Source of the DNA: Mobula hypostoma
Taxonomy: Eukaryota
Length of the DNA stretch: 64,000 bases
Direction: 5' to 3'
Assembly (NCBI RefSeq): GCF_963921235.1
Contig: NC_086108.1
Coordinates: 59,274,001-59,338,000 of the forward strand
Shown here: piece by piece, positions 1-64,000 of the stretch
How positions within the stretch are numbered: position 1 is the stretch's first letter
Layout: each line of letters begins with the position of its first letter
Notes under the pieces: generated by a model
Databases searched by the model: none
The model's input: only the letters and a program-made list of their open reading frames with translations
What the model was told of the DNA's origin: nothing
Position numbers and translations under genes: made by a program

Positions 1-2148
1 AATTCAGAAACAAAGGTTCTGAACTTAAAGAGGGGTAACTTTGAAGGTATGAGACGTGAATTAGCTAAGATAGACTGGCAAATGACACTTAAAGGATTGA
101 CGGTGGATATGCAATGGCAAGCATTTAAAGGTTGCATGGATGAACTACAACAATTGTTCATCCCAGTTTGGCAAAAGAATAAATCAAGGAAGGTAGTGCA
201 CCCGTGGCTGACAAGAGAAATTAGGGATAGTATTAATTCCAAAGAAGAAGCATACAAATTAGCCAGAGAAAGTGGCTCACCTGAGGACTGGGAGAAATTC
301 AGAGTTCAGCAGAGGAGGACAAAGGGCTTAATTAGGAAGGGGAAAAAAGATTATGAGAGAAAACTGGCAGGGAACATAAAAACGGACTGTAAAAGCTTTT
401 ATAGATATGTAAAAAGGAAAAGACTGGTAAAGACAAATGTAGGTCCCCTGCAGACAGAAACAGGTGAATTGATTATGGGGAGCAAGGACATGGCAGACCA
501 ATTGAATAATTACTTTGGTTCTGTCTTCACTAAGGAGGACATAAATAATCTTCCAGAAATAGTAAGGGACAGAGGGTCCAGTGAGATGGAGGAACTGAGC
601 GAAATACATGTTAGTAGGGAAGTGGTGTTAGGTAAATTGAAGGGATTGAAGGCAGATAAATCCCTAGGGCAAGATGGTCTGCATCCTAGAGTGCTTAAAG
701 AAGTAGCCCAAGAAATAGTGGATGCATTAGTGATAATTTTTCAAAACTCGTTAGATTCTGGACTAGTTCCTGAGGATTGGAGGGTGGCTAATGTAACCCC
801 ACTTTTTAAAAAAGGAGGGAGAGAGAAACCGGGGAATTATAGACCGGTTAGCCTAACGTCGGTGGTGGGGAAACTGCTGGAGTCAGTTATCAAGGATGTG
901 ATAACAGCACATTTGGAAAGCGGTGAAATCATCGGACAAAGTCAGCATGGATTTGTGAAAGGAAAATCATGTCTGACGAATCTCATAGAATTTTTTGAGG
1001 ATGTAACTAGTAGAGTGGATAGGGGAGAACCAGTGGATGTGGTATATTTGGATTTTCAAAAGGCTTTTGACAAGGTCCCACACAGGAGATTAGTGTGCAA
1101 ACTTAAAGCACTCGGTATTGGGGGTAAGGTATTGGTGTGGGTGGAGAATTGGTTAGCAGACAGGAAGCAAAGTATGGGAATAAACGGGACCTTTTCAGAA
1201 TGGCAGGCGGTGACTAGTGGGGTACCGCAAGGCTCAGTGCTGGGACCCCAGTTGTTTACAATATATATTAATGACTTGGATGAGGGAATTAAATGCAGCA
1301 TCTCCAAGTTTGCGGATGACACGAAGCTGGGTGGCAGTGTTAGCAGTGAGGAGGATGCTAAGAGGATGCAGGGTGACTTGGATAGGTTGGGTGAGTGGGC
1401 AAATTCATGGCAGATGCAATTTAATGTGGATAAATGTGAAGTTATCCACTTTGGTGGCAAAAATAGGAAAACAGATTATTATCTGAATGGTGGCCGATTA
1501 GGAAAAGGGGAGGTGCAACGAGACCTGGGTGTCATTATACACCAGTCATTGAAAGTGGGCATGCAGGTACAGCAGGCGGTGAAAAAGGCGAATGGTATGC
1601 TGGCATTTATAGCGAGAGGATTCGAGTACAGGAGCAGGGACGTACTACTGCAGTTGTACAAGGCCTTGGTGAGACCACACCTGGAGTATTGTGTGCAGTT
1701 TTGGTCCCCTAATCTGAGGAAAGACATCTTTGCCATAGAGGGAGTACAAAGAAGGTTCACCAGATTGATTCCTGGGATGGCAGGACTTTCATATGAAGAA
1801 AGACTGGATGAATTGGGCTTGTACTCGTTGGAATTTAGAAGATTGAGGGGGGATCTGATTGAAACGTATAATATCCTAAAGGGATTGGACAGGCTAGATG
1901 CAGGAAGATTGTTCCCGATGTTGGGGAAGTCCAGAACGAGGGGTCACAGTTTGAGGATAGAGGGGAAGCCTTTTAGGACCGAGATTAGGAAAAACTTCTT
2001 CACACAGAGAGTGGAGAATCTGTGGAATTCTCTGCCACAGGAAACTGTTGAGGCCAGTTCATTGGCTATATTTAAGAGGGAGTTAGATATGGCCCTTGTG
2101 GCTACGGGGGTCAGGGGGTATGGAGGGAAGGCTGGGGCGGGGTTCTGA
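1..2148 (+). CDS. CR1-clade LINE ORF2 reverse transcriptase (5' end outside window)
   Basis: Uninterrupted frame: 699 aa from ATG at 49, and the frame is also open back to base 1. Carries CR1 RT motifs NYRPVSLTS, YLDFQKAFDKV, GVPQGSVLGP, KFADDTKL and LVRPHLEYCVQFWSP. Confidence 0.93.
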   Translation, partial: NSETKVLNLKRGNFEGMRRELAKIDWQMTLKGLTVDMQWQAFKGCMDELQQLFIPVWQKNKSRKVVHPWLTREIRDSINSKEEAYKLARESGSPEDWEKFRVQQRRTKGLIRKGKKDYERKLAGNIKTDCKSFYRYVKRKRLVKTNVGPLQTETGELIMGSKDMADQLNNYFGSVFTKEDINNLPEIVRDRGSSEMEELSEIHVSREVVLGKLKGLKADKSLGQDGLHPRVLKEVAQEIVDALVIIFQNSLDSGLVPEDWRVANVTPLFKKGGREKPGNYRPVSLTSVVGKLLESVIKDVITAHLESGEIIGQSQHGFVKGKSCLTNLIEFFEDVTSRVDRGEPVDVVYLDFQKAFDKVPHRRLVCKLKALGIGGKVLVWVENWLADRKQSMGINGTFSEWQAVTSGVPQGSVLGPQLFTIYINDLDEGIKCSISKFADDTKLGGSVSSEEDAKRMQGDLDRLGEWANSWQMQFNVDKCEVIHFGGKNRKTDYYLNGGRLGKGEVQRDLGVIIHQSLKVGMQVQQAVKKANGMLAFIARGFEYRSRDVLLQLYKALVRPHLEYCVQFWSPNLRKDIFAIEGVQRRFTRLIPGMAGLSYEERLDELGLYSLEFRRLRGDLIETYNILKGLDRLDAGRLFPMLGKSRTRGHSLRIEGKPFRTEIRKNFFTQRVENLWNSLPQETVEASSLAIFKRELDMALVATGVRGYGGKAGAGF

Positions 2149-2250
2149 GTTGGATGATCAGCCATGATCATAATAAATGGCGGTGCAGGCTCGAAGGGCC
2201 GAATGGCCTACTCCTGCACCTATTTTCTATGTTTCTATGTTTCTATGTTT
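1..2250 (+). mobile_element. Young CR1 (HER1-like) LINE, 3' portion
   Basis: RT ORF, then a 3' stem-loop GGTGCAGG...CCTGCACC (~2182-2220) and a (TTTCTATG)n tail (~2224-2250). Confidence 0.93.
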
Positions 2251-3164
2251 TCTTTTGAAAAACAAAGGTACTAATTTTGAGTATTTCCTTATAACTCTGA
2301 CACCAGAGTGTTTTAAATTACAAAAAGATGTGCTAAGGTAGACCAAAGTAAATTGATTCTGGCAATTGAAAGACCTGGATTATTGGGCCACACTTTTGTT
2401 CAACCTATAGGAATCTGTGAAGTTAGGAAATTCAATATTAGTGACAAAGACTATGCCAACATTAAAGATAAAGAAGGCAGGTAAAATTAAGGAATGTTTT
2501 TTGTGGGAAACTTTGCTTGACACTACCTTCTTTGACAAGATGGTCTTTTTCCATTCTATGTAATTTTGAAACATAAATCTGAAAAAATTGTATCATCTTG
2601 TGTTCTTTCTGACTGATATCAACTCGAATTTAAAAATTATTGTGCTGATCTTCCAGACATGATGTACATCCATAACAATGGTAACATTCTCATCAGAATT
2701 TTCTGTAATTTGGCTGGTTTTTAATTATACCTTGTACTAAAGTGGCGAGAAATGGATGGAATGGTTAAGGGTTTACCGATCAGAGCAGCAATGCCATGAG
2801 GGCAATTGCTTCCAATGCCTTTTGGTGAATGGAGAACTGGATTGCTACTTTACTAAACTATTGTAGGTATTTATCATGATCTTTTCAACTGAATAAACCT
2901 TATCCTCCGTCATCTGTTTGTTTTGAAAATTGAAACAAATACTGGCCTTTTCTAATTCACATCACATTCTTTGTTCTTGATTTGAAAGCTACAGTATTTA
3001 TTTGCACTTTTACCTATCTCCTAATCTCTCATCATATTCAATTCTTTTTTTTACTCTGCATATTGTGTGTATACAGTATAGTTAAAACCTAGATATTAAA
3101 ACCTGTAAAGTTGAAACCCATAATAGGTCAGGAAATATTTGTAGTGAAGCAAATAATAGATAGA

Positions 3165-3386
3165 GACATAGAAAACCTACAGCACAATACAGACCCTTCG
3201 GCCCACAGAGTTGTGCCGAACATGTCCCTACCTTAGAAATTACTAGGCTTACTTATAACCCTCCATTTTACTAAGCTCCATGTACCTATCTAAAAGTCTC
3301 TTAAAAGATCCTATCGTATCCACTTCTATCCACTTCCACCACCATTGTCGGCAGCCCATTCCACGCACTCACCAGTCTCTTAGTAA
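3165..3386 (-). mobile_element. CR1 3' fragment
   Basis: Reverse complement of the CR1 tail (catagaaaacctacagcacaatacag...ccttcggccc...cccattccacgcactcacc), matching the 3' end of the CR1 at 10260-10460. Confidence 0.8.
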
Positions 3387-4059
3387 AGATAGGTCTGAAA
3401 ATAACATCAGTATGTGGTGATGAAACAGAAACTTTGCAATTAAATGTGCATGATCAGGAAATCGCTATTTTGTCACCAGAATGCATAACTTTTCCACCTG
3501 ATCACTCTTCAAAGAACTTGCAAGAAGCTTCTGTAATTATCCTCTGGGGAGGAGCTAAACTCCCCAGGAAAGATTGCAGCCTATCTATTCCAACCGTAGT
3601 ATACTTTTAACAAAATGTTAAAAATTTCAAGTATTCACCCTGGTTCAGAAAATTAGCATCTGTCAGGTGGAAGTTTAATTCAATTAACAATTGTAAGGTG
3701 GGAGTCTATTTCAGTTAGATTACCATAATTAAATGAAATATTATATATAACTTATCTGAAAAATGTTATCCCGTATCTTTTGCTTTACATCAAAAAATTC
3801 CTTCAATCACATTATTTAACCTTCTCCATCTGCAATTATACCTATTTCAACATTCTAACTGGCACTTCCTGATTCACTTCTTGTTAAATTCTTTGAAGTA
3901 ATTGATGACAATGCAAGAGTTAGAAGTAGGTGTAGTTCATTTGGCCCTTTAATGCCTGTTCCACCAATCAGAAGGAGCTTGGATGATTGTTTACCTCATG
4001 GTTACTTTCCTGTACTAACACCAAATCCCTTGATTCCCTTAATATCCAAAAGTGTATCG

Positions 4060-5810
4060 ATCGGAAGAATAAAACTGCAGCTATGAAGATACCTGCAGCA
4101 TTCAGTGACCCTGTGATCTCTGACTCCGAGGTCAATGTCAGAACATCTTTCAAGAGGGTGGGCCCTTGCAATGCGATAAATCCTGATGGAGTACCACATA
4201 GGGCTCTGAAAACCAGTGCCACCCAACTGGAGGGTCTGTTCAAAGATAATTTCAATCTCATTGCTGCAGTTGGAAGTTTCCACCTGCTTCAGAAGGCAAC
4301 AATCATATCAGTACTCAAAAAGAGCAGTGAGAGTTGCCTTAACGACTATCATCCAATAGCTCACATCTAGGGTGATGAAATGGATGAAATGCTTTGAGAA
4401 GTTGGTTATGGTGAGAATAAATTTCTACCTCAGCAAGGACCTGGACCCCACTGCAATTTGCCTATCGTCATACACACAAAAAATGCTGATGAACGCTGCA
4501 GGCCAGGCAGCATCTATAGGAAGAGGTACAGTTGACTTTTCAGCTGTGTGTTGCTTGAATTTCCAGCATCTGCAGATTTCCTCGTGTTTGCCTATCGCCA
4601 CAATAGGTCTACAGCAGATTCAATCTCAATGGCTCTTCACGCAGCCTTGGATCACCTGGATAATACTAATACTTACATCAAGCTGCTGTTTATTGACTAC
4701 AGCTCAGCATTTAACACAATCATTCCCACAGTTGTTCTGATCAAAAAACTCCAGAATCTGGGCCCCCTAAAACTGGATCCTCAACTTCCTAATTGGAAGA
4801 CCACAATCTGTGCGGATCAGAAATAACATCTCCTCTTTTCTGATAATCAATACTGTCGTGCCTCAAGGATGTGTGTTTAGCCCACGGCAGTACGGTCTAC
4901 ACTCCTGACTGTGTGGCTAGACACAGTTAAAATGCCATCTATAGATTTGCTGATGACACAACTTGGCAGAATTTCAGATGGTGACGAGAAAGTGTACAGA
5001 AGCAAGATGGATCCGCTGGCTGACTGGTGTCACAGCAACAACCTTACACTTAGCATCAGCAAGACCAAAGAATTGATTGCAGATTTCAGAAAGGGTAAGA
5101 TGAGAGAACATACACTAGTCTTCATCAAGGGATCATAAGTGGAAAGGGTGAGCAATTTCAAGTTCATGGGTGTCAACATCTCTGAGGATCTATTTTGGGG
5201 CCAACACATCGATGCAAGGCACAACGGTAGATATACTTCATTAGGACTTTGAGGAGATTTGGTATATCACCAAAGACACTCGCAAATATCGACAGATATA
5301 CCATGGGGAGCATTCTAACTGGCTGCATCACCATCTAGTATGGGGGGAGGGTGGTGGGGGACCCTGCACAGCATTGAAATAAACTGTAGAAATTTGTAAA
5401 CTCAGTGAGCTCCATTGTGGGCACTCGCCTCCCCAGCATCCAGGGTTGATTCCTCAAAAAGGCAGCACCCATCATTAAGGACCACCATCACCCAGAACAT
5501 GCCCCCTTCTCATTGCTACCGTCAGGTAGGAGGTATAGGAACCGAAAGGCACACACTCAGTGATTCAGGAACAGCTTCTTCCCCTCTGCCATCTGATTTC
5601 TGAATGAATATTGAACCCATGAACACTACCTCACTACTTGTTAAAGGTTCTTTTGCAATGCTTTATTTAATTTAACTTTTTAATATATGGATACACAAAT
5701 ATTCTTCAATTTACAGTTTTTATTATTATGTATTGCAATTCTCTGCTGCCACATAACAAAGAAGTTTCAGACATATGCCAGTGATATTAAATATTATTCC
5801 GATTCTGATC
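4060..5810 (+). mobile_element. Decayed Rex1/Babar LINE
   Basis: Frameshifted RT pieces [44 protein letters not shown] and KTKELIADFRK; GATTCT-type tail near 5800. Confidence 0.85.
4471..4586. mobile_element. Short PLE-derived insertion with internal inversion, inside Rex1
   Basis: TSD TTTGCCTATCG(T/C)CA at 4457-4470 and 4587-4600. A minus-oriented segment (to ~4543) is joined to the plus-oriented family 3' end (tgtgtgttgcttgaatttccagcatctgcaga). Confidence 0.85.
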
Positions 5811-5814
5811 TGTC

Positions 5815-7210
5815 TCGAGTAAACTCAGTGATTTATAATTAAAGTGTACTTATGTCTTTCTTGCAAACATTTATAGGAAAAGAAGAAACGCAAAAGAATT
5901 TTAAGTGAAAGTTTACATGAAGACTGACAAACACCAATAAGCAAAAGAAGACAAACTAAAGAAATAAAAATAATAGGAGGAGAGGAGAAGATGGCAGCGC
6001 AACGCAGCGCGCAGCGGTCACTCCGGTGATGAATATCTGTTATTTGTCAAGTAGGGTGCTGTGTACAATTCTGATTTGATGGAGGCAGCATGAGAGCATG
6101 GAGGAACATCTGGTGAAACTTCTGAAATGCCTGTTTCGCTGCCGCTGCTACTGTGTGATCCAAAATTTCCAGAGGGGAAGGCCCCAAGTCCTCAGCTTTG
6201 CTTGTTGCTCAGCAGCCAGGGCAGGGTCGAAGTGCTCGGTGCTCGGTGTCGGAGGGCTGGTCGGAGGCTCGAAGCTTTCGGACGTACTCAGAGTCGGACT
6301 GTGGTCGGGTGCTTCCAGGGTGCTGCACTGGCAAGTTTGCGGCGCTGGAGGCTCATGGCAGGGAGAGTTTCTCCCTTCTACCGTCTGCGTGAGATGTTGG
6401 GGCTATCGGGACTTTGAGACTTTTTTTTACCCTGCCCATGGTCTGCTCTTTATCAAATTACGGTATTGCTTTGCACTGTTGTAACTATATGTTATAATTA
6501 TGTGGTTTTTTTCAGTTTTAGTCTTGGTCTGTCCTGTGTTTCTGTGATATCATACTGGAGGAACATTGTATCATTTCTCAATGCATGCATTTCTAAATGA
6601 CAATAAACGAGGACTGAGTGCCCTCATAATCTAATCTAATCTAATACCGAGAACATGAATGAAAGGAGCCCTTGAAAGTAAGTCTGTAGATTGCAGAATC
6701 AGTTGACGTGTTAGTGAATGCAGTTATCCATGCCAGTTCAGGAGCCTGATGGTTGTAGAGTAATAACTGCTCCTGAACCTGGAACCTACCACCCACCCAA
6801 CGAGAAGTGGGCATAACATGGATGGTGGGTATCTTCGATGATGGATGCTGCTTCCTTGTGGCAGCGCTCCATGTAAATATACTTAATGGCAGGAAAGGCT
6901 TTGATTCAGCCAACAACAGGTCCATCGTCGACAACTTAAATAAGCATTGGGGCTGTGCTTAGCCACACAATCATAAGTATAAATTGAGTAGTTCAAGGGT
7001 CTAAGCACACAGCTCTGTGCTGATGGTGAGTGTGAAGGAGACGTTATTGCCAATCTGTACTAACTGGTATCTGCTGGTGAGGAGATCAAGGATCCAATTG
7101 CACAGGGACGTACCGAGGCTCAGGTCTTGGAGCTGAATGTTGGGTTTCAAGGGGATGATAGTGTTGAATGCTGAGCTGACATATGCATCTTCATTGTCCA
7201 TATATTCCAG
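5815..7210 (-). mobile_element. Decayed Rex1/Babar 3' fragment, interrupted by a younger element
   Basis: Minus-strand SSAFNTIIP...[10 protein letters not shown] peptide (7001-7201); 3' UTR similar to other Rex1 copies; split at ~5976-6644. Confidence 0.7.
5976..6644 (+). mobile_element. Non-autonomous non-LTR retroelement (probably Rex1-mobilised)
   Basis: Begins near AAGATGGCAG, has a GC/CpG-rich body with no RT motif, and ends with AATAAA plus an (ATCTA)n tail; TAATA on both flanks. Confidence 0.6.
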
Positions 7211-9004
7211 AAATGGGTGAGCCTTTTAGTCCTCTTGGATGAATTCCTTTTAATCTAAGTACTGCCTTCCCCAAACGGTTAAACCTGATCTTTACACAAT
7301 ATTCTACAAGCAATCTTGCTAGGTCGCTATATAATTGGAACATCTTTACTCTTGTACTCAAATACTCTTGTTGATAAGGCCACTATATCACTTGAGTACC
7401 TAATCACTTGCTGTACTTGCATGATAACTTTTAATGGCTTTTCTACAATTGGTTTCGGAGATATACAATTACTTGCTCATCAAGACCTTGGATGTTCTGT
7501 GGACTCTTCGGATATAAAGCTGGTTTCAAAGTACAATACCATAGATAAGGTTATGGGTAAAATGAAAGTAAAATAGGACATGTATTTGCAGCAGCAGCAA
7601 AACTCAGTAATACTATTTCAGTTCAATGACCTAATATCACAATGTACCATTTCTCTTTTTTTGTGTTTAATTATTACATGTCCATATGTCGAGTAACATC
7701 ATTCCCACTTCATCCAGCACAGTCAATAAAGAGAAAATACTAGTGCAAATCAACTCTTTCCAGGTCCTCCCCAGTTTAAAAGCACCTGCCTTTTCGACAA
7801 CCCATATACTGCACATGAACAAGGTTACTGCTGTCTCTTGAAGGGCTGCCACCTGGGAACACAGTTTGTCGCCACGTTTCTGACTTGCAAATTGTCTGCG
7901 TTCTGAACAGTTCACAGGAATAGAACTCTGCTGTAACGTGGGCATGACCTGTAATGGGGTCGTTGCCCTGGAAGCTGGCATCAACCTGATGGGCTCTTTG
8001 GTCTCCTTCTCTGTCATTATGAGAAAACCTAATTGTAAAGTAAGCTTAAAATTGGCTTCAGAACTTTAAAAATTGTAGAGTTTCAAATCAAATTCAAAAT
8101 TAAGCTTGTCAATATTTTTGTTAAAACTCAAAGCTATAGAATTAGGAGCAAGGAGACTGGTTCATGACCTTGCTGATGGTAAATGTCACTAACTTTTTGA
8201 TATGTAATATATGCAAATTCTATTAGTTTTTCCAATGTCTTTTATAAATAACATTTGCTATGAAAAGTAGAATATTGCCATTTTAACAATCAAGATTTAT
8301 GGATGATTTGAATGAACAGGAAAGCTGCTGAAAACTGGCAACAAAACTATTATTTGGTATTTATTTTCACTCCCATATTGTGTGCCATTTATTGCAATTA
8401 AAGCAAACAAACTTTGGTATGAGGCCATAAGAAAAAAACCCACACTTTTTGAAAAGGATAGACTATTTTCACTTCTTGATGTACAATTGAAGTTATATAT
8501 ATTGAACTGAATAGAATATAAATTTAGTTGATATCATTAAAATAATTTATGTAAATAGGTGTATTTCATATGTTGCATCTTTTTTAAACAAACATAAATA
8601 TTCATCTTTTATTGTTACTGCTTACATTTGCCATTATACTTAGCTGAATAAGACAATCAATGTTCATCATTGACTATAAATGTAAACATAAGTATTAATG
8701 ATAAAAATTAACATTTATGTTTATTTGTTCTGTCAATTTTGTATTAAATTCTATAGTAATCTGTAGGAAAACAGTAAAACACTGTACCTTTTATGTGCCT
8801 GGTAGACATTCTCATCTTTATTTTAATTTGGATTACATCAAATTTGATGTTGGGTATTCTCCTATGCAACATAAAGTCTCTATTGAATACAGGCTGATAA
8901 AAATTTGCATAATTTGCATTTCTTGATTGGTATGGATATAGTGGGCCAAATTACCTGTTTCTTTGTCGTTTGACTCCATAACTCTCAGTACAAAACCACT
9001 CAAC

Positions 9005-10460
9005 TTGATTGGTAAGTTGATGGAGAAGATCCTGAGAGGCAGGATTTATGAACATTTGGAGAGGCATAATATGATTAGGAATATTCAGCATGGATTTGTC
9101 AAAGGCAGGTCGTGCCTTACAAGCTTGATTGAATTTTTTGAAGATGTGACTAAACACATTGATGAAGGTAGAGTAGTAGATGTAGTGTATATAGATTTCA
9201 ACAAGGCATTTGGCAAGGTACCCCATGCAAGACTAATTGAGAAAGTAATAAGGCATGGGATCCAAGGGGACATTGCCTTGTGGATCCAGAATTGGCTTAC
9301 CCACAGAAGGCAAAAAGTGTTTGTAGACAGGTCATATTCTGCATGGAGGTCGGTCACCAGTGGTGTGCCTCAGAGATCTGTTCTGGGACCCCTACTCTTC
9401 ATCATATTTATAAATGACCTGGATGAAAAAGTAGAGGGATGGGTTAGTAAATTTGCTGATGACACAAAGGTTGGAGATGTTGTGGATAGTGTGGAGGGCT
9501 GTCAGGGGTTACAGCCAGACATTGATAGGGTGCAAAACTGGGCTGAGAAGTGGCAGATGGAATTCAACCCAGATAAGTGTGAGGTGGTTCATTTTGGGAG
9601 GTCAAATATGATGACAGAATATAGTATTAATGGTAAGACTCTTGGCAGTTTGGAGGATCAGAGGGATCTTGGGGTCCGAGTCCATAAGACACTCAAAGCT
9701 GCTGCGCAGGTTGACTCTGTGGTTAAGAAGGCATACAGTGCATTGGCCTTCATCAATCATGGTACTGAGTTTTAAACACAAAATAATCTGCAGATGCTGG
9801 GGTCAAAGCAACACTCACAACACGCTGGAGGAACTCATGTGGAAAAGATCAGTCGACGTTTCGGGCCGGTATTGAGTTTACGAGCTGAGAAGTAATGTTG
9901 CAGCTATGTAGGACCCTGGTCAGAACCTGCTTGGAGTATTGTGCTCAGCTCTGGTCGCCACACTATAGGAAGGATGTGGAAACCATAGGAAGGGTGCAGA
10001 GGAGATTTACAAGGATGTTGCCTGGATTGGGGAGCATGCCTTATGAGAATAGGTTGAGTGAATTCGGCCTTTTTTCCTAGGAGCTACGGAGGGTGAGAGG
10101 TGACCTGATAGAGGTGTATAAGATGGTGAGAGGCAATGATTGTGTGGATAATCGGAGGCTTTTTCCCAGGGCTGAAATGGCTAGCATGAGAGTGCACAGT
10201 TTTAAGGTGTTTGGAAGTAGGTACAGAGGAGATATCAGTGCTCAGTTTTTTATGCAGAGAGTGGTGAGTGCGTGGAATGGGCTGCCGGCAATGGTGGTAG
10301 AGGAGGATACAATAGGGTCTTTTAAGAGACTCCTGGACAGGTACATGGAGCTCATAAAAATAGAGGGCTATGGGTAATCCTAGTTAATTTCTAAGGAAAT
10401 GACATGTTTGGCACAGCTTTATGGGTCGAAGGGCCTGTATTGTGCTGTAGGTTTTCTACA
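9005..10460 (+). mobile_element. 5'-truncated CR1 LINE interrupted by a PLE-derived insert
   Basis: RT ORF pieces 8963-9775, 9895-10080 and 10093-10377 (QHGFVKGRSCLTSL, KFADDTK); CR1 tail at ~10425-10460. Confidence 0.9.
9773..9867 (-). mobile_element. Short PLE-derived insertion, truncated within hammerhead stem II
   Basis: TSD GGTA(C/T)TGAGTTT at 9761-9772 and 9868-9879. The minus strand reads ggcccgaaacgtcgactg...cagcatctgcaga. Confidence 0.8.
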
Positions 10461-11191
10461 TTTTTATATTCCTTAACTTGCTTTCTGTAACCAATAATGA
10501 TTGTTATTGTAAATGGTACCTTGTTTCAGGTACTCTCCCCTCCATTTTACCTCCTCAAAATAGTCACCCTGAAGCCTTATTCTTGCAAATAACTCCTACC
10601 ATTTCCAATTTCGTTTTTTCTTTCTTAAGCTGTTGTCAATGCCAAAATCTGACCAGTCCTTCTTGCATTATGTCTGAAAGTCTCCACTTTTTCTATCCCT
10701 GTCACAGCACTAAATGTGCTCTAAAGACAGTAACAAATTATTTGACTATGATGGTGACTACGACATATCACCTTCAGACCATCCGCCACCAATATCTCTC
10801 CTCTATTGACCAGCCTAAGGAACAGATCTCACCTGTTCCCTCCTTTGAATCAATAGTTCAGTGTCTGCTTATCTCTTTAGACTACTATGAAGTTGGCTTA
10901 GACCATTCACATATGTTAAGTATGCTATTGCCACTCAATGTCCAACCATACATCCCCATTGTTAGAGGTAGAAATGGGTAAGGTTGGCCAACAGGGCTGT
11001 GGTGATGCTGTCTAGACCAATCCCCTGTACAATGGATGCAATGGATTGAAGAATTGTTGATGAACTCCAACCAAACTATCGACTTCGGAGGACGATGGAG
11101 ACGAGAGGTCATCGATGGCCTATGCTCCACTGGGAGCTAAGAGCGCAAGTAATTATGTTAGTAAATAAATACGCTATTGCTGGGTTTGAAG

Positions 11192-12140
11192 TGTTACAAT
11201 ATGCTCCAAACTGTGTCAGCTTCTGGGATTTAGACACTCTAACTCGCTGAGTACAGATAGTGGGACGGCCCCTATAAGGATTCAGGATGGTCCCACTACA
11301 TGATAATCATGCTTTGGTCGCCAAGAAACGAGTATCTAAGGAACACTTGAACTGCGTTTCAGTGCTCAGTCATAAGCCTACTAGTGATATTGTCTAGTAC
11401 TTGTTTTGTGCTCAGATCCAGTACGATTGAGCTAACATGGAAACAGTGGGGTATCAGAGCCTTTCATCAACTATGGCCTTGACAGTGAGAAAATTTCCAT
11501 ACAGAGCCTGGAGATACACAACCTCCAGGTCGCTATTTGCCAACTATTGCAGAGAGGAAGCCAAAGTTTCTCAGCTGAGGCTCTCAGCCGCCCTGCGGAG
11601 CCAGTCCACCTTCCAACCCCAGAGAGATTTGATGGTGACCTGGGTTCTTGTTGCAGCTTCCTCCTCTAATGCTCGTTCGTTAGTGTTTGAGCTCCAGCCT
11701 TCCTGGTTCCCTTCGGAGTCCGGAAAAATGACCTTCATTATCTCTCTTCTGACTGGAAGAGCACTGGCCTGAGTCGCCGCATATTGGGAATGTAGGTCAG
11801 AGGTCTGTTTGGATTCAGAGGAATTCAAAGGAAGGTGTTTCATCACGCCAGCTGAGCCTCGGACTGCCTGATGAAGATTCCACAGGGGAGACAGCGGCTG
11901 ACTATGCAGTCGTATTCTGGACCTCGGCTCAGGAGAGTGGTTGAAACGGCAAGGCAATGGCCGCGCTATACTGTCATGGACTCTTTGGGGGAGCCAGCCA
12001 AGGACTCAGAGGTTCTGATCGACCAGTCCAATCGTCTCGATAATCATCTGGCAGAGCTTTATGGGATCAACTTCAGGAGGTCGAAGACAGCCAGCTCCTA
12101 CGCATTGCAGTTCCACTCCCCAACCTTGGATCACCTCATG
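11192..12140 (+). mobile_element. Decayed Ty3/Gypsy LTR retrotransposon: putative 5' LTR plus gag remnant
   Basis: Across frameshifts and stops it reads PERFDGDLGSCCSFL...SLVFELQPSWFPSESGKMTFIISLLTGRALA*VAAYWE...ADYAVVFWTSAQESG*NGKAMAALYCHGL, typical of Retrotrans_gag (sushi/PEG10-like). The TG start at 11192 is a tentative LTR edge. Confidence 0.75.
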
Positions 12141-12465
12141 TAAATAGAGTTAGTGTAGATAGTACAAGTGCAGCAATGTCATGGAGGGCCGAAGGTCCAT
12201 GTTATATGATGCTATGACTCTATTTAATATTGTTTTAGGGAGAATTGATGAAGTTTGAGTAATATACTCACCATGTGACATTTTTTGATTTGTATCAGAG
12301 TTCAATTTTGTAAGTTATTTATTTTGTTCATTTTGTACTTGCTGAGAAGAAATTTTCAAGAGAGTTTGTCAAATTGAGTAGGATATCATGATCATAAAAC
12401 AAGATCTGGTGGATTTGAGCAAATGGAAACAAGCCCTATTATCCTTAATCAAATAGTAAATAAGT

Positions 12466-12845
12466 CATAGAACCATAGAACCATAGAAACTACAGCACAG
12501 AAACAGGCCCTTTGGCCCTTCTTGGCTGTGCCGAACCATTTTCTGCCTAGTCCCACTGACCTGCACACGGACCATATCCCTCCATACACCTCCCATCCAT
12601 GTATCTGTCCAATTTATTCTTAAATGTTACAAAAGAACCCGCATTTACCACCTCGTCTTGCAGCTCATTCCATACTCCCACCACTCTCTGTGTGAAGAAG
12701 TTCCCTTTAAACTTTTCCCCCCTCACCCTTAACCCATGTCCTCTGGTTTTTTTCTCCCCTTGCCTCAGTGGAAAAAGCCTGCTTGCATTCACTCTATCTA
12801 TACCCATCATAATTTTATATACCTCTATCAAATCTCCCCCCATTC
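12466..12845 (-). mobile_element. CR1 3' fragment
   Basis: ORF GDLIEVYKIM...TRGHG...FFTQRVVGVWNEL; (CATAGAAC)n tail. Confidence 0.88.
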
Positions 12846-13569
12846 TTCAAAATTACTAAATTACTAAATTTATTACTAAATTTATTGCAAAATTACTAAA
12901 ACAAACCCTCTGGTGATTAGATAAAAGTTGGTTATACAAATTTTTCAATAGGTCGTGGCTTTCCAAGCAAATAGCCTCACTGAATTTCATTTATTCATGT
13001 GACTAAGGCAGGTTTTATTCATAAGTATGAACTTATTATCTGTTTAGGCAGAAAGCATGGTAAGATTTTTCCACGTCTGATTGCTCTGAAGAAACTGAAT
13101 GAAAGTTCAAATTTAGTCAGTGCATTAATGCCATAATTTAATTCATATGAATACACTAAACCCTTGCTACTAATCCCATGATTCTGCCTTTGTCATACTA
13201 TGGCCCGTCTGTTCAACACGTTGTGCAGTGCCTGATAATCATCTTGTAATGAAAAGCACTTCTTACAATATAGTTGCATTGATACTGGAACTAAGTACTT
13301 CAATATGAATGCACATTACTATAAAATATATCTTATAAGTTTACAAAGAGTATTTTTGTAGTTTAATTTGATGAACCCATTTCATGAATTGTGTAAGTTA
13401 TCAGGGAATTAGCAATGCAATATGCATAAAATGAACTATTTGACTTAAAATACATACAAACTGTGAGCACAGCTTGTCTATCAGAATATCCAGGCCAAAT
13501 TTATCGAAATACTTTGATGTAACTCCAAAACATCAATAATGAGACTGAAAAAATCAAAATTTCCTCGAT

Positions 13570-14580
13570 CTTTGCCTGACAAATCTGTTGGAATTCTTTG
13601 AGAAAGTAACAAAGGAGAGTCAGTGGACGTTGTTCACTTGGATTTTCAGAAGGCCTTTGACAAGGTGCACATGAAACTGCCAAGCAAGATAACAGCCTAT
13701 GGTATTACAGGAAAGTACTGGTATGGATAAAAGATTGGCCTACTGGCTGAAGGCAAAGAGTGCGAACAAAGGGAATATTTTCTGGTTGGTTGCCAGTGAC
13801 TAGTGGTGTTCCACAGGAGTCAGTGTTGGGTCCATTACTTACGTGTTAATAATCTAGATGACAGAATTGATGGCTTTGTGGCCAGAATGGGCAAAGAAGA
13901 GGAGGATGGAATATAGTGTAGGGAGATGTATGGTCATGTACTTTGATAGAAGGAATAAAGGCATAAACTATTTTCTAAATCAGTAGTAAATTCAGAAAGA
14001 GGAGGGGGAAGGGGACTTGGGAATCCTAGTGTAGAATTCCCTGAAGGTTTATTTCCAGATTAAGTTAGGAGTAAAGATGGCAAATGCTATGACAGCATTC
14101 ATTTTGAGAGAACTGGAATATAAAAGTTAGGATGTAATACTGAGGTTTATAAGACACTAGTCAGACCGCATTTGGAGTATTGTGAGAGTTTTGGTCCCTA
14201 TTTATAAGGAATAACATGCTAGCCTTGTAGAGGGTCTGGAGGTGGTTTACAAGGATGATTCCAGCACTGAAAGGGTTTTGAGGAGTGTTCAGTAGCTCTG
14301 GGCATGTACTCACTGGAGTTTAGAAGGATGAGGAGAGGGTGGTTCCAGTAGTGGGAGAGTTATAAAAGAGCTGAAGATTATTTTTTTTAGCCAACAGGTG
14401 GTGAATCTGTGGAATTCAAAGCCATACATGCTTCTTGGGGGCAAGCCATTGGGTAAGAAAGGAGAGGTTGATTTGTTCTTGATTGGTAAGGGGATCAAGA
14501 GAATGGGGATAAAAAGGAATAATATAACAGCCTTGACTGAATGGGAGAGCAAATTCAATGACTTAATGGTCTTCTTCTAC
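13570..14580 (+). mobile_element. Old degenerate CR1 LINE
   Basis: Nucleotide similarity to the CR1 at 1-2250 (ttggattttcagaaggcctttgacaagg; actagtggtgttccacagg; caggtggtgaatctgtggaattc). Confidence 0.8.
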
Positions 14581-14582
14581 TT

Positions 14583-14661
14583 CAGGGGTTCCCAATCTTT
14601 TTTTATGCCATGGACACCAACTATTAACCAAGAGGTCCTTGGACCTCATTGGAAACCACTG
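14583..14661. mobile_element. hAT (Charlie-like) MITE
   Basis: Terminal inverted repeats (TIRs) CAGGGGTTCCCAA / TTGGAAACCACTG; imperfect 8-bp flanks TTCTACTT / TTCTAATG. Confidence 0.6.
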
Positions 14662-16149
14662 TTCTAATGCCTATTTATTGTTTTCCAGACTCAAGCAACA
14701 TATAAGAATAGATTTAAAGAAGAAAAATAAGGGATTATGAAAGCAGTATTAGTTCTACCAATGCTGCGGAGGATAATCGTGATGCTTTGCTCTATTTTCT
14801 GCTCACATGGCCAAAGACGCCGTTATACAAGTTCTCTGGCATGGTTAAACACACATCTGAACAATTCATTATAGGGAGATGGTCTCCTTGATTTGTATCT
14901 CTACCTCCGCTCCCGGGTCTGGCGCCAATGTCATTGCGCCAGCAGCTGGCCCGAGCCTTCAATTCTTAATGTAGATGGCAATCAATTATCAGTCTGAAGT
15001 TAAAAGGATACCTTTGCAAGCAAGCACACAGACCATGGAACACAGGACGCTGGTTCACAACTGGGCTGGTTTTTTCTCAAGAGATGCAGTGTAAGACAAT
15101 GGGGTTATTTAATTGAGCTTATTTCAAACCAGTTATTTATTTATTTCCAGGAAACTTGCAGACCAGATTTATACTATCATATCGCACATTAAATAGCTGA
15201 TCTGTTAATACAGTAGTTGGAAAGGTTTTGTGCTCAAAGAGTCAGCTTCACAGCATTAATCATGGGTATCTGGGAACTCCATTCCCAGAAGCTTTTAGAT
15301 CATTTGTGTAAATAGATATCTGGGAAAATATCCTATACGTGTGTGAAGCCACCCAATTGACAGAAAAACAGTAGAAATATAGAGAGTAATCAGGGTTATT
15401 ATGAATGGTGAAGGACAGTAAGAAGAATGACAGAACGATGGGGACTAGAATCCATTTCTCTGCCTTTGAATTCTGTGTCAGATAATTCATTAGTTTGCAA
15501 CTTGTTGGTATGTCTTTTTAGCTTCTAGAAATTGCATCTGTGCTTTTGAAATACTTTGTAAGATTGAAATCCTATGTGAGTTATAAATGTGTTTTAAGAG
15601 TTTTGCCTGGATTTTAACATGTATCACTAAAAATAAATGAATCATGTTTAAACTACTTTGTAAGAGGTAAGGAGGGGGCACCCACCGCTCAAACAATAGG
15701 CAGTTGCAACTCAACTCACCATGAAGGATAAACAGGTGAACTACTCTTTGAAGAGTAGATGGTTATAGTATAGCTTCCCTCTAGTGAGGGTCCTGTAGCT
15801 ATCTATATTGGAGAGGGCTTAAGGTCTTCTTCTGAGTTTAGAACTCAAGGAGATGCTCTGGTTTAGGAATATTCTTGTGTTCATCTCTTCTGAGGAGTCT
15901 TTGGAAGAATATATCCTCTTGCTAACTTACATACAGTTTTGGCTGTAATCAATGAAAAAACTATTAACAGATGTTCGCTTAATTATTCTGTTCTTTTTCA
16001 GCCAGTTTTCAAGCATAAATATGCAAAGTGGTTGATATTTTGAATAGCAACCCTAATCTGAAAACAGACTATAATTAAGTTTTTTTTGTACAATGAAGTT
16101 CATGCACGAAATTACAGAATACATAACCAGCTAGCCTGTTGCCAATTTC

Positions 16150-16680
16150 AAAGTTTAAAGTTCAATGTAAAGTTATTATCAAAGCATGTATATGTTAACA
16201 TCTTCTGCCTTGAGATTAATTTTCTTGCAGGAATTTACTGAAAAAATGAAATACAATAAAAATGTATGAAAAACTATATATAAATGAAGACTGGCAAACA
16301 AAATGCAAAATAAGACAATCTGTGCAAATAAGTGAATATAAGCTGTAAAGACTCCTTGAAAGTGAGCCTGTATGTCATAGAATCAGTTCAAGCAGTGGTG
16401 AATAAAGCATCTGCACCAGTTCAGGAGCCTTCTGGTTGTAGGGTAATAACTGTTCCCGAATCTTGTGGTTGGGACCTAAGGTTTCTGTACCTCTTGCCTG
16501 ATGGTAGTAGTGAGAAGGGGATATGCCTTGATGGTGGCATCTTTGACGATGGATGCTGACTTCCTGTGGTAGTGTTTCATGTAAATATTCTCAATTCTAT
16601 GGATGGCTCTGCCTGTGATGAACTGAGTTGTATCCACCATTTTCTGTAATATTTTCCATTCCTGGGCATAATGCAGCCGG
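16150..16680 (-). mobile_element. Rex1/Babar 3' fragment
   Basis: Begins with a caaagtttaaagttcaa tail and resembles the 3' region of the Rex1 at 39733-40270 (ctgtacctcttgcctgatggtag). Confidence 0.65.
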
Positions 16681-17899
16681 ACGGCATAACAGTTAGGGCC
16701 ACCAACGTTCTGTTCATTCTTTTTGGATTACAAACTACACTGTTCTGTGAAGTTACCAACAGGAAATTCCCCAGTAACTCGTTAAGAATATTGCAAAGTT
16801 TGTTAATTTAGTACTTTTTGATCTTGTAATCCTTAATGAACAATCCATATTGAATATAGGTCTGTAAACAAGCATATGCTACCCATGATTGAACAGCTAT
16901 TACACACTACACATATGTATCTATGGTTCTTGGGGACACTCACTGTATCTTTGTTTTTACCTTTAGTAGCTATCAGAATTTTTAGCTCAGATAATAAGAA
17001 GGCTACTGTATCATACAGACAGCAATGGAACCAATGACCACCCCATTCAGCTAGACAATGGAGGCCGATGTTGTGATAAGCTACATCAATGAGAATAGCA
17101 GACTGCTATCACAATAACTTATATGACATTTATAAGTTCCACTGTTTCATTGCTATTTCTCATGGATGTATGCTTGATTGGAGGAATTCAAATATCTATC
17201 CATGGGCAAGGTGTACAGAATTATTGGAAACAACAATACTTTAGGATGTCAGCTGTAGCACACTATGTTTTGGTTTCTGAGCAAGATGGTTGAGAGTTCA
17301 GAGCATGAAGTGTAATAGGTAGATATTCTCCACATGCCTGAAGTGAAGCATAAACACTTTATTTGCTATCATCTGCTTGTCCTGAATCATGTTAACACAA
17401 GAAAAATTAATATCATAGAGGAGAAAGCAGCTTTTTTTGGTGACATCTGAAACATTCTTTTGCTCCATCACTGGCATATTGTGGCTGTAGTGTGTACCAT
17501 CTACAAAATATATTGCAGTTATTCTCATAGATTAGCCCGGCAACACCTTGCAAACATATGAGTTCTACCACTAAGAAGGACAAGGGCAGGAGGTCAATGG
17601 CTCAGTGGCTTCTGCCTCAGTGCCAACAACCTGGCTTTGATCCTGATCTCTCATGTTATCCGTCTGTCACTTTTGCTTTTCTTTGCCATTTGCCTCTCTC
17701 CTGACTTCCATTCAGGAGTATCCCTTTGGCATTAGATTCATAAGTTCAAGTGATGTCCACTGTAGTAAGAAATCCAGGGATGAAAGGAAGAGAGGAACTT
17801 GAAATCATCATCATCTTTAGAGAAAAAGTATAAATGCAATGTAATGCAACAACTGGCTGGAGGATTCAGGAAAGGTTCCAGCGTGTTGGAAGATGAACA

Positions 17900-18510
17900 G
17901 TGTTAGAAAGCAGGAAGCTCTAGTCCTACCAACCAGATATATCATTGGGAAAATTCTGGAATCCATTTTAAAAAATCAGTAGTGGGACATTTAAAGAAAT
18001 AAGGTCCTGTTGATCCTACTTGATTGTATTGTGAAAGGGAAATCACATTTGACATGCATAAAAGGAGGCTGAAATGAATAAGCTGGATGAAAAGGAAATC
18101 CGTACATTTAAGTGTTTTTGGATTTTCTGAAGACAATTCGGTAACATGACACACAACAGTTCAAAACACTGAGGACAGTATATAATATGGATAGTCTTGT
18201 GCTAACTATCAGAAAACAGAGAATCAGGATAAATGGATTATTTTCAGGTTTGTAAGCTGCAGCCAGAGATATGCCACACAGGCTGATCCATGATTTATAT
18301 TACTTATTTAGAGGAGGGAAGTAAGTAGACAGTAACTGAGTGTTATGTGGGAAGACAAGTGTGAGGAGGATGCAGAGAGGACCTACAAAGGGATTTAGAA
18401 TGTTTAAATGAATTGGAAAACAACCACAGAAGGAAATGTGAGGCAATCCACTTTTATAATAAAACTAGGAAAGCAAATCATTGTTTAAATGGAGAGAGAC
18501 TACAGAATGC
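17900..18510 (+). mobile_element. Very old CR1 fragment
   Basis: Residual similarity to CR1 RT DNA (gtgaaagggaaatca; ttttggattttc; aaatgtgaggcaatccacttt). Confidence 0.55.
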
Positions 18511-18948
18511 ACATCACCCTGCCTCATGATTACTAAGACTTTATCAGTAATCCATTTTCAATATTATCTCAGCCTTGTTTTTTCTGTCTGCGAAAGGAGA
18601 ACATGCCCAGTTGGGCCTGTCTCCTGCTCCGTATATCAGAACTCCCCTCCACGGAGGGCAAACTACCTATGCTACATGTGCCTAAGACAGCGTGTGCAAG
18701 AATGTTGTTCGCACATGGCATGCAGTTCCACCCCTGACTTTTTAATTCACACCCATAATACAAACGATACATAGACAAATGAAGAAATGAGTGATTTTTT
18801 ACAACCCAAGAGCTATGAAATGCCTTATACTGTCTTGGCACCAGCTAGATGATTATGAGATCACATGACATTGGATGATATGTTTTGAAGTCCTTGCAGA
18901 CCTGGTGTATGCATCAGTGTTTGATTAGTAACAGTTATAATTTCAATA

Positions 18949-19816
18949 CAGGTTAAGCACACCTTATCCAAAATTGTTGGGGCCAGCAGTGTTTCAGATT
19001 TTGGAATATTTGCATCTATGTAATAAGATGCAGATTATACATATACCTGAAAGTAGTTTTATATAATACTTATAATAATTTTGTACATGCAACGATACTG
19101 TGTACATTGAATCATCAGAAAGGTAGGTTATCACTACCTCGGCCACTAAGGTGGATAGTCAGTGACTGTTTCCACCGTCATCATTCCTGACTCTGTATTT
19201 ATGTGCCACTAGTAAGTCTTTGTCATACATGTGTTCACCACACATACAGTATGTACTGATGCAGCCATTCAGCATGTTAGATTTTCATCAGTAACGATCT
19301 TGGCAGACATCAAAGAATTATTCTGCTGCTTTGTAATCAGCAGATGCTTTAATACCAAAAAAAACTTTAAAAATTTAATGCTGTATCTTTTCTTAAATTT
19401 CTGCAACCAACCTGCTGAATATTCACAATTACCTTCAGTTTGTTGTGATTGATCTTTGCCTGTTTCATGACAAATTTCACGTCACCTGCCGGTGATAATA
19501 AACCTGATTCTGATTAGCATACTATTAAGCAACACATGATTACTCTGATGCTGATGAGTCCACTCTTTCAATGCATGCTGGAGATGTTCATTTTTCACTT
19601 TATGCAGTTTTTTTTAAATTTTTCATTAACTTCTGTTCGTTACATATGTGAGGCCACTTCTCAGAACTCACTGTAGTGCGCAAAGATTTGCGTGTCGCCT
19701 GGGAACTTTCTCAGCACCTAGTGGAATTTTCTGCTTGTGATGGACATCACGTCAGCACTCAAAAAAAGTTTGGAGTCAGAGGATTTTGGAATTTTGGATA
19801 AGGGGTGCTCAACCTG
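18949..19816. mobile_element. Tc1/mariner-pogo (Tigger-like) non-autonomous DNA transposon
   Basis: TIRs CAGGTTAAGCACACCTTATCCAAAAT and ATTTTGGATAAGGGGTGCTCAACCTG (24/26 match); TA on the left flank, TG on the right. Confidence 0.8.
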
Positions 19817-19834
19817 TGCTATATAGAACAGCGA

Positions 19835-20028
19835 TGGAGAGAGAGGACACAAATGGAGAGAGTCGGAAGACCACCGGACAGAATGGACTGAAGAGCGAGG
19901 GTCCGAGGGCTGGCTACGCTTGGAGGTCAGCGACGCTCGGGGGAGGTCGATGGTCGATGATGGCTCGCTCCTCAGTCCACTCCATCTGGTGGTCTTGCGA
20001 CTCTCTCCCTTCGTGTCCTCTCTCTCCA
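19835..20028. repeat. Imperfect inverted repeat: 65-bp arms, 64-bp spacer
   Basis: 19835-19899 versus the reverse complement of 19964-20028: 57/65 identical, ungapped. Confidence 0.9.
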
Positions 20029-20052
20029 CAAGTTTCATTTGTCTCCTATACA

Positions 20053-20123
20053 GTTCTGATGAAAGGCCCTTGACTTAAAACGTTGACCTTGTTTCTCTTC
20101 CCACACATGCAGCCTGGCCTGCT
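20053..20123 (+). mobile_element. Degenerate PLE 3' end with decayed hammerhead motif
   Basis: ttctgatgaaaggcccttgacttaaaacgttgac...atgcagcctggcctgct resembles the intact family copies. Confidence 0.55.
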
Positions 20124-21236
20124 AAGAATAAGAGGTGATGTGATATATTAAAAAATAAACTGGTTCCATTTGCTCCAGGATCTGTACCTAAAGGACATAC
20201 ATTCAGAATAATTTGCATAACACCAGAAAAAAGGGCAGGAAATAAATAATAACTACATTGTACATTGTTGTGATCTTGAATGAATTACATTAAATATCCA
20301 TGAAATAAAATTGACAAAGGAAATTATGAAATACTTGATGTACAAGGCAATCACTATGAAGAAAGAGCAGGATAATGTTACTGGGGGGTATTGTTAATTC
20401 AAGGAGTTGATGGGTCAAAGAGTTTTTGTGATTATGCTACCTTTTTCATCAGTTTAGCATTCCTTTATTTAGTAATGTTTCTGTGGGTATTTTGTTTACA
20501 ATAAGGGTTACATAATGCAACTTGTTTTGATAATCTCTTGCACAAAACAATGTCTTTCTAAAGTTACTCTTCGATTAGAATCAACCTTTCAAACTAATAC
20601 CGGAATGATTATATATACAAGCTTCATAATTCTATGTTGCATATTGCAATAAAACAGTCTGCCATATATTACACTGTTCAAAAATAGCTCACTGGAACAA
20701 TTTCTCATTTAGTCGTTCCACGAACTGCTCCATTTAATTTATGAGATGTGAAGAACATTCTGTAACATTAGCAAATACTGCCAGTAAAGGTGATGGTTAT
20801 ACACAATCACAAAAATACATTTTAAATAACATTGAGAACCATTACATCAAAGGTCAAATGTATACAAGTCACTGTTTCACCTTTGTTAATAACTGATTAA
20901 TTTTGAAATGCTGCAGGTTGTCCCTGAGTTCTGGTAACACAGGCCTAATTTCCCAGTAGCAAAATATAATCATAAAGAAGCCAGTGGAGAAATACACATC
21001 AGTCAAAACAAAGTATAGCAGTAAGGCTTGGAGATGAAAATTGCTGCTGAATCAGTGTAACTTTCACCCTTTGTATTGATGATGATCAGTAGGTGTTTTA
21101 GTCACCGTCTTTGAGGTGTTATTTGATTTGCAGGCTAAAATCTACAGCTGCAAATGCTAACAGACTAGAATTACTTCAAATGGCAGTAGGTATTTGTTCC
21201 TTTACATTTCAGTTCTTTTTTTCATTTTAAGATCTT

Positions 21237-22480
21237 TTTTATTAATTATTATTGAACACAAAACATTAAAGTAATCAAGTCAACATGTCAATATGTACAA
21301 TGAGGAATTAAATCACCAAATAACTGATTAACAAAGCTAAACAATATATCAATAATAATAAGAAAAAATAAAGTGTTAAGACTATTTTTTTTTGGAAAAA
21401 AGAAGGAAAAAAAGAACCCCTACTAACTAAAACAAAACAAAAACCCTGCTAACAAAAAAACCCGAAAAAAAACCATTGGGAGCACAACCCCAGAGCTATA
21501 CGCCATATAAGCTTCCATAAAAGAAAAACATCAATCTGCCAACTCAAATCTATTTAAACAAGAATCAGGAGGAAACCATCTTAATTAACTCAAATCAGAT
21601 AATAGTAGCGGGCAAAAGAACCCCACATTTTCTCAAAGTCAAATCGAGGATCAAAAGTTCGACTTCTGATTTTCTCCAAACTAAGACATAGCATCACCTG
21701 AGAGAACTATTGTATCAAAGTGGGAGCAGAGGCATCTTTCCATTTCAATAAAATAGCCCTTCTGGCCAATAATGTGACAAATGCAATTACATGTTGGTCT
21801 GATATAGAAATATCATGAATACATTGAGGGATTATACCGAACAAAACTGTCAACTTATTGGGTTGTAAATTAATTTTTAAAGCTTTAGAAATTGTAGAGA
21901 AAATAGATTTCCAAACCTGTTTCAATACAGACCATGACCAAAACATATGTGTCAATGTAAATGTCTCGGTTTTACATCTATCACACTGACTATCAACATT
22001 AGGAAACATTTTAGACAGTCTCTCCTTTGTCAAATAGTAACGATGTACAATGTTAAATTGAATTAAAGAGTGACTGGCACAAATTGAAGAAGAGTTAACC
22101 AACTTCAAAATACGCAATCAATCCTCTGTTATCAAGGTCATGTTAAGCTCTCTTTCCCAATCTTGCTTAATCTTAAATAAAGGATTATTGTACTGTTGTA
22201 ACAGTAAATTATAAATTTTCCCAATAAAACCTTTCCCTAAAGGATTCATTTCTAAAATAATGTCTAACAGGTCAGAATCCTGTATATATGGAAAATTACT
22301 TAAATATTCTTGTAAGAAATGTCTGACCTAAAAATATTGCAAGAAATGTGAGTATGAGAGAGAGTATTTAGTTACTAATTTCTCAAAAGACATCGATCGG
22401 CCTTCTTGGAACAGATCCATGAAGGAATAGACTCCTTTATTCCTCCAAAGAAAATAAGGTAGGATCACTTAATGAAGTTT
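21237..22480 (-). mobile_element. L1/Tx1-type LINE 3' end
   Basis: ORF 21707-22117 has a zf-RVT-like C-terminus (QFNIVHRYYLT...CDRC...HMFWS); the minus strand ends in AAATTAATAAAAAAA-like A-rich sequence at ~21237. Confidence 0.8.
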
Positions 22481-23269
22481 TAAATAAATAATACATTTCA
22501 GTTCTTAAAATTATGTAATGCAGAATATAAAGTGATTATTGGAATAAACAATTCAGAGGTAAGGTGAGAGTATCTGCAAAAACTGAAGGCACTGAGAATT
22601 GAGGGGTAAATCAACATTGTATTTTACCCAGGACAATGATGGTTCTGATTGGTTGAAATTAATCATCTCGTCCCCAGAAAAATAATACACTATTTCCACA
22701 AGAGGAAGAAGTGGAAACATTTGCTAATGACTGATGATTGTTTTCATGAGAATTACCAAGATAATTAAGCAATCTCTACTGCACAAAATAGACCTGGGCA
22801 AATTTCAGGCATGGAGAGAGATACCTGTTGTAATACTTATGACAAAGAAGTGTCTGCCAAAACCACCTTAAACAATTCAGAGTCTAAACTAAAATTCATT
22901 GACATTTAATAGTTTTACTGTAGCTGAAAACCATATCATCAATATCATACGAGCATAAGATGGACAAATAGCATTAACCATAAACTAAACTAGAAGTCAC
23001 ATAAATTCTGCGGGTCTCAGAGCAAGTCAGAAACTGCTTATCTTGGGGTGATGTACTATCGTACATTTGCCCGGATAAATGGGGCTTCAAGAATACAATC
23101 TTAGGCAATGCAGCCTTCTTGAAAAGCTGCACCCTATCACCCTCATCATTATTTCCTTCACCTGTGTAGATACAAGGAGTAATGTGGAGGATAATTAAAA
23201 AGGCAGAGTCTCAACTACCATTGCACATGATTTCAATCACATACATCTCTGTTTCATTTTCATTAATGG

Positions 23270-23560
23270 GGAGGTCTCACATGAGAGGACATGATAACAA
23301 AATACAGGGGATTAAGTCTCTTAAACTGCAAGCACATAGAAATTTCTTTTTGTAAGGGCAGTGAATTACTGGAATTCTTTCCTCCTAAAAAATTGGGAAG
23401 GCTAGATCATTATAATTATTAAAGATAGAGGGTGATCAATTCTTGGAAGATCAGGGAACTGAAGGCACAGAAGAGGAGATGAAGCCAGTTTGATCATATT
23501 GAGTGTTGAGGAAGGATTGAGGATCTAGGTGGCCTACTTTTCTCTAATTCCTTTTTTTCT
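23270..23560 (+). mobile_element. Old CR1 3' fragment
   Basis: gagaggacatga...aatttctttt...gtgaattactggaattct...ggcctact, matching the CR1 3' pattern. Confidence 0.55.
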
Positions 23561-26524
23561 TGTGTTTAATCATGCAAACTACAGAAGCAATTTTAACACT
23601 GGAAGCTGCAAGTGGATAGGAATAGGAAATTTAATTAGTTGGAGTTGTCTCCAATTTGTCCACTTCCACGTTTAACACGGGATTTTGGACGCCAATAGAA
23701 ACTGATGAAACAAGGTCAGGATTTAATAATTAGATATAGGTGGTCACTTATTAGTGTAATTAACATAATTTGACTTTATTCAAATTTTATTTTAGTAGCC
23801 CAGGGCTCAGTGGACTATATATTAAGTTTAAGCCTTAGTTCGGATGGATATTTTCATTGAGTTCTCAGGTCCCCTGGATGCATTTGCATCAATGCATGAA
23901 AATCACACTCATATCATTATCACATTTCTTCAACCTGCTAATTTGTATTAATTTCCGAAACATTTCTTCCCTTTAATCTGTTTTCCTGAAGGCACTGAAA
24001 TTAAATACAAGTTTCCCTCTGGTTCTCAAGTGGCCCCTACTCAGGCTGTAATTATGCCCAAAGAAAGCAGCCAGTTTTGAGTTTGTACATATTTACTTGG
24101 TTCCTAAAAGTTTAAAATGCAATATTTACCTTTAGTCTTACAAGAAAACAGGAAATCAACACTCCAGTATTAGAAGGCAACTCCATTACTCTCCTGTGTC
24201 CTCATTACAGACATCAGAATCCTCTTTAATTTTAACACCTTTGACCAGATCCACTGTGCACTATCTATAGTGCCACCTGATCTCATAAATGCACTTGGAG
24301 TGAGACGACCTCTGAAAGGTTTTTCTTCATCCAGAATGATGTTCAAATTTAAATGTATCTCTGTTGGAAGACTTCAAATAAAACTGTTATCTCAATAGCA
24401 ATAATTGGAATGATTATCTCAATGGCTTGAAGTGTACTAGATGGATTTTAATTGAACAAGAATGTACTGAGATACATGAAGAATGAGAACAAACGTGGTT
24501 AACATGAAATGATATTTTTAGGTTTGCCAATGGAATGGTAGAGATGCAAGGAATGTATTCTAAATAGCCTTATATTTAAGCAAAATAAACACATTGAAAT
24601 ATCAACAATAAAACACTGCAAAATGTAAAATGAACAAAATTACAACTGGGAAACTATGTGTTGCCTGATTAGTTTCAGAAGAGCGACCCAAATGTACCTG
24701 GGTTTTTATCTCAATTTCCCACAATTTTTGGAACAATGGCTTCAGAAGGATTGCAATAATGAAGAAAAAGGTCTGCTGACAACCATTGAGGTCATGTAAA
24801 GAACACTCAACAAAAATCATATACAAACTCTATCATCTTGAGCTGACTTTCAATAGAGAGGAGGTTGTGGTCTTAAACTACACATCATGACACCACTATC
24901 AATTAGGAAATAATGCACACATGATCAAATTACTGACTGACTTGCCCTCTAACTGTTAACAACATGAAAACCAGACACATCAAATGATCTAAATTAAAAA
25001 TTCATGAAAGATGTGCATTTCAAATGAAACAAAATGTTGTGGAATTGGGTTAAGTATAGAATAACAAAAATTTACTGAGTACAGGTCAGTAAAAGGGCAA
25101 TGGTAGGAGGTTGGTGGTCCACTAACCAGGAATGGATGGAGTGAGCCAAAGACATTTCATATTAAACATCTGTAAAGAAAGCAAACGTCAAAATACATGG
25201 TTGCTGAATGGAACAAGTGTGATTTTCTCTCCCTGAAGATCCAAATGCTTGTGTCTATTATAACATTACAATTTGCATATTGATCTTTATTTGGTATTGT
25301 TGATTATTTTACATCTTTTAAGACATTACTTTGCATCAACTGAGTGTACTAGTCATGCAAATTTTGACCAGAAATTATGGCTCTGTTACAATTTGCTTTT
25401 ACTGTTCTGCATCATATATGAATAGAAAACTGCAGCATGACTCATATCAGCTCTATTATGATAAGATCGGAAGATTATGCCCATGATGTATAACCCCTTT
25501 ATGATTTGTTTCCAAAAATGCTGCATGATGCCTGTATGCACCCTTGCAGCATGTCTCTTGCTAGCTGCCCTATTGGTAAGAATGGTAGCACCTGCAGTAA
25601 TTATGCACATCAGAAACAGTCATAGCAGGCAGATTGTCATGTCCACAGTAAGATTGGAGATCGATAAGTTAGCTTCCATCTGCTTACGCATGGAAAATAC
25701 AGCACTTTAGAAACATTTAGAATCACCTTCACTCATTTAAAAGTTTGAATATGTTAGTAATCAGTACACAGGTGTCCTTGTCCTGGGTGTATTTTCAGGC
25801 CCATCACAGTTACTGATGTTTGTAGGGATGTATAAGTGCACTGTCACCTGGTCTTCTGGTAAACCCTGTTGCTCCTGGATCAAGGATTCTTTGCTAACTG
25901 CACTTCTCAGTCTAACATAATTCAGGTAAAGAATATAGAGCTAAGAACAGGGCAATTTATCAGGAGAAGTGGTGGGGGGGGGGGAGGATAAAAGATATGA
26001 GGACTTATCCACAAAGAATTTTCTGGAAAACATTTTTCTTTGTGCTCCTCAGTGGGGAATAATGCTTGAAGTGATTGTCGAGGAATGAATTCTGAAATTA
26101 CTAAAATAATCAAAAGGAATTAAATTTGCAGCTGTTTCAGTCAAGTGAGCAATGGCATGTTTCTGGAGCTGATGTATCCTCCTGCTGATTGTACACTCTG
26201 ATTTCCACCCCCCCCCCCAATAGTAGTGAAAAATTATTGTAAATCTGTGCTCTGAACCTGAGCTCCCCAACAAGAATTTCCAACATTGGGTGCAGTTGCA
26301 CATTTACTAGTAATTATTTGTCAGGAAGTCAGTACTTTATTTCCTGCAAATTTAAACTATTCCTTAGTTGGCTGCAAATAAAATGAAGAACAAGAAGCTT
26401 AAATAAATTGACTGTAGTTATATAATAACATCCTATAATGTCACTGCCTCAACCTCTTTCCTTTAAACAATGGATAAGATAGATATGATTAAATGAAATA
26501 AGAAGAGTTAATCAAGACAAGGAA

Positions 26525-26616
26525 AAGGGTCTCGGCCCAAAACATTCATTGTTTACTCTTTTCCATAGATGCTGCCTGGGCTTCTGAGTTCCTCCAACAT
26601 TTTGTGATTTGTTGCT
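26525..26616 (+). mobile_element. Short PLE-derived insertion (older subfamily)
   Basis: aagggtctcggcccaaaac...catagatgctgcctgg...gttgct; AAGGAAAAGG repeated at 26519-26528 and 26617-26626. Confidence 0.7.
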
Positions 26617-27705
26617 AAGGAAAAGGACTTTGCAGTTCAAGACCAATTGGCCTCTTAATCAAATAAAATTAGTTTTACAATTATGCTAAAATTTTAGAAG
26701 GATGGTCTGAAAAGCACATCAGGCTTGAAATTCCACATTGAAACCATGTCAATCCTGATTAAAAATAAATCTATGTGGCAGTGCCTATTCAAGATGCTGC
26801 AAACACAAGATCCCAGAATATGTATGAAAATGCTGTTTGTCTCCATAGCACTGAAGGCACACTACTATTTATTGAATCAATACAAACCTCCTGCCTGCAG
26901 CATCATGCCTAACTAAAACTGTCATTTATCACTTGGAATCAATCAAATATAACGATTGGTAGGGGGCACAACTGAAAATTAGATAGGAAGATATTTAGCA
27001 ACTCATAAAAGAATTTGAGGAAGAAATTTATGCAGATGACTCAAAAATAGCATAGTCCTTTGAAAATTAGCTCAACCCAGAGTTTAGGGTATTGCTTACA
27101 TTTCTTTAAGTTTTCACACATCAGGAAATTCAACTCCATGATCTTCAATGGGATTTTCATTCTTTCTCACAATTTTCCTTTGGTATGAAACTTGAATAAA
27201 TGATGTCAATAAGAGTGCAAACCACAAGAATTGCCTCCAATAAGATTTTCAATTCAACTGGTGTGAAAAATGATAGATTTTTTACCCTATGAATAACCAC
27301 GTTTTAATACCCCTCATCCTTGGAACATTTTAACTATAAGGAAGTTGAGGATTATGGAGACAAAGTGGAAACATAGTATTGATCCAAGACGTGAGCTTAT
27401 TGAATGGTCTAGAGGCTGTTTGTCTGACTCATGTTTCTTACTTCCTTACGAAATTCCCCTGTACTTGAAAGTGTTTAGCTTGCATTGTAGTATATCCTTT
27501 TAAGACCATGCTGCAAAACTTGCAACTGAGATACAATATGCTGACAACCACCAGGCACTGTAATGCATTAATTGGCATTACTGAACTGAAATTAATAATA
27601 TCAAATTTAGGGAAAGCTGCAACACAGCTTTTACAGGTGTTGAACAGTTTTTGTTGTTGTATTAGAAAACTTGCATTGGAAAAATAATCAATTCTTGATC
27701 TCCAT

Positions 27706-27800
27706 GCAACACACACAAAATGCTGAAGAAACAGCAGGCCAGGCAGCATCTATGAAAAAAAGTATAGTCGACGTTTTGGGCCGAAACCCTTCAGCAGGAC
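27706..27800 (-). mobile_element. Short PLE-derived insertion with mutated hammerhead core
   Basis: The minus strand reads gtcctgctgaagggtttcggcccaaaacgtcgact...gatgctgcctggcctgctg...tgtgtgttgc. Confidence 0.75.
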
Positions 27801-28459
27801 CCTTTTCATGTTGCAATAGCTTATTAGTCAGATAGTAAGAGGCCAGACTGCATAAGTGCTTTTCCTCTTATAAAACTCAGACATTTTAAAGCCAGATAAT
27901 TTTTTTAACAAATTACACAGGCATTCCAAGATTAATTATTAATCCCTAGCTTTCATCCACAAGGGAAAATGATAATCAACAACATTTTCATGGGATAAAA
28001 CAAAAACATAGGAAATTTTCTGCAGTCAAAAGAGCATCTGTGACAAGGAAATTAGAATTAACATTCAGGTTAATGATATTTCATTAGCCCCTCTGTGAAA
28101 AAAATCATCATCCTGTTAAGTTAACATTGTTTCTCTCCTTAGAGTTGTAGTCTGATTTGCTGAGCATTTCAGTCACTTCCTATTTTGATTTAGCATCTGC
28201 AGAATTTAATCTTTTTAGGGTTTAAATGAGAAATTTTTCTTAATCACCATGAATTCTTGGTTTCCAACAAAATGTTATTTTTAATATTTATTTTCTATCC
28301 TTAGAAATTAAAGCTTCTCTTTAGTCCATTTCTTAGAAAGGTGTCAAATTGCATCAAATATGGTCATTTTATATAGAAAATATCTAAATATCTAGAAAAT
28401 ATGGACAGCATTCAGTTGTAAATCCATTGTAAGTATAGTTGCAATGGGCACAAACCTGA

Positions 28460-29745
28460 CTGTCCACACCCTCAACAATTTTTCCTTCAGCTCCCCCCAC
28501 TTTCTCCAGACTCAAGGTGTAGCCATGGCATCTCATGGGCCCCAGCTATGCCTGCCTTTTCATTGGCTACGTAGAACTGTCTATGTTCCAAGCCTTGTGC
28601 GGCAATGCTCCCCCAACTCTTCCTCCACTGCATTGGTACTGCTTCTTGCAGCCATGCTGAGATCATCGATTTCAACAACTTTGCCTCCAACTCCCATCCT
28701 GCCCTTGAATTCACTTGCTCTATTTCTGAAACCTTGCTCCCCTTTCTCGATCTCCCTTTCTCTATTGATGGACAAACTGTTGACTGGCAACTTTTATAAA
28801 CCTACGGATTCTCACAGTTATCTTGACTATACCTCTTCCCACCCTGACTTCTATAAAAATGCTATTCCCTTTTTCTCAGTTCCTTTGTCTCCACCACACC
28901 TGTTCCCAGAATGCAGCTTTCCTTTTCAGGATATCAGATATATCCCATTCTTCAAGGAACAGGGTTTCCCTTCCCCTACTATTGACGCTGCCCTCACCTA
29001 CATCTTCTCCATTTCGTGAACATCCACATCCCAAAGAGCCTTTCCAGGTGAGGCAATGCTTGACCTGTGAACCTTCTGGGGTTGTCTATTGGGTTCGGTG
29101 CTGCTGATACGACATCCTCTACATCAGTGAGAACTGTCATAAATTGGGGACACTGCTTCATCAATCACCTCCTCTGCATCTGCCAAAAACAGAACTTCCC
29201 TGTGGCCAAGCATTTTAATTCTGATTCCCATTTCCACTGTGACATGTTGGTCCATGGTCTCTTGTGCGATGAAGAGGTCACCCTCAGGGTGGAGGAGCAA
29301 CACCATATGTATTCCATCTGAGTAGTCTCCTACCTGATGCATAAATATTGATTTCTTCTTCCAGAAAAAATAATCCCTTCCCCTCTCCTCTTTTTCTATT
29401 CCCCACTCTGGCCTCTTACCTCTTCTCACCTGCTTATCACTTTCTCCTGGGCTCCCTCCTCCTTCTCCTTCTCCTATGGTCCACTCACCTCTCTTATCAG
29501 ATTCCTCCCTCTCCAGCCTTTTACTTTTCCTGCCCACCTGGCTTCACCTATCACCTTCTAGTCATCCTCCCTCCCCTCTCCCACCTTTTTATTCTGGTGC
29601 CTTTTCTCTTCCTTTCCTGTTCTGAAGAAGGGCCCCGACCCAAAAAGTCGACTGTTTATTCATTTCCATAGATGCTTCCTGACCTGCTGTGTTCCTCCAG
29701 CATTTTACATATTGCTTTGGATTGCCAGTATTTGCAGAATTTCTC
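28460..29745 (+). mobile_element. Decayed Penelope-like element (RT plus GIY-YIG remnant)
   Basis: Frameshifted motifs FLQTQGVAM..GP, LPFLDL, FYKPTDSHSYLDYTSSHP and GIY-YIG-like VVYWVRC...LYISE. These are followed by a pyrimidine-rich UTR, a degenerate hammerhead (ctgaagaagggccccgacccaaaaagtcgact, ~29622-29653) and the family 3' end. Confidence 0.85.
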
Positions 29746-31496
29746 TGCAAATATAGTTTCTGCCTTTACAAATAAACATTAATGCTTTTGGACTTCTTGT
29801 ACATCATCTGTCCAACTTTAACCAAATCTTTAATTCCTCTAGTCAGATTCACTGGTTAAGTGTAAATGAATTGCATTCATAAATGTAATATTCTGATGCC
29901 TCTCGATTTAAATGTCATAGCTTAGAAATTGGCTTGTTTAAGGCATTAAATTCAAATGGAAAGCTCACTCTTACTATGGAGCTACTCTAACCTGAGTCAG
30001 AAAGACATGTAATCAAAACCTCCTCCAGAGATTTGAACACACAATTCCAGCGAAATCTTCAGTACTGCTCTGAGGGAGAGCTGCATTGTTATAGATTTGC
30101 CTTTTGATAACAATAATTTTGGTGATAAACCAAGATATTACCAAGTAGGTCCTTGGATCCTATTGAACTGTTTCCAAAGCATCCGTCGACTCTTGGGCAG
30201 AACAATATTCATCAAAACCTTACATTCATGAAGCAAATCACTTAGTCATTTACATTGTCACTATTTGTAAGACCTTACTATGTGACAACTGACTGTCATG
30301 TCACATATATTGCAAACCTGACTATATTTCAAAAGTATTTAATTGTATGTAAATTGTATTGTGCTATCCTATAGACTTGAACATATATAAGTTCTTTCCA
30401 CATGCAACTTCATGGATGAAATGTTTAATCTCCTATCCTACACGAATAATCGTGTACAGAATTATGCAAAAGGTTCATAATGGGTTTCTATAATTTCTGT
30501 AATGGGTTTTGTAACATTTATGTCTGCCATCATCATACATGGAAGCTAATGCAGGATTGTTGAGCTTTGATGAATGTATCTTGCTAGTAAAATCTACAGA
30601 AAAGTATGGCAGATAATCTTTAAAAAACTGATAGTCTTAGAAACCCAAGGAAGCCTCATCAAACATTTGAAAAAATTATATTAGTCAAATTAATTTACAG
30701 ACAGTGGAAGGCACTCCTATTGAGCAGGTGGAGGGATATGCATATCAACAATAATGCTTCAAATGCATGAAACCACTTCCTAGTTTATAGACCATGAATG
30801 GGGGGCTACTTGTGCATTGAGGATTTCCAATTCATGAAAGTCTTAATAATATTAATATTTAGAATGGAAAAGTAAGCTTGGATTTTACAGTCATTTACAA
30901 AACATTCTCACATACATGTATTGAATCTTTTTTTGAAATGGAGTAGACCACAGGAAATTCTTTAAATGGTGAGATGCATTAATATAGGTTAAAGGATACT
31001 TAATCTGATACCTTAAACTCACCAAAAAGTGTAGCAAAATTGTGCATTTTTGTGGCTTGGTTGTACAAATAGAAAGAATACATTTAGAATTGAAATTGTA
31101 TGCTGAAAAAGCGAATTATTGAAAATGATCTGTACTTTACTTTGAATGGGATATCAGAAAACTTCTAATATGAGAACCAAATAATTGTTTGTGTGTTACT
31201 CCATTCCAGCATATGCAGTTTATCTTGTGTTTGTTAAAACTCTAATTTTGCAAAATTCTGGTGGAAATTTGCTAAGAAAGTGAAGGTTGCAAAATTGGAG
31301 ATAAGCAGTGTTTCTCATCGGAAAAGTGTAAAGACTGATGTGTTTAAATTTGAAAAATGGCACGTACGCAGGTCACTTGTTTAGTTTAATTACCTTCACA
31401 CTAATATATATGTTGCTTATTTGAAATAGACTGTGCAGTTTGGAACTCTAAGAATGAATACGATTTTTCCAAAGAAGTATTGGGAAAGTCTGTTTT

Positions 31497-31775
31497 TTGG
31501 GGTGACATAGTAGTAATGCACAGCGCTTTACAGTACAGGGACCAGGGTACAATTCCCGCGCCTGCCTGTAAGGAGTTTGTACATTCTCCTCGTGACCACA
31601 TGGGTTTCCTCCGGGTGCTCCAGTTTCCTCCCACAGTCCAAAGACATGCTGGCTGGTAGATTAATTGGTGATTGTAAATTGTCCCGTGATTAGGCTAGGA
31701 TTAAATTGGTGATTGCTGGGTGGCATGCCTTGAAGGGCTGGAATGGCCTATTCTGTGCTGTATGTCAATAAATAA
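31497..31775 (+). mobile_element. tRNA-derived V-SINE (HE1-like)
   Basis: V-domain gggtttcctccgggtgctccagtttcctcccacagtccaaagacatgc; CR1-like 3' tail gaagggctggaatggcctattctgtgctgta. Confidence 0.85.
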
Positions 31776-32384
31776 AATTTGCATTTTTCTCTGTGTATTT
31801 GTAGGAGATTTTCCAACCACTTTACCAGAGCAGGTTTTTATTTCCAACTATAAGTAATACAATTTTCTTGTTTCAAATTGTTATTCCAATTACACCAATC
31901 AAAAGGGAATTTTCTAGATTTCTTCACTGCAATTTAGACTTAGAAAATGCAGAATAGTATTAGAGGGGATAAGACAGGGGTGTCTGCAGTTCATATGTTA
32001 TGAGTTTTGCCCAGTAACCTTTGAATTTGGAGTGCAAAGCAGGCCTACCTTCATTGCACCTGTTTTCAAGCAATCATGAAACAATGGTCAAGGTGCACTG
32101 TAGCTCCATCATGTTCGTACGATGCTTAATCACACCGCCACTTTTATTTTCCATTCAACTTATACTTGCTCAGCATTATACCTACACCTCCCTTCAAAAT
32201 CTTCAAAATATTTTGAATCTAATGTTCAGTTTTCAAAAGACTGACACAGCATATTCTCCTACATGAAGACTTATATTTTTCAATAGCAATATAATGTTAA
32301 GTCTGAGCTGTTCAAAGGTTAGCTGATAGCTACTATTTTGGGATAATTATTCAAATAACCTGCATCTGATTAAATGTAGTTACC

Positions 32385-34170
32385 TATGCATATGTGAAGA
32401 ACAGAAAGATGACAAGAATGAAGGTGGGGATGCTAAAGGATAAAGAAGGCAATATGTGCCTGGAAGCGGAGAAGGTTGGGGAGGTCCTAAATGAATACTT
32501 TGCTTCAGTATTCACAAGTGAAAAGGACCTTGATAAGGGTGAGGTCAAAATAGAACAGGCTTGTGTGCTGGACAATGTGGAGATTAAGGAAGAAGAAGTG
32601 TTGAATCTTCTTAAAAACATCAAGATTGATAAATCCTCAGGGTCGGACATGATTTACCCCAGGTTGCTGTGGGAAGTGAGAAAAGAGATTGCTGGAGCAG
32701 TAGCTATGATCTTTGAATCCTCTTTGGCTGCAGTGGAGGTGCCGGAGGATTGGAGAATGGCAAATGTAGTTCCCTTGTTTAAAAAAGGTAATAGGGAGAA
32801 TCCTGGGAAATATAGACTGGTGAGTCTTACATCGGTGATCTGCAAACTATTGGAAAGGATTCTTACAAATAGGATCTACGAGCACTTGGAGAAGTACAGT
32901 CTTCTCAAGCATAGTCAACATGGCTTTGTGAAGGGAAGGTTGTGCCTCATGAGCCTAATTGAGTTTGTTGAAGAGGTAACAAAAGAAATTGATGAGGGTC
33001 GGGTGGTAGATGTGGTCTACATGGATTTTAGCAAGGCATTTGACAAGGTCCCCCACGAGACACTCATCCAGAAAGTCATGAGGCATGGCATCAGTGGAAC
33101 CTTGGCTGGTTGGATAAAAAAATTGACTTAAAGGAAGAAAGCAGAGGGTAGTAGTGGAAGGAAAGTATTCTGCCTGGAGGTCGGTGACTAGTGGAGTGCC
33201 ACAAGGATCTGTCCTGGGACCCCTGCTCTTTGTGAAAGAGGCGGAAGGATGGGTGAGTAAGCTTGCGGACGACACCAAGATTGGAGGAGTCGTGCATGGA
33301 GCTGTAGGTTGTCGAAGGTTACAAGAGGATATAGACAGGATGCAGAGTTGGACAGAAAAGTGGCAGATGGAGTTCAATCCGGATAAGTGTGAGGTGATGC
33401 ATTTTGGAAGGACAAATCAGAAGGCTGAGTACCGGGTTAATGGTTGGATACTTAAGAGCGTGGATGAACAGAGGGACCTTGGGGATCAAATCCGTACATC
33501 CCTCAAGGTCGCTGCACAGGTTGATAGGATAGCTAAGAAGGCCTATGGAATGCTAGACTTCATTAATAGGGGGATTGAGTTCAAGAGTAGAGAGGTCGTG
33601 TTGCAACTTTACAAATCTCTGGTGAGACCACACTTATAGTATTGTGTTCAGTTCTGGTCACCTTATTATAGGAAAGCTGTGGAAGCTATGGAGAGGGTGC
33701 AGAGGAGATTTACCAGGATGTTGCCTGGGTTGGAAAACAAGTCTTATGAGGCAAGGTTAGTAGAGCTGGGTCTTTTCTCTCGGAGCGTAGAAGGATGAGA
33801 GGGGACTAGATAGAGGTCTACAAGATTATGAGAGGCATAGATAGGGTGGATAGCCCGTACCTGTTTCTCAGGGTACAAACAGCAAACACTAGAGGGCATA
33901 TGTACAAAGTTAAGGGAGGGAAGTTCAGGGGAGACATCAGGGGTAAGTTTTTTTTACACAGAGCTTTGTGGGTGCCTGGAATGACTTGCCAGGGATGGTG
34001 GTGGTGGCTAAAACATTAGGGGTATTTAAGAGCCTCTTGGACAGGCACATGGATGAAAGAAAAATAGAGGGTTACGGGGTAGTGTGGGTTTAGTACTTTT
34101 TTAAAAGAATATATGGGTTGGCACAACATTGAGGGCCGAAGGGCCTGTACTGTGCTGTAGTAGTCTACTG
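32385..34170 (+). mobile_element. 5'-truncated CR1 LINE, frameshifted
   Basis: ORFs 32394-33131 and 33154-33639 with YMDFSKAFDKV, GVPQGSVLGP and LADDTK; CR1 tail near 34130-34170. Confidence 0.9.
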
Positions 34171-34224
34171 TCAAGCCATATTGGTGAATTTGTAATTGGG
34201 CCTCAAGCCCAAGATGATTTTTTA

Positions 34225-36403
34225 AGATCCAGCCCAGACAGGGTACCTAGCCAAGTACTAAAGACCTGTGCTGATTAACTGGCTGGGGTGTTCACTGAGA
34301 TCTTTTAAACCATTGCTTGGGCAGCCTGAGGTACTCACTTGCTTCAAGCAACCTTCAATTATACTGGTGCCTAAGAAGAATGTGGTAATTTGCCTCAGTG
34401 ACTATTATCCAGTAGAACTTACATCCACAGAGATAAAGTGTTGAGAGGTTGGTGATGAAATATATCAACTCCAGCCTGAGAAGCAATACAGATCCACTCC
34501 AATTTGTCTTCTGGCACAACAGGTCCACAATAGATACCTTCTCATTGGCTCTTCACTCGACCCTGGAACATTCGGATAGCAAAAATGCATACATCCAGAT
34601 GCTCTTTACTGACTACAGCTCGGCATTCAATACCATCATCCTCTCAAATCTAATCAATAAGCTTCAAGATGTTGGCCTCAATACCTCCTTGCATAATTGG
34701 ATTCTCAATTTTCTCAAATGCCGACCACAGTCAGTTCGGATGGGCAACAACCTCTCTTTCACAATCTCCATCAGCACAGGTGCACAACAAGGGTGTGTGC
34801 TAATCCCCTGCTCTACTTGCTTTACACTTTTGAATGTGTGGCTAAGCACAGCTCCAATGCCATATTGAAATTTGCTGATGACATCATTGTCATAGGCTGA
34901 ATCAAAGGAGGGAGATTGAAAATCTGGCAGAGTGGTGCCACAACAACAAACTCTAACTCAATGTCAGCAAGACCAAGGAGCTGATTATAGACTTCAGGAG
35001 AAGGAAACCTGAGGTCCATAAGCCAGTCCTCACTGGAGGATCAGTGGAGGAGAAGGCTAGCAACTTTAAATTCCTCGGTGTTATTATTTTGGAGGATCTG
35101 TCCAGGAACCAGCACATGTGCAGTTACGAAGAAGGCACTGCAGCATCTATACTTCCTTAGGAGTTTTTGAAGATTTGGCATGATATCTAAAATTTTGACA
35201 AACTTCTCATAGGTGTGTGGCGGAAGGTATTTTGATTGGTTGCATTAGAGCCTGGTCTGGAAATGCCAGTGACTTGAATGGAAAATCCTACAAATAGTGG
35301 TGGATACAGCCCAGTCGATCCCGAGTAAAGTCCTCCCCACCACTGAGCACATCTATATGGAGTGTTATCCATCAGCAGGGACCCCCACCACCTAGGTCAT
35401 TCTCTCTTCTCACTGCTGCTATCGGGAAGAAAATACAGAATCCTCAGGACTCACATGTCCTGGTTCAGCCATCATCCCTCAACCATCAGGCTCTTGAACC
35501 AGAGGGAATAACTTCATTTAGCTTCAGTTGCTCTATCACTGAAATGTTCCCACAGCCTATGAACTCACTTCCAAGGACTCTTCATCTCATGTTCTCGATA
35601 TTTATTGCTTATGTATTTATAATTATTTCTTTCTTTTTGTACTTACTCAATTTGTCGTCTTTTGCACACTGGTTAAATGCCCAGTTGTTGCAGTCATTCA
35701 TTGATTCTATTCTGGTTATTATTCTATTATGGATTCATTGAGTATGCCTGCGAGAAAATGAATCTCAGTGTTGTATATGGTGACATTATGTGAGGAGTGA
35801 GTGAAGGCCTCCGTTAGTCAGATTTGACCATGGATATTGCCCGCTAACCTGGGCAATACGATATGGAGAGTAAGCTGTTGCCAATATAGCAAGCTCCCGC
35901 TCTCCATGCATCTGATAAACCCAAAGGAATGGCAGAAATCGATACAGTTTGGTACCAGCAGCATTGCAGGAGTTGCCAGACAGCAGAGAACTCAATGTAG
36001 GACGGCCTTAGGGACTGCAGCTCCGGATTTTTCCCTCAGGGTTTAATCCAGAAGCCTTCCCTGTGAGTGGGTATAGCTGCAAGGCAGTGGTGGTTTGAGA
36101 TCAGAGTTTTCCTTCTCTGAGATGAACTGCCAGCCATGGCTGATCAGCTCCATCTGCCTGAAGTGACTCATTTTAAGGCGCCAGTAACCCACCTTTGCCC
36201 CTTCTCCTGTCAGGAGAAATGGTTCCGCCTGGCTTAGTAGCGAAACCACATGTGAAGGCCAGGAGCTGGACTTGGTTGTCAAAAGCTATTGAGGCACACA
36301 ACAGTGGGAGCATTTAATAGGTAATGGAGCTTATCCCTTTACTACTCCTGACTATAACAACCTTAAGTATGTACATTGATAATAAATTTACTTTGAACTT
36401 TGA
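34225..36403 (+). mobile_element. Decayed Rex1/Babar LINE, with an insertion in its 3' tail
   Basis: [28 protein letters not shown]; the tail resumes at ~36366 (tatgtacattgataataaatttactttgaactttga). Confidence 0.85.
35788..36365 (-). mobile_element. Non-coding interspersed retroposon (possibly RTE-derived)
   Basis: GC-richer block interrupting the Rex1 tail; the minus strand ends in an (ACTC)n-like tail; no RT motif. Family assignment is tentative. Confidence 0.5.
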
Positions 36404-36665
36404 CTGTGGTTAAAACCTACTTGTTTTCTATTCTATTTTGGGAAGGAAACTTACTACCATGTCTGGTCTGCCTGATATCATTTCAAATGGCCAATTTATC
36501 ACATATAACGGTGACAGTTCAAGGCCATCAGCATCATTTCAAGAAAAATAAAGTGACAGATAAATTTAAACAACAGGAATTCTGCAGATGCTGGAAATTC
36601 AAGCAACACACATCAAAGTTGCTGGTGAACGCAGCAGGCCAAGCAGCATCTATAGGAAGAGGCGC

Positions 36666-36701
36666 AGTCGACGTTTCAGGCCGAGACCCTTCGTCAGGAC
36701 T
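36666..36701 (-). ncRNA. Minimal type I hammerhead ribozyme motif
   Basis: The minus strand reads AGUC CUGACGA AGGGUCUCGGCCU GAAA CGUC GACU. Confidence 0.8.
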
Positions 36702-37045
36702 AACTGAAGGAAGAATGAGTAAGGGATTTGAAAGCTGGAGGGGGAGGGGGAGATGCAAAATGATAGGAGAAGACAGGAGGGGGAGGGATAGAGCCGAGAG
36801 CTGGACAGGTGATAGGCAAAAGGGGATACGAGAGGATCATGGGACAGGAGGTCCGGGAAGAAAGACGGGGGGGGGGAGTGTCTTTCTTCCCGGACCTCCT
36901 GTCCCATGATCCTCTCGTATCCCCTTTTGCCTATCACCTGTCCAGCTCTCCGGCTCTATCCCTCCCCCTCCTGTCTTCTCCTATCATTTTGCATCTCCCC
37001 CTCCCCCTCCAGCTTTCAAATCCCTTACTCATTCTTCCTTCAGTT

Positions 37046-37081
37046 AGTCCTGACGAAGGGTCTCGGCCCGAAACGTCGACT
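37046..37081 (+). ncRNA. Minimal type I hammerhead ribozyme motif
   Basis: AGUC (stem I), CUGACGA core, A, GGGU-CUCG-GCCC (stem II), GAAA, CGUC, GACU. Helix III is the palindrome ACGU; predicted cleavage after C37077. Confidence 0.82.
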
Positions 37082-39732
37082 GCGCCTCTTCCTATAGATG
37101 CTGCTTGGCCTGCTGCGTTCACCAGCAACTTTGATGTGTGTTGACAGATAAATTTTTCCCTTTCCAATAATGTCCAATGGCTGAGAGTAAATTAAAGCAA
37201 AATGATCGGTAATTTGTTGGGAGGGGGATGCTTGCAACTTGATTATGAATAATTGCCTGAATTCAGTGCATAGAGCTGATATTAGATCTGATATCATGTT
37301 TACGGTAACATCTGCTATATTAATAAATAGCAGGTGCTGAAATCTGTAACTCTGTTAGCTTTACTGCAAACATGCTATTTATAATAACTTAATTTTGCTG
37401 AAATAAAATTAGGGGATATTCAGTCGTGTTGCTGAGAGCAGCCTGCATTAATGGTGTGTGGCCTTGTGATAGGAATGGGTGGCTTGCAGCAGTCTTTAAC
37501 TTTGCTGTAAGAATCCCATATCCAATGCACGCATTACCAAAGTGGCATACACATAGTACTGGCAAATCCAGGCCTTGCATTTAAAAATAGTACATACAGA
37601 ACTTTCCTTAGCAAAGTGCCACTCTGTGGTAAGGGGGATTGTGAAAAAAGTGGTGGGAAAATTCATGGAGTTGATGCTGATTGGCAAGAAGATGTTCAGG
37701 GAGAAGGTCAGGGAATTGGAGAGAAGTGCAAAGTGAGGTGGGAGAAGATTCGTGTGGGTTTGAGGATGCTGCTGTGAGGACAAATGTGATTAACAAACTC
37801 AGAAAATGATTTGGGAGTCTGGATTATGGTGTGAAGATATGAATAAAGAATATGGATCATTGGGCTACCTCCAGCACATCCTTAGGTTGTGTTGCCTGTT
37901 AATGCAAATAATGCATTTCACTGTATGTTTTAGTGTACATGTGACAAATAAATGAATCAAAATCTAAACCTGGACTGTAAGCTAGATAAACAATACTAAG
38001 GAAAATTGGAAAGGGAAGCCAAAGAACAGCTTAGGGAGGGGGTGGAGATAAAGTGGTGAAATAAGAAACAGAACTTGCTAGGAAGAGACTCAAAGGGCTA
38101 TGGAGGACACTGGCAGTGAATAGAAAGTACTAGTGGGGTGAGGAAGAGAAAACAGGTTGAAGTTATCACTCAGAGTATGAGGATAAAACAAGAATTGACC
38201 TCAATGACTCTTGAAGAATCTTCGCCATTGGATCCCATAACCTCATTCACAGTAGGGATAAAATTATATTTGCAAGTATACAATATTGCACTACAACGTA
38301 GAGTTTCTTGGCTAAAAAGTTATAAAATCCCTGGGAAATGGCTAACAAAAAGAAAGAAGGAGGATGGTCTTTGGAAGAGTGGAAACCAGGAAAAATTAAG
38401 TGACAAAAATAATGAACATTTAAGAAAACAGGACAAAAACTAGGATATGAAGTAACAAGATGGGGATAATGATCATGCAACTAAGAATAGGTGAACTATT
38501 GTACCATTTGTATTCTGAAAATAAAAGGGAAATGTTTTCACTGAATTTAAACATTGATTTGGGAAAGCTTTACTATAAATAGTCTAAATGAGAGGAGAAA
38601 AGCTGTTTCTCAGGTTTAGGTAGAATTTCACTCAGACAATGTAAGAGGCTGAATAGAGTATGACAGCGAATTAAAATGATAGACCAGAAGTTTAAGAGGT
38701 ATTTCATGGGGGTGCTTATTTGATCTGTATGTGGTCTGTCTTACAGAAAGGAAACTACATTATGATCAGCAGTTTACTAAGAATATTAAAATAAAAGAAT
38801 TACAAACTTCTATTTTATCCTGAAACAGCATTTGGGGTCTTTGACAGTCAGCATAGAGGTAACAGGACAGATATTACATGGGCCATTTTCCGCTATGCAG
38901 ATAGAAGCCAATGTTGTGGCTGTACTGAAACAACTCGGCCAAGGGAACATCCTCTTTGTGGCTTTCTTGTGGTTTATTACAATTACATAGACCATTTCAG
39001 AGGATAGAAGACAACCAGACTGCTGTGAGCCTGGAGTCATGGTTAGGCCAGACCAGGTAAAGATGGTAAACTTCCACCCCTACAAGACATTAGTCAACAT
39101 TCACAACAACCAACTATGATTTTCATGGCTGCCATTAGACTTTTTAATTATGTTTGAATAACTTTTAATAACTTAGGAATCCGAATTTTTCACTATCTGC
39201 CATGGTGAGATTCCCAGAATTTTCCTCTGGCTATCTAGATTATTAATCCAGAGATAATATCACTTGCCATCAGATCTCCAATTATCAGTGATGCAATGAG
39301 CACTATTTCATCAAAGTTTCTTTTTTCATTCTGACAAATGGATGCCTGTACTTGGAATCTAATATTTTATTCTTTCACTTTGTCAAGCAACCCATGGTAT
39401 CTATATACTCTCAATTTCTGAATTACTGGTGAGTAACAACCACAATCCCTCAATTTTAATTGACATTTTACGCAAGCATGTTGCTGTTAGATAGTTTTCT
39501 TGAGTTATTTTTTGCTGTACTCTAACGTCACTTCTGTGTTTTTAAAATACACATTTGAAAAACTTTCTTTAAACTGTAAAATTTATTCCATTTGAAGGGT
39601 AGACATATAGTGACTTTTTTACAAGAGGTTTCTATTGTTGCCTAGTTGTTTTAATTTTTACATATTTTTGAAGCAGAGGATCAATACCTTGCTCGATACA
39701 GAATCTGCAGTCTTTTACCTATCCTCACTACC

Positions 39733-42355
39733 AGATCAGAATCAGAATCAAGTTTATTATCACTGGCATGTGATGTGAAATTTGTTAATTTAGCAGCAGC
39801 AGTTCAATGCAATACATAGTAAAGAAGAGAAAAGAAAGTAAAAATAATAAATAAATAAATAAGTAAATAAATAGATTACAGTATGCGTATATTGAAAACG
39901 TGCAATAAACAGAAATATTATATATTTAAAAAAGTGAAGTAGTGTTCAAGGGTTCAATGTCCATTTAGGAATTGAATAGCAGAAGGGAAGAAACTGTTCC
40001 TGAATCACTGAGTGTGTGTCTTCAAGCTTCTATACCTCCTACCTGATGGTAACAGTGAAAAAAGGGCAGACCTTGGGTGCTGGAGGTCCTTAATAATGGA
40101 TACTGCCTTACTGAGACACTGTTCCCTGAAGATGTCCTGGGGACTTTGTAGGCTAGTGTCCAAGATGAAGCTGACTAGATTTCCAAACCTCTGCAGCTTC
40201 TATCGGTCCTGTGCAGTAGCCTCCGCGCACCCCCCCCCCGACCCCCATACGAGACAGTGATGCAGCCTGTCTGAATGCTCTCCACGGTACATCTCTTCAA
40301 ACTCCTAATGAAGTATAGCTACTGTCTTGCCTTCTTTACAACTACATCGATATGTTGGGACCAGGTTAGACCCTCAGAGATCTTGACACCTAGGAAATTG
40401 AAGCTGCTTACTCTCTCCATTTCTGATCCCTCTATGAGGATTAGCATGTGTTCCTTCGTCTTACCCTTCCTGAAGTCCACAATCAGCTCTTTCATCATAC
40501 TGACATCGAGTGCCAGGTTGTTGCTGCAGCACCACTCCACTAGTTGGCATATCTCACTCCTGTACACCCTCTCATCACCACCTGAGGTTCTACCAACAGT
40601 GGTCGTATCATCAGCAAATATATAGATGGTACTTGTGCTATCCTAGCCACACAGTCATATGTATAGAGAGAGTAGAGCTGTGGGCTAAGCACACACCCCT
40701 GAGGTGCACCAGTGTTGATCGTCAGTGAGGAGGAGATGTTATCACCAATACACACAGATTGTGGTTTTCCAGTTAGGAAGTTGAGGATCCAATTGCAGAG
40801 GGAGGTACAGATGCCCAGGTTCTGCAACTTCTCAATCAGGACTGTGGGAATGATAGTATTAAATGCTGAGTTATAGTTGATGAACAGCATCCTGACGTAG
40901 GTGTTTGTGTTGTCCAGGTGGTCTAAAGCCGTGTGGAGAGCCATTGAGATTGCATCTGCCATTGACCTATTGTGGCGATAGGAAAATTGCAATGGGTCCA
41001 GGTCCCTGCTGCGGCAGGAGTTTAGTCTAGTCATGACCAACCTCTCAAAGCATTTCATCACTGTCAATGTGAGTGCTACCAGGTGATAGTCATTAAGGCA
41101 GCTCACATTATTCTTCTTAGGCCCTGGTATAATTGTTGCCTTTTTGAAGCAAGTGGGAACTTCCGCCCATAGCAATGAGAAATTGAAACTGCCCTTGAAT
41201 ACACCCACTAGTTGGTTGGCACAGGTTTTCAAAGCCTTACCAGATACTCTATCGGGACCTTTCGCCTTGCGAGGTTTCACTCTCTTTAAAGACAGCCTAA
41301 CATCGGCTTCTGAGACATAGATCACAGGGTCATCAGGTGTAGCAGGGATCTTCACAGCTGTAGTTATATTCTCCCTTTCAAAGCGGGCATAGAAGGCATT
41401 GAGTTCATCTGGTAGTGAAGCATCGCTGCCATTCATGCTATTGGGTTTCGCTTTGTAAAAAGCAATGTCTTGCAAACCCTGCCAGAGTTGCCATGCATCT
41501 GATGTCACCTCCAACCTCATTCGAAATTGTCTCTTTGCCCTTGAAATAGCCCTCTGCAAATCATACCTGGTTTTCTGGTACAGGCCTGGGTCGTCAGACT
41601 TGAATGTCACAGATCTAGTCTTCAGCGGACGACGTGCCTCCTGGTTCATCCATGACTTTTGGTTTGGGAATGTACAGTAAGTCTTTGTAGGTACACACTC
41701 ATCCACATAGGTTTTAATGAAGTCGGTAACAACTGCAGCATACTCATCCAGGTTCAAAGATGAATCCTTGTATACAGACGAGTCCACCGATTCAAAGCAG
41801 TCCTGTCGGCACTCCTGTCCTTCCCTTGTCCAAACCTTCTTGGTCCTCACTACTGGTGCTGCAGTCTTCATTCTCTGCCTATATTCAGGGAGTAGAAATA
41901 CATCCTTCCTAAAGTGAGGGCGTGGAATAGCACGGTTGTTGATGGTGGTGTAGCAATGCTAGTGTGTTGTTTCCTCTGGTATTGCAAGTGATCTGTTGAT
42001 GGTAATTGCTTAGTGATTTTTTCAGACTGACCTGGTCAAAATCTCATAAAATGATGGTGAAGGCATTAGGCTGTGCTGTTCCGTGCATGTTGATCCCATT
42101 ACTCAGATCGTCTAAAGCCTGCTTGACTTTGGCCTGAGGTAGAATGTATACTGCTACCAAAATGACCCTGGAGAACTCTGGTGGTAGGTAAAAGGTATGG
42201 CACTTAACTGCTAGATGTTCCAGGTCTGGTGAGCAGAATTGGGACAGCACTGATATATTAGTACACCAAGAAGAGTTGATCATGAGGCATACTCATCCAC
42301 CTCTGCTTTTGATAGACTCTATAGATCTATCCTGAAGGTGTATAGTAAACGTGTC
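39733..42355 (-). mobile_element. Rex1/Babar LINE, long decayed copy
   Basis: Endonuclease-like piece (42044-42283, VAVYILPQA), RT ORF 40540-41871, and an (ATCAGA)n tail at the left end. Confidence 0.9.
40540..41871 (-). pseudogene. Rex1/Babar RT ORF fragment (443 aa)
   Basis: [39 protein letters not shown] and GAPQGCVLSP; frameshift just before the catalytic ADD. Confidence 0.85.
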
Positions 42356-45300
42356 GATGTAGAGTTTGGGCACAGCACATGAGATTCCTTTTCTGCTGGC
42401 AACTGTCGTCATCAGGAGCTTGATGTTGAAGAGGGATTGTTGCTTCTGGTTACTAGGTTGAACATGGCTGTGTCCTTATTAGAATCTAATAAGAATGAGG
42501 TTGTGGTATAATCTTTGTTTTTACTTTTCAGCCATTTGATTCTTATTTGGAGAAGAAAGAGAACCATGGATTTACAATCTTGTAAGTAAATGTGTTGTGA
42601 ATAACATTGCCCTTCCTTCTATGAAGAATTTTCTCAATGACATTAACTAATTATCTGGTCCACAATAGAGCATAGTTCTGTGCATTCATCTCATGTTTTT
42701 AACACTAAGGGGGTCATACTTTCCTCATGGTCATTTTGTTTCCTTAATGTTGTTGTGTTTTAATGTTCATGAACCATATTTCCAGGAGAACGTGATGACT
42801 GCTTTCCTTCAGGTTTACTCTTCTGTGGAATTCAAGTCAAGCTTTGTCAAAATTGCTGAGGATTTTGTAGTAATGTTTTTCACTCCAATACCGAAGTTGA
42901 ATAGTGCTAATTCCACTTCAAGAAAATTTTCAAACTGAGATTAACTATTAGTAAGCATGTGAAACATTATGTACTGCTTTCAGTCCAGTTAATTTAATTT
43001 TTATTTCTCTGTACTCAAATCTTTACGGTATATTGAATACAGTCTCAGCACTGCCAAAACACAGATGGTTTATTCCTTCTTCTTGTTTCTCAACCGTATG
43101 TGGCTATCAATGTAAAAGATGATTTCAAAGAGATTTTCAACCACTAAATTAATAAATCTTCAACTAGGGATACACTTACAATTGTTGCCCTATTTGCAAG
43201 TTATGAAGATTTAATGTAATATATTCTGATTTGGTCACTACAAATCAGATCTGGGTTGTATTCTTCCTTTGTCACTGAAACCACTAAGATATACTGTTTG
43301 GTTTAGATAATTTGCTGAATTGAACTCCCTGGTCATAGACTGACTTCTGTCTTACTTACCTCACTTGTCATTCCAAAGAGATCATAGAGTACAGTCTATC
43401 CCCTGTGGAAGATTTGTAATTTCAACCTGAAATTTAGAATCCAGTAACAGGTTTTAATAAGCATATAAATGAATTCATGCTTCTTGTTTTCTTATAGAAA
43501 GCAATAAATTCCAATTTAATGGTGACATTCCTTCTGCTTTTTCAAAAAGTCCTCGGAAACACCTGGATATAGTAATTTCCCGGTTTACATATGCTTACTA
43601 GACCTGTCAATTGCCAGAAGAAATGCTTGTCCTCTGGTGCATAAAGGGAATTAAGCTCCTTTTTACTTTATCCTGTAGCAAGTGTTACTCAGTCCTCAGA
43701 ACTCAATACTCCAAATATACAGATAAATCAGGCGCTTGCAAAGGCAACAGAACAATTGTACAATTCCCGCAGTGAATTTGAGTGGTTGTTATTCACCAAC
43801 AGAAGGCACTGAATTTAATTGGTTCATATTCAGAAATCAGGATTATTCCCAAAGTCATTACTTGAGGGATATTAACATCTTATCCTGTGTTTTTTTTTTC
43901 ATTTTGATTAACTGGACCTGTCCAGTGACTGCTGTGAAAAGGCAGCTGACAACAAGGTAAAGACCTTGTGACAGCATGGAAAGGCGGCTGACAGGAGGGA
44001 ATAGACCCCAATGGGACTGTCGTGGGCTTGCTACACATGGCGGCAGCCCTCAACGCTGTTTCAGCATGTTGGAGACACCCGTTAATGGCTATGAAAAGGC
44101 AACAAAGGAAGGTGTTCCTAGAGCCTGCAAGAGTGGCTCAATGACTGATAACATGGCGACAGACCTAGGAACAGAATCTACCATGAATAAAGAGAGCACT
44201 GCACGAGACCACCAAAACACCAGCAGCAGTAGCGGGACACAAGCGTCAAGTGGAAGAAAGTAACATCAGAAAAGGGTTGAAGATCCATCAAGGGAGGACA
44301 GCGTACTTGAGGGAGCAGAGACAGGGGCCTCACATTGACCAATACTTCTTGCAAAGTCAGTCAACTGAGTTGAGTGAAGTGCAGCAACCGGACACAAACC
44401 TAAGTTTGCAGAGCATCAGCATCCCTGTCACTGAGGAAGTTAGCACAGAATTCCCAGCTGAGGGACCCACCCAACCACCAACACCTCTTAAAGAGAGGAA
44501 AATCAAAGGGCGTAGACAGCTCATGCAGAGTCCCAAAACTGCTGATAAGAGAAAATAGGAAACCATCAACAACTACTTGATGAAAAATTTGGAGCAATTA
44601 AAAGGAACAGCAGAAAAGAAGTTGGATGCAAATGGGAGACATCATCTACTGCTGGATGGTCAGATGGTCTGCATCCCAGAGTGCTTAAGAAAGTAGCCCA
44701 AGAAATAGTGGATGCATTAGTGATAATTTTTCAAAACTCTTTAGATTCTGGACTAGTTCCTGAGGATTGGAGGGTAGCTAATGTAACCCCACTTTTTAAA
44801 AAAGGAGGGAGAGTGAAACAGGGGAATTATAGACCGGTAAGCCTGACATCGGTGGTGGGGAAAATGTTAGAGTCAGTTATCAAAGATGTGATAACAGCAC
44901 ATTTGGAAAGCGGTGAAATGATCGGACAAAGTCAGCATGGATTTGTGAAAGGAAAATCATGTCTGACGAACCTCATAGAATTTTTTGAGGATGTAACTAG
45001 TAGAATGGATAGGGGAGAACCAGTGGATGTGGTATATTTGGATTTTCAAAAGGCTTTTGACAAGGTCCCACACAGGAGATTAGTGTGCAAACTTAAAGCA
45101 CACGGTATTGGGGGTATGGTATTGATGTGGATAGAAAATTGGTTGGCAGACAGGAAGCAAAGAATGGGAATAAACGGGACCTTTTCAGAATGGCATGCAG
45201 TGACTAGTGGGGTACCGCAAGGCTCAGGGCTGGGACCCCAGTTGTTTACAATATATATTAGTGACTTAGACGAGGGAATTAAATGCAGCATCTCCAAGTT

Positions 45301-45481
45301 TGTGGATGACACGAAGCTGGGTGGCAGTGTTAGCTGTGAGAAGGATGCTAAGAGGATGCAGGGTGAATTGGATAGGTTAGGTAAGTGGACAAATTCATGG
45401 CAGATGCAATTTAATGTGGATAAATGTGAGGTTATCCACTTTGGTGGCAAGAACAGGAAAACAGGTTTTTATCTGAATGGT

Positions 45482-45934
45482 CACACGAGGAATTCTGCAG
45501 ATGCTGGAAATTCAAGCAACGCACATCAAAGTTGCTGGTGAACGCAGCAGGCCAGGCAGCATCTCTAGGAAGAGGAACAGTTGACATTTCAGGCTGAGAC
45601 CCTTCGTCAGGACTAACTGAAGAAAGAGCTAGTAAGAGATTTAAAAGTGGGAGGGGGAGGGGGATCTCCAAAATGATAGAAGAAGACAGGAGGGGGAGGG
45701 ATGAAGCCAAGAGTTGGACAGGTGATTGGCAAAAGAGGTATGAGAGGATCATGGGACAGGAGGCCCAGGGAGAATGAAAAGGGGGAAGGGGGGAAGCCCA
45801 GAGGATGGGCACCCCTCTGACTATACCCCTTGCCCATCCTTTCTTCAGTTAGTCCTGACGAAGGGTCTCGGCCTGAAACGTCGACTGTACCTCTTCCTAG
45901 AGATGCTGCCTGGCCTGCTGCGTTCACCAGCAAA
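45482..45934. mobile_element. Fold-back PLE-derived insertion nested in CR1
   Basis: TSD TTATCTGAATGGT at 45469-45481 and 45935-45947; inverted arms at ~45532-45626 and 45840-45933. Confidence 0.92.
45851..45886 (+). ncRNA. Minimal type I hammerhead ribozyme motif
   Basis: AGUC CUGACGA AGGGUCUCGGCCU GAAA CGUC GACU. The mirror copy on the minus strand (~45579-45614) has CpG-type mutations (GAAAUGUC AACU). Confidence 0.8.
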
Positions 45935-48900
45935 TTATCTGAATGGTGGCCGATTAGGAAAAGTGGAGGTGCAATGAGACCTGGGTGTCATTGTACACCA
46001 GTCATTGAAAGTGGGCATGCAGGTACAGCAGGCAGTGAAAAAGGTGAATGGTATGCTGGCATTCATAGCAAAAGGATTCGAGTACGTGAGCAGGGTGGTA
46101 CAGTACTACTGCATTTGTACAAGGACTTGGTGAGACCACACCTAGAATATTGTGTGCAATTTTGGTCCCCTAATCTGAGGAAAGACATTCTTGCCATAGA
46201 GGGAGTATAAAGAAGGTTCACCAGATTGATTCCTGGGATGGCAGGACTTTCATATGATGAAAAACTGGATTGACTAAGCTTATACCCTCTGGAATTTAGA
46301 AGATTGAGGGGGGATCTGATTGAAACATATAAAATTCTAAAGGGATTGGACAGGCTAGATGCAGGAAGATTGTTCCCAATGTTGGGGAAGTCCAGAATGA
46401 GGGGTCACAGTTTGAGGATAAAGGGGAAGCCTTTTAGGATCGAGATGAGGAAAAACTTCTTCACACAGAGAGTGGTGAATCTGTGGAATTCTCTGCCACA
46501 GGAAACAGTTGAGGCCAGTTCATTGGCTATATTTAAGAGGGAGTTAGATATGGCCCTTGTGACTAAAGGGATCGGGGGTATGGAGAGAAAGCAGGTACAG
46601 GGTTCTGAGTTGGATGATCAGCCATGATCATACTGAATGGCGGTGCAGGCTCGAAGGGCCGAATGGCCTACTCCTGCACCTATGTTCTATGTTTCTATGA
46701 TTCTATGCTATAGGGAAGTGCAGTAGGAGTCAGTACAAGGAAGAGTGGAAAGACATCAGTACCAAAATAAAGTCAAGGAGTTATCAGGAAATTAAGTGAC
46801 TGGTTCGAGAATGGAGACAGATAAGGAAACAGTGGAAGAAAGCCCCAGATAGTGAGAGGGAAGGCCTCAAGCAACTTCAAGCAGACATCAAGAGCCGGCT
46901 GACAAAGTTGTGAACAGTTAAGAACCAAAAGAATCTGCGCAGAAAGAAAGAACAAGCAAGAACACAGTTCTACAGATATCCTTTTAATTTCATTAAAGGA
47001 GTCTTCACACCAGAAAAAAGTGGAACCTTGAAAACAGCAAAGCTGGAACAAGAAGAGCACCTGGAAAAGATTCACAATGACTTGAGAAGGCAGGAACATA
47101 TGATCCTTCCTTCCGACATCTCGCCAATTCAGCTCCCCCACCCACCACCTGGATTTTGATCCTCCAAAATGGAGAGAAATGGAGAAGGCAGTCCGATGGC
47201 AAAAGCAGCATCTGCTCAGAGACCTAATGGGGGTACCATATAGGCCTTATAACAACGCACTGGATGTCTTGTTGTTTCTCTGGAGGCTCATGAGGATAGT
47301 GCGGCAGAGGTGAATAACACTCAAAATGTGGCAAAGGGCTGGTGGTGTCCTGATTCCAGAAGAAAAGGATGCAGAAAACGTCAGTCAGTTTTGACTATTC
47401 TGCCTTCTGAACATCAAGGGGAAAATCTTCTTTACTGTAATAGCACAGAGGCTGGCCAGCTACCTGGAGAGAAACAAATACTTTGATACATCTGTATAGA
47501 AAGCTGGAATTCCAGGGTTTTCCGGGTGTTTGGAACATACAAGCATGATATGGCACCAGATCCAAGCAGCTAGGAAGGACAAAAGAAATCTCTGTGTGAT
47601 CTTCCTGGACTTCGCCAATGCATTCGGCTCTATTCCCCATGCACTCTTCTGGGAAGCATTTGACTTCTTCCAGGTAGCAGAGTCTATCACAATGCTGGTA
47701 AAGTTGTACTTTCAAGACCGGCAATTGTGCTCCACAACAGCAGCAGATTTTACCACAACATGGCAGAGACTGGAAGAAGGCATTTTGGCAGGTTGCACTG
47801 TATCACCCCCGGCCTTCACAATGGCCATGGAGATCATCATCAGGGCTTCAAGATGGATGGTAGATGGTGAAAGATCAAGTGCTGGACTTCATCTTCCCCC
47901 TATTAGATCGTGTATGGAAGATTTAACAACATTAACCACTACTGCAGCATGCACCAAGAAACTACTTGGAAAGTTGCAGGAAAACATCAAGTGGGCCAGA
48001 ATGAAAATCAAACCCAGCAAGTCACGAAGCATCTCCATAGTCAAGGGAATGCTGAAAGACATTAAGTTCTTCCTCGGTGATGACGCCGGCCAGACTCGGT
48101 TCTCTGGTCCAATTCATTACAGAGCGTCTACATCATAGAACTCACAGACCTGTGGGAGGATTCAGAGGCTGAAGCATATGAGCGCAAGAGGCTACGCTTT
48201 AGATCTAGCAGCTGAAGCTCCGCGACAGGGCTGGAAAACCAAAGCTGGTCCTGTGGAAGTTGCTTGTAGGGGATTTATAGCCACATTCACCATCAACTTG
48301 CTGAAGGAGCTAGGGATCTATAGTCAGACTCTCCAGCAAACTACCAGAGCCACATCAGAGCTGCAGAAAGAAGCCTTGGATCAAGCGAAAAGATCTCGCC
48401 TGGGCTCTTTTTCATCCCACATCAAATTTAGGCTCAATTCTTTTCTGTCGTAAAATTACATCAGATGTGAATTCTTCAGTGCCTTAGGAAGGTGCTTAAA
48501 TTGGGAAACGGAGAAAATAAGTTTGGCTGAAGAACATGGCTAGAGGGTTGAAAGCAGCTTGGGTAGAAAAAGGACAAGTGGTAGGAAAAAGGCAGGAAAT
48601 AGAGCTGGAGGAAACATGGATGTGCTGGGGTCAGGACTATTAGAATCAGCAATACATTTAGATTAGCTGTTGGGAATTGGGCATGCAGTTTGACCACAGT
48701 CCAAAGCAGGCAGCAGGATTAAGATACTAGCAGTGTTAGGGTGGTATGGTAAAGGCAGCAGGGTTATATATTAAGCATAACCTTTAAGGAAGATCCACCC
48801 CTACTTGACACAGGACAACTTGGACACAAATCAGCATACGCTGGTTCCCTCTAACACCTCAACTCTTTAGTTAAGATATGCTTCTGTATAAATCAGCAGT

Positions 48901-51900
48901 GCCAGTTGCAGACTTGAGATGAGAGCATGAATTTTCTCTAAGTATTGTGCATTACATCTTAAGTCATTGTCCATGCCCAGCAGCCCAAGCCTGGAATGAT
49001 GTCCCTAAGTCATTTAAAATCAATAAAAATAGATATCAATGATTAACAAAAAAATTACAAAAATATCAACATTTTATAATTTATTTAAAATACCTTAAAT
49101 TATTTGAGCATAAAGGTGACAAAAATAGATGCAGTAGAATAAAGGGAAAAAAAACAAATCATGCTTTTAGTTGAGGCTAATGATCTCATTGAAATGAATG
49201 GGACCATATAACTTCACTGGTGTAAAACTGAGGGGTCAGATTCAATATTCATCCAGGCCCTCAATTCAGGATGTTTGCATTTCACTGCCAGGCTTGGTGG
49301 TGAAGTAGGAAATGTGCTGAGACTATCAACACAGGTGCACCTCAAGGCTGCGTGCTTGGTCCCTTACTCTCATCTCTATACACACATTATTGTGTGGCTA
49401 GGCATGCCTCCAATACCATCTTCAAATTTTATGATAACACTACTATTGTTGGACAAGTCACAGTTGGTAATGCTACTCATACATTAAAAACTATCATGTC
49501 TTTCATGTGCAGAATAAAGATTAATATGTCATCAATATGTATTAATATCAAATCATCAAACACAGAGCTGTTAACTGGCAGATATTGAAAAAAATGGATT
49601 AAGTTAGTGCCTTGCAAACAGAGTTCGTGGTCAGGATCGATGACAAGGGCTTTGGTGTTCCCAATACTTAATTGGAAGAATTTTCTGTTCACTGTACGTT
49701 AAAAAACCAAGATGTCAATTTAGAGACGGTGGAGGGAGGCACCAAATTTCTGGTGGTAGTTAGATTGAGAAATCTTTTATATGCACTTGGAAGCTAACAT
49801 TGCACTTACATGATAAAGTCAGATGATACCAAATAGAATAGCAATACGAACATGTCCTTGAGGTTAACATGCAGGTTTAGAAAGAGAAAACACTGATGGA
49901 TGCTCTGACTAAACTTAGAAGTATACATGTAGTCAGGCAAAAGCTGTTTTAGCCAATTGATTAATAAAGAAATGCGGATGAATGAAATTGTTGTTCACCA
50001 TACCAAAGTTTAAAGTCTAATTAAGCATGAGGAAGAGAGTTTATCATAATAAATCACGTGGAATGCTGGTGATGACAGAGTTCTGCTGGACTAACAACAT
50101 TGAGTTGTAAGTTCAAAATAGGCTGACAGAAATTTTATGACTGGTTTTGACACTGTGAGTATAATGTCTACATCTGTGTCACAAATTTTCTTTGATTATA
50201 ATTCTATGGCATGGGCATAAATCTGATGGCAGAAAACAAATATCGAGTTGAAGATGAGAAATGAATTTGGTGGTGACAGCACACTTGAGGACACGAGGAA
50301 ATTGTATCACAAGTAAAACCATTAGCATTTAAGATTTTACAGAAAATTTAGATTGTAAAAAATCATTCAGAAAATAATAGCACTGAAATATTATGAATTA
50401 AAATGTCAAAAGATACACTGAAGACTAAAGTCTTATTCAGGTATTCAAAATGTTTCTTTATTTCAGGAGTTACTTTCTTTGTCATCGGATTTTTGTATTC
50501 GGTGTCAATTTTTTCAGCTTCTTTGAATTCCATGAATTGGAAATGGTCAACTAAAAGATAAAATATTTACAATGCTATTCAATAAAAAGGGGCAAAACAT
50601 TTTATGATCATGATCTGAAAGGTATAGAACATACGTTAAACTTTCATTACATTATCTGCAGAATATTATGTAATTGTTTTAATATTTGATATCTTCTGCA
50701 ATTGTGTAGAATGGGCAATCTAAACATCCGGGTATAATTCTGTACCTAAGCAGGCACTCTAGGAATCCAAAATGTTAAATGCAAAATTGTATCCATTATC
50801 CCAATTGGTGAAGGCATCTTAAAAAACTATACCTACAGCAACAGAGTTAACACAATGCATCAAATGTGTGGTAGAAAAAAATAACAGGTCATCTGCTGGT
50901 GTATAAGCATCACATATCCTACCAGGAGTGCATCAGGAGGTTAATTTTATACTCGAGGCATTGCTTCATTGTTGATCTGTGCTGAGTTTTACTGGAAAGT
51001 GTTACTCTGTAGACTCAAATTTGGTTGGGAATGATCAAGTCCAAGGGAGACAGGGTTTCTATCCTCATTCCAGCTGGATTGAAACCTAAATCCCTGAAAG
51101 CAGCACCAATCCAGTATGCCAAATTGAAATTAGTCATAATGGAAACAAATATATGGTTACGTATCACAGAGCTTTAAATTGTCGCGGGATAAACATTCAC
51201 AAATAAGGCTTACTTTGCCATAAAAATGATTGCAATCGATTGATGCACATTGCATCCCACAGCAACAGAAAGGTTTTAATTCAAAGGACTGAGGCTGTAG
51301 CTCTACATTAAAGGATCAGTATACTCTATTAAAATTCAGGACATTTTCTTGTCCTGATATCTTTTGGACCCCCTTGAACTTTGAAACAACAGGCAAATCA
51401 GGGCTGTACTGTATACTTCAAACTATTGCATAGTAGGTTTCAGAGCTATACTGATGTACACAGATCAAAGGCTAGCAACATGAGATTACCACAAGGAAGT
51501 GCTCTCATATCATTTCAATATTGTACCAACTCCAGCACATAATCACTAAAGGCACATGTGACTTTAACTGGTTGTAGGAGGTATAACAGATTGTAGAAAG
51601 CCTTTGAACTATGTCTTTAATCATTTTAATATTATCAAAACACCAACTGCAGTTTCAGCATTATGCTAAAATTGAATCAGCTTTTGAAGACACTTAAGAA
51701 CAAATGCTTACATGCAGATTAATAACAGCTTTCTCCATCTCTAATGCTGTATTCTGTACCATCAGCACTGTAATTCAGTTCTGCTGAATCCACAGCTGAA
51801 AGCAGGTAGCATCCTCAAATTAGGATGAATGGCATTACAATACTCATAATTTTCTGCTATATTGACAAATGCAAACATCTAATTCTTGTTTGGAGGGGTA

Positions 51901-51994
51901 CTGTGGCATGAGTGGAGAAGGAATAGATGGTATCAGCACAAGAGATTCTGTAGGTGTTGCAAATTTTGAGCAAAACACACAAAATGCTGTTACT

Positions 51995-52235
51995 TTCCTA
52001 ATGCCACAATAGGTCTACAGTAAGTGTGATCTCACTGGCTCTCCACTTGGCCTTCATCCACCTGGACAACAGCAATATCTATGTCAGGCGTCTGTTTATT
52101 GATTACAGCTCAGTGTTCAACACCATCATCCACTCAATACTAATCAACAAGCTTCAAAACATGGGCCTTCCTTTGCAACTCTGTTCTTGATTCAGATCAA
52201 AGCCAGAACAAATCGGAAATAATATCTTCTCTTTG
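51995..52235 (+). mobile_element. Rex1 RT fragment
   Basis: gccacaataggtctacag...ctgtttattgattacagctcagtgttcaacaccatc (HNRST...LFIDYSSVFNTII). Confidence 0.7.
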
Positions 52236-54394
52236 CTGAAAATAATCAAATGGTTTATTTGGGTCTTTGTGATAATTATTCTAAACTAAGATAAAAAGTG
52301 ACCCTGAATAATGCATGGTTAAGAACCCATCTGCAATTATTCGATCCGATTTGGCACTCCTGGTTTTCAGCATAACTTTACTTGTATCTTTTATGATCAA
52401 AATGCAAATCACAGGATGTATATTTGATTAAATGCTTATCTAATACAGCCATAATACAAGATCACATTCTAATCAGCCACCTATACACATTGAAGTAGAC
52501 AGTAATAATCTAAGAGATTAAATTCAGATGGGTCTATTTAATCCATACTAAACCCAGCAGATGTCCAGATAGATATAGTAGAGTGTATATATATCTCTAC
52601 ATTGGGGAGGAGGGGTGGGTTTGCAAAGGTTGGTACTTCCTGCAAATTTAGGATCCCACAAAATCCATCCACACTTTCCTGCCTCCATATAAAATTTGTG
52701 GCACTAACATTTAAGATTCTGGACTTTACAAACAATTAATCTAAATCTGAAATAATTCCATAAAAGCGAAAGAATTAAAATGAAATAAAAGGCCAACTAA
52801 TGAGACCAACATCACAAGGAAAGAAAATTGGCTAACCTTCTGGCAACTGCAATGAGCCTTGCTCGAAGTTACATGTGCAGTTATCAGACGTGAAGGGGTC
52901 ACAGGGTTATAACAATTAGTATTATCTTTTGGTGTTAATTGTGAAGAATAATCTTTGGTCTGAATCACTATATGGTCTCAAAGCCTATGAGATTGTAGCC
53001 TGGCAACAATCAGTGCCTACATGAAAGGGAGGAAAAGAATGCCTCATTGAATCCTGTCATTATCAAATCATAACATGCTTACTTAAATTCTTTAGAAACA
53101 CTTCGTTCCAAATGAGAACAGTTTTCATTATGTCCTGAATCAGGCTTTTGTCATGAAGTAGAACATCATTAGTTCACACTGAGAATGTTTTCACAATCCA
53201 GTAGTTTGGTAGCTTACCATAGCAGCAATGAACAAGCACTGGAAGTGAAAGTGACAAAAATTGCCACTGTTCTTCTTCATGTCACTTAAAGTACTCCTGC
53301 AATATAGTTATCTGTTATCTGATAGACACTTGGATTCATTCATTCTTTTATCCAATTTATCCTGTGGTGTTAGCTGAACTTATTTACAATTACAGCTTCA
53401 GAGTGGCTATTTTCCATTGTGGCAGAGCCATCCAGGCTCCCTTCCAATTTGAAGTCAGGAGTGAATGATCTCTACAGTTACATTCCAGAAAATGTTCAGT
53501 AAAGTACTTTTGTGCTTGACAAAATCCAACTACCAACCATCCTCCACTGTAATTTTTTTTATATATTACTAGTCAAGTGAGAAATAGAGGGGTAATTTCA
53601 TAGCATCATAGAAATTGGATGGAAGTTATTTGGTCCATCGTGGCAATGTGGGCCACTGAATTAAACTCTCAATAAATCTTGTTCTCGGCTGTGTTTCCCC
53701 CATTTTATAATATTATAGCAACATACCTTTGGAAATTTATTTCTGAACCTATTTCTATCACTTCATAATAATCAGCTTTCTAAATGATTGCTATGAAATA
53801 TTCTCCATAGTATAAATAAATAAATCTGCTATTAATTATTTTGGTCATATTCTGTATGAACTTTTTGCAATGGAAATGCTGAATGTCCTATTATATTTCA
53901 ATTGGCTATTATTCCTACCATTTTTCTCAGCAAGTGAAATATTCATGATAAAATGTGATTTTTAAATTAAATTTCCAAATTATATACTATTTCAGAAAAT
54001 CATGACAATTAATTAATGTTGTTATATTTCTGTCTTAGACTGGCTTTATTAAAGTACTTACTTGAAGCTCTCAGTTTTCACTGACACCTGTGTTTCGACA
54101 TGATGGTTTCACTCCGAGCTTTGACCCCATTAACTAAATTCATATTGTTCATTCCAAGTAGATACACTGCATTCCACTTCTGAAATACAACAAACCCATT
54201 CCACCAGCTGGACAGCTGAAATATTTTTCTACAGTTTTAGAAATTTCTGTATATATTTTGCTCAAAAATAAATGGATTCCTAGGAAAATAGAAATACTGA
54301 ACGTAGAGAAATGAAAGGGAAGGCGAGGAAACAATGATTACACATGTTGTCACCTTCATTGCAAAACTTCAAGAAGCACTTTATGTTGAGAAAG

Positions 54395-54722
54395 AAACAT
54401 AGAAACATAGAAAGACTACAACACAATACAGGCCTTTCGGCCCACAATGCTGTGCCAAACATGTACTTAATTTAGACATTACCTAGGGTTACCCATAGCC
54501 CTCTATTTTTCTACGCTCCATGTACCAATCCAGGAGTCTTTTAAAAGACCCTATCGTATCAGCCTCCACCACCATTGCTAGCAGCCCATTCCATGCACTC
54601 ACCACTCTCTGCATAAAAACTTACTCCTGACATCTTCTCTGTACCTACTTCCAAGCACCTTAAAACTGTGCCTTCTCGTGTTCGCCATTTCAGCCCTGGG
54701 AAAAAGCCTCTGACTATCCACA
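54395..54722 (-). mobile_element. CR1 3' fragment
   Basis: (AAACATAG)n tail and the reverse complement of the CR1 3' UTR and ORF end. Confidence 0.85.
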
Positions 54723-54829
54723 AGTATCAAAGAGAGAGAATGATGTAGAGAAGGAGAGGAGAGAGAGTATGTAAAGGTCAGTGTAAGCAGCTTACTACAC
54801 TTGGCATTCTATTAGTAAACATCATAGAG

Positions 54830-55110
54830 ACATTGACATATAGCAGGCTCTTCGACCCATCAGGTCATGCTGTCTGTTAATAACACAGTTTACACTAATC
54901 ATATAGTAAACCCATTTTTATTCTTCTTACATTCTCTTCAATTTCCCCCACACTCTACCAAACACCTGCACATGAGATCAATTTACAATAACTAAGTAAC
55001 AGGACCATACTGAGGAAACTCATACGGTCACAGAGAGAACATCCAAAGTGCACATAGACAACACCCAAGATCAGTACCAGAGTCCGGTACTGTGAGTTGG
55101 AGGCTCAACT
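54830..55110 (-). mobile_element. Degenerate V-SINE/CR1-tail element
   Basis: gaggaaactcatacggtcacagagagaacatccaaagtgcacatagac resembles the reverse complement of the SINE at 31497. Confidence 0.55.
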
Positions 55111-56821
55111 AGCAGATCCACTGTGACAGAGTATAAATAGCCTTTTTTTATAATTTATCAGTTTCTTCCCAGATAACACAATTTATCATTTTTACCGATA
55201 ACATTTTTGGTACTGCACACACAATGTGTTCAGCAAAGTAATTTAGTCTCTACTGTTGTAACATACACTCCAGTTGCAAAGACATAAAGACACGATAAGA
55301 ATTACTCTTTGGAGGCTCAGATGTCAGCCATTGTGTGAACATTTCCAGAGAGTTGTCTGAAAAGACTAATTAACTTGCTTTGCATACGACCATACCACAA
55401 GTCTTCAAGGTTCTGATAGTTACCATTCAGTCTGTATGACAGGAAGTCTTGCAGAGCTGGTATAAATAATACATGAAGAGAATATTCACATGATTTCACT
55501 GGTTTACACAGGCAGAAGGTTGCTTATTATATGAGGCAAAATAGCAAGACTGTTCCAGAATCCTTTTGTCCTTCTTAAAACATGACTATAATGAGACAGA
55601 AGCCTTCAGTAGTCCAAGAACCAATGAACATCCATTCCATGTGTTTGATTTCTCAAGTTGCATTTTGGAGAGAGGCCTAAATACTCATAGGAGGTTGAAC
55701 TTCACCCACTGGCAGTGGAGAATGTTTGGACCAGCAACAAAATTGCTAATATTTTGGAAACTAATACTCCTGGTTTCCATTAATTCCTCATGATAGTTCA
55801 GGCAGAACATGATCTTCTATTTCCAAAAAATTCAGTGAGGTTGTAATTAAGGATACAGATAGATAGAAGCCAATTTCTGATAAATTACTGTTGAGGATTC
55901 TGATTTCATTAAATTAAGCCAAATGAAACCATTGCTACGATAAATGTGACTCCATTACCTGGAAACTTGCGATTGTTTTCCAAATCCCTACAGCAATTCC
56001 ATGGCTGTACACAGTTGAGTGTAGCACAGAAACCAGCCCACAGTAATATCTGTACAACATCAGTAACAATGTATTCCATCTCATTTTCCTCTCTTTTCTG
56101 ATTCAATAAAATACTTAAAGCCTGTAATAAGAGCTTAAATTTCTCCTCCAGTCTACAACTTGTGCACTACAAGCACCTTCTAAGCTATCATACTTAAGAT
56201 CACAATTCAGGCACCATATTGTATGGAAAATATATTACCTGTTGAGTTATTAAAGTCACAATCGATTAAACATAAGCATTTTAAAAGTAGTTAAATTCAG
56301 TAAGTGCCAGTGAGGATCCAGGAAATAGAAGGAAATTGCTCAATTTGTTAACATCATCGATCCTGTTCTCTCCATATCCATGTGTGTGTTCATTTGTCAT
56401 CATGTAACACTGCTGTAGATTTAAATAGTGATGCCTCAGAAATTAACCATTACTTCTTGTTTCTACATTTATGAAAATATTACGCACTGCAGCCTCAAAC
56501 TAAAGGGCTAGTTCTGAGAAAGGGTCATTGATCCCTACCCACAGGTACCTGCTGAACAGCTAAATATTTTAAGTGCTTTCAATTTTTATATTGTAAAAAA
56601 TTAATTATCTTCTGGAAGGCACATAACATCACTCACACAGGACACCAGGGCACTAGCCAGTAAAGAGATAGAGTAGATACCATATAATAACCTCTCATCA
56701 GGTAAAAATTATCAATCCTCCTCTATGTGATAGAGAGCCTTGGTGCATTTCCCAGCAGGCCAATCACTGTAGCAGGGAGAGGCGGGTTGGGATGTATTCA
56801 CTGACTATTCATTTAGAACTA

Positions 56822-57579
56822 CAGTGGAGTCTGAGCCATTGGTTAATCGGGGCAGCCATTTAATTGGGACAGCTCTTAAAGGTCAAAAACTAATCATAAA
56901 ATTAGCCAGGATTCCCTTTGTCTACTTGAGTCACTATGCCATTTAATTGGGGAAGGAGTCTATTACTGAACAGTTTCTAATTAGTGTCAGACCCATGCCC
57001 TTGTATGGCCATTAAGACACTACGCAGTGGTTAGAACGGATAGTTTTTAAATAGTGGTTGTTGTATGTGTTTATGTTCAAAAGCGGTGACGTTGTCACTG
57101 ATGGTTGGCAAGAAATAAAGAGTAAGACAATTGAGGACAGTTTTGCTCACTGTGGTTTCAAGCATTCACGCTTGCAATGCCAGAAACAACCAAGAATGAA
57201 AATGAAACGATTTAGCTACTTCAACAAATTAGGAAGTATGAAGAATCAGAAGGCATCGACAATCAACTTGAATATTACAATGAAAACAAAGAGTTGGATC
57301 ATTGATAGCATTGTAGGAAGGCAGTCCACTATCTGCACTAGGTGGCTGCACTGATTTTGTTCACTTAAATTCAATCGAAAGAACGTAGCAGGTTTATAGT
57401 ATTGTTGTAGTATTGATATTGTTCTAATTTGTTCTGCATTTCAATTAAATACATAACTTGTTACTCAGTTAAATGCAAGTTTGTCTTTTTAATACATGTT
57501 TAACTATTTAAATGAAGCTTTGGCTAATTAGTCCAAAATGTACTGGTTCTGATGTGTCCCAATTAATTAGAATCCTCTG
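56822..57579 (+). mobile_element. Tigger/pogo-like internally deleted DNA transposon
   Basis: TA on both flanks; degenerate CAG..GGA TIRs and sub-terminal TTAATTGGGAC motifs; transposase C-terminal remnant WQEIKSKTIEDSFAHCGF. Confidence 0.7.
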
Positions 57580-58663
57580 TATTTGTTTTTTTTTAAACCT
57601 GGTTAAATTTAATCACATCTTTGCAACTCAAAATCAGATGGAACTATATTTTTGTTACCCTATTGGCACTTTCATTCAAGATATGACAGGTTTATTTTTG
57701 AATTTTTAGAATCTCAGTTAGCCCACAACATGTTTACGAATGCAGATAAATAGCAGAAATCCTCCACGAGCCAAAAAGTCCTTTTGTACTGTATCTCTGA
57801 ATGGAAAGAAAGCCAATATCATTTTTGAAGAAATGAAAATAAGATCAGAAGTAAACTTTAGCAATGTGCTGTGCAGGAGGAACAACAAGCAGAACAGCTA
57901 GGTAATTGAATATATAACAAAACAATGTGAATGACATGGCATTTACACAGCCCTGTACTGCATTTAAAGAAAATCATTCAAACCAACAGGTCAATCAACA
58001 TTTGTGTTCTGTATGAGTTTCCACCTGTGCAGCTTCATAATACATTAATAATACTGTCAGCTCTGTATGAGCAGGCACTTACCAGTCTCCACCCAGGTAA
58101 CAGAAGTTACATGCCACTCATTTCCAACTCATCACCTGCAGCCTATTTAAACCTAGCTCTTATCCGCAATCCTTCTCCACTCATACAAACTGGCCAGCCT
58201 CAAACAGATGCTCCCAGCCTTCAGTTAACTTATTGCCTTGTCATGTTAAGTATCTGTTCTCTCTTATTTTGTGGCCCCTTGTCACTTGTTTATTATTAAA
58301 GTTATCATTCTCTGTTGGGATGTGGACCACAGATTACAAATGAGAAAAGAAAAGGCAATGTCAAAGGGGAAAAGTTATGATATCATGGGAGTTTTCAACA
58401 TACAGGTCGATTGGGAAAATCAATTACGAAATGAATCTCAAGAGAGTGAGTGTGTTGAATGTCTATGAGATGGCTTTTTAGAGCAGTTTGTCATTGAGCC
58501 TACTGGGAGATCAGCTATACTGGATTGTGTGTTATGTAATGAACCAAAGGTGATTAAGGACCTTAAGGTAAAAGAACCCCTCGGAGACAGTGATCACAAT
58601 ATGTTTTAGTTCAAAGTTGCTGGTGAACGCAGCAGGCCAGGCAGCATCTATAGGAAGAGGCGC

Positions 58664-58699
58664 AGTCGACGTTTCAGGCCGAGACCCTTCGTCAGGACT
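58664..58699 (-). ncRNA. Minimal type I hammerhead ribozyme motif
   Basis: Exact mirror of 58700-58735. Confidence 0.8.
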
Positions 58700-58735
58700 A
58701 GTCCTGACGAAGGGTCTCGGCCTGAAACGTCGACT
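58700..58735 (+). ncRNA. Minimal type I hammerhead ribozyme motif
   Basis: AGUC CUGACGA AGGGUCUCGGCCU GAAA CGUC GACU; predicted cleavage after C58731. Confidence 0.82.
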
Positions 58736-61700
58736 GCGCCTCTTCCTATAGATGCTGCCTGGCCTGCTGCGTTCACCAGCAACTTTGATGTATGTTGCTT
58801 GAATTTCCAGCATCTGCAGAATTCCTGTTGTTTATGTTTTAGTTCAACTTGGTTTTGTTGGGAGAAAGTAAAATCTGATGTAGCAATACTTCAGTGGAGT
58901 AAAGGAAATTACAGCGGTATGAGAGAAGAGTTGGCCAAAGTAAATTGGAAAGAGATGCTGGTAGGGATGACAACAGACCAGCAATGGTGTGAGTTTCTGG
59001 GAAAAACTGAGGAAGATGCAGGATAGATGTATTGCAAAAATGAAGAAATACCCAAATGGCAAAACAGTACAACTATGGCTAACAAGAGAAGTGAATGCTA
59101 ATGTAAAATCAAAAGAGAGGGTATACAACAACACAAAAATTAGTGGGAAGCCAGAGGGTTGGGAAGCTTTTGAAACCCGACAGAGAGCAACTAAAAGAAT
59201 CATTAGAAGGGAAAAGATGAAATATGAAAGTAAGCTAGCAAATAATATCAAGGTGGATCATAAAAGTTTTTTTCCAATATGTTAAAAATAAAAGAGAAAT
59301 GAGAGTCAACATAGGACCACTAGAAAATGAGGAAGGAAAAATAATAGCATGGGACAAGGAGATGACTGATGAACTAAATAAGTATTATGTATCAGTCTTT
59401 AATGTGGAAGACACTAGAAGTGTGCCAAATGTTGAAGGATGTGAGGGAAGAGGAGTGAATGCAGTCACTATTGCAAGGGAGAAGATGCTTAAAAAACTGA
59501 AAGACCTAATGGTACGTAAGTCACCTGGATCAGACGAACAGCACCCTAGGGTTCTGAAAGAGGTAGTGGTAGAGATTGTAGAGGCATTTGTAATGATCTT
59601 TCAAAAATCATTGGAACCTGGCATGGTGCTAGGGGACTGGAAAATTGTAAATGTCACTGCACTCTTTAAGAAAGTAGGAAGGCAGCAGAAAGGAAATTAT
59701 AGACCAGTTAGCCTGACCTCGGTGGTTGGGAAGATGTTGCAGTCAATTGGTAAGGATGAGGTTATGGAGTACTTGATGACACAGGACAAGATAGGTCAAA
59801 GTTAGCATGGCTTATTACGGGAAAATCTTGTCTAACTAACCTGTTGGAATTCTTTGAGGAGATTACATGTAGGGTAGATAAAGGGGTTGTTGTGGAATTT
59901 CAGAAGGCCTTTCACAAGGTGCCACATGTGACGCAAAGTTAAGAGCCCATGGTATTACAGGAAAGGTACTGGCATGATTCGAGCATCGGCTAATTGATAG
60001 GAGGCAGTGAGTGGATATAAAAGGATCCTTTTCTGGTTGGCTGCCAGTGCTTAGTGGTGTTCTGCAGGGGTTGGTGTTGGGACCACCTCTTTTTATGTTG
60101 TATATCAATGATTTCAATGATAGGATAGATAGCTTTGTTGCCAAGTTTGCAGATGATCTGAAGATTTGTGGAGGGGCAGGTAGTTTTGAGGAAATAGGTA
60201 GCTGCAGTTGACTTAGACAGATTAGGAGAATAGGCAAGAGAGTGGCAAACGAAACACAGTGTTGGAAAATGCATGGAAAATACTACTTTGATAGCAGAAA
60301 TACATATGCAAACTATTTTCTAAATGGGGAAATAATCCAAAATTCTGAGATACAAATGGACTCGGAAGTCCCTGTGCAAAACACCCTAAAGGTTAACATG
60401 CAGGCAACTGGTGGTGAGGAAGCCAAATGCAATGTTAGCATTCATTTCAAAATGTCTAGAATACATAAGCAGGGATGTGATACTGAGGCTTTATAAGACA
60501 CTGGTGAGACCTCACTTTGAGTATTGTGAACAGTTTTGGGATCCTCATCTCAGAAAAGATGTGCTGGCATTGGAGAGTGTAGGGTCCAGAGGAGGTTCAC
60601 AAGGATGATTTCAGGAGCAAAAGGAACATACGAGGAACATTTGATAGTTCTGGGTCTGTACTCGCTGGAATTTAGAAGGATGAGGGAGGTCTCATTGAAA
60701 CCTTTTGAATGTTGAAAGGCTAGACAGAGTAAGTGTGTACAGGATGTTTCCCATGGAGGAGATGTCTGGGACAAAAGAGCGCAGCCTCAGGATAGAGGGG
60801 CATCCATTTAAAACAGAGATGTGGAGAAATTTCTTTAACTAGAGGGTGGAGAATTTGTGGAATTTATTACCATAGGCAGCTGTGGAGGCCAGGTCATTGG
60901 GTGTATTTAAAGCAGAACTTGATAGGTTCTCGATTGGACACAACATCAAAGGTCACAGGAAGAAGGCCGGAATGTGGGGCTGAGGAGGGGGAGAAAAGGA
61001 TCAGCCATGATTGAGTGGTACAGCAGACTCGATGGGGCAAGTAGCCTAATTCTACTCCTATGTCTTATGGTCTCAAGTTGCCTCTGCTGTCCTGCATCTG
61101 TGTCATTCTTCCTCTACATTTCCTGACAAATATGACCTTCTTTATCTCTACTGAACTTAACCGTTTCTTGGAAGCCCTCTGTTGTTTATCTAAATAAGTA
61201 TGTATGTGTTAATAAGCTTATTCCAAAATACCTTCATTAAAAAAAAGATAACTTTCCCCAATTCTTTATGCTTATTGTGACTACCTCATGTTATTATCAT
61301 AGTTTTTGGCTCTGAAACAAATGGAACCATATTTTTCAATGTCCCTTTCAAATTCAATTTTAAAAACTTCCAGAAGTAAATTCCCTACCTTACCTCCTTC
61401 AGTCTTTCCTGATCATAAATAAGTTCTCTATTCTGGTATTATCCTTGTTTTTTTGCCATTTTCTCCAGTATCTCTTAATGTTTTTGAAATAAGAAGACCA
61501 AAACCATGCCCGTTACTTAAGATGGAGTCTTACTTTAATTCTTACAACATTTAAAATAACTTTTGATTTTAAAATTTATTCCTCTAATGAGTTGCTGTGC
61601 TTTGTTGACATATCTTATTGTCTAATAATCATGTATCACAGCTTTCATGATTTGTTCTGACAAAGTATCTTCAGCTTGAAATGTCCCATAGATGTTGCCT

Positions 61701-64000
61701 AACTTGCAGACTGCTTCCCATGTTTTCTGTTTTTATTTTACCATTGGTACCCAGTGCCCCGTCCAAGCTTCCTAACTCCTCCTGTCAAAGGACACCATTT
61801 CAAATTACATTAATTTTAATATTTCTTGATTCATTCACAGGCTGTGGCGAGGGCTGACAAAGCCAGTGTTTATTTCCCATCACCAGTTGATCGAGAGGCA
61901 GCACAGTGAAAGCACAATAAGCTGCCTTCTTTAATTGCTGAACGGATCGTTCAGTGATGGATGGATTGGTAAAGATGAGATCAGGAAGGCATTTTCTCAT
62001 ATTGGTTCTTTCACTACCTGCCACAGGCCTGGAACGGTAGCTGTCTCTTTCAATATTTAGTCAGCTCAATCAGCACTGGTATTACTGAGCCACTGTTAGT
62101 GATGGATGTTCAAATCTATCACCCAGGGCTTCCTTCAACTGGTGTTCAATGTGAATCAATATTTGAAGGAAGGCAGTAAGTAATTTGTGTGCTTATTCTG
62201 CAACACTATTGATGTTTTTCTGTGATTTGTCACAGAAAACAACATTTTTAATAAATATCTTACTGTTAATCACTTTCCTTAACATTTAAAAAAAGATCGT
62301 CTCAAAACATAAAGAACAATTGCAGGGACTATAGTTTCTATTCAACATTTTTCCATTCTGATAGTCTAAATGCCATTCATATTGGCAACTGTAATAAACG
62401 TTATCTGTGGAGGTGCCATAAGCCCAGGTAGATAGCTTACATTTCATAAATGAAGCCCAAGGACCAATGTTAAGTTACTCTCAGGTCTCACATTTTGTTC
62501 ATGACAAGGGAATCACCAATAAACAAACTGCCTTCTCCAAGATTTCTTTCTTCTTATGTTCCCCTTTGTTATTTAATTGTTTTTTCTCTTTTACTCCTAT
62601 ATGTCCACTTCTAGATTGCCTGCAGGTTCTGGCTCTGCATAGCAATTATATTGAACCATCTCCCTGTCAACCATACTTGTATCTATGATGGGAAATTTTA
62701 ATTTATTTTAATTCCAAATGTTTTTGCTAATTTAGTCATCTTTCAATTGCATCTGTGTGCCAGAGTGCACCTCCATTTGGTATCACATTTTAAGGAGATG
62801 CCAGTAGCTCAGCTTTTAATCTGGCAAGGTTAAATTCTACTATTTAAATTCTACTATATAAAGCTATAAATTCTACCTAGAGTTCAAAGTAAATTTATTA
62901 TCAAAGTATATTTATATCACCAGATACTACCTTGAGATTCATTTTCTTTCATCCATTCACATTAGAACAGAGACATACAATAGGATCGATAACAAACTAC
63001 ACAGAAACAGTGCATGGGTGCACTTGGTAGATTTTTGAATAAATGGAACAATTGTTCTGGACAACTTCCAACGTAATAATAAATCAATAGCCCAACACCT
63101 AGGTCAAAAGATACCAAACATTGCATATCTGCATGTTAAAAATCTGCTGCCTGATCCTCGCCTTGTGAAATTAGATTTAGGAGAAAGCCACAGTCCCATT
63201 AAAAAGGCTCTGATAACATTCACTTACCATTGTTGTGGTGCTCATCTTACTTTGGCTAGCAATGGGGGAAAATAAGAAATTCATCATATGTTTGGGAGGG
63301 AAATACTTTCTGATACTTCCAGTGCTGAGAAAATGAGGGGGGGGGCAGCACGAGGAGGAAGAAAGGGTACCTGTATTATAGTGGGAGCAGTATGGAGCTT
63401 CCAATGTGATCGTATTGGGTTTGCTGACAGTGAAGTTCTAAACTCGAGTGAAGTACTTCATCCCTATCCAATATAGAAAGCCATGGGTATCCTCACTAAA
63501 GGGAAGTTATACTGCAGCTATCTACACTTCAAAGACTAGATCACTTTCCTGTTTTTCCTGTTTAGCTGCCAGTACTTACTATTCGAGTGTGGGGCCCCAC
63601 CCTCCCTAATAAGGAGGAGATATTTCCAGCTAGTGAAGTAATTTAAACACAATTTATTTATTTTTAGTGATACACATTTAAATATAGACCAAATACTTAA
63701 AATACATATAAATTTTATAGTGGTTTTCCATATTATAAAAGATTTCCAAATTACAAACTATTTCTAAAATACAAAGGGTTTCCAGGTACAATTCCTATAA
63801 GGTAAAACAACATGCCAATGATTTACAGATGAAAGAATCATCTGTCACTGAAATCAAAGGCAGAAGAATGGATTCTAGTTCACCTTGTCTTTCTGTCATT
63901 CTTCTTGTTATTCTTGGACCATTCCTAACAAGCCTGACTGCTCTCTTGTATTTATACTGTTTCTCTGCCACTTAGCAGACTTCACATGCATGATACCTTT

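Follow-up and report, generated by a model that had tools for sequence, protein, structure and literature searches.

Short hammerhead-bearing repeats in Mobula hypostoma: probable 5′-truncated copies of a Penelope-like element, with paired 3′ ends suggestive of programmed twin priming

The short hammerhead-bearing repeats of the window (the whole 64,000 nt stretch analysed, positions 59,274,001 to 59,338,000 of Mobula hypostoma contig NC_086108.1) are most likely 5′-truncated insertions of an autonomous Penelope-like element (PLE) with a Neptune-type linker, and their head-to-head inverted pairs probably arise by programmed twin priming (rough probability 0.7, judged from sequence). What is new is the geometry of the insertions, namely end pairing, coupled arm lengths and a symmetric target preference; the hammerhead, the inverted copy and the 'tail' are already published PLE traits.

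All seven short insertions reported in the first-pass annotation exist at the places given, and the target site duplications (TSDs) of 10–15 bp described for most of them were found for six of the seven, while a control with the TSD finder gave a match of 8 bp or more at none of 80 random positions. A decayed RT plus GIY-YIG element at 28460-29745 was confirmed, and carries a tailed end. The single end of ~140 nt thought to be common to all copies was instead resolved into two 3′ ends, tailed and tailless, ~37 nt apart. Positions with a sign are counted from the predicted hammerhead cleavage site.

58611..58833, both strands: perfect head-to-head double; minus arm −32 to +57, tailless; plus arm −32 to +102, tailed; two intact minimal hammerhead cores (58659-58701, minus; 58698-58740, plus); TSD 58600-58614 / 58833-58847
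36568..37143, both strands: head-to-head double; minus arm −205 to +102, tailed; plus arm −196 to +66, tailless; two intact cores; TSD 36554-36567 / 37142-37155
45482..45936, both strands: head-to-head double within a CR1-like LINE fragment; minus arm tailed, with a degenerate core, extending to about −223; plus arm tailless, starting at about −55, with an intact core at 45849; TSD 45469-45481 / 45935-45947
4471..4591, both strands: miniature double without a hammerhead core; minus arm −9 to +64, tailless; plus arm +58 to +104, little beyond the tail; TSD 4457-4470 / 4587-4600
9773..9867, minus strand: older-lineage single copy, tailed, with an internal deletion and a start within helix II (judged by eye); TSD 9761-9772 / 9868-9879
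26525..26617, plus strand: older-lineage copy with a tailless end and a start in helix II, identity to the young reference 73%; 10 bp TSD 26519-26528 / 26617-26626
27706..27800, minus strand: older-lineage tailless copy, −30 to +67, core CUGCUGA (A6 to C); no TSD found
28441..29745, plus strand: older 5′-truncated PLE, in the order C-terminal RT part, internal deletion, GIY-YIG part, pyrimidine-rich pLTR, degenerate hammerhead, tailed end; candidate TSD 28428-28440 / 29746-29758 (13 bp, 2 mismatches)

Identity to a young reference copy is 90–100% for the doubles at 36568, 45482 and 58611, 86–91% for that at 4471, and 70–79% for the copies at 26525 and 27706 and the 28441-29745 element; the 9773 copy gave no match. 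With identities spread over 70–100%, the copies do not form the one very young family that had been proposed. The two arms of the 36568 double differ at one of 252 sites, and the family strews perfect hairpins through the genome. In the 4471 double the arms scarcely overlap, resembling an L1 twin-priming product. A Pfam search of the decayed 28441 element in six frames found nothing relevant; the element was placed by tblastn with the young ORF, its RT part being 44% identical in amino acids to residues 634-825 and its GIY-YIG part 52% identical.

The earlier claim of a PLE lineage that is abundant in a fish, recently active and equipped with a hammerhead is borne out across the genome, where copies were counted by exact patterns. 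A 36 nt hammerhead word has 32,886 exact matches (none for the reversed word), and at non-CpG sites the divergence of young arms from the majority base is 1.3%. Young copies make up ~3% of the sampled DNA and all copies ~5%; extrapolation from 51 arms in 974 kb gives an estimated 180,000 young arms genome-wide. One-strand scars of A>G change were not seen: of 204 arms, none had three or more A>G and two had three T>C.

A complete pLTR-ORF-pLTR unit of 3,513 bp is present at two loci, L081 and L084, which are 97% alike and carry direct repeats (pLTR or partial tandem) of 244 bp and 950 bp, respectively. L081 has an open frame of 1,043 codons with RT plus GIY-YIG, and lacks the catalytic YIDD motif, which is retained in other copies that are broken elsewhere; no intact full-length ORF was seen among the copies examined. 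Pfam matches were below gathering score, both for RVT_1 (E = 2.5e-5, in L054) and for GIY-YIG (PF01541, E = 1.7e-4), and a 54-sequence alignment of relatives shows conservation of the RT motifs, the CxxxCxxC linker and the nuclease CxxC. The nuclease motifs (YCxxCxxCxxLYIGET and HF) fit the EN+ pattern of CxxC between GIY and YIG with downstream histidines. Between RT and nuclease lies CKRNKCYTC, kept in relatives and fitting the CX2-5CxxC pattern of Neptune/Nematis. By this linker motif, the clade would be Neptune (or Nematis).

About half of the young arms start at −46 or later, and 5′ ends accumulate at the helix I foot (55 of 189 young arms at −37 to −22), with a minor excess at −60 to −38. 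Starts of TSD-bounded single copies cluster at −35 to −27, and in many of these the TSD directly abuts. The genome-wide step at −31 is modest, as 79% of 36-mers extend by 7 nt and 87% by a further 7 nt. Loose ends at +67/68, +107 and −31/−33 occur in other samples' contigs (from four runs), which indicate neither starts, strand nor level. The TSDs of old copies are mostly not recoverable, so that the pile-up at −31 in old lineages is indistinguishable from an alignment edge.

A conserved polypyrimidine-YAG acceptor coincides with the −31 site, so that a transcription start is one of two readings there. The other, in which the pile-up reflects a splice acceptor at the helix I foot (or stalling there), is unlikely but deserves serious weight. 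A polypyrimidine tract, a TACTAAC-like branch point near −46 and YAG at −32 to −30 are kept in young and old lineages, the minor excess of ends upstream would fit, and in D. virilis an intron ends at helix I (PMC4209133) and transcription starts 46+75 nt upstream (PMC2377424). Against it, no shared upstream exon joined at −29 was found among 168 cores classified as non-adjacent and inspected by eye, and TSDs directly abut −35 to −27 in many single copies. Spliced copies or captured first exons were not seen.

The 3′ ends of 189 young arms are bimodal, with 102 at +45 to +76, 85 at +90 to +114 and two between. Doubles are the majority product (19 of 33 unbiased young insertions), and in 51 of 52 they combine one tailed (long) with one tailless (short) 3′ end. 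The remaining double is intermediate plus short, and neither long plus long nor short plus short occurs among the 52; independent choice of ends would give 48% long plus short (p = 9e-17). A validation set gave the same combination in 26 of 26 doubles. One long plus long double, L082, has no TSD and is likely rearranged. Its junction is common to L089 only, and the idea that this junction marks a propagating inverted subfamily was rejected, as it occurs in only these two places genome-wide.

Arm lengths are coupled as well: in 47 of 52 doubles both arms are short (27) or both long (20), with five mixed (odds ratio 135). The validation set gave 20 both short, of which 13 had been chosen by junction, four both long and two mixed. 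Four of 16 long doubles have arms ending within 12 nt of each other, where 0.7 would be expected (p = 0.003), and junction overlaps of 1–6 nt are found in 22 of 52 doubles.

These regularities bear on an alternative in which two RNAs, one per enzyme, each prime at one nick, with the protomers fixed to different start sites. Such dual priming has been postulated for L1 (PMC2837659), and it would suit the minority of doubles with discordant haplotypes, such as L190 and L250, the latter carrying two different haplotypes in its two arms. In eight asymmetric long doubles (last three pairs left out) the partner is not the nearest copy and no rare variants are common to the arms, and overall partner arms disagree at ~10% of diagnostic sites, compared to a background of 2.5%. 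Some doubles therefore likely use two RNAs. As a general explanation it is nevertheless improbable: neither the strict long plus short rule nor the coupled lengths would follow readily from two independent RNAs, and the excess of long doubles that stop within 12 nt of each other also speaks against it. Partner arms differ at 12% of polymorphic sites, compared to 34% for shuffled pairs. Among the long doubles, five near-symmetric ones have the partner arm as closest copy, with one or two rare variants in common; such arms could have been homogenised after insertion.

Fold-back self-priming, as proposed in PMC3846280, would have a single cDNA fold on itself and copy itself into the inverted arm. 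In its favour are palindromes that are almost perfect and overlap briefly at the centre, the 58611-type junction with its 53 exact copies among them, and the variants often common to partner arms. Since a tailless arm could be templated by a tailed cDNA only, the mechanism requires the tailed arm to be the longer one; yet in 12 of 20 long doubles, and in miniatures such as 4471, it is the tailless arm that is longer, and tailless single copies with clean TSDs exist. Fold-back is contradicted as a general mechanism and quite unlikely overall, although some symmetric copies may have formed in this way.

Both nicks show the same flanking preference around the 14 bp duplication. Adenine is favoured at −8, −7 and −3 outside both TSD ends (58–71% and 50–58%, against a background of 29%, in 52 doubles), a preference repeated in 39 new sites. 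Both sides carry AA at 26 of 76 sites and at 12 of 39, compared to 4.6% at random. No microsatellite targeting was seen.

Under programmed twin priming, a two-fold symmetric enzyme pair would likely nick both target strands ~14 bp apart, and two cDNAs would start from two fixed sites separated by 37 nt, one cDNA per site, likely and in most cases on the same single RNA. Their 3′ ends may then be joined through short homology, and failure of one primer would leave a single copy. After priming in the pLTR's 5′ copy, run-off to a fixed RNA 5′ end at an initiator-like site near −31/−35 would produce the very short class. The hammerhead would be carried along uncut without setting copy boundaries, and short copies would be dead on arrival. 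In Anolis, a PLE protein with a predicted dimeric form cuts both strands, extends them and initiates at two internal sites that mark off the tail (PMC11167929). A stronger version, held tentatively and at somewhat less than even odds, is that PLE integration is obligately two-ended: a symmetric RT-nuclease dimer would make a 14 bp staggered cut and use two hard-wired starts on one RNA, the tail would be the footprint between active sites, inverted repeats the normal product, and the 100–140 nt stubs run-off copies that place the 5′ terminus of the RNA at the hammerhead's first base. If true, one mechanism would account for three long-unexplained PLE traits, and hammerhead cleavage would take off a capped leader.

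The copies had been read either as 5′-truncated products of an autonomous PLE or as a retrozyme-like non-autonomous family, and the former is supported. Breakpoints are continuous from +26 to −3069, reaching into the RT/GIY-YIG ORF, and each of the four main haplotypes includes short and long copies (GT 18/13, AG 46/48, AT 16/5, AC 5/14), interleaved in the sample. An independent retrozyme- or SINE-like family of about 100–140 nt, mobilised in trans, might be suggested by the many arms starting at −46 or later or within −37 to −22 and by the clustered starts of single copies, and is very unlikely: no unique 5′ head was found on short copies, no head-to-tail tandem arrays of hammerhead-bearing monomers occurred among 138 classified insertions, and the hallmarks of such a family (own lineage, fixed head, private diagnostic sites) were not observed, haplotypes being common to short and long copies.

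The hammerhead sits in the pLTR, and all parts of the minimal type I form are present: conserved core, helices I and II, and palindromic helix III. A minimal-hammerhead descriptor gave 23 matches in 974 kb and none in each of three shuffles. Exactly five intact cores of the form AGUC-CUGACGA-helix II-GAAACGUC-GACU were found in the window, as annotated (36703, minus; 37044, plus; 45849, plus; 58701, minus; 58698, plus). They belong to three insertions, each a head-to-head inverted double, and cores in the same insertion sit on opposite strands, so the known hammerhead dimer cannot form. Helix pairing is kept in 89% of cells across copies (16–47% in slid controls); covariation among 20 hand-picked related copies, with one cell changed on both sides, is no better than in shuffles. 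Core positions decay like flanks (0.97% against 1.29% divergence), and the predicted minimum-energy folds of monomer and dimer are inactive. With opposite-strand cores, inactive predicted folds and flank-like decay, the idea that the copies are poised to cleave as dimers is not supported. An Rfam search of the window at gathering threshold gave no matches, so the Hammerhead_1 check suggested earlier would miss these motifs. That self-cleavage defines the short copies is scarcely credible: the source lineage has an intact catalytic core and palindromic helix III, but only four of 189 5′ ends lie within −2 to +4 of the predicted site, the 3′ side extends 60–105 nt beyond it, the predicted folds are inactive, and in Anolis, where the PAc ribozyme needed protein, cleavage was dispensable for insertion in vitro and uncut RNA was used (PMC11167929).

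The element itself is ordinary, a Neptune-type PLE with a hammerhead common to such elements, and its value lies in the data set. In the literature covered, no end-pairing count, symmetric target motif or description of the family from a ray was found; work beyond it, including Arkhipova 2006, Evgen'ev and Arkhipova 2005, Repbase and Dfam, may contain them. As in EN+ PLEs of the Neptune/Nematis type (PMC8557442), there is a single ORF with RT and C-terminal GIY-YIG with CxxC, an extra Cys linker, pLTRs, partial tandems, heavy 5′ truncation, an adjacent inverted 5′-truncated copy, TSDs and a 30–40 bp tail at one end. They differ in target, with a weak symmetric AA-N3-A preference outside a 13–15 bp TSD here and no microsatellite targeting, and in that the one-sided tail, optional in that description, is a near-strict rule with counts here. 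The hammerhead resembles the minimal type I motifs of metazoan PLEs (PMC4209133) in its CUGANGA/GAAA core, extra A before helix II, G10.1-Y11.1 pair, 4–5 bp helix I and palindromic loopless helix III, whereas helix II has 4 bp rather than 7–8. The 32,886 exact copies of one word compare with about 9,000 motifs in Xenopus and 4,000 in coelacanth, and hammerhead pairs on opposite strands, 100–700 bp apart, were already noted in Schistosoma (PMC4209133).

Animal non-LTR retrozymes, reported in one chondrichthyan, are likewise non-coding with a type I hammerhead related to PLE pLTRs (10.64898/2026.07.22.740005), but they form head-to-tail tandem arrays, whereas the copies described here are dispersed TSD-bounded singles or head-to-head doubles and are continuous with a coding element. 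Twin or dual priming of L1 (PMC2837659) similarly uses primers on opposite target strands to give an inverted insertion within one TSD. In L1 the second primer lies at variable sites and the inversion comes with deletion; in the present family the two priming sites are fixed, one arm usually repeats the other, and most insertions are doubles. The Poseidon element PAc of Anolis carolinensis (PMC11167929) is a further parallel: its tail is delimited by two internal RT start sites, the hammerhead lies upstream of these, and cutting and extension involve both strands. The ATG lies ~140 nt downstream of the cleavage site here and inside helix II in PAc, and the start sites are G/U-rich here and AC-rich in PAc. 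Start-site use in PAc was without strand difference and pairing per insertion was not counted, in contrast to the strict pairing found here. The origin of PLE inverted repeats and of the one-sided tail has been named as open (PMC8557442). An estimated 180,000 young arms with clean 14 bp duplications provide countable rules, which discriminate between twin priming, dual priming and fold-back and are testable in the Anolis in vitro system.

The first-pass annotation reported seven short insertions and a decayed coding element, and all were confirmed in the window, where the following features lie.

Starts at 4471, 9773, 26525, 27706, 36568, 45482 and 58611: the seven short insertions
28460-29745: decayed coding element
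20052-20123: likely a further decayed copy, matching the hammerhead end weakly (74%, E 4e-4)
672-2247 and 44662-46707: CR1-like LINE fragments, 92-95% identical to each other, the second split by the 45482 insertion
8942-9775, 32370-33639, 40540-41958, 47500-48138 and 59239-60910: further LINE RT fragments
3160-3380, 10143-10474 and 54392-54722: another repeat family, in both orientations, 80-86% alike

The annotation's count of five intact hammerhead cores was correct, but these are distributed over just three insertions. Target site duplications (TSDs), claimed for most short copies, were recovered in six of the seven. The copies fall into several lineages, not a single young family: three are 90-100% and one is 86-91% identical to the young reference, and the others are 70-79% identical or unaligned. 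An Rfam search of the window gave no matches; a minimal hammerhead descriptor gave 23 in 974 kb and none in each of three shuffles.

Signed positions count from the predicted hammerhead cleavage site, with the first base 3′ of GUC as +1. The reference for arm positions is a single natural copy (L081, minus strand), and arm ends were taken from BLAST alignments, with a precision of a few bases. Most loci were drawn from the window's contig and the initial 10 Mb of one contig, and many were selected by exact 31-mers at +20 to +50, which biases them toward young copies. The 138 classified insertions comprise 52 doubles (two arms head-to-head within one TSD), 12 miniature doubles and 74 singles. 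'Long' (tailed) and 'short' (tailless) describe 3′ ends.

Walking upstream from the stubs led to an open GIY-YIG frame and then to entire units of a Penelope-like element (PLE). L081 has a pLTR-ORF-pLTR structure with a period of 3,513 bp and a 1,043-codon frame, and the partial tandem at L084 is longer. The catalytic YIDD motif is missing from L081 and retained in other copies; none of nine long loci carries a whole intact ORF. After its N-terminal domain (residues ~165-285) the L081 ORF has a 120-residue Pro/Ser-rich insertion, absent from 53 aligned relatives. This young full-length copy (minus strand, oriented 5050-9070) is nested in an older inverted double, within its short arm, and the TSD of the older double encloses the entire complex. 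Among named proteins, the closest belong to Mobula hypostoma (87-94%), followed by Hypanus (78-81%), and Chiloscyllium and Rhincodon (68-71%); therefore the host is likely a ray, and the lineage was likely inherited across elasmobranchs. Its Cys linker is consistent with Neptune or Nematis.

A separate non-autonomous, retrozyme-like family (retrozymes are defined in bioRxiv 10.64898/2026.07.22.740005) is not borne out, as 5′ ends run continuously into the ORF and haplotypes are common to short and long copies. The annotation's alternative, heavily 5′-truncated products of an autonomous PLE, is the reading adopted here, with a probability of about 95%. The 5′ ends of 189 young arms span +26 to -3069, each of four haplotypes includes short and long copies, the flanks of short copies are unique with no head in common, and no tandem arrays occur among the 138 classified insertions.

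This is a genuine and very abundant element, and an ordinary representative of a class already known. In the 3.48 Gb genome, exact counts were 32,886 (-31 to +4), 26,076 (-38 to +4), 22,591 (-45 to +4), 61,310 and 21,290 (two variants of +20 to +50) and 5,872 (an ORF 35-mer ~1.1 kb upstream), and reversed-word controls gave 0. Counts in 974 kb of unselected DNA (two contigs) were 51 for young arms and 133 for end segments, extrapolating to ~180,000 and ~475,000 genome-wide. Divergence of young arms from the majority base is 1.3% at non-CpG sites and 8% at CpG sites.

The hammerhead core is retained across lineages, and -35 to -32 and +6 to +14 are variable; within individual copies decay is neutral. 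Core position A6 is C in 13 of 51 old arms (CUGCUGA or CUGCCGA; window 27706-27800 and 12 others), an older lineage that spread nonetheless, which suggests that it tolerated the change. The predicted minimum-energy folds are inactive; they are more stable than the open-core monomer by 4 kcal/mol and than the double hammerhead by 17-19. Read-through RNA of a head-to-head double would fold into a long perfect hairpin.

Between -37 and -22 the breakpoint hazard per base is 0.028 (55 of 152 at risk) versus 0.002 upstream, and in the validation set it is 0.021 (14/50) at the same positions. TSD-bounded singles concentrate at -35 to -27 (14/30); just 4 of 189 5′ ends lie at the cleavage site. Loose ends at -31/-33, +67/68 and +107 also occur in contigs from other samples. 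The initiator consensus is YYANWYY, and the pile-up site fits it at -35 and -31, and equally fits a conserved splice acceptor. Run-off to an RNA 5′ end is favoured because no spliced copies were seen among those examined. Many young copies have, at pLTR -51 to -30, a perfect TACTAAC branch-point word, a polypyrimidine tract and AG directly before helix I (e.g., L046 and the minus strand of window 45590-45640); at this copy number, copies lying in host introns could provide cryptic splice acceptors. Two short copies (L003, L312) have a few bases of the -35 to -27 region doubled at the 5′ junction, as though the enzyme had slipped at the template end.

The interest of the element rests on its constraints on the integration mechanism. 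Of 33 unbiased young insertions, 19 are doubles or miniature doubles, and some singles are in fact doubles with the partner arm outside the retrieved sequence or beyond an internal gap. The 3′ ends of the 189 young arms have a bimodal distribution: 102 are short, 85 are long and 2 lie in between. Doubles paired long with short in 51 of 52 cases (the other being intermediate+short), as did 10 of 12 miniature doubles, the remaining two having a mis-called partner end, and 26 of 26 doubles at new loci, 13 of them picked by a perfect junction. Among 15 palindromes picked by junction, one has a further-truncated arm and one is unresolved. The same asymmetry is seen in most of the seven older doubles for which both arms could be aligned. 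A third set, picked by upstream patterns, gave eight long+short, one long+long and one short+short; the last is an artefact, two rows including it being the reference locus mapped onto itself. The long+long case (L082) lacks a TSD, and its inversion junction (-822/-2647) occurs genome-wide only there and at L089, 1.4 Mb off (G000:C1 ~399,800 and ~1,824,700), in opposite orientation with unrelated flanks, likely reflecting ectopic conversion or an inversion breakpoint. At L196 (1837-3967), three segments share one TSD: a tailed arm, an internal part of the ORF in inverted orientation, and a long arm without a tail.

Partner arms are coupled in 5′ extent: by length, 27 doubles have two short arms, 20 have two long arms and 5 are mixed (rank correlation 0.72). 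At polymorphic sites, 61 of 506 calls (12%) differ between partners; shuffled pairs give 34% and the background is 2.5%, and the partners at L250 are clearly discordant. Among 13 long doubles compared, the nearest copy is the partner in the five near-symmetric ones, which also have rare variants in common; in the other eight the partner is not nearest and such sharing is absent. Fold-back, in which one cDNA copies itself, cannot yield a longer short-ended arm from a tailed cDNA, yet 12 of 20 long doubles show one. Each inverted insertion probably uses two primers; that one RNA and a symmetric dimer are involved is an even bet.

TSDs have a median length of 14 bp (13-15 bp in 63 of 91). Empty sites were reconstructed for 52 doubles, for 24 singles and for a validation set of 39; beyond each end of the TSD they show an excess of A at positions -8, -7 and -3 and of C at -5, and target positions -20 to -10 have background composition. 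We infer that this two-fold symmetric preference across ~30 bp is the trace expected of two like nuclease domains; it was not visible on both sides in the third set, which at 12 sites is too small.

Outside older reviews, repeat databases and supplements, no end-pairing counts, symmetric target motif or account of this ray PLE family were found in the literature. As published, PLEs typically have an inverted 5′-truncated copy and, at one end only, a tail of 30-40 bp (PMC8557442; PMC3846280; PMC2377424), and very short PLE insertions (median 128 bp) are known from Chlamydomonas (PMC9977147). The predicted hammerhead fits the minimal PLE hammerhead of PMC4209133, which also documents opposite-strand pairs; hammerheads are reviewed in PMC6765202. 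Twin and dual priming are described for L1 (PMC2837659), and for an Anolis PLE PMC11167929 shows starts at two internal sites, both strands extended, an uncut template and a predicted dimer.

Follow-up and report, generated by a model that had tools for sequence, protein, structure and literature searches.

A seamless head-to-head insertion of a Penelope-like element end-repeat, with its axis at the edge of a hammerhead motif

A perfect palindrome in the region 58600 to 58847 of the window (the whole 64-kb stretch of Mobula hypostoma DNA that was analysed) represents the end-repeat of a Penelope-like element (PLE), inserted in head-to-head form. We propose, with a probability of roughly 0.55, that this 5'-truncated insertion arose from two cDNAs, one per nicked target strand, which shared a template end and were joined at TA. 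The two-armed insertion itself is a known pattern: for PLEs, inversion of the arms, palindromic junctions, tails on one side only and hammerheads on opposite strands have each been published.

Results

Anatomy of the palindrome

The arms of the palindromic copy (c1), at 58611-58699 and 58700-58788, are 89 nt each and 100% complementary with a spacer of 0, exactly as the initial annotation had described them. The runner-up among perfect palindromes in the whole 64 kb (spacer 0-3) has arms of only 9 nt, and ~0.01 zero-spacer palindromes with arms of at least 12 nt are expected by chance in the window. The insertion is flanked by a target-site duplication (TSD), TATGTTTTAGTTCAA, whose two copies are identical at 15/15 positions. 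Two further claims, that the TSD shares TCAA with the element (the left arm's outer end) and that the last ~44 nt of the element lie on the right arm alone, were also borne out. The features of the locus are as follows, with element positions counted from +1 (58700).

58600 to 58614, plus strand: left copy of the TSD, sharing its final 4 nt (TCAA) with the short arm (sequence comparison)
58611 to 58699, minus strand: short arm, element +1 to +89 (+85 without the shared TCAA), tail absent
58699 to 58700: symmetry axis between T and A, both native to the element (context TT-AGTC)
58700 to 58832, plus strand: long arm with the PLE 3' end-repeat (pLTR), element +1 to +133
58789 to 58832, plus strand: 44 nt found on the long arm only, including the PLE 'tail' as described in the available text of PMC8557442, PMC3846280 and PMC11167929
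58833 to 58847, plus strand: right copy of the TSD, with a first T that is also the element's next native base
58300 to 60910, plus strand: decayed LINE-type retrotransposon that the insertion splits (approximate limits)

As the T and the A of the axis both belong to the native element sequence, a self-complementary overlap of 2 nt could form the junction. The axis had been placed exactly at the first base of hammerhead stem I; this holds to within one base, since the native upstream T is 58699 and stem I gains a fifth pair, U-G, in the native-context fold (37000-37100). Arms and TSD are without decay, and 6 CpGs are kept per arm. The insertion had been called very recent, a claim that goes too far, as 0/89 differences bound arm divergence only to <3.3%. 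Within the host LINE, which we take to be CR1-like, 59541-60910 is 66% like RT-bearing copies, which carry RVT_1.

Family identity

The family was identified through a decayed relative elsewhere in the window.

28462 to 29745, plus strand: decayed ORF-bearing relative, with the C-terminal part of the RT, a GIY-YIG region, a 3' UTR and then an end-repeat ~70% like that of the two-armed copy c2

The ORF of this relative (28462-29318) gave 9 matches to RT- and GIY-YIG-bearing proteins of rays and sharks (best E 7e-18; tblastn identity 29-53%). The end-repeat follows this RT/GIY-YIG ORF, which ties the family to PLEs; c1, itself without an ORF, belongs to the EN+ PLEs by way of the decayed relative only. 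The GIY-YIG match of P0005 (E 8e-4) is under Pfam's cut-off. The cysteine cluster preceding the endonuclease in P0003 and P0005 is, we presume, reminiscent of Neptune, and we treat it as a lead only. The element was found at 0 loci in metagenome contig collections and at 0 loci in viral contig collections.

Hammerhead motifs

A motif scan agreed with the annotation of one hammerhead motif per strand, placed back to back.

58700 to 58735, plus strand: minimal type I hammerhead motif lacking helix III and with palindromic ACGU; cleavage predicted between 58731 and 58732 (definition from the available text of PMC4209133)
58664 to 58699, minus strand: minimal type I hammerhead motif, the mirror of the plus-strand motif (motif scan)

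On the plus strand, the 5' strand of stem I (AGTC, 58700-58703) is followed by CUGACGA (58704-58710), the stem II region (58711-58723), GAAA (58724-58727), CG, UC (cleavage predicted after 58731) and the 3' strand of stem I (GACT, 58732-58735). The motif carries every element of the descriptor: CUGANGA, GAAA, NUH, helices I and II, palindromic 15.2-16.2 and an extra base after position 9. Its first stem II pair is G-U, and thus departs from the G10.1-C11.1 pair that Cervera 2014 (PMC4209133, available text) gives as highly conserved, a common feature outside that paper's descriptor. The G-U form is the family majority in run X1, where the C form accounts for 2.3M of 11.8M summed depth, and the c2 short arm has G-C. 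Rfam returned 0 matches of any kind, hammerhead included, at the gathering score in the 64-kb window; around the palindrome it gave 28 sub-threshold matches, mostly to miRNA hairpin models and none to a hammerhead. A miRNA identity was rejected, because these matches reflect the hairpin alone.

It had further been suggested that a read-through transcript would form a dsRNA masking the ribozyme. The predicted fold of such an RNA, a single long duplex of -204.6 kcal/mol with a stem I probability of 0, agrees with this, but the transcript is hypothetical, because the window yielded no host gene (a Pfam match occurred in 1/73 non-LINE frames, a zf-RVT). We regard the insertion as a dead by-product; its ribozyme lacks a tandem partner and would be buried in the duplex of any read-through RNA.

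Sister copies in the window

Three further copies of the family in the window are two-armed.

36554 to 37155: c2, arms ~264 bp, spacer 13 nt, TSD 14 bp; 5' ends at -178 and -165; short arm to +98
45469 to 45947: c3, TSD 13 bp; long arm to -197, short arm to +83
4457 to 4600: c4, TSD 14 bp (1 mismatch); +23 to ~+95 inverted and +90 to +133 direct, a twin-priming shape

For c3, alone among the copies, an empty site was found, in a paralogous LINE at ~1478-1491. The stretch present on one side only measures 44 nt in c1, 35 in c2, ~50 in c3 and ~38 in c4. Long arms end at ~+133 and short arms within +83 to +98 in all four two-armed copies (4/4), which supports independent priming of the short arm; for c1-c3, the chance of all three short-arm ends falling in an 18-nt interval is ~0.0004-0.001 (post hoc). 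A one-armed copy at 26519-26626, with a perfect 10-bp TSD, ends near +100 too, and contigs of run X18, which we guess to be RNA, have loose ends at +100 (36602) among the entries listed. The c4 short arm contains sequence missing from the other arm and so cannot be a copy of that arm.

The central spacer of c3 is 19 nt long, and its 15/19 pyrimidines correspond to short-arm polarity, not to a loop of the long cDNA; ~180 nt have apparently been lost from the c3 short arm close to its centre. An alignment of the c3 inner stretch to the UTR of an old copy was dropped, as 1861/2000 shuffles score equally. The c2 junction has a purine-rich 13-nt spacer and a GT/AC match.

5' ends at the ribozyme edge

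The turn lies at the ribozyme edge (+1) in c1, and the other three two-armed copies invert elsewhere. Among TSD-bounded copies in the window, 1/9 of the 5' ends is within one base of +1 (p ~0.09, uniform null), and 4/9 fall within -2 to +36 (p ~0.02, post hoc). This count of nine leaves out five copies: a TSD search found none at the 27.8, 28.1 and 61.6 kb copies and only weak candidates at the 20 and 29 kb copies. Those at 27.8 and 61.6 kb also begin near +1.

Public sequencing runs were also considered. Loose ends at 36701, the equivalent of +1 in c2, occurred in 275, 266, 271 and 47 contigs of four runs (saturated counts, from the 24 of 1,097 entries listed, 6 per run), with median lengths of 95, 143, 80 and 34 nt and agreements of 0.38, 0.39, 0.40 and 0.49. 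As yardsticks, agreement is 0.43-0.44 at true 3' ends, 0.32 at random flanks (0.35 at n=47) and 0.51-0.96 at points of subfamily divergence. The consensus of the loose ends is purine-rich and in this resembles the tract found upstream in other subfamilies, so that some of the pile reflects the point at which conservation ends. Low agreement would likewise be expected from several unrelated subfamilies. The ribozyme 5' edge is probably a real hotspot of the family, with a count confounded by subfamily divergence; the suggested break point at this edge is supported to that extent.

The native TTAGTCC fits what we take to be the initiator consensus, YYANWYY, with its A on +1. Such sites number 4 in the 312-nt arm, one with its A at +1 (a post hoc match), and the match is not kept in two older copies (29.6 kb and 20.05 kb). 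Splice-like YAG sites on the same strand are equally common as initiator-like ones (8 in the 312-nt arm). In D. virilis, a 75-nt intron ends at helix I, and the start site is 46 nt before that intron, not at the ribozyme. A 3' splice site at +2, suggested by that intron, is not favoured given the 8 YAG sites, and also because spliced templates would share one upstream exon, yet the +1 loose ends are diverse. An end set by self-cleavage was rejected, the cut site being 32 nt off the axis. In the literature searched, 5' ends or inversion points at the hammerhead 5' edge are not reported; most subscription papers lay outside the search, and such a report may be in print.

Discussion

Two cDNAs and the alternatives

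For the two-cDNA origin we infer five steps. The element's protein would nick both target strands, ~15 nt apart. Priming from the bottom strand would then begin at the tail end (+133), and priming from the top strand, aided by the TCAA match, at an inner start (+85 to +89). Synthesis of both cDNAs would proceed toward the RNA 5' side; the two may share a single RNA, the rear cDNA pushing the front one off. Each would halt at the first base of stem I, probably because many templates end at that point, either at a transcription start or where RNA or cDNA was trimmed back to a folded or protein-bound ribozyme. Finally, the two 3' ends may join bluntly or via the TA overlap, after which gaps would be filled. 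Nicking and extension of both strands have been seen in vitro with a PLE protein, and its RT starts at two sites that bracket the tail (PMC11167929, available text). Some observations sit less easily with two cDNAs. The arms stop 0 (c1) and 13 nt (c2) apart, which needs a shared template end or displacement; only one of the four two-armed copies turns at +1; and the c2 junction fits a folded-back cDNA equally well.

That second possibility is a doubtful though serious one: a first-strand cDNA would fold with a 0-2 nt loop at TA, copy itself for 89 nt and anneal to the target by TCAA. It would explain why identical arms meet at the same base, and c2 fits a fold-back with a native-polarity loop. 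Self-priming has already been proposed for PLE junction palindromes (Arkhipova 2013, PMC3846280, available text), and an L1-associated inverted duplication was primed by a 2-bp TA/AT match in a small hairpin (10.1101/2024.12.14.628481, available text). Here, however, the native sequence provides TA only and no loop. A yeast fold-back series uses a 10-bp match and a 41-nt loop (PMC11724301). In the predicted fold of a cDNA ending at the axis, the 3' end is paired (p=0.61), and the outcome would be a 28-nt spacer and one ribozyme core; a fold-back guided by stem I was rejected, as 0 nt and two cores are observed. Self-copying cannot produce c4, fits the c3 spacer polarity poorly and gives no account of short arms ending where one-armed copies also end. 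The initial annotation had combined retro-insertion with an RT stop at the ribozyme structure and snap-back. Retro-insertion stands on the TSD and the junction microhomology; the snap-back route is poorly supported, and the stop fits the direction poorly, since RT moves 3' to 5' along the RNA and reaches stem I at 58735 before 58700.

Rather unlikely, and overlapping with the other readings, is that a two-armed PLE insertion of either route has its axis on the ribozyme edge by accident, with no hotspot. The single turn at +1 among four copies, the window p of ~0.09 and the confounding of the loose-end pile by subfamily divergence all speak for it. Against it, the long, low-agreement loose ends in three DNA-type runs (other or same species) resemble true insertion ends more than divergence points, and the clustering of window ends within -2 to +36 points the same way. 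It is quite improbable that a longer, c2-like inverted insertion lost its centre symmetrically afterwards and was perfected at TA. The family does contain longer near-palindromes (c2, c3), and the c3 short arm has apparently lost sequence near its centre, but central deletions usually leave asymmetry, arms and TSD are undecayed with their CpGs kept, and one-armed copies appear to have the same edge. An assembly or library fold-back artefact is unlikely, the least probable of these readings. Perfect palindromes are a known class of sequencing artefact, and a strand change at 36701 appeared in 0 of the 15 joints listed (of 58); contigs may collapse perfect palindromes, so a missing joint is no evidence either way. 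Against an artefact are the exact 15-bp TSD, the host LINE resuming beyond it, the tail on one arm only, three other copies built alike, and the presence of the c2 flank-insertion junction among the contigs of run X1, possibly a run of the very sample that was assembled.

Comparison with known systems

Pen2a_Av and Pen3a_Av of Adineta vaga, examples of endonuclease-bearing PLE insertions in which the 5' pLTR is inverted (Arkhipova 2013, PMC3846280; Craig 2021, PMC8557442; available text), share with c1 the head-to-head repeats, junction palindrome, TSD and one-arm tail. In contrast, c1 has no ORF, measures only 133 + 89 nt and has a zero spacer at the ribozyme edge; its TSD is 15 bp against 8-10 bp, and its one-sided stretch 44 nt against 31 (30-40). 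The minimal hammerheads of metazoan PLEs in the available text of PMC4209133 have the same core boxes, extra base after 9, palindromic 15.2-16.2 and lack of helix III. Opposite-strand dual motifs 100-700 bp apart were already noted there in PLEs (Cervera and De la Pena 2014), whereas those of c1 abut (0 bp) and have G-U instead of G-C as the first stem II pair. Poseidon of Anolis carolinensis (Frangieh 2024, PMC11167929), with its both-strand nicking and extension and two RT starts in vitro, resembles the route proposed for c1; its insertion in vitro is independent of ribozyme cleavage, and it primes without homology, whereas the window junctions share 0-5 nt. Inverted junctions and ribozyme-edge 5' ends are not addressed in the available part of that text. 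Non-LTR retrozymes (10.64898/2026.07.22.740005, available text) are, like c1, non-coding and PLE-derived with a type I hammerhead, but they are head-to-tail tandem arrays able to dimerise, whereas c1 is head-to-head with one motif per strand and no tandem array at its locus.

The shape of c4 is that of a twin-primed L1, which Ostertag and Kazazian (2001) reportedly explained by two cDNAs from opposite target strands joined head to head. The L1 arms are different parts of one RNA, whereas the arms of c1-c3 duplicate the same part.

Significance

Taken alone, c1 is an inert, tidy instance of a published pattern. The origin of the inverted arms of PLEs and the role of the hammerhead are stated open questions (PMC8557442, PMC11167929, available text), and the zero-spacer junction at the ribozyme's first base, together with the three sister copies, separates two-strand priming from snap-back. 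A further prediction from the c1 axis is that an RNA 5' end falls on a single, specified base. We tentatively suggest that the axis may reflect a discrete 5' end of the template RNA at the hammerhead's first base, an initiator start or a ribozyme-protected end, from which two cDNAs run off. If so, seamless palindromes and tiny one-armed copies beginning at +1 would both be run-off products, and the ribozyme would mark the beginning of the transposition template without cutting there.

Structure and identity of the palindromic insertion

The palindromic insertion at 58600..58847 (c1) is a real feature of the assembly, and its kind is already known. As the initial annotation had described, its 89-bp arms (58611-58699 and 58700-58788) pair as reverse complements throughout, with no mismatch or spacer, a 15-bp target-site duplication (TSD; 58600-58614 and 58833-58847) surrounds the insertion and has TCAA in common with the left arm, and 58789-58832 is present on the right arm only; one T is common to the TSD and the right arm. 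A palindrome search of the whole window found no other perfect palindrome with arms longer than 9 nt. In element coordinates, in which 58700 is +1, the hammerhead motif was as described, with two refinements: stem I has a possible fifth pair, U-G, modelled with the T that natively occupies position 0, and stem II opens with a G-U pair.

With BLAST and a profile made from three copies in the window, 15 matching segments were identified, which we grouped into 11 insertions. Four are TSD-bounded and two-armed (c1-c4), and one decayed copy bears an ORF.

Element copies in the window
58600..58847: c1, both 5' ends at +1
36554-37155: c2, arms of ~264 bp with 2 differences, 13-nt spacer, 14-bp TSD; 5' ends at -178 and -165
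45469-45947: c3, long arm to -197, next a spacer of 19 nt, 9 nt of inverted match and a jump to -11
4457-4600: c4, inverted +23 to about +95 next to direct +90 to +133; 116 bp, 14-bp TSD
28462-29745: decayed ORF-bearing copy; reverse transcriptase (RT) pieces and a GIY-YIG region, followed by a UTR rich in pyrimidines and by the end-repeat seen in c1

Eight of the nine protein matches of the ORF-bearing copy were from rays or sharks (best E 7e-18), and RT and GIY-YIG profile matches were found for its relatives. Because of this copy and these relatives, the c1 element is identified by sequence as the 3' end-repeat of a Penelope-like element (PLE), in a genome of cartilaginous-fish type. Published work gives an inverted 5'-truncated partner with a one-sided 30-40-bp tail as the PLE standard (PMC8557442), and describes dual minimal hammerheads lying 100-700 bp from each other on opposite strands (PMC4209133).

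The host of c1 is a decayed LINE, and when the insertion is removed from the sequence the LINE's translation continues past the site. No host gene was found in the window, where one of 73 non-LINE frames matched Pfam (a zf-RVT) and short exons would escape. Retroelement debris makes up most of the window, including five LINE RT frames (RVT_1) at 40540-41958 (-), 44549-45541 (+), 32370-33131 (+), 8942-9775 (+) and 47500-48138 (+). Gene models P0005 and P0008, labelled divergent protein kinase or nicotinamide riboside kinase, include stretches of Penelope-like ORF, and are probably annotation that has absorbed element copies.

The c1 insertion had been called very recent. It falls, on sequence comparison, in a young subfamily, because it shows 2 differences from the c2 long arm over 133 sites and retains six CpGs per arm. 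The absence of arm differences limits divergence only to <3.3%. In runs X5 and X10, contigs from the c2 flank end at the TSD and continue in other sequence, which suggests an empty site in both organisms; that of X5 is ~2% diverged by word share. The long duplex proposed for a hypothetical read-through RNA agrees with the predicted fold, a single duplex (-204.6 kcal/mol) in which stem I is absent.

Origin of the palindrome

The initial annotation had proposed that RT stopped at the ribozyme and that the cDNA then snapped back and primed itself. A stall at the ribozyme structure fits the direction of RT poorly, as stem I would be entered at 58735 and already unwound by 58700. Self-cleavage was rejected as the source of the axis, since it would define +33. 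A cDNA ending at +1 is predicted to have its 3' end paired with the mirror image of stem I (p=0.61, top of the 20 ends tested); snap-back through this fold fails, as the predicted 28-nt spacer is absent from c1, and the fold could instead protect the cDNA end from trimming.

We favour, with a probability of about 0.55, priming on both strands, in which two cDNAs, one from each nicked target strand, are joined head to head. Native sequence at the axis provides TA alone, at which two identical cDNAs could anneal in trans, whereas a single self-primed strand must turn there without any loop. A 2-bp TA-primed hairpin is nevertheless accepted, in one report, for an L1-linked inverted duplication (10.1101/2024.12.14.628481), and work on rotifers interprets palindromes at the inverted PLE junction as self-priming (PMC3846280). 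The c2 copy agrees well with snap-back, and the close 5' ends in c1 and c2 demand, under two-strand priming, either that the template end was shared or that displacement took place on one RNA. Snap-back cannot, however, produce c4, whose shape is twin-priming-like, the end-repeat middle being inverted and adjoining the tail; and the c3 spacer has short-arm polarity (15/19 pyrimidines). In c3 the short arm jumps from near -190 to -11. The outer ends are stereotyped, with long arms stopping near +133. Short arms end at +89 (c1), +98 (c2), +83 (c3) and about +95 (c4), clustering where one-armed copies end (chance ~0.0004-0.001, post hoc), one of which, with a perfect 10-bp TSD, likewise ends near +100. 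We consider self-priming less likely than two-strand priming as the origin of c1. In vitro, a PLE protein makes nicks in both strands and extends them, begins RT at a pair of sites bracketing the tail, and does not require ribozyme cleavage for insertion (PMC11167929).

The c3 copy lies inside a LINE, and a 92-95% identical paralog of that LINE (672-2247) has the site unoccupied. The old copy at 20052, which bears a hammerhead, has a 71% self-inverted stretch (19835-20028) directly upstream, possibly an old fold-back insertion (19835-20123) without clear TSD.

A probable break point at the first base of the ribozyme

The turn lies at the ribozyme edge in one of the four two-armed copies in the window. 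Among TSD-bounded copies, four of nine 5' ends fall within -2 to +36 (post hoc p ~0.02 against a null uniform from -200 to +100) and one lies at most 1 base from +1 (p ~0.09), counts that leave out five copies without clear TSD. One-armed mini copies with TSDs have 5' ends inside the ribozyme (9761-9879, +18; 26519-26626, +11). Similarity in two old copies (27703-27800 and 61650-61710), for which no TSD was found, starts at about +2 and -2, and the upstream sequence does not belong to the element.

When contigs of four public runs were aligned to the c2 long arm, on which +1 is 36701, loose ends at 36701 were among the six rows listed in every run, with at least 275, 266, 271 and 47 contigs (lower bounds, the counts being saturated, from the 24 listed of 1,097 rows). 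No upstream-facing row at the cut site (+33) was among those listed for the four runs. Median lengths at 36701 were 95, 143, 80 and 34 nt, with agreement of 0.38, 0.39, 0.40 and 0.49, low values that are also expected from several subfamilies. The comparison pile at the true 3' end had length 255 and agreement 0.43-0.44; short piles taken as subfamily divergence had lengths of 11-41 and agreement of 0.49-0.96; random flanks gave 0.32-0.35. A simple mixture would assign ~20-35% of the 36701 pile to a single homologous class, and the loose-end consensus resembles the upstream tract of other subfamilies. A family hotspot at this base is probable, but not proven, from these alignments. Our literature search, with subscription papers and one supplementary figure outside its reach, found no paper on such a break point.

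The initiator consensus is YYANWYY. Native TTAGTCC fits it with A at +1, a post hoc match (four such sites in 312 nt) that is lost in two older copies. Penelope of D. virilis has an internal TATA-less promoter, but transcription there starts upstream of the intron whose end is at helix I (PMC2377424). That the break point marks the template's 5' end is a testable idea.

Joints 36701->36667 and 36701->36665 on the c2 arm were among those listed in all four runs. They step back 35-37 nt, from the first base of the ribozyme to a point just beyond its last, in some cases with 3-4 intervening letters, and may be read as head-to-tail doubled hammerhead modules, from which an active dimer could form. 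What deserves to be retained is the family's probable break point at the first base of the ribozyme, together with the idea that it may mark the template 5' end.
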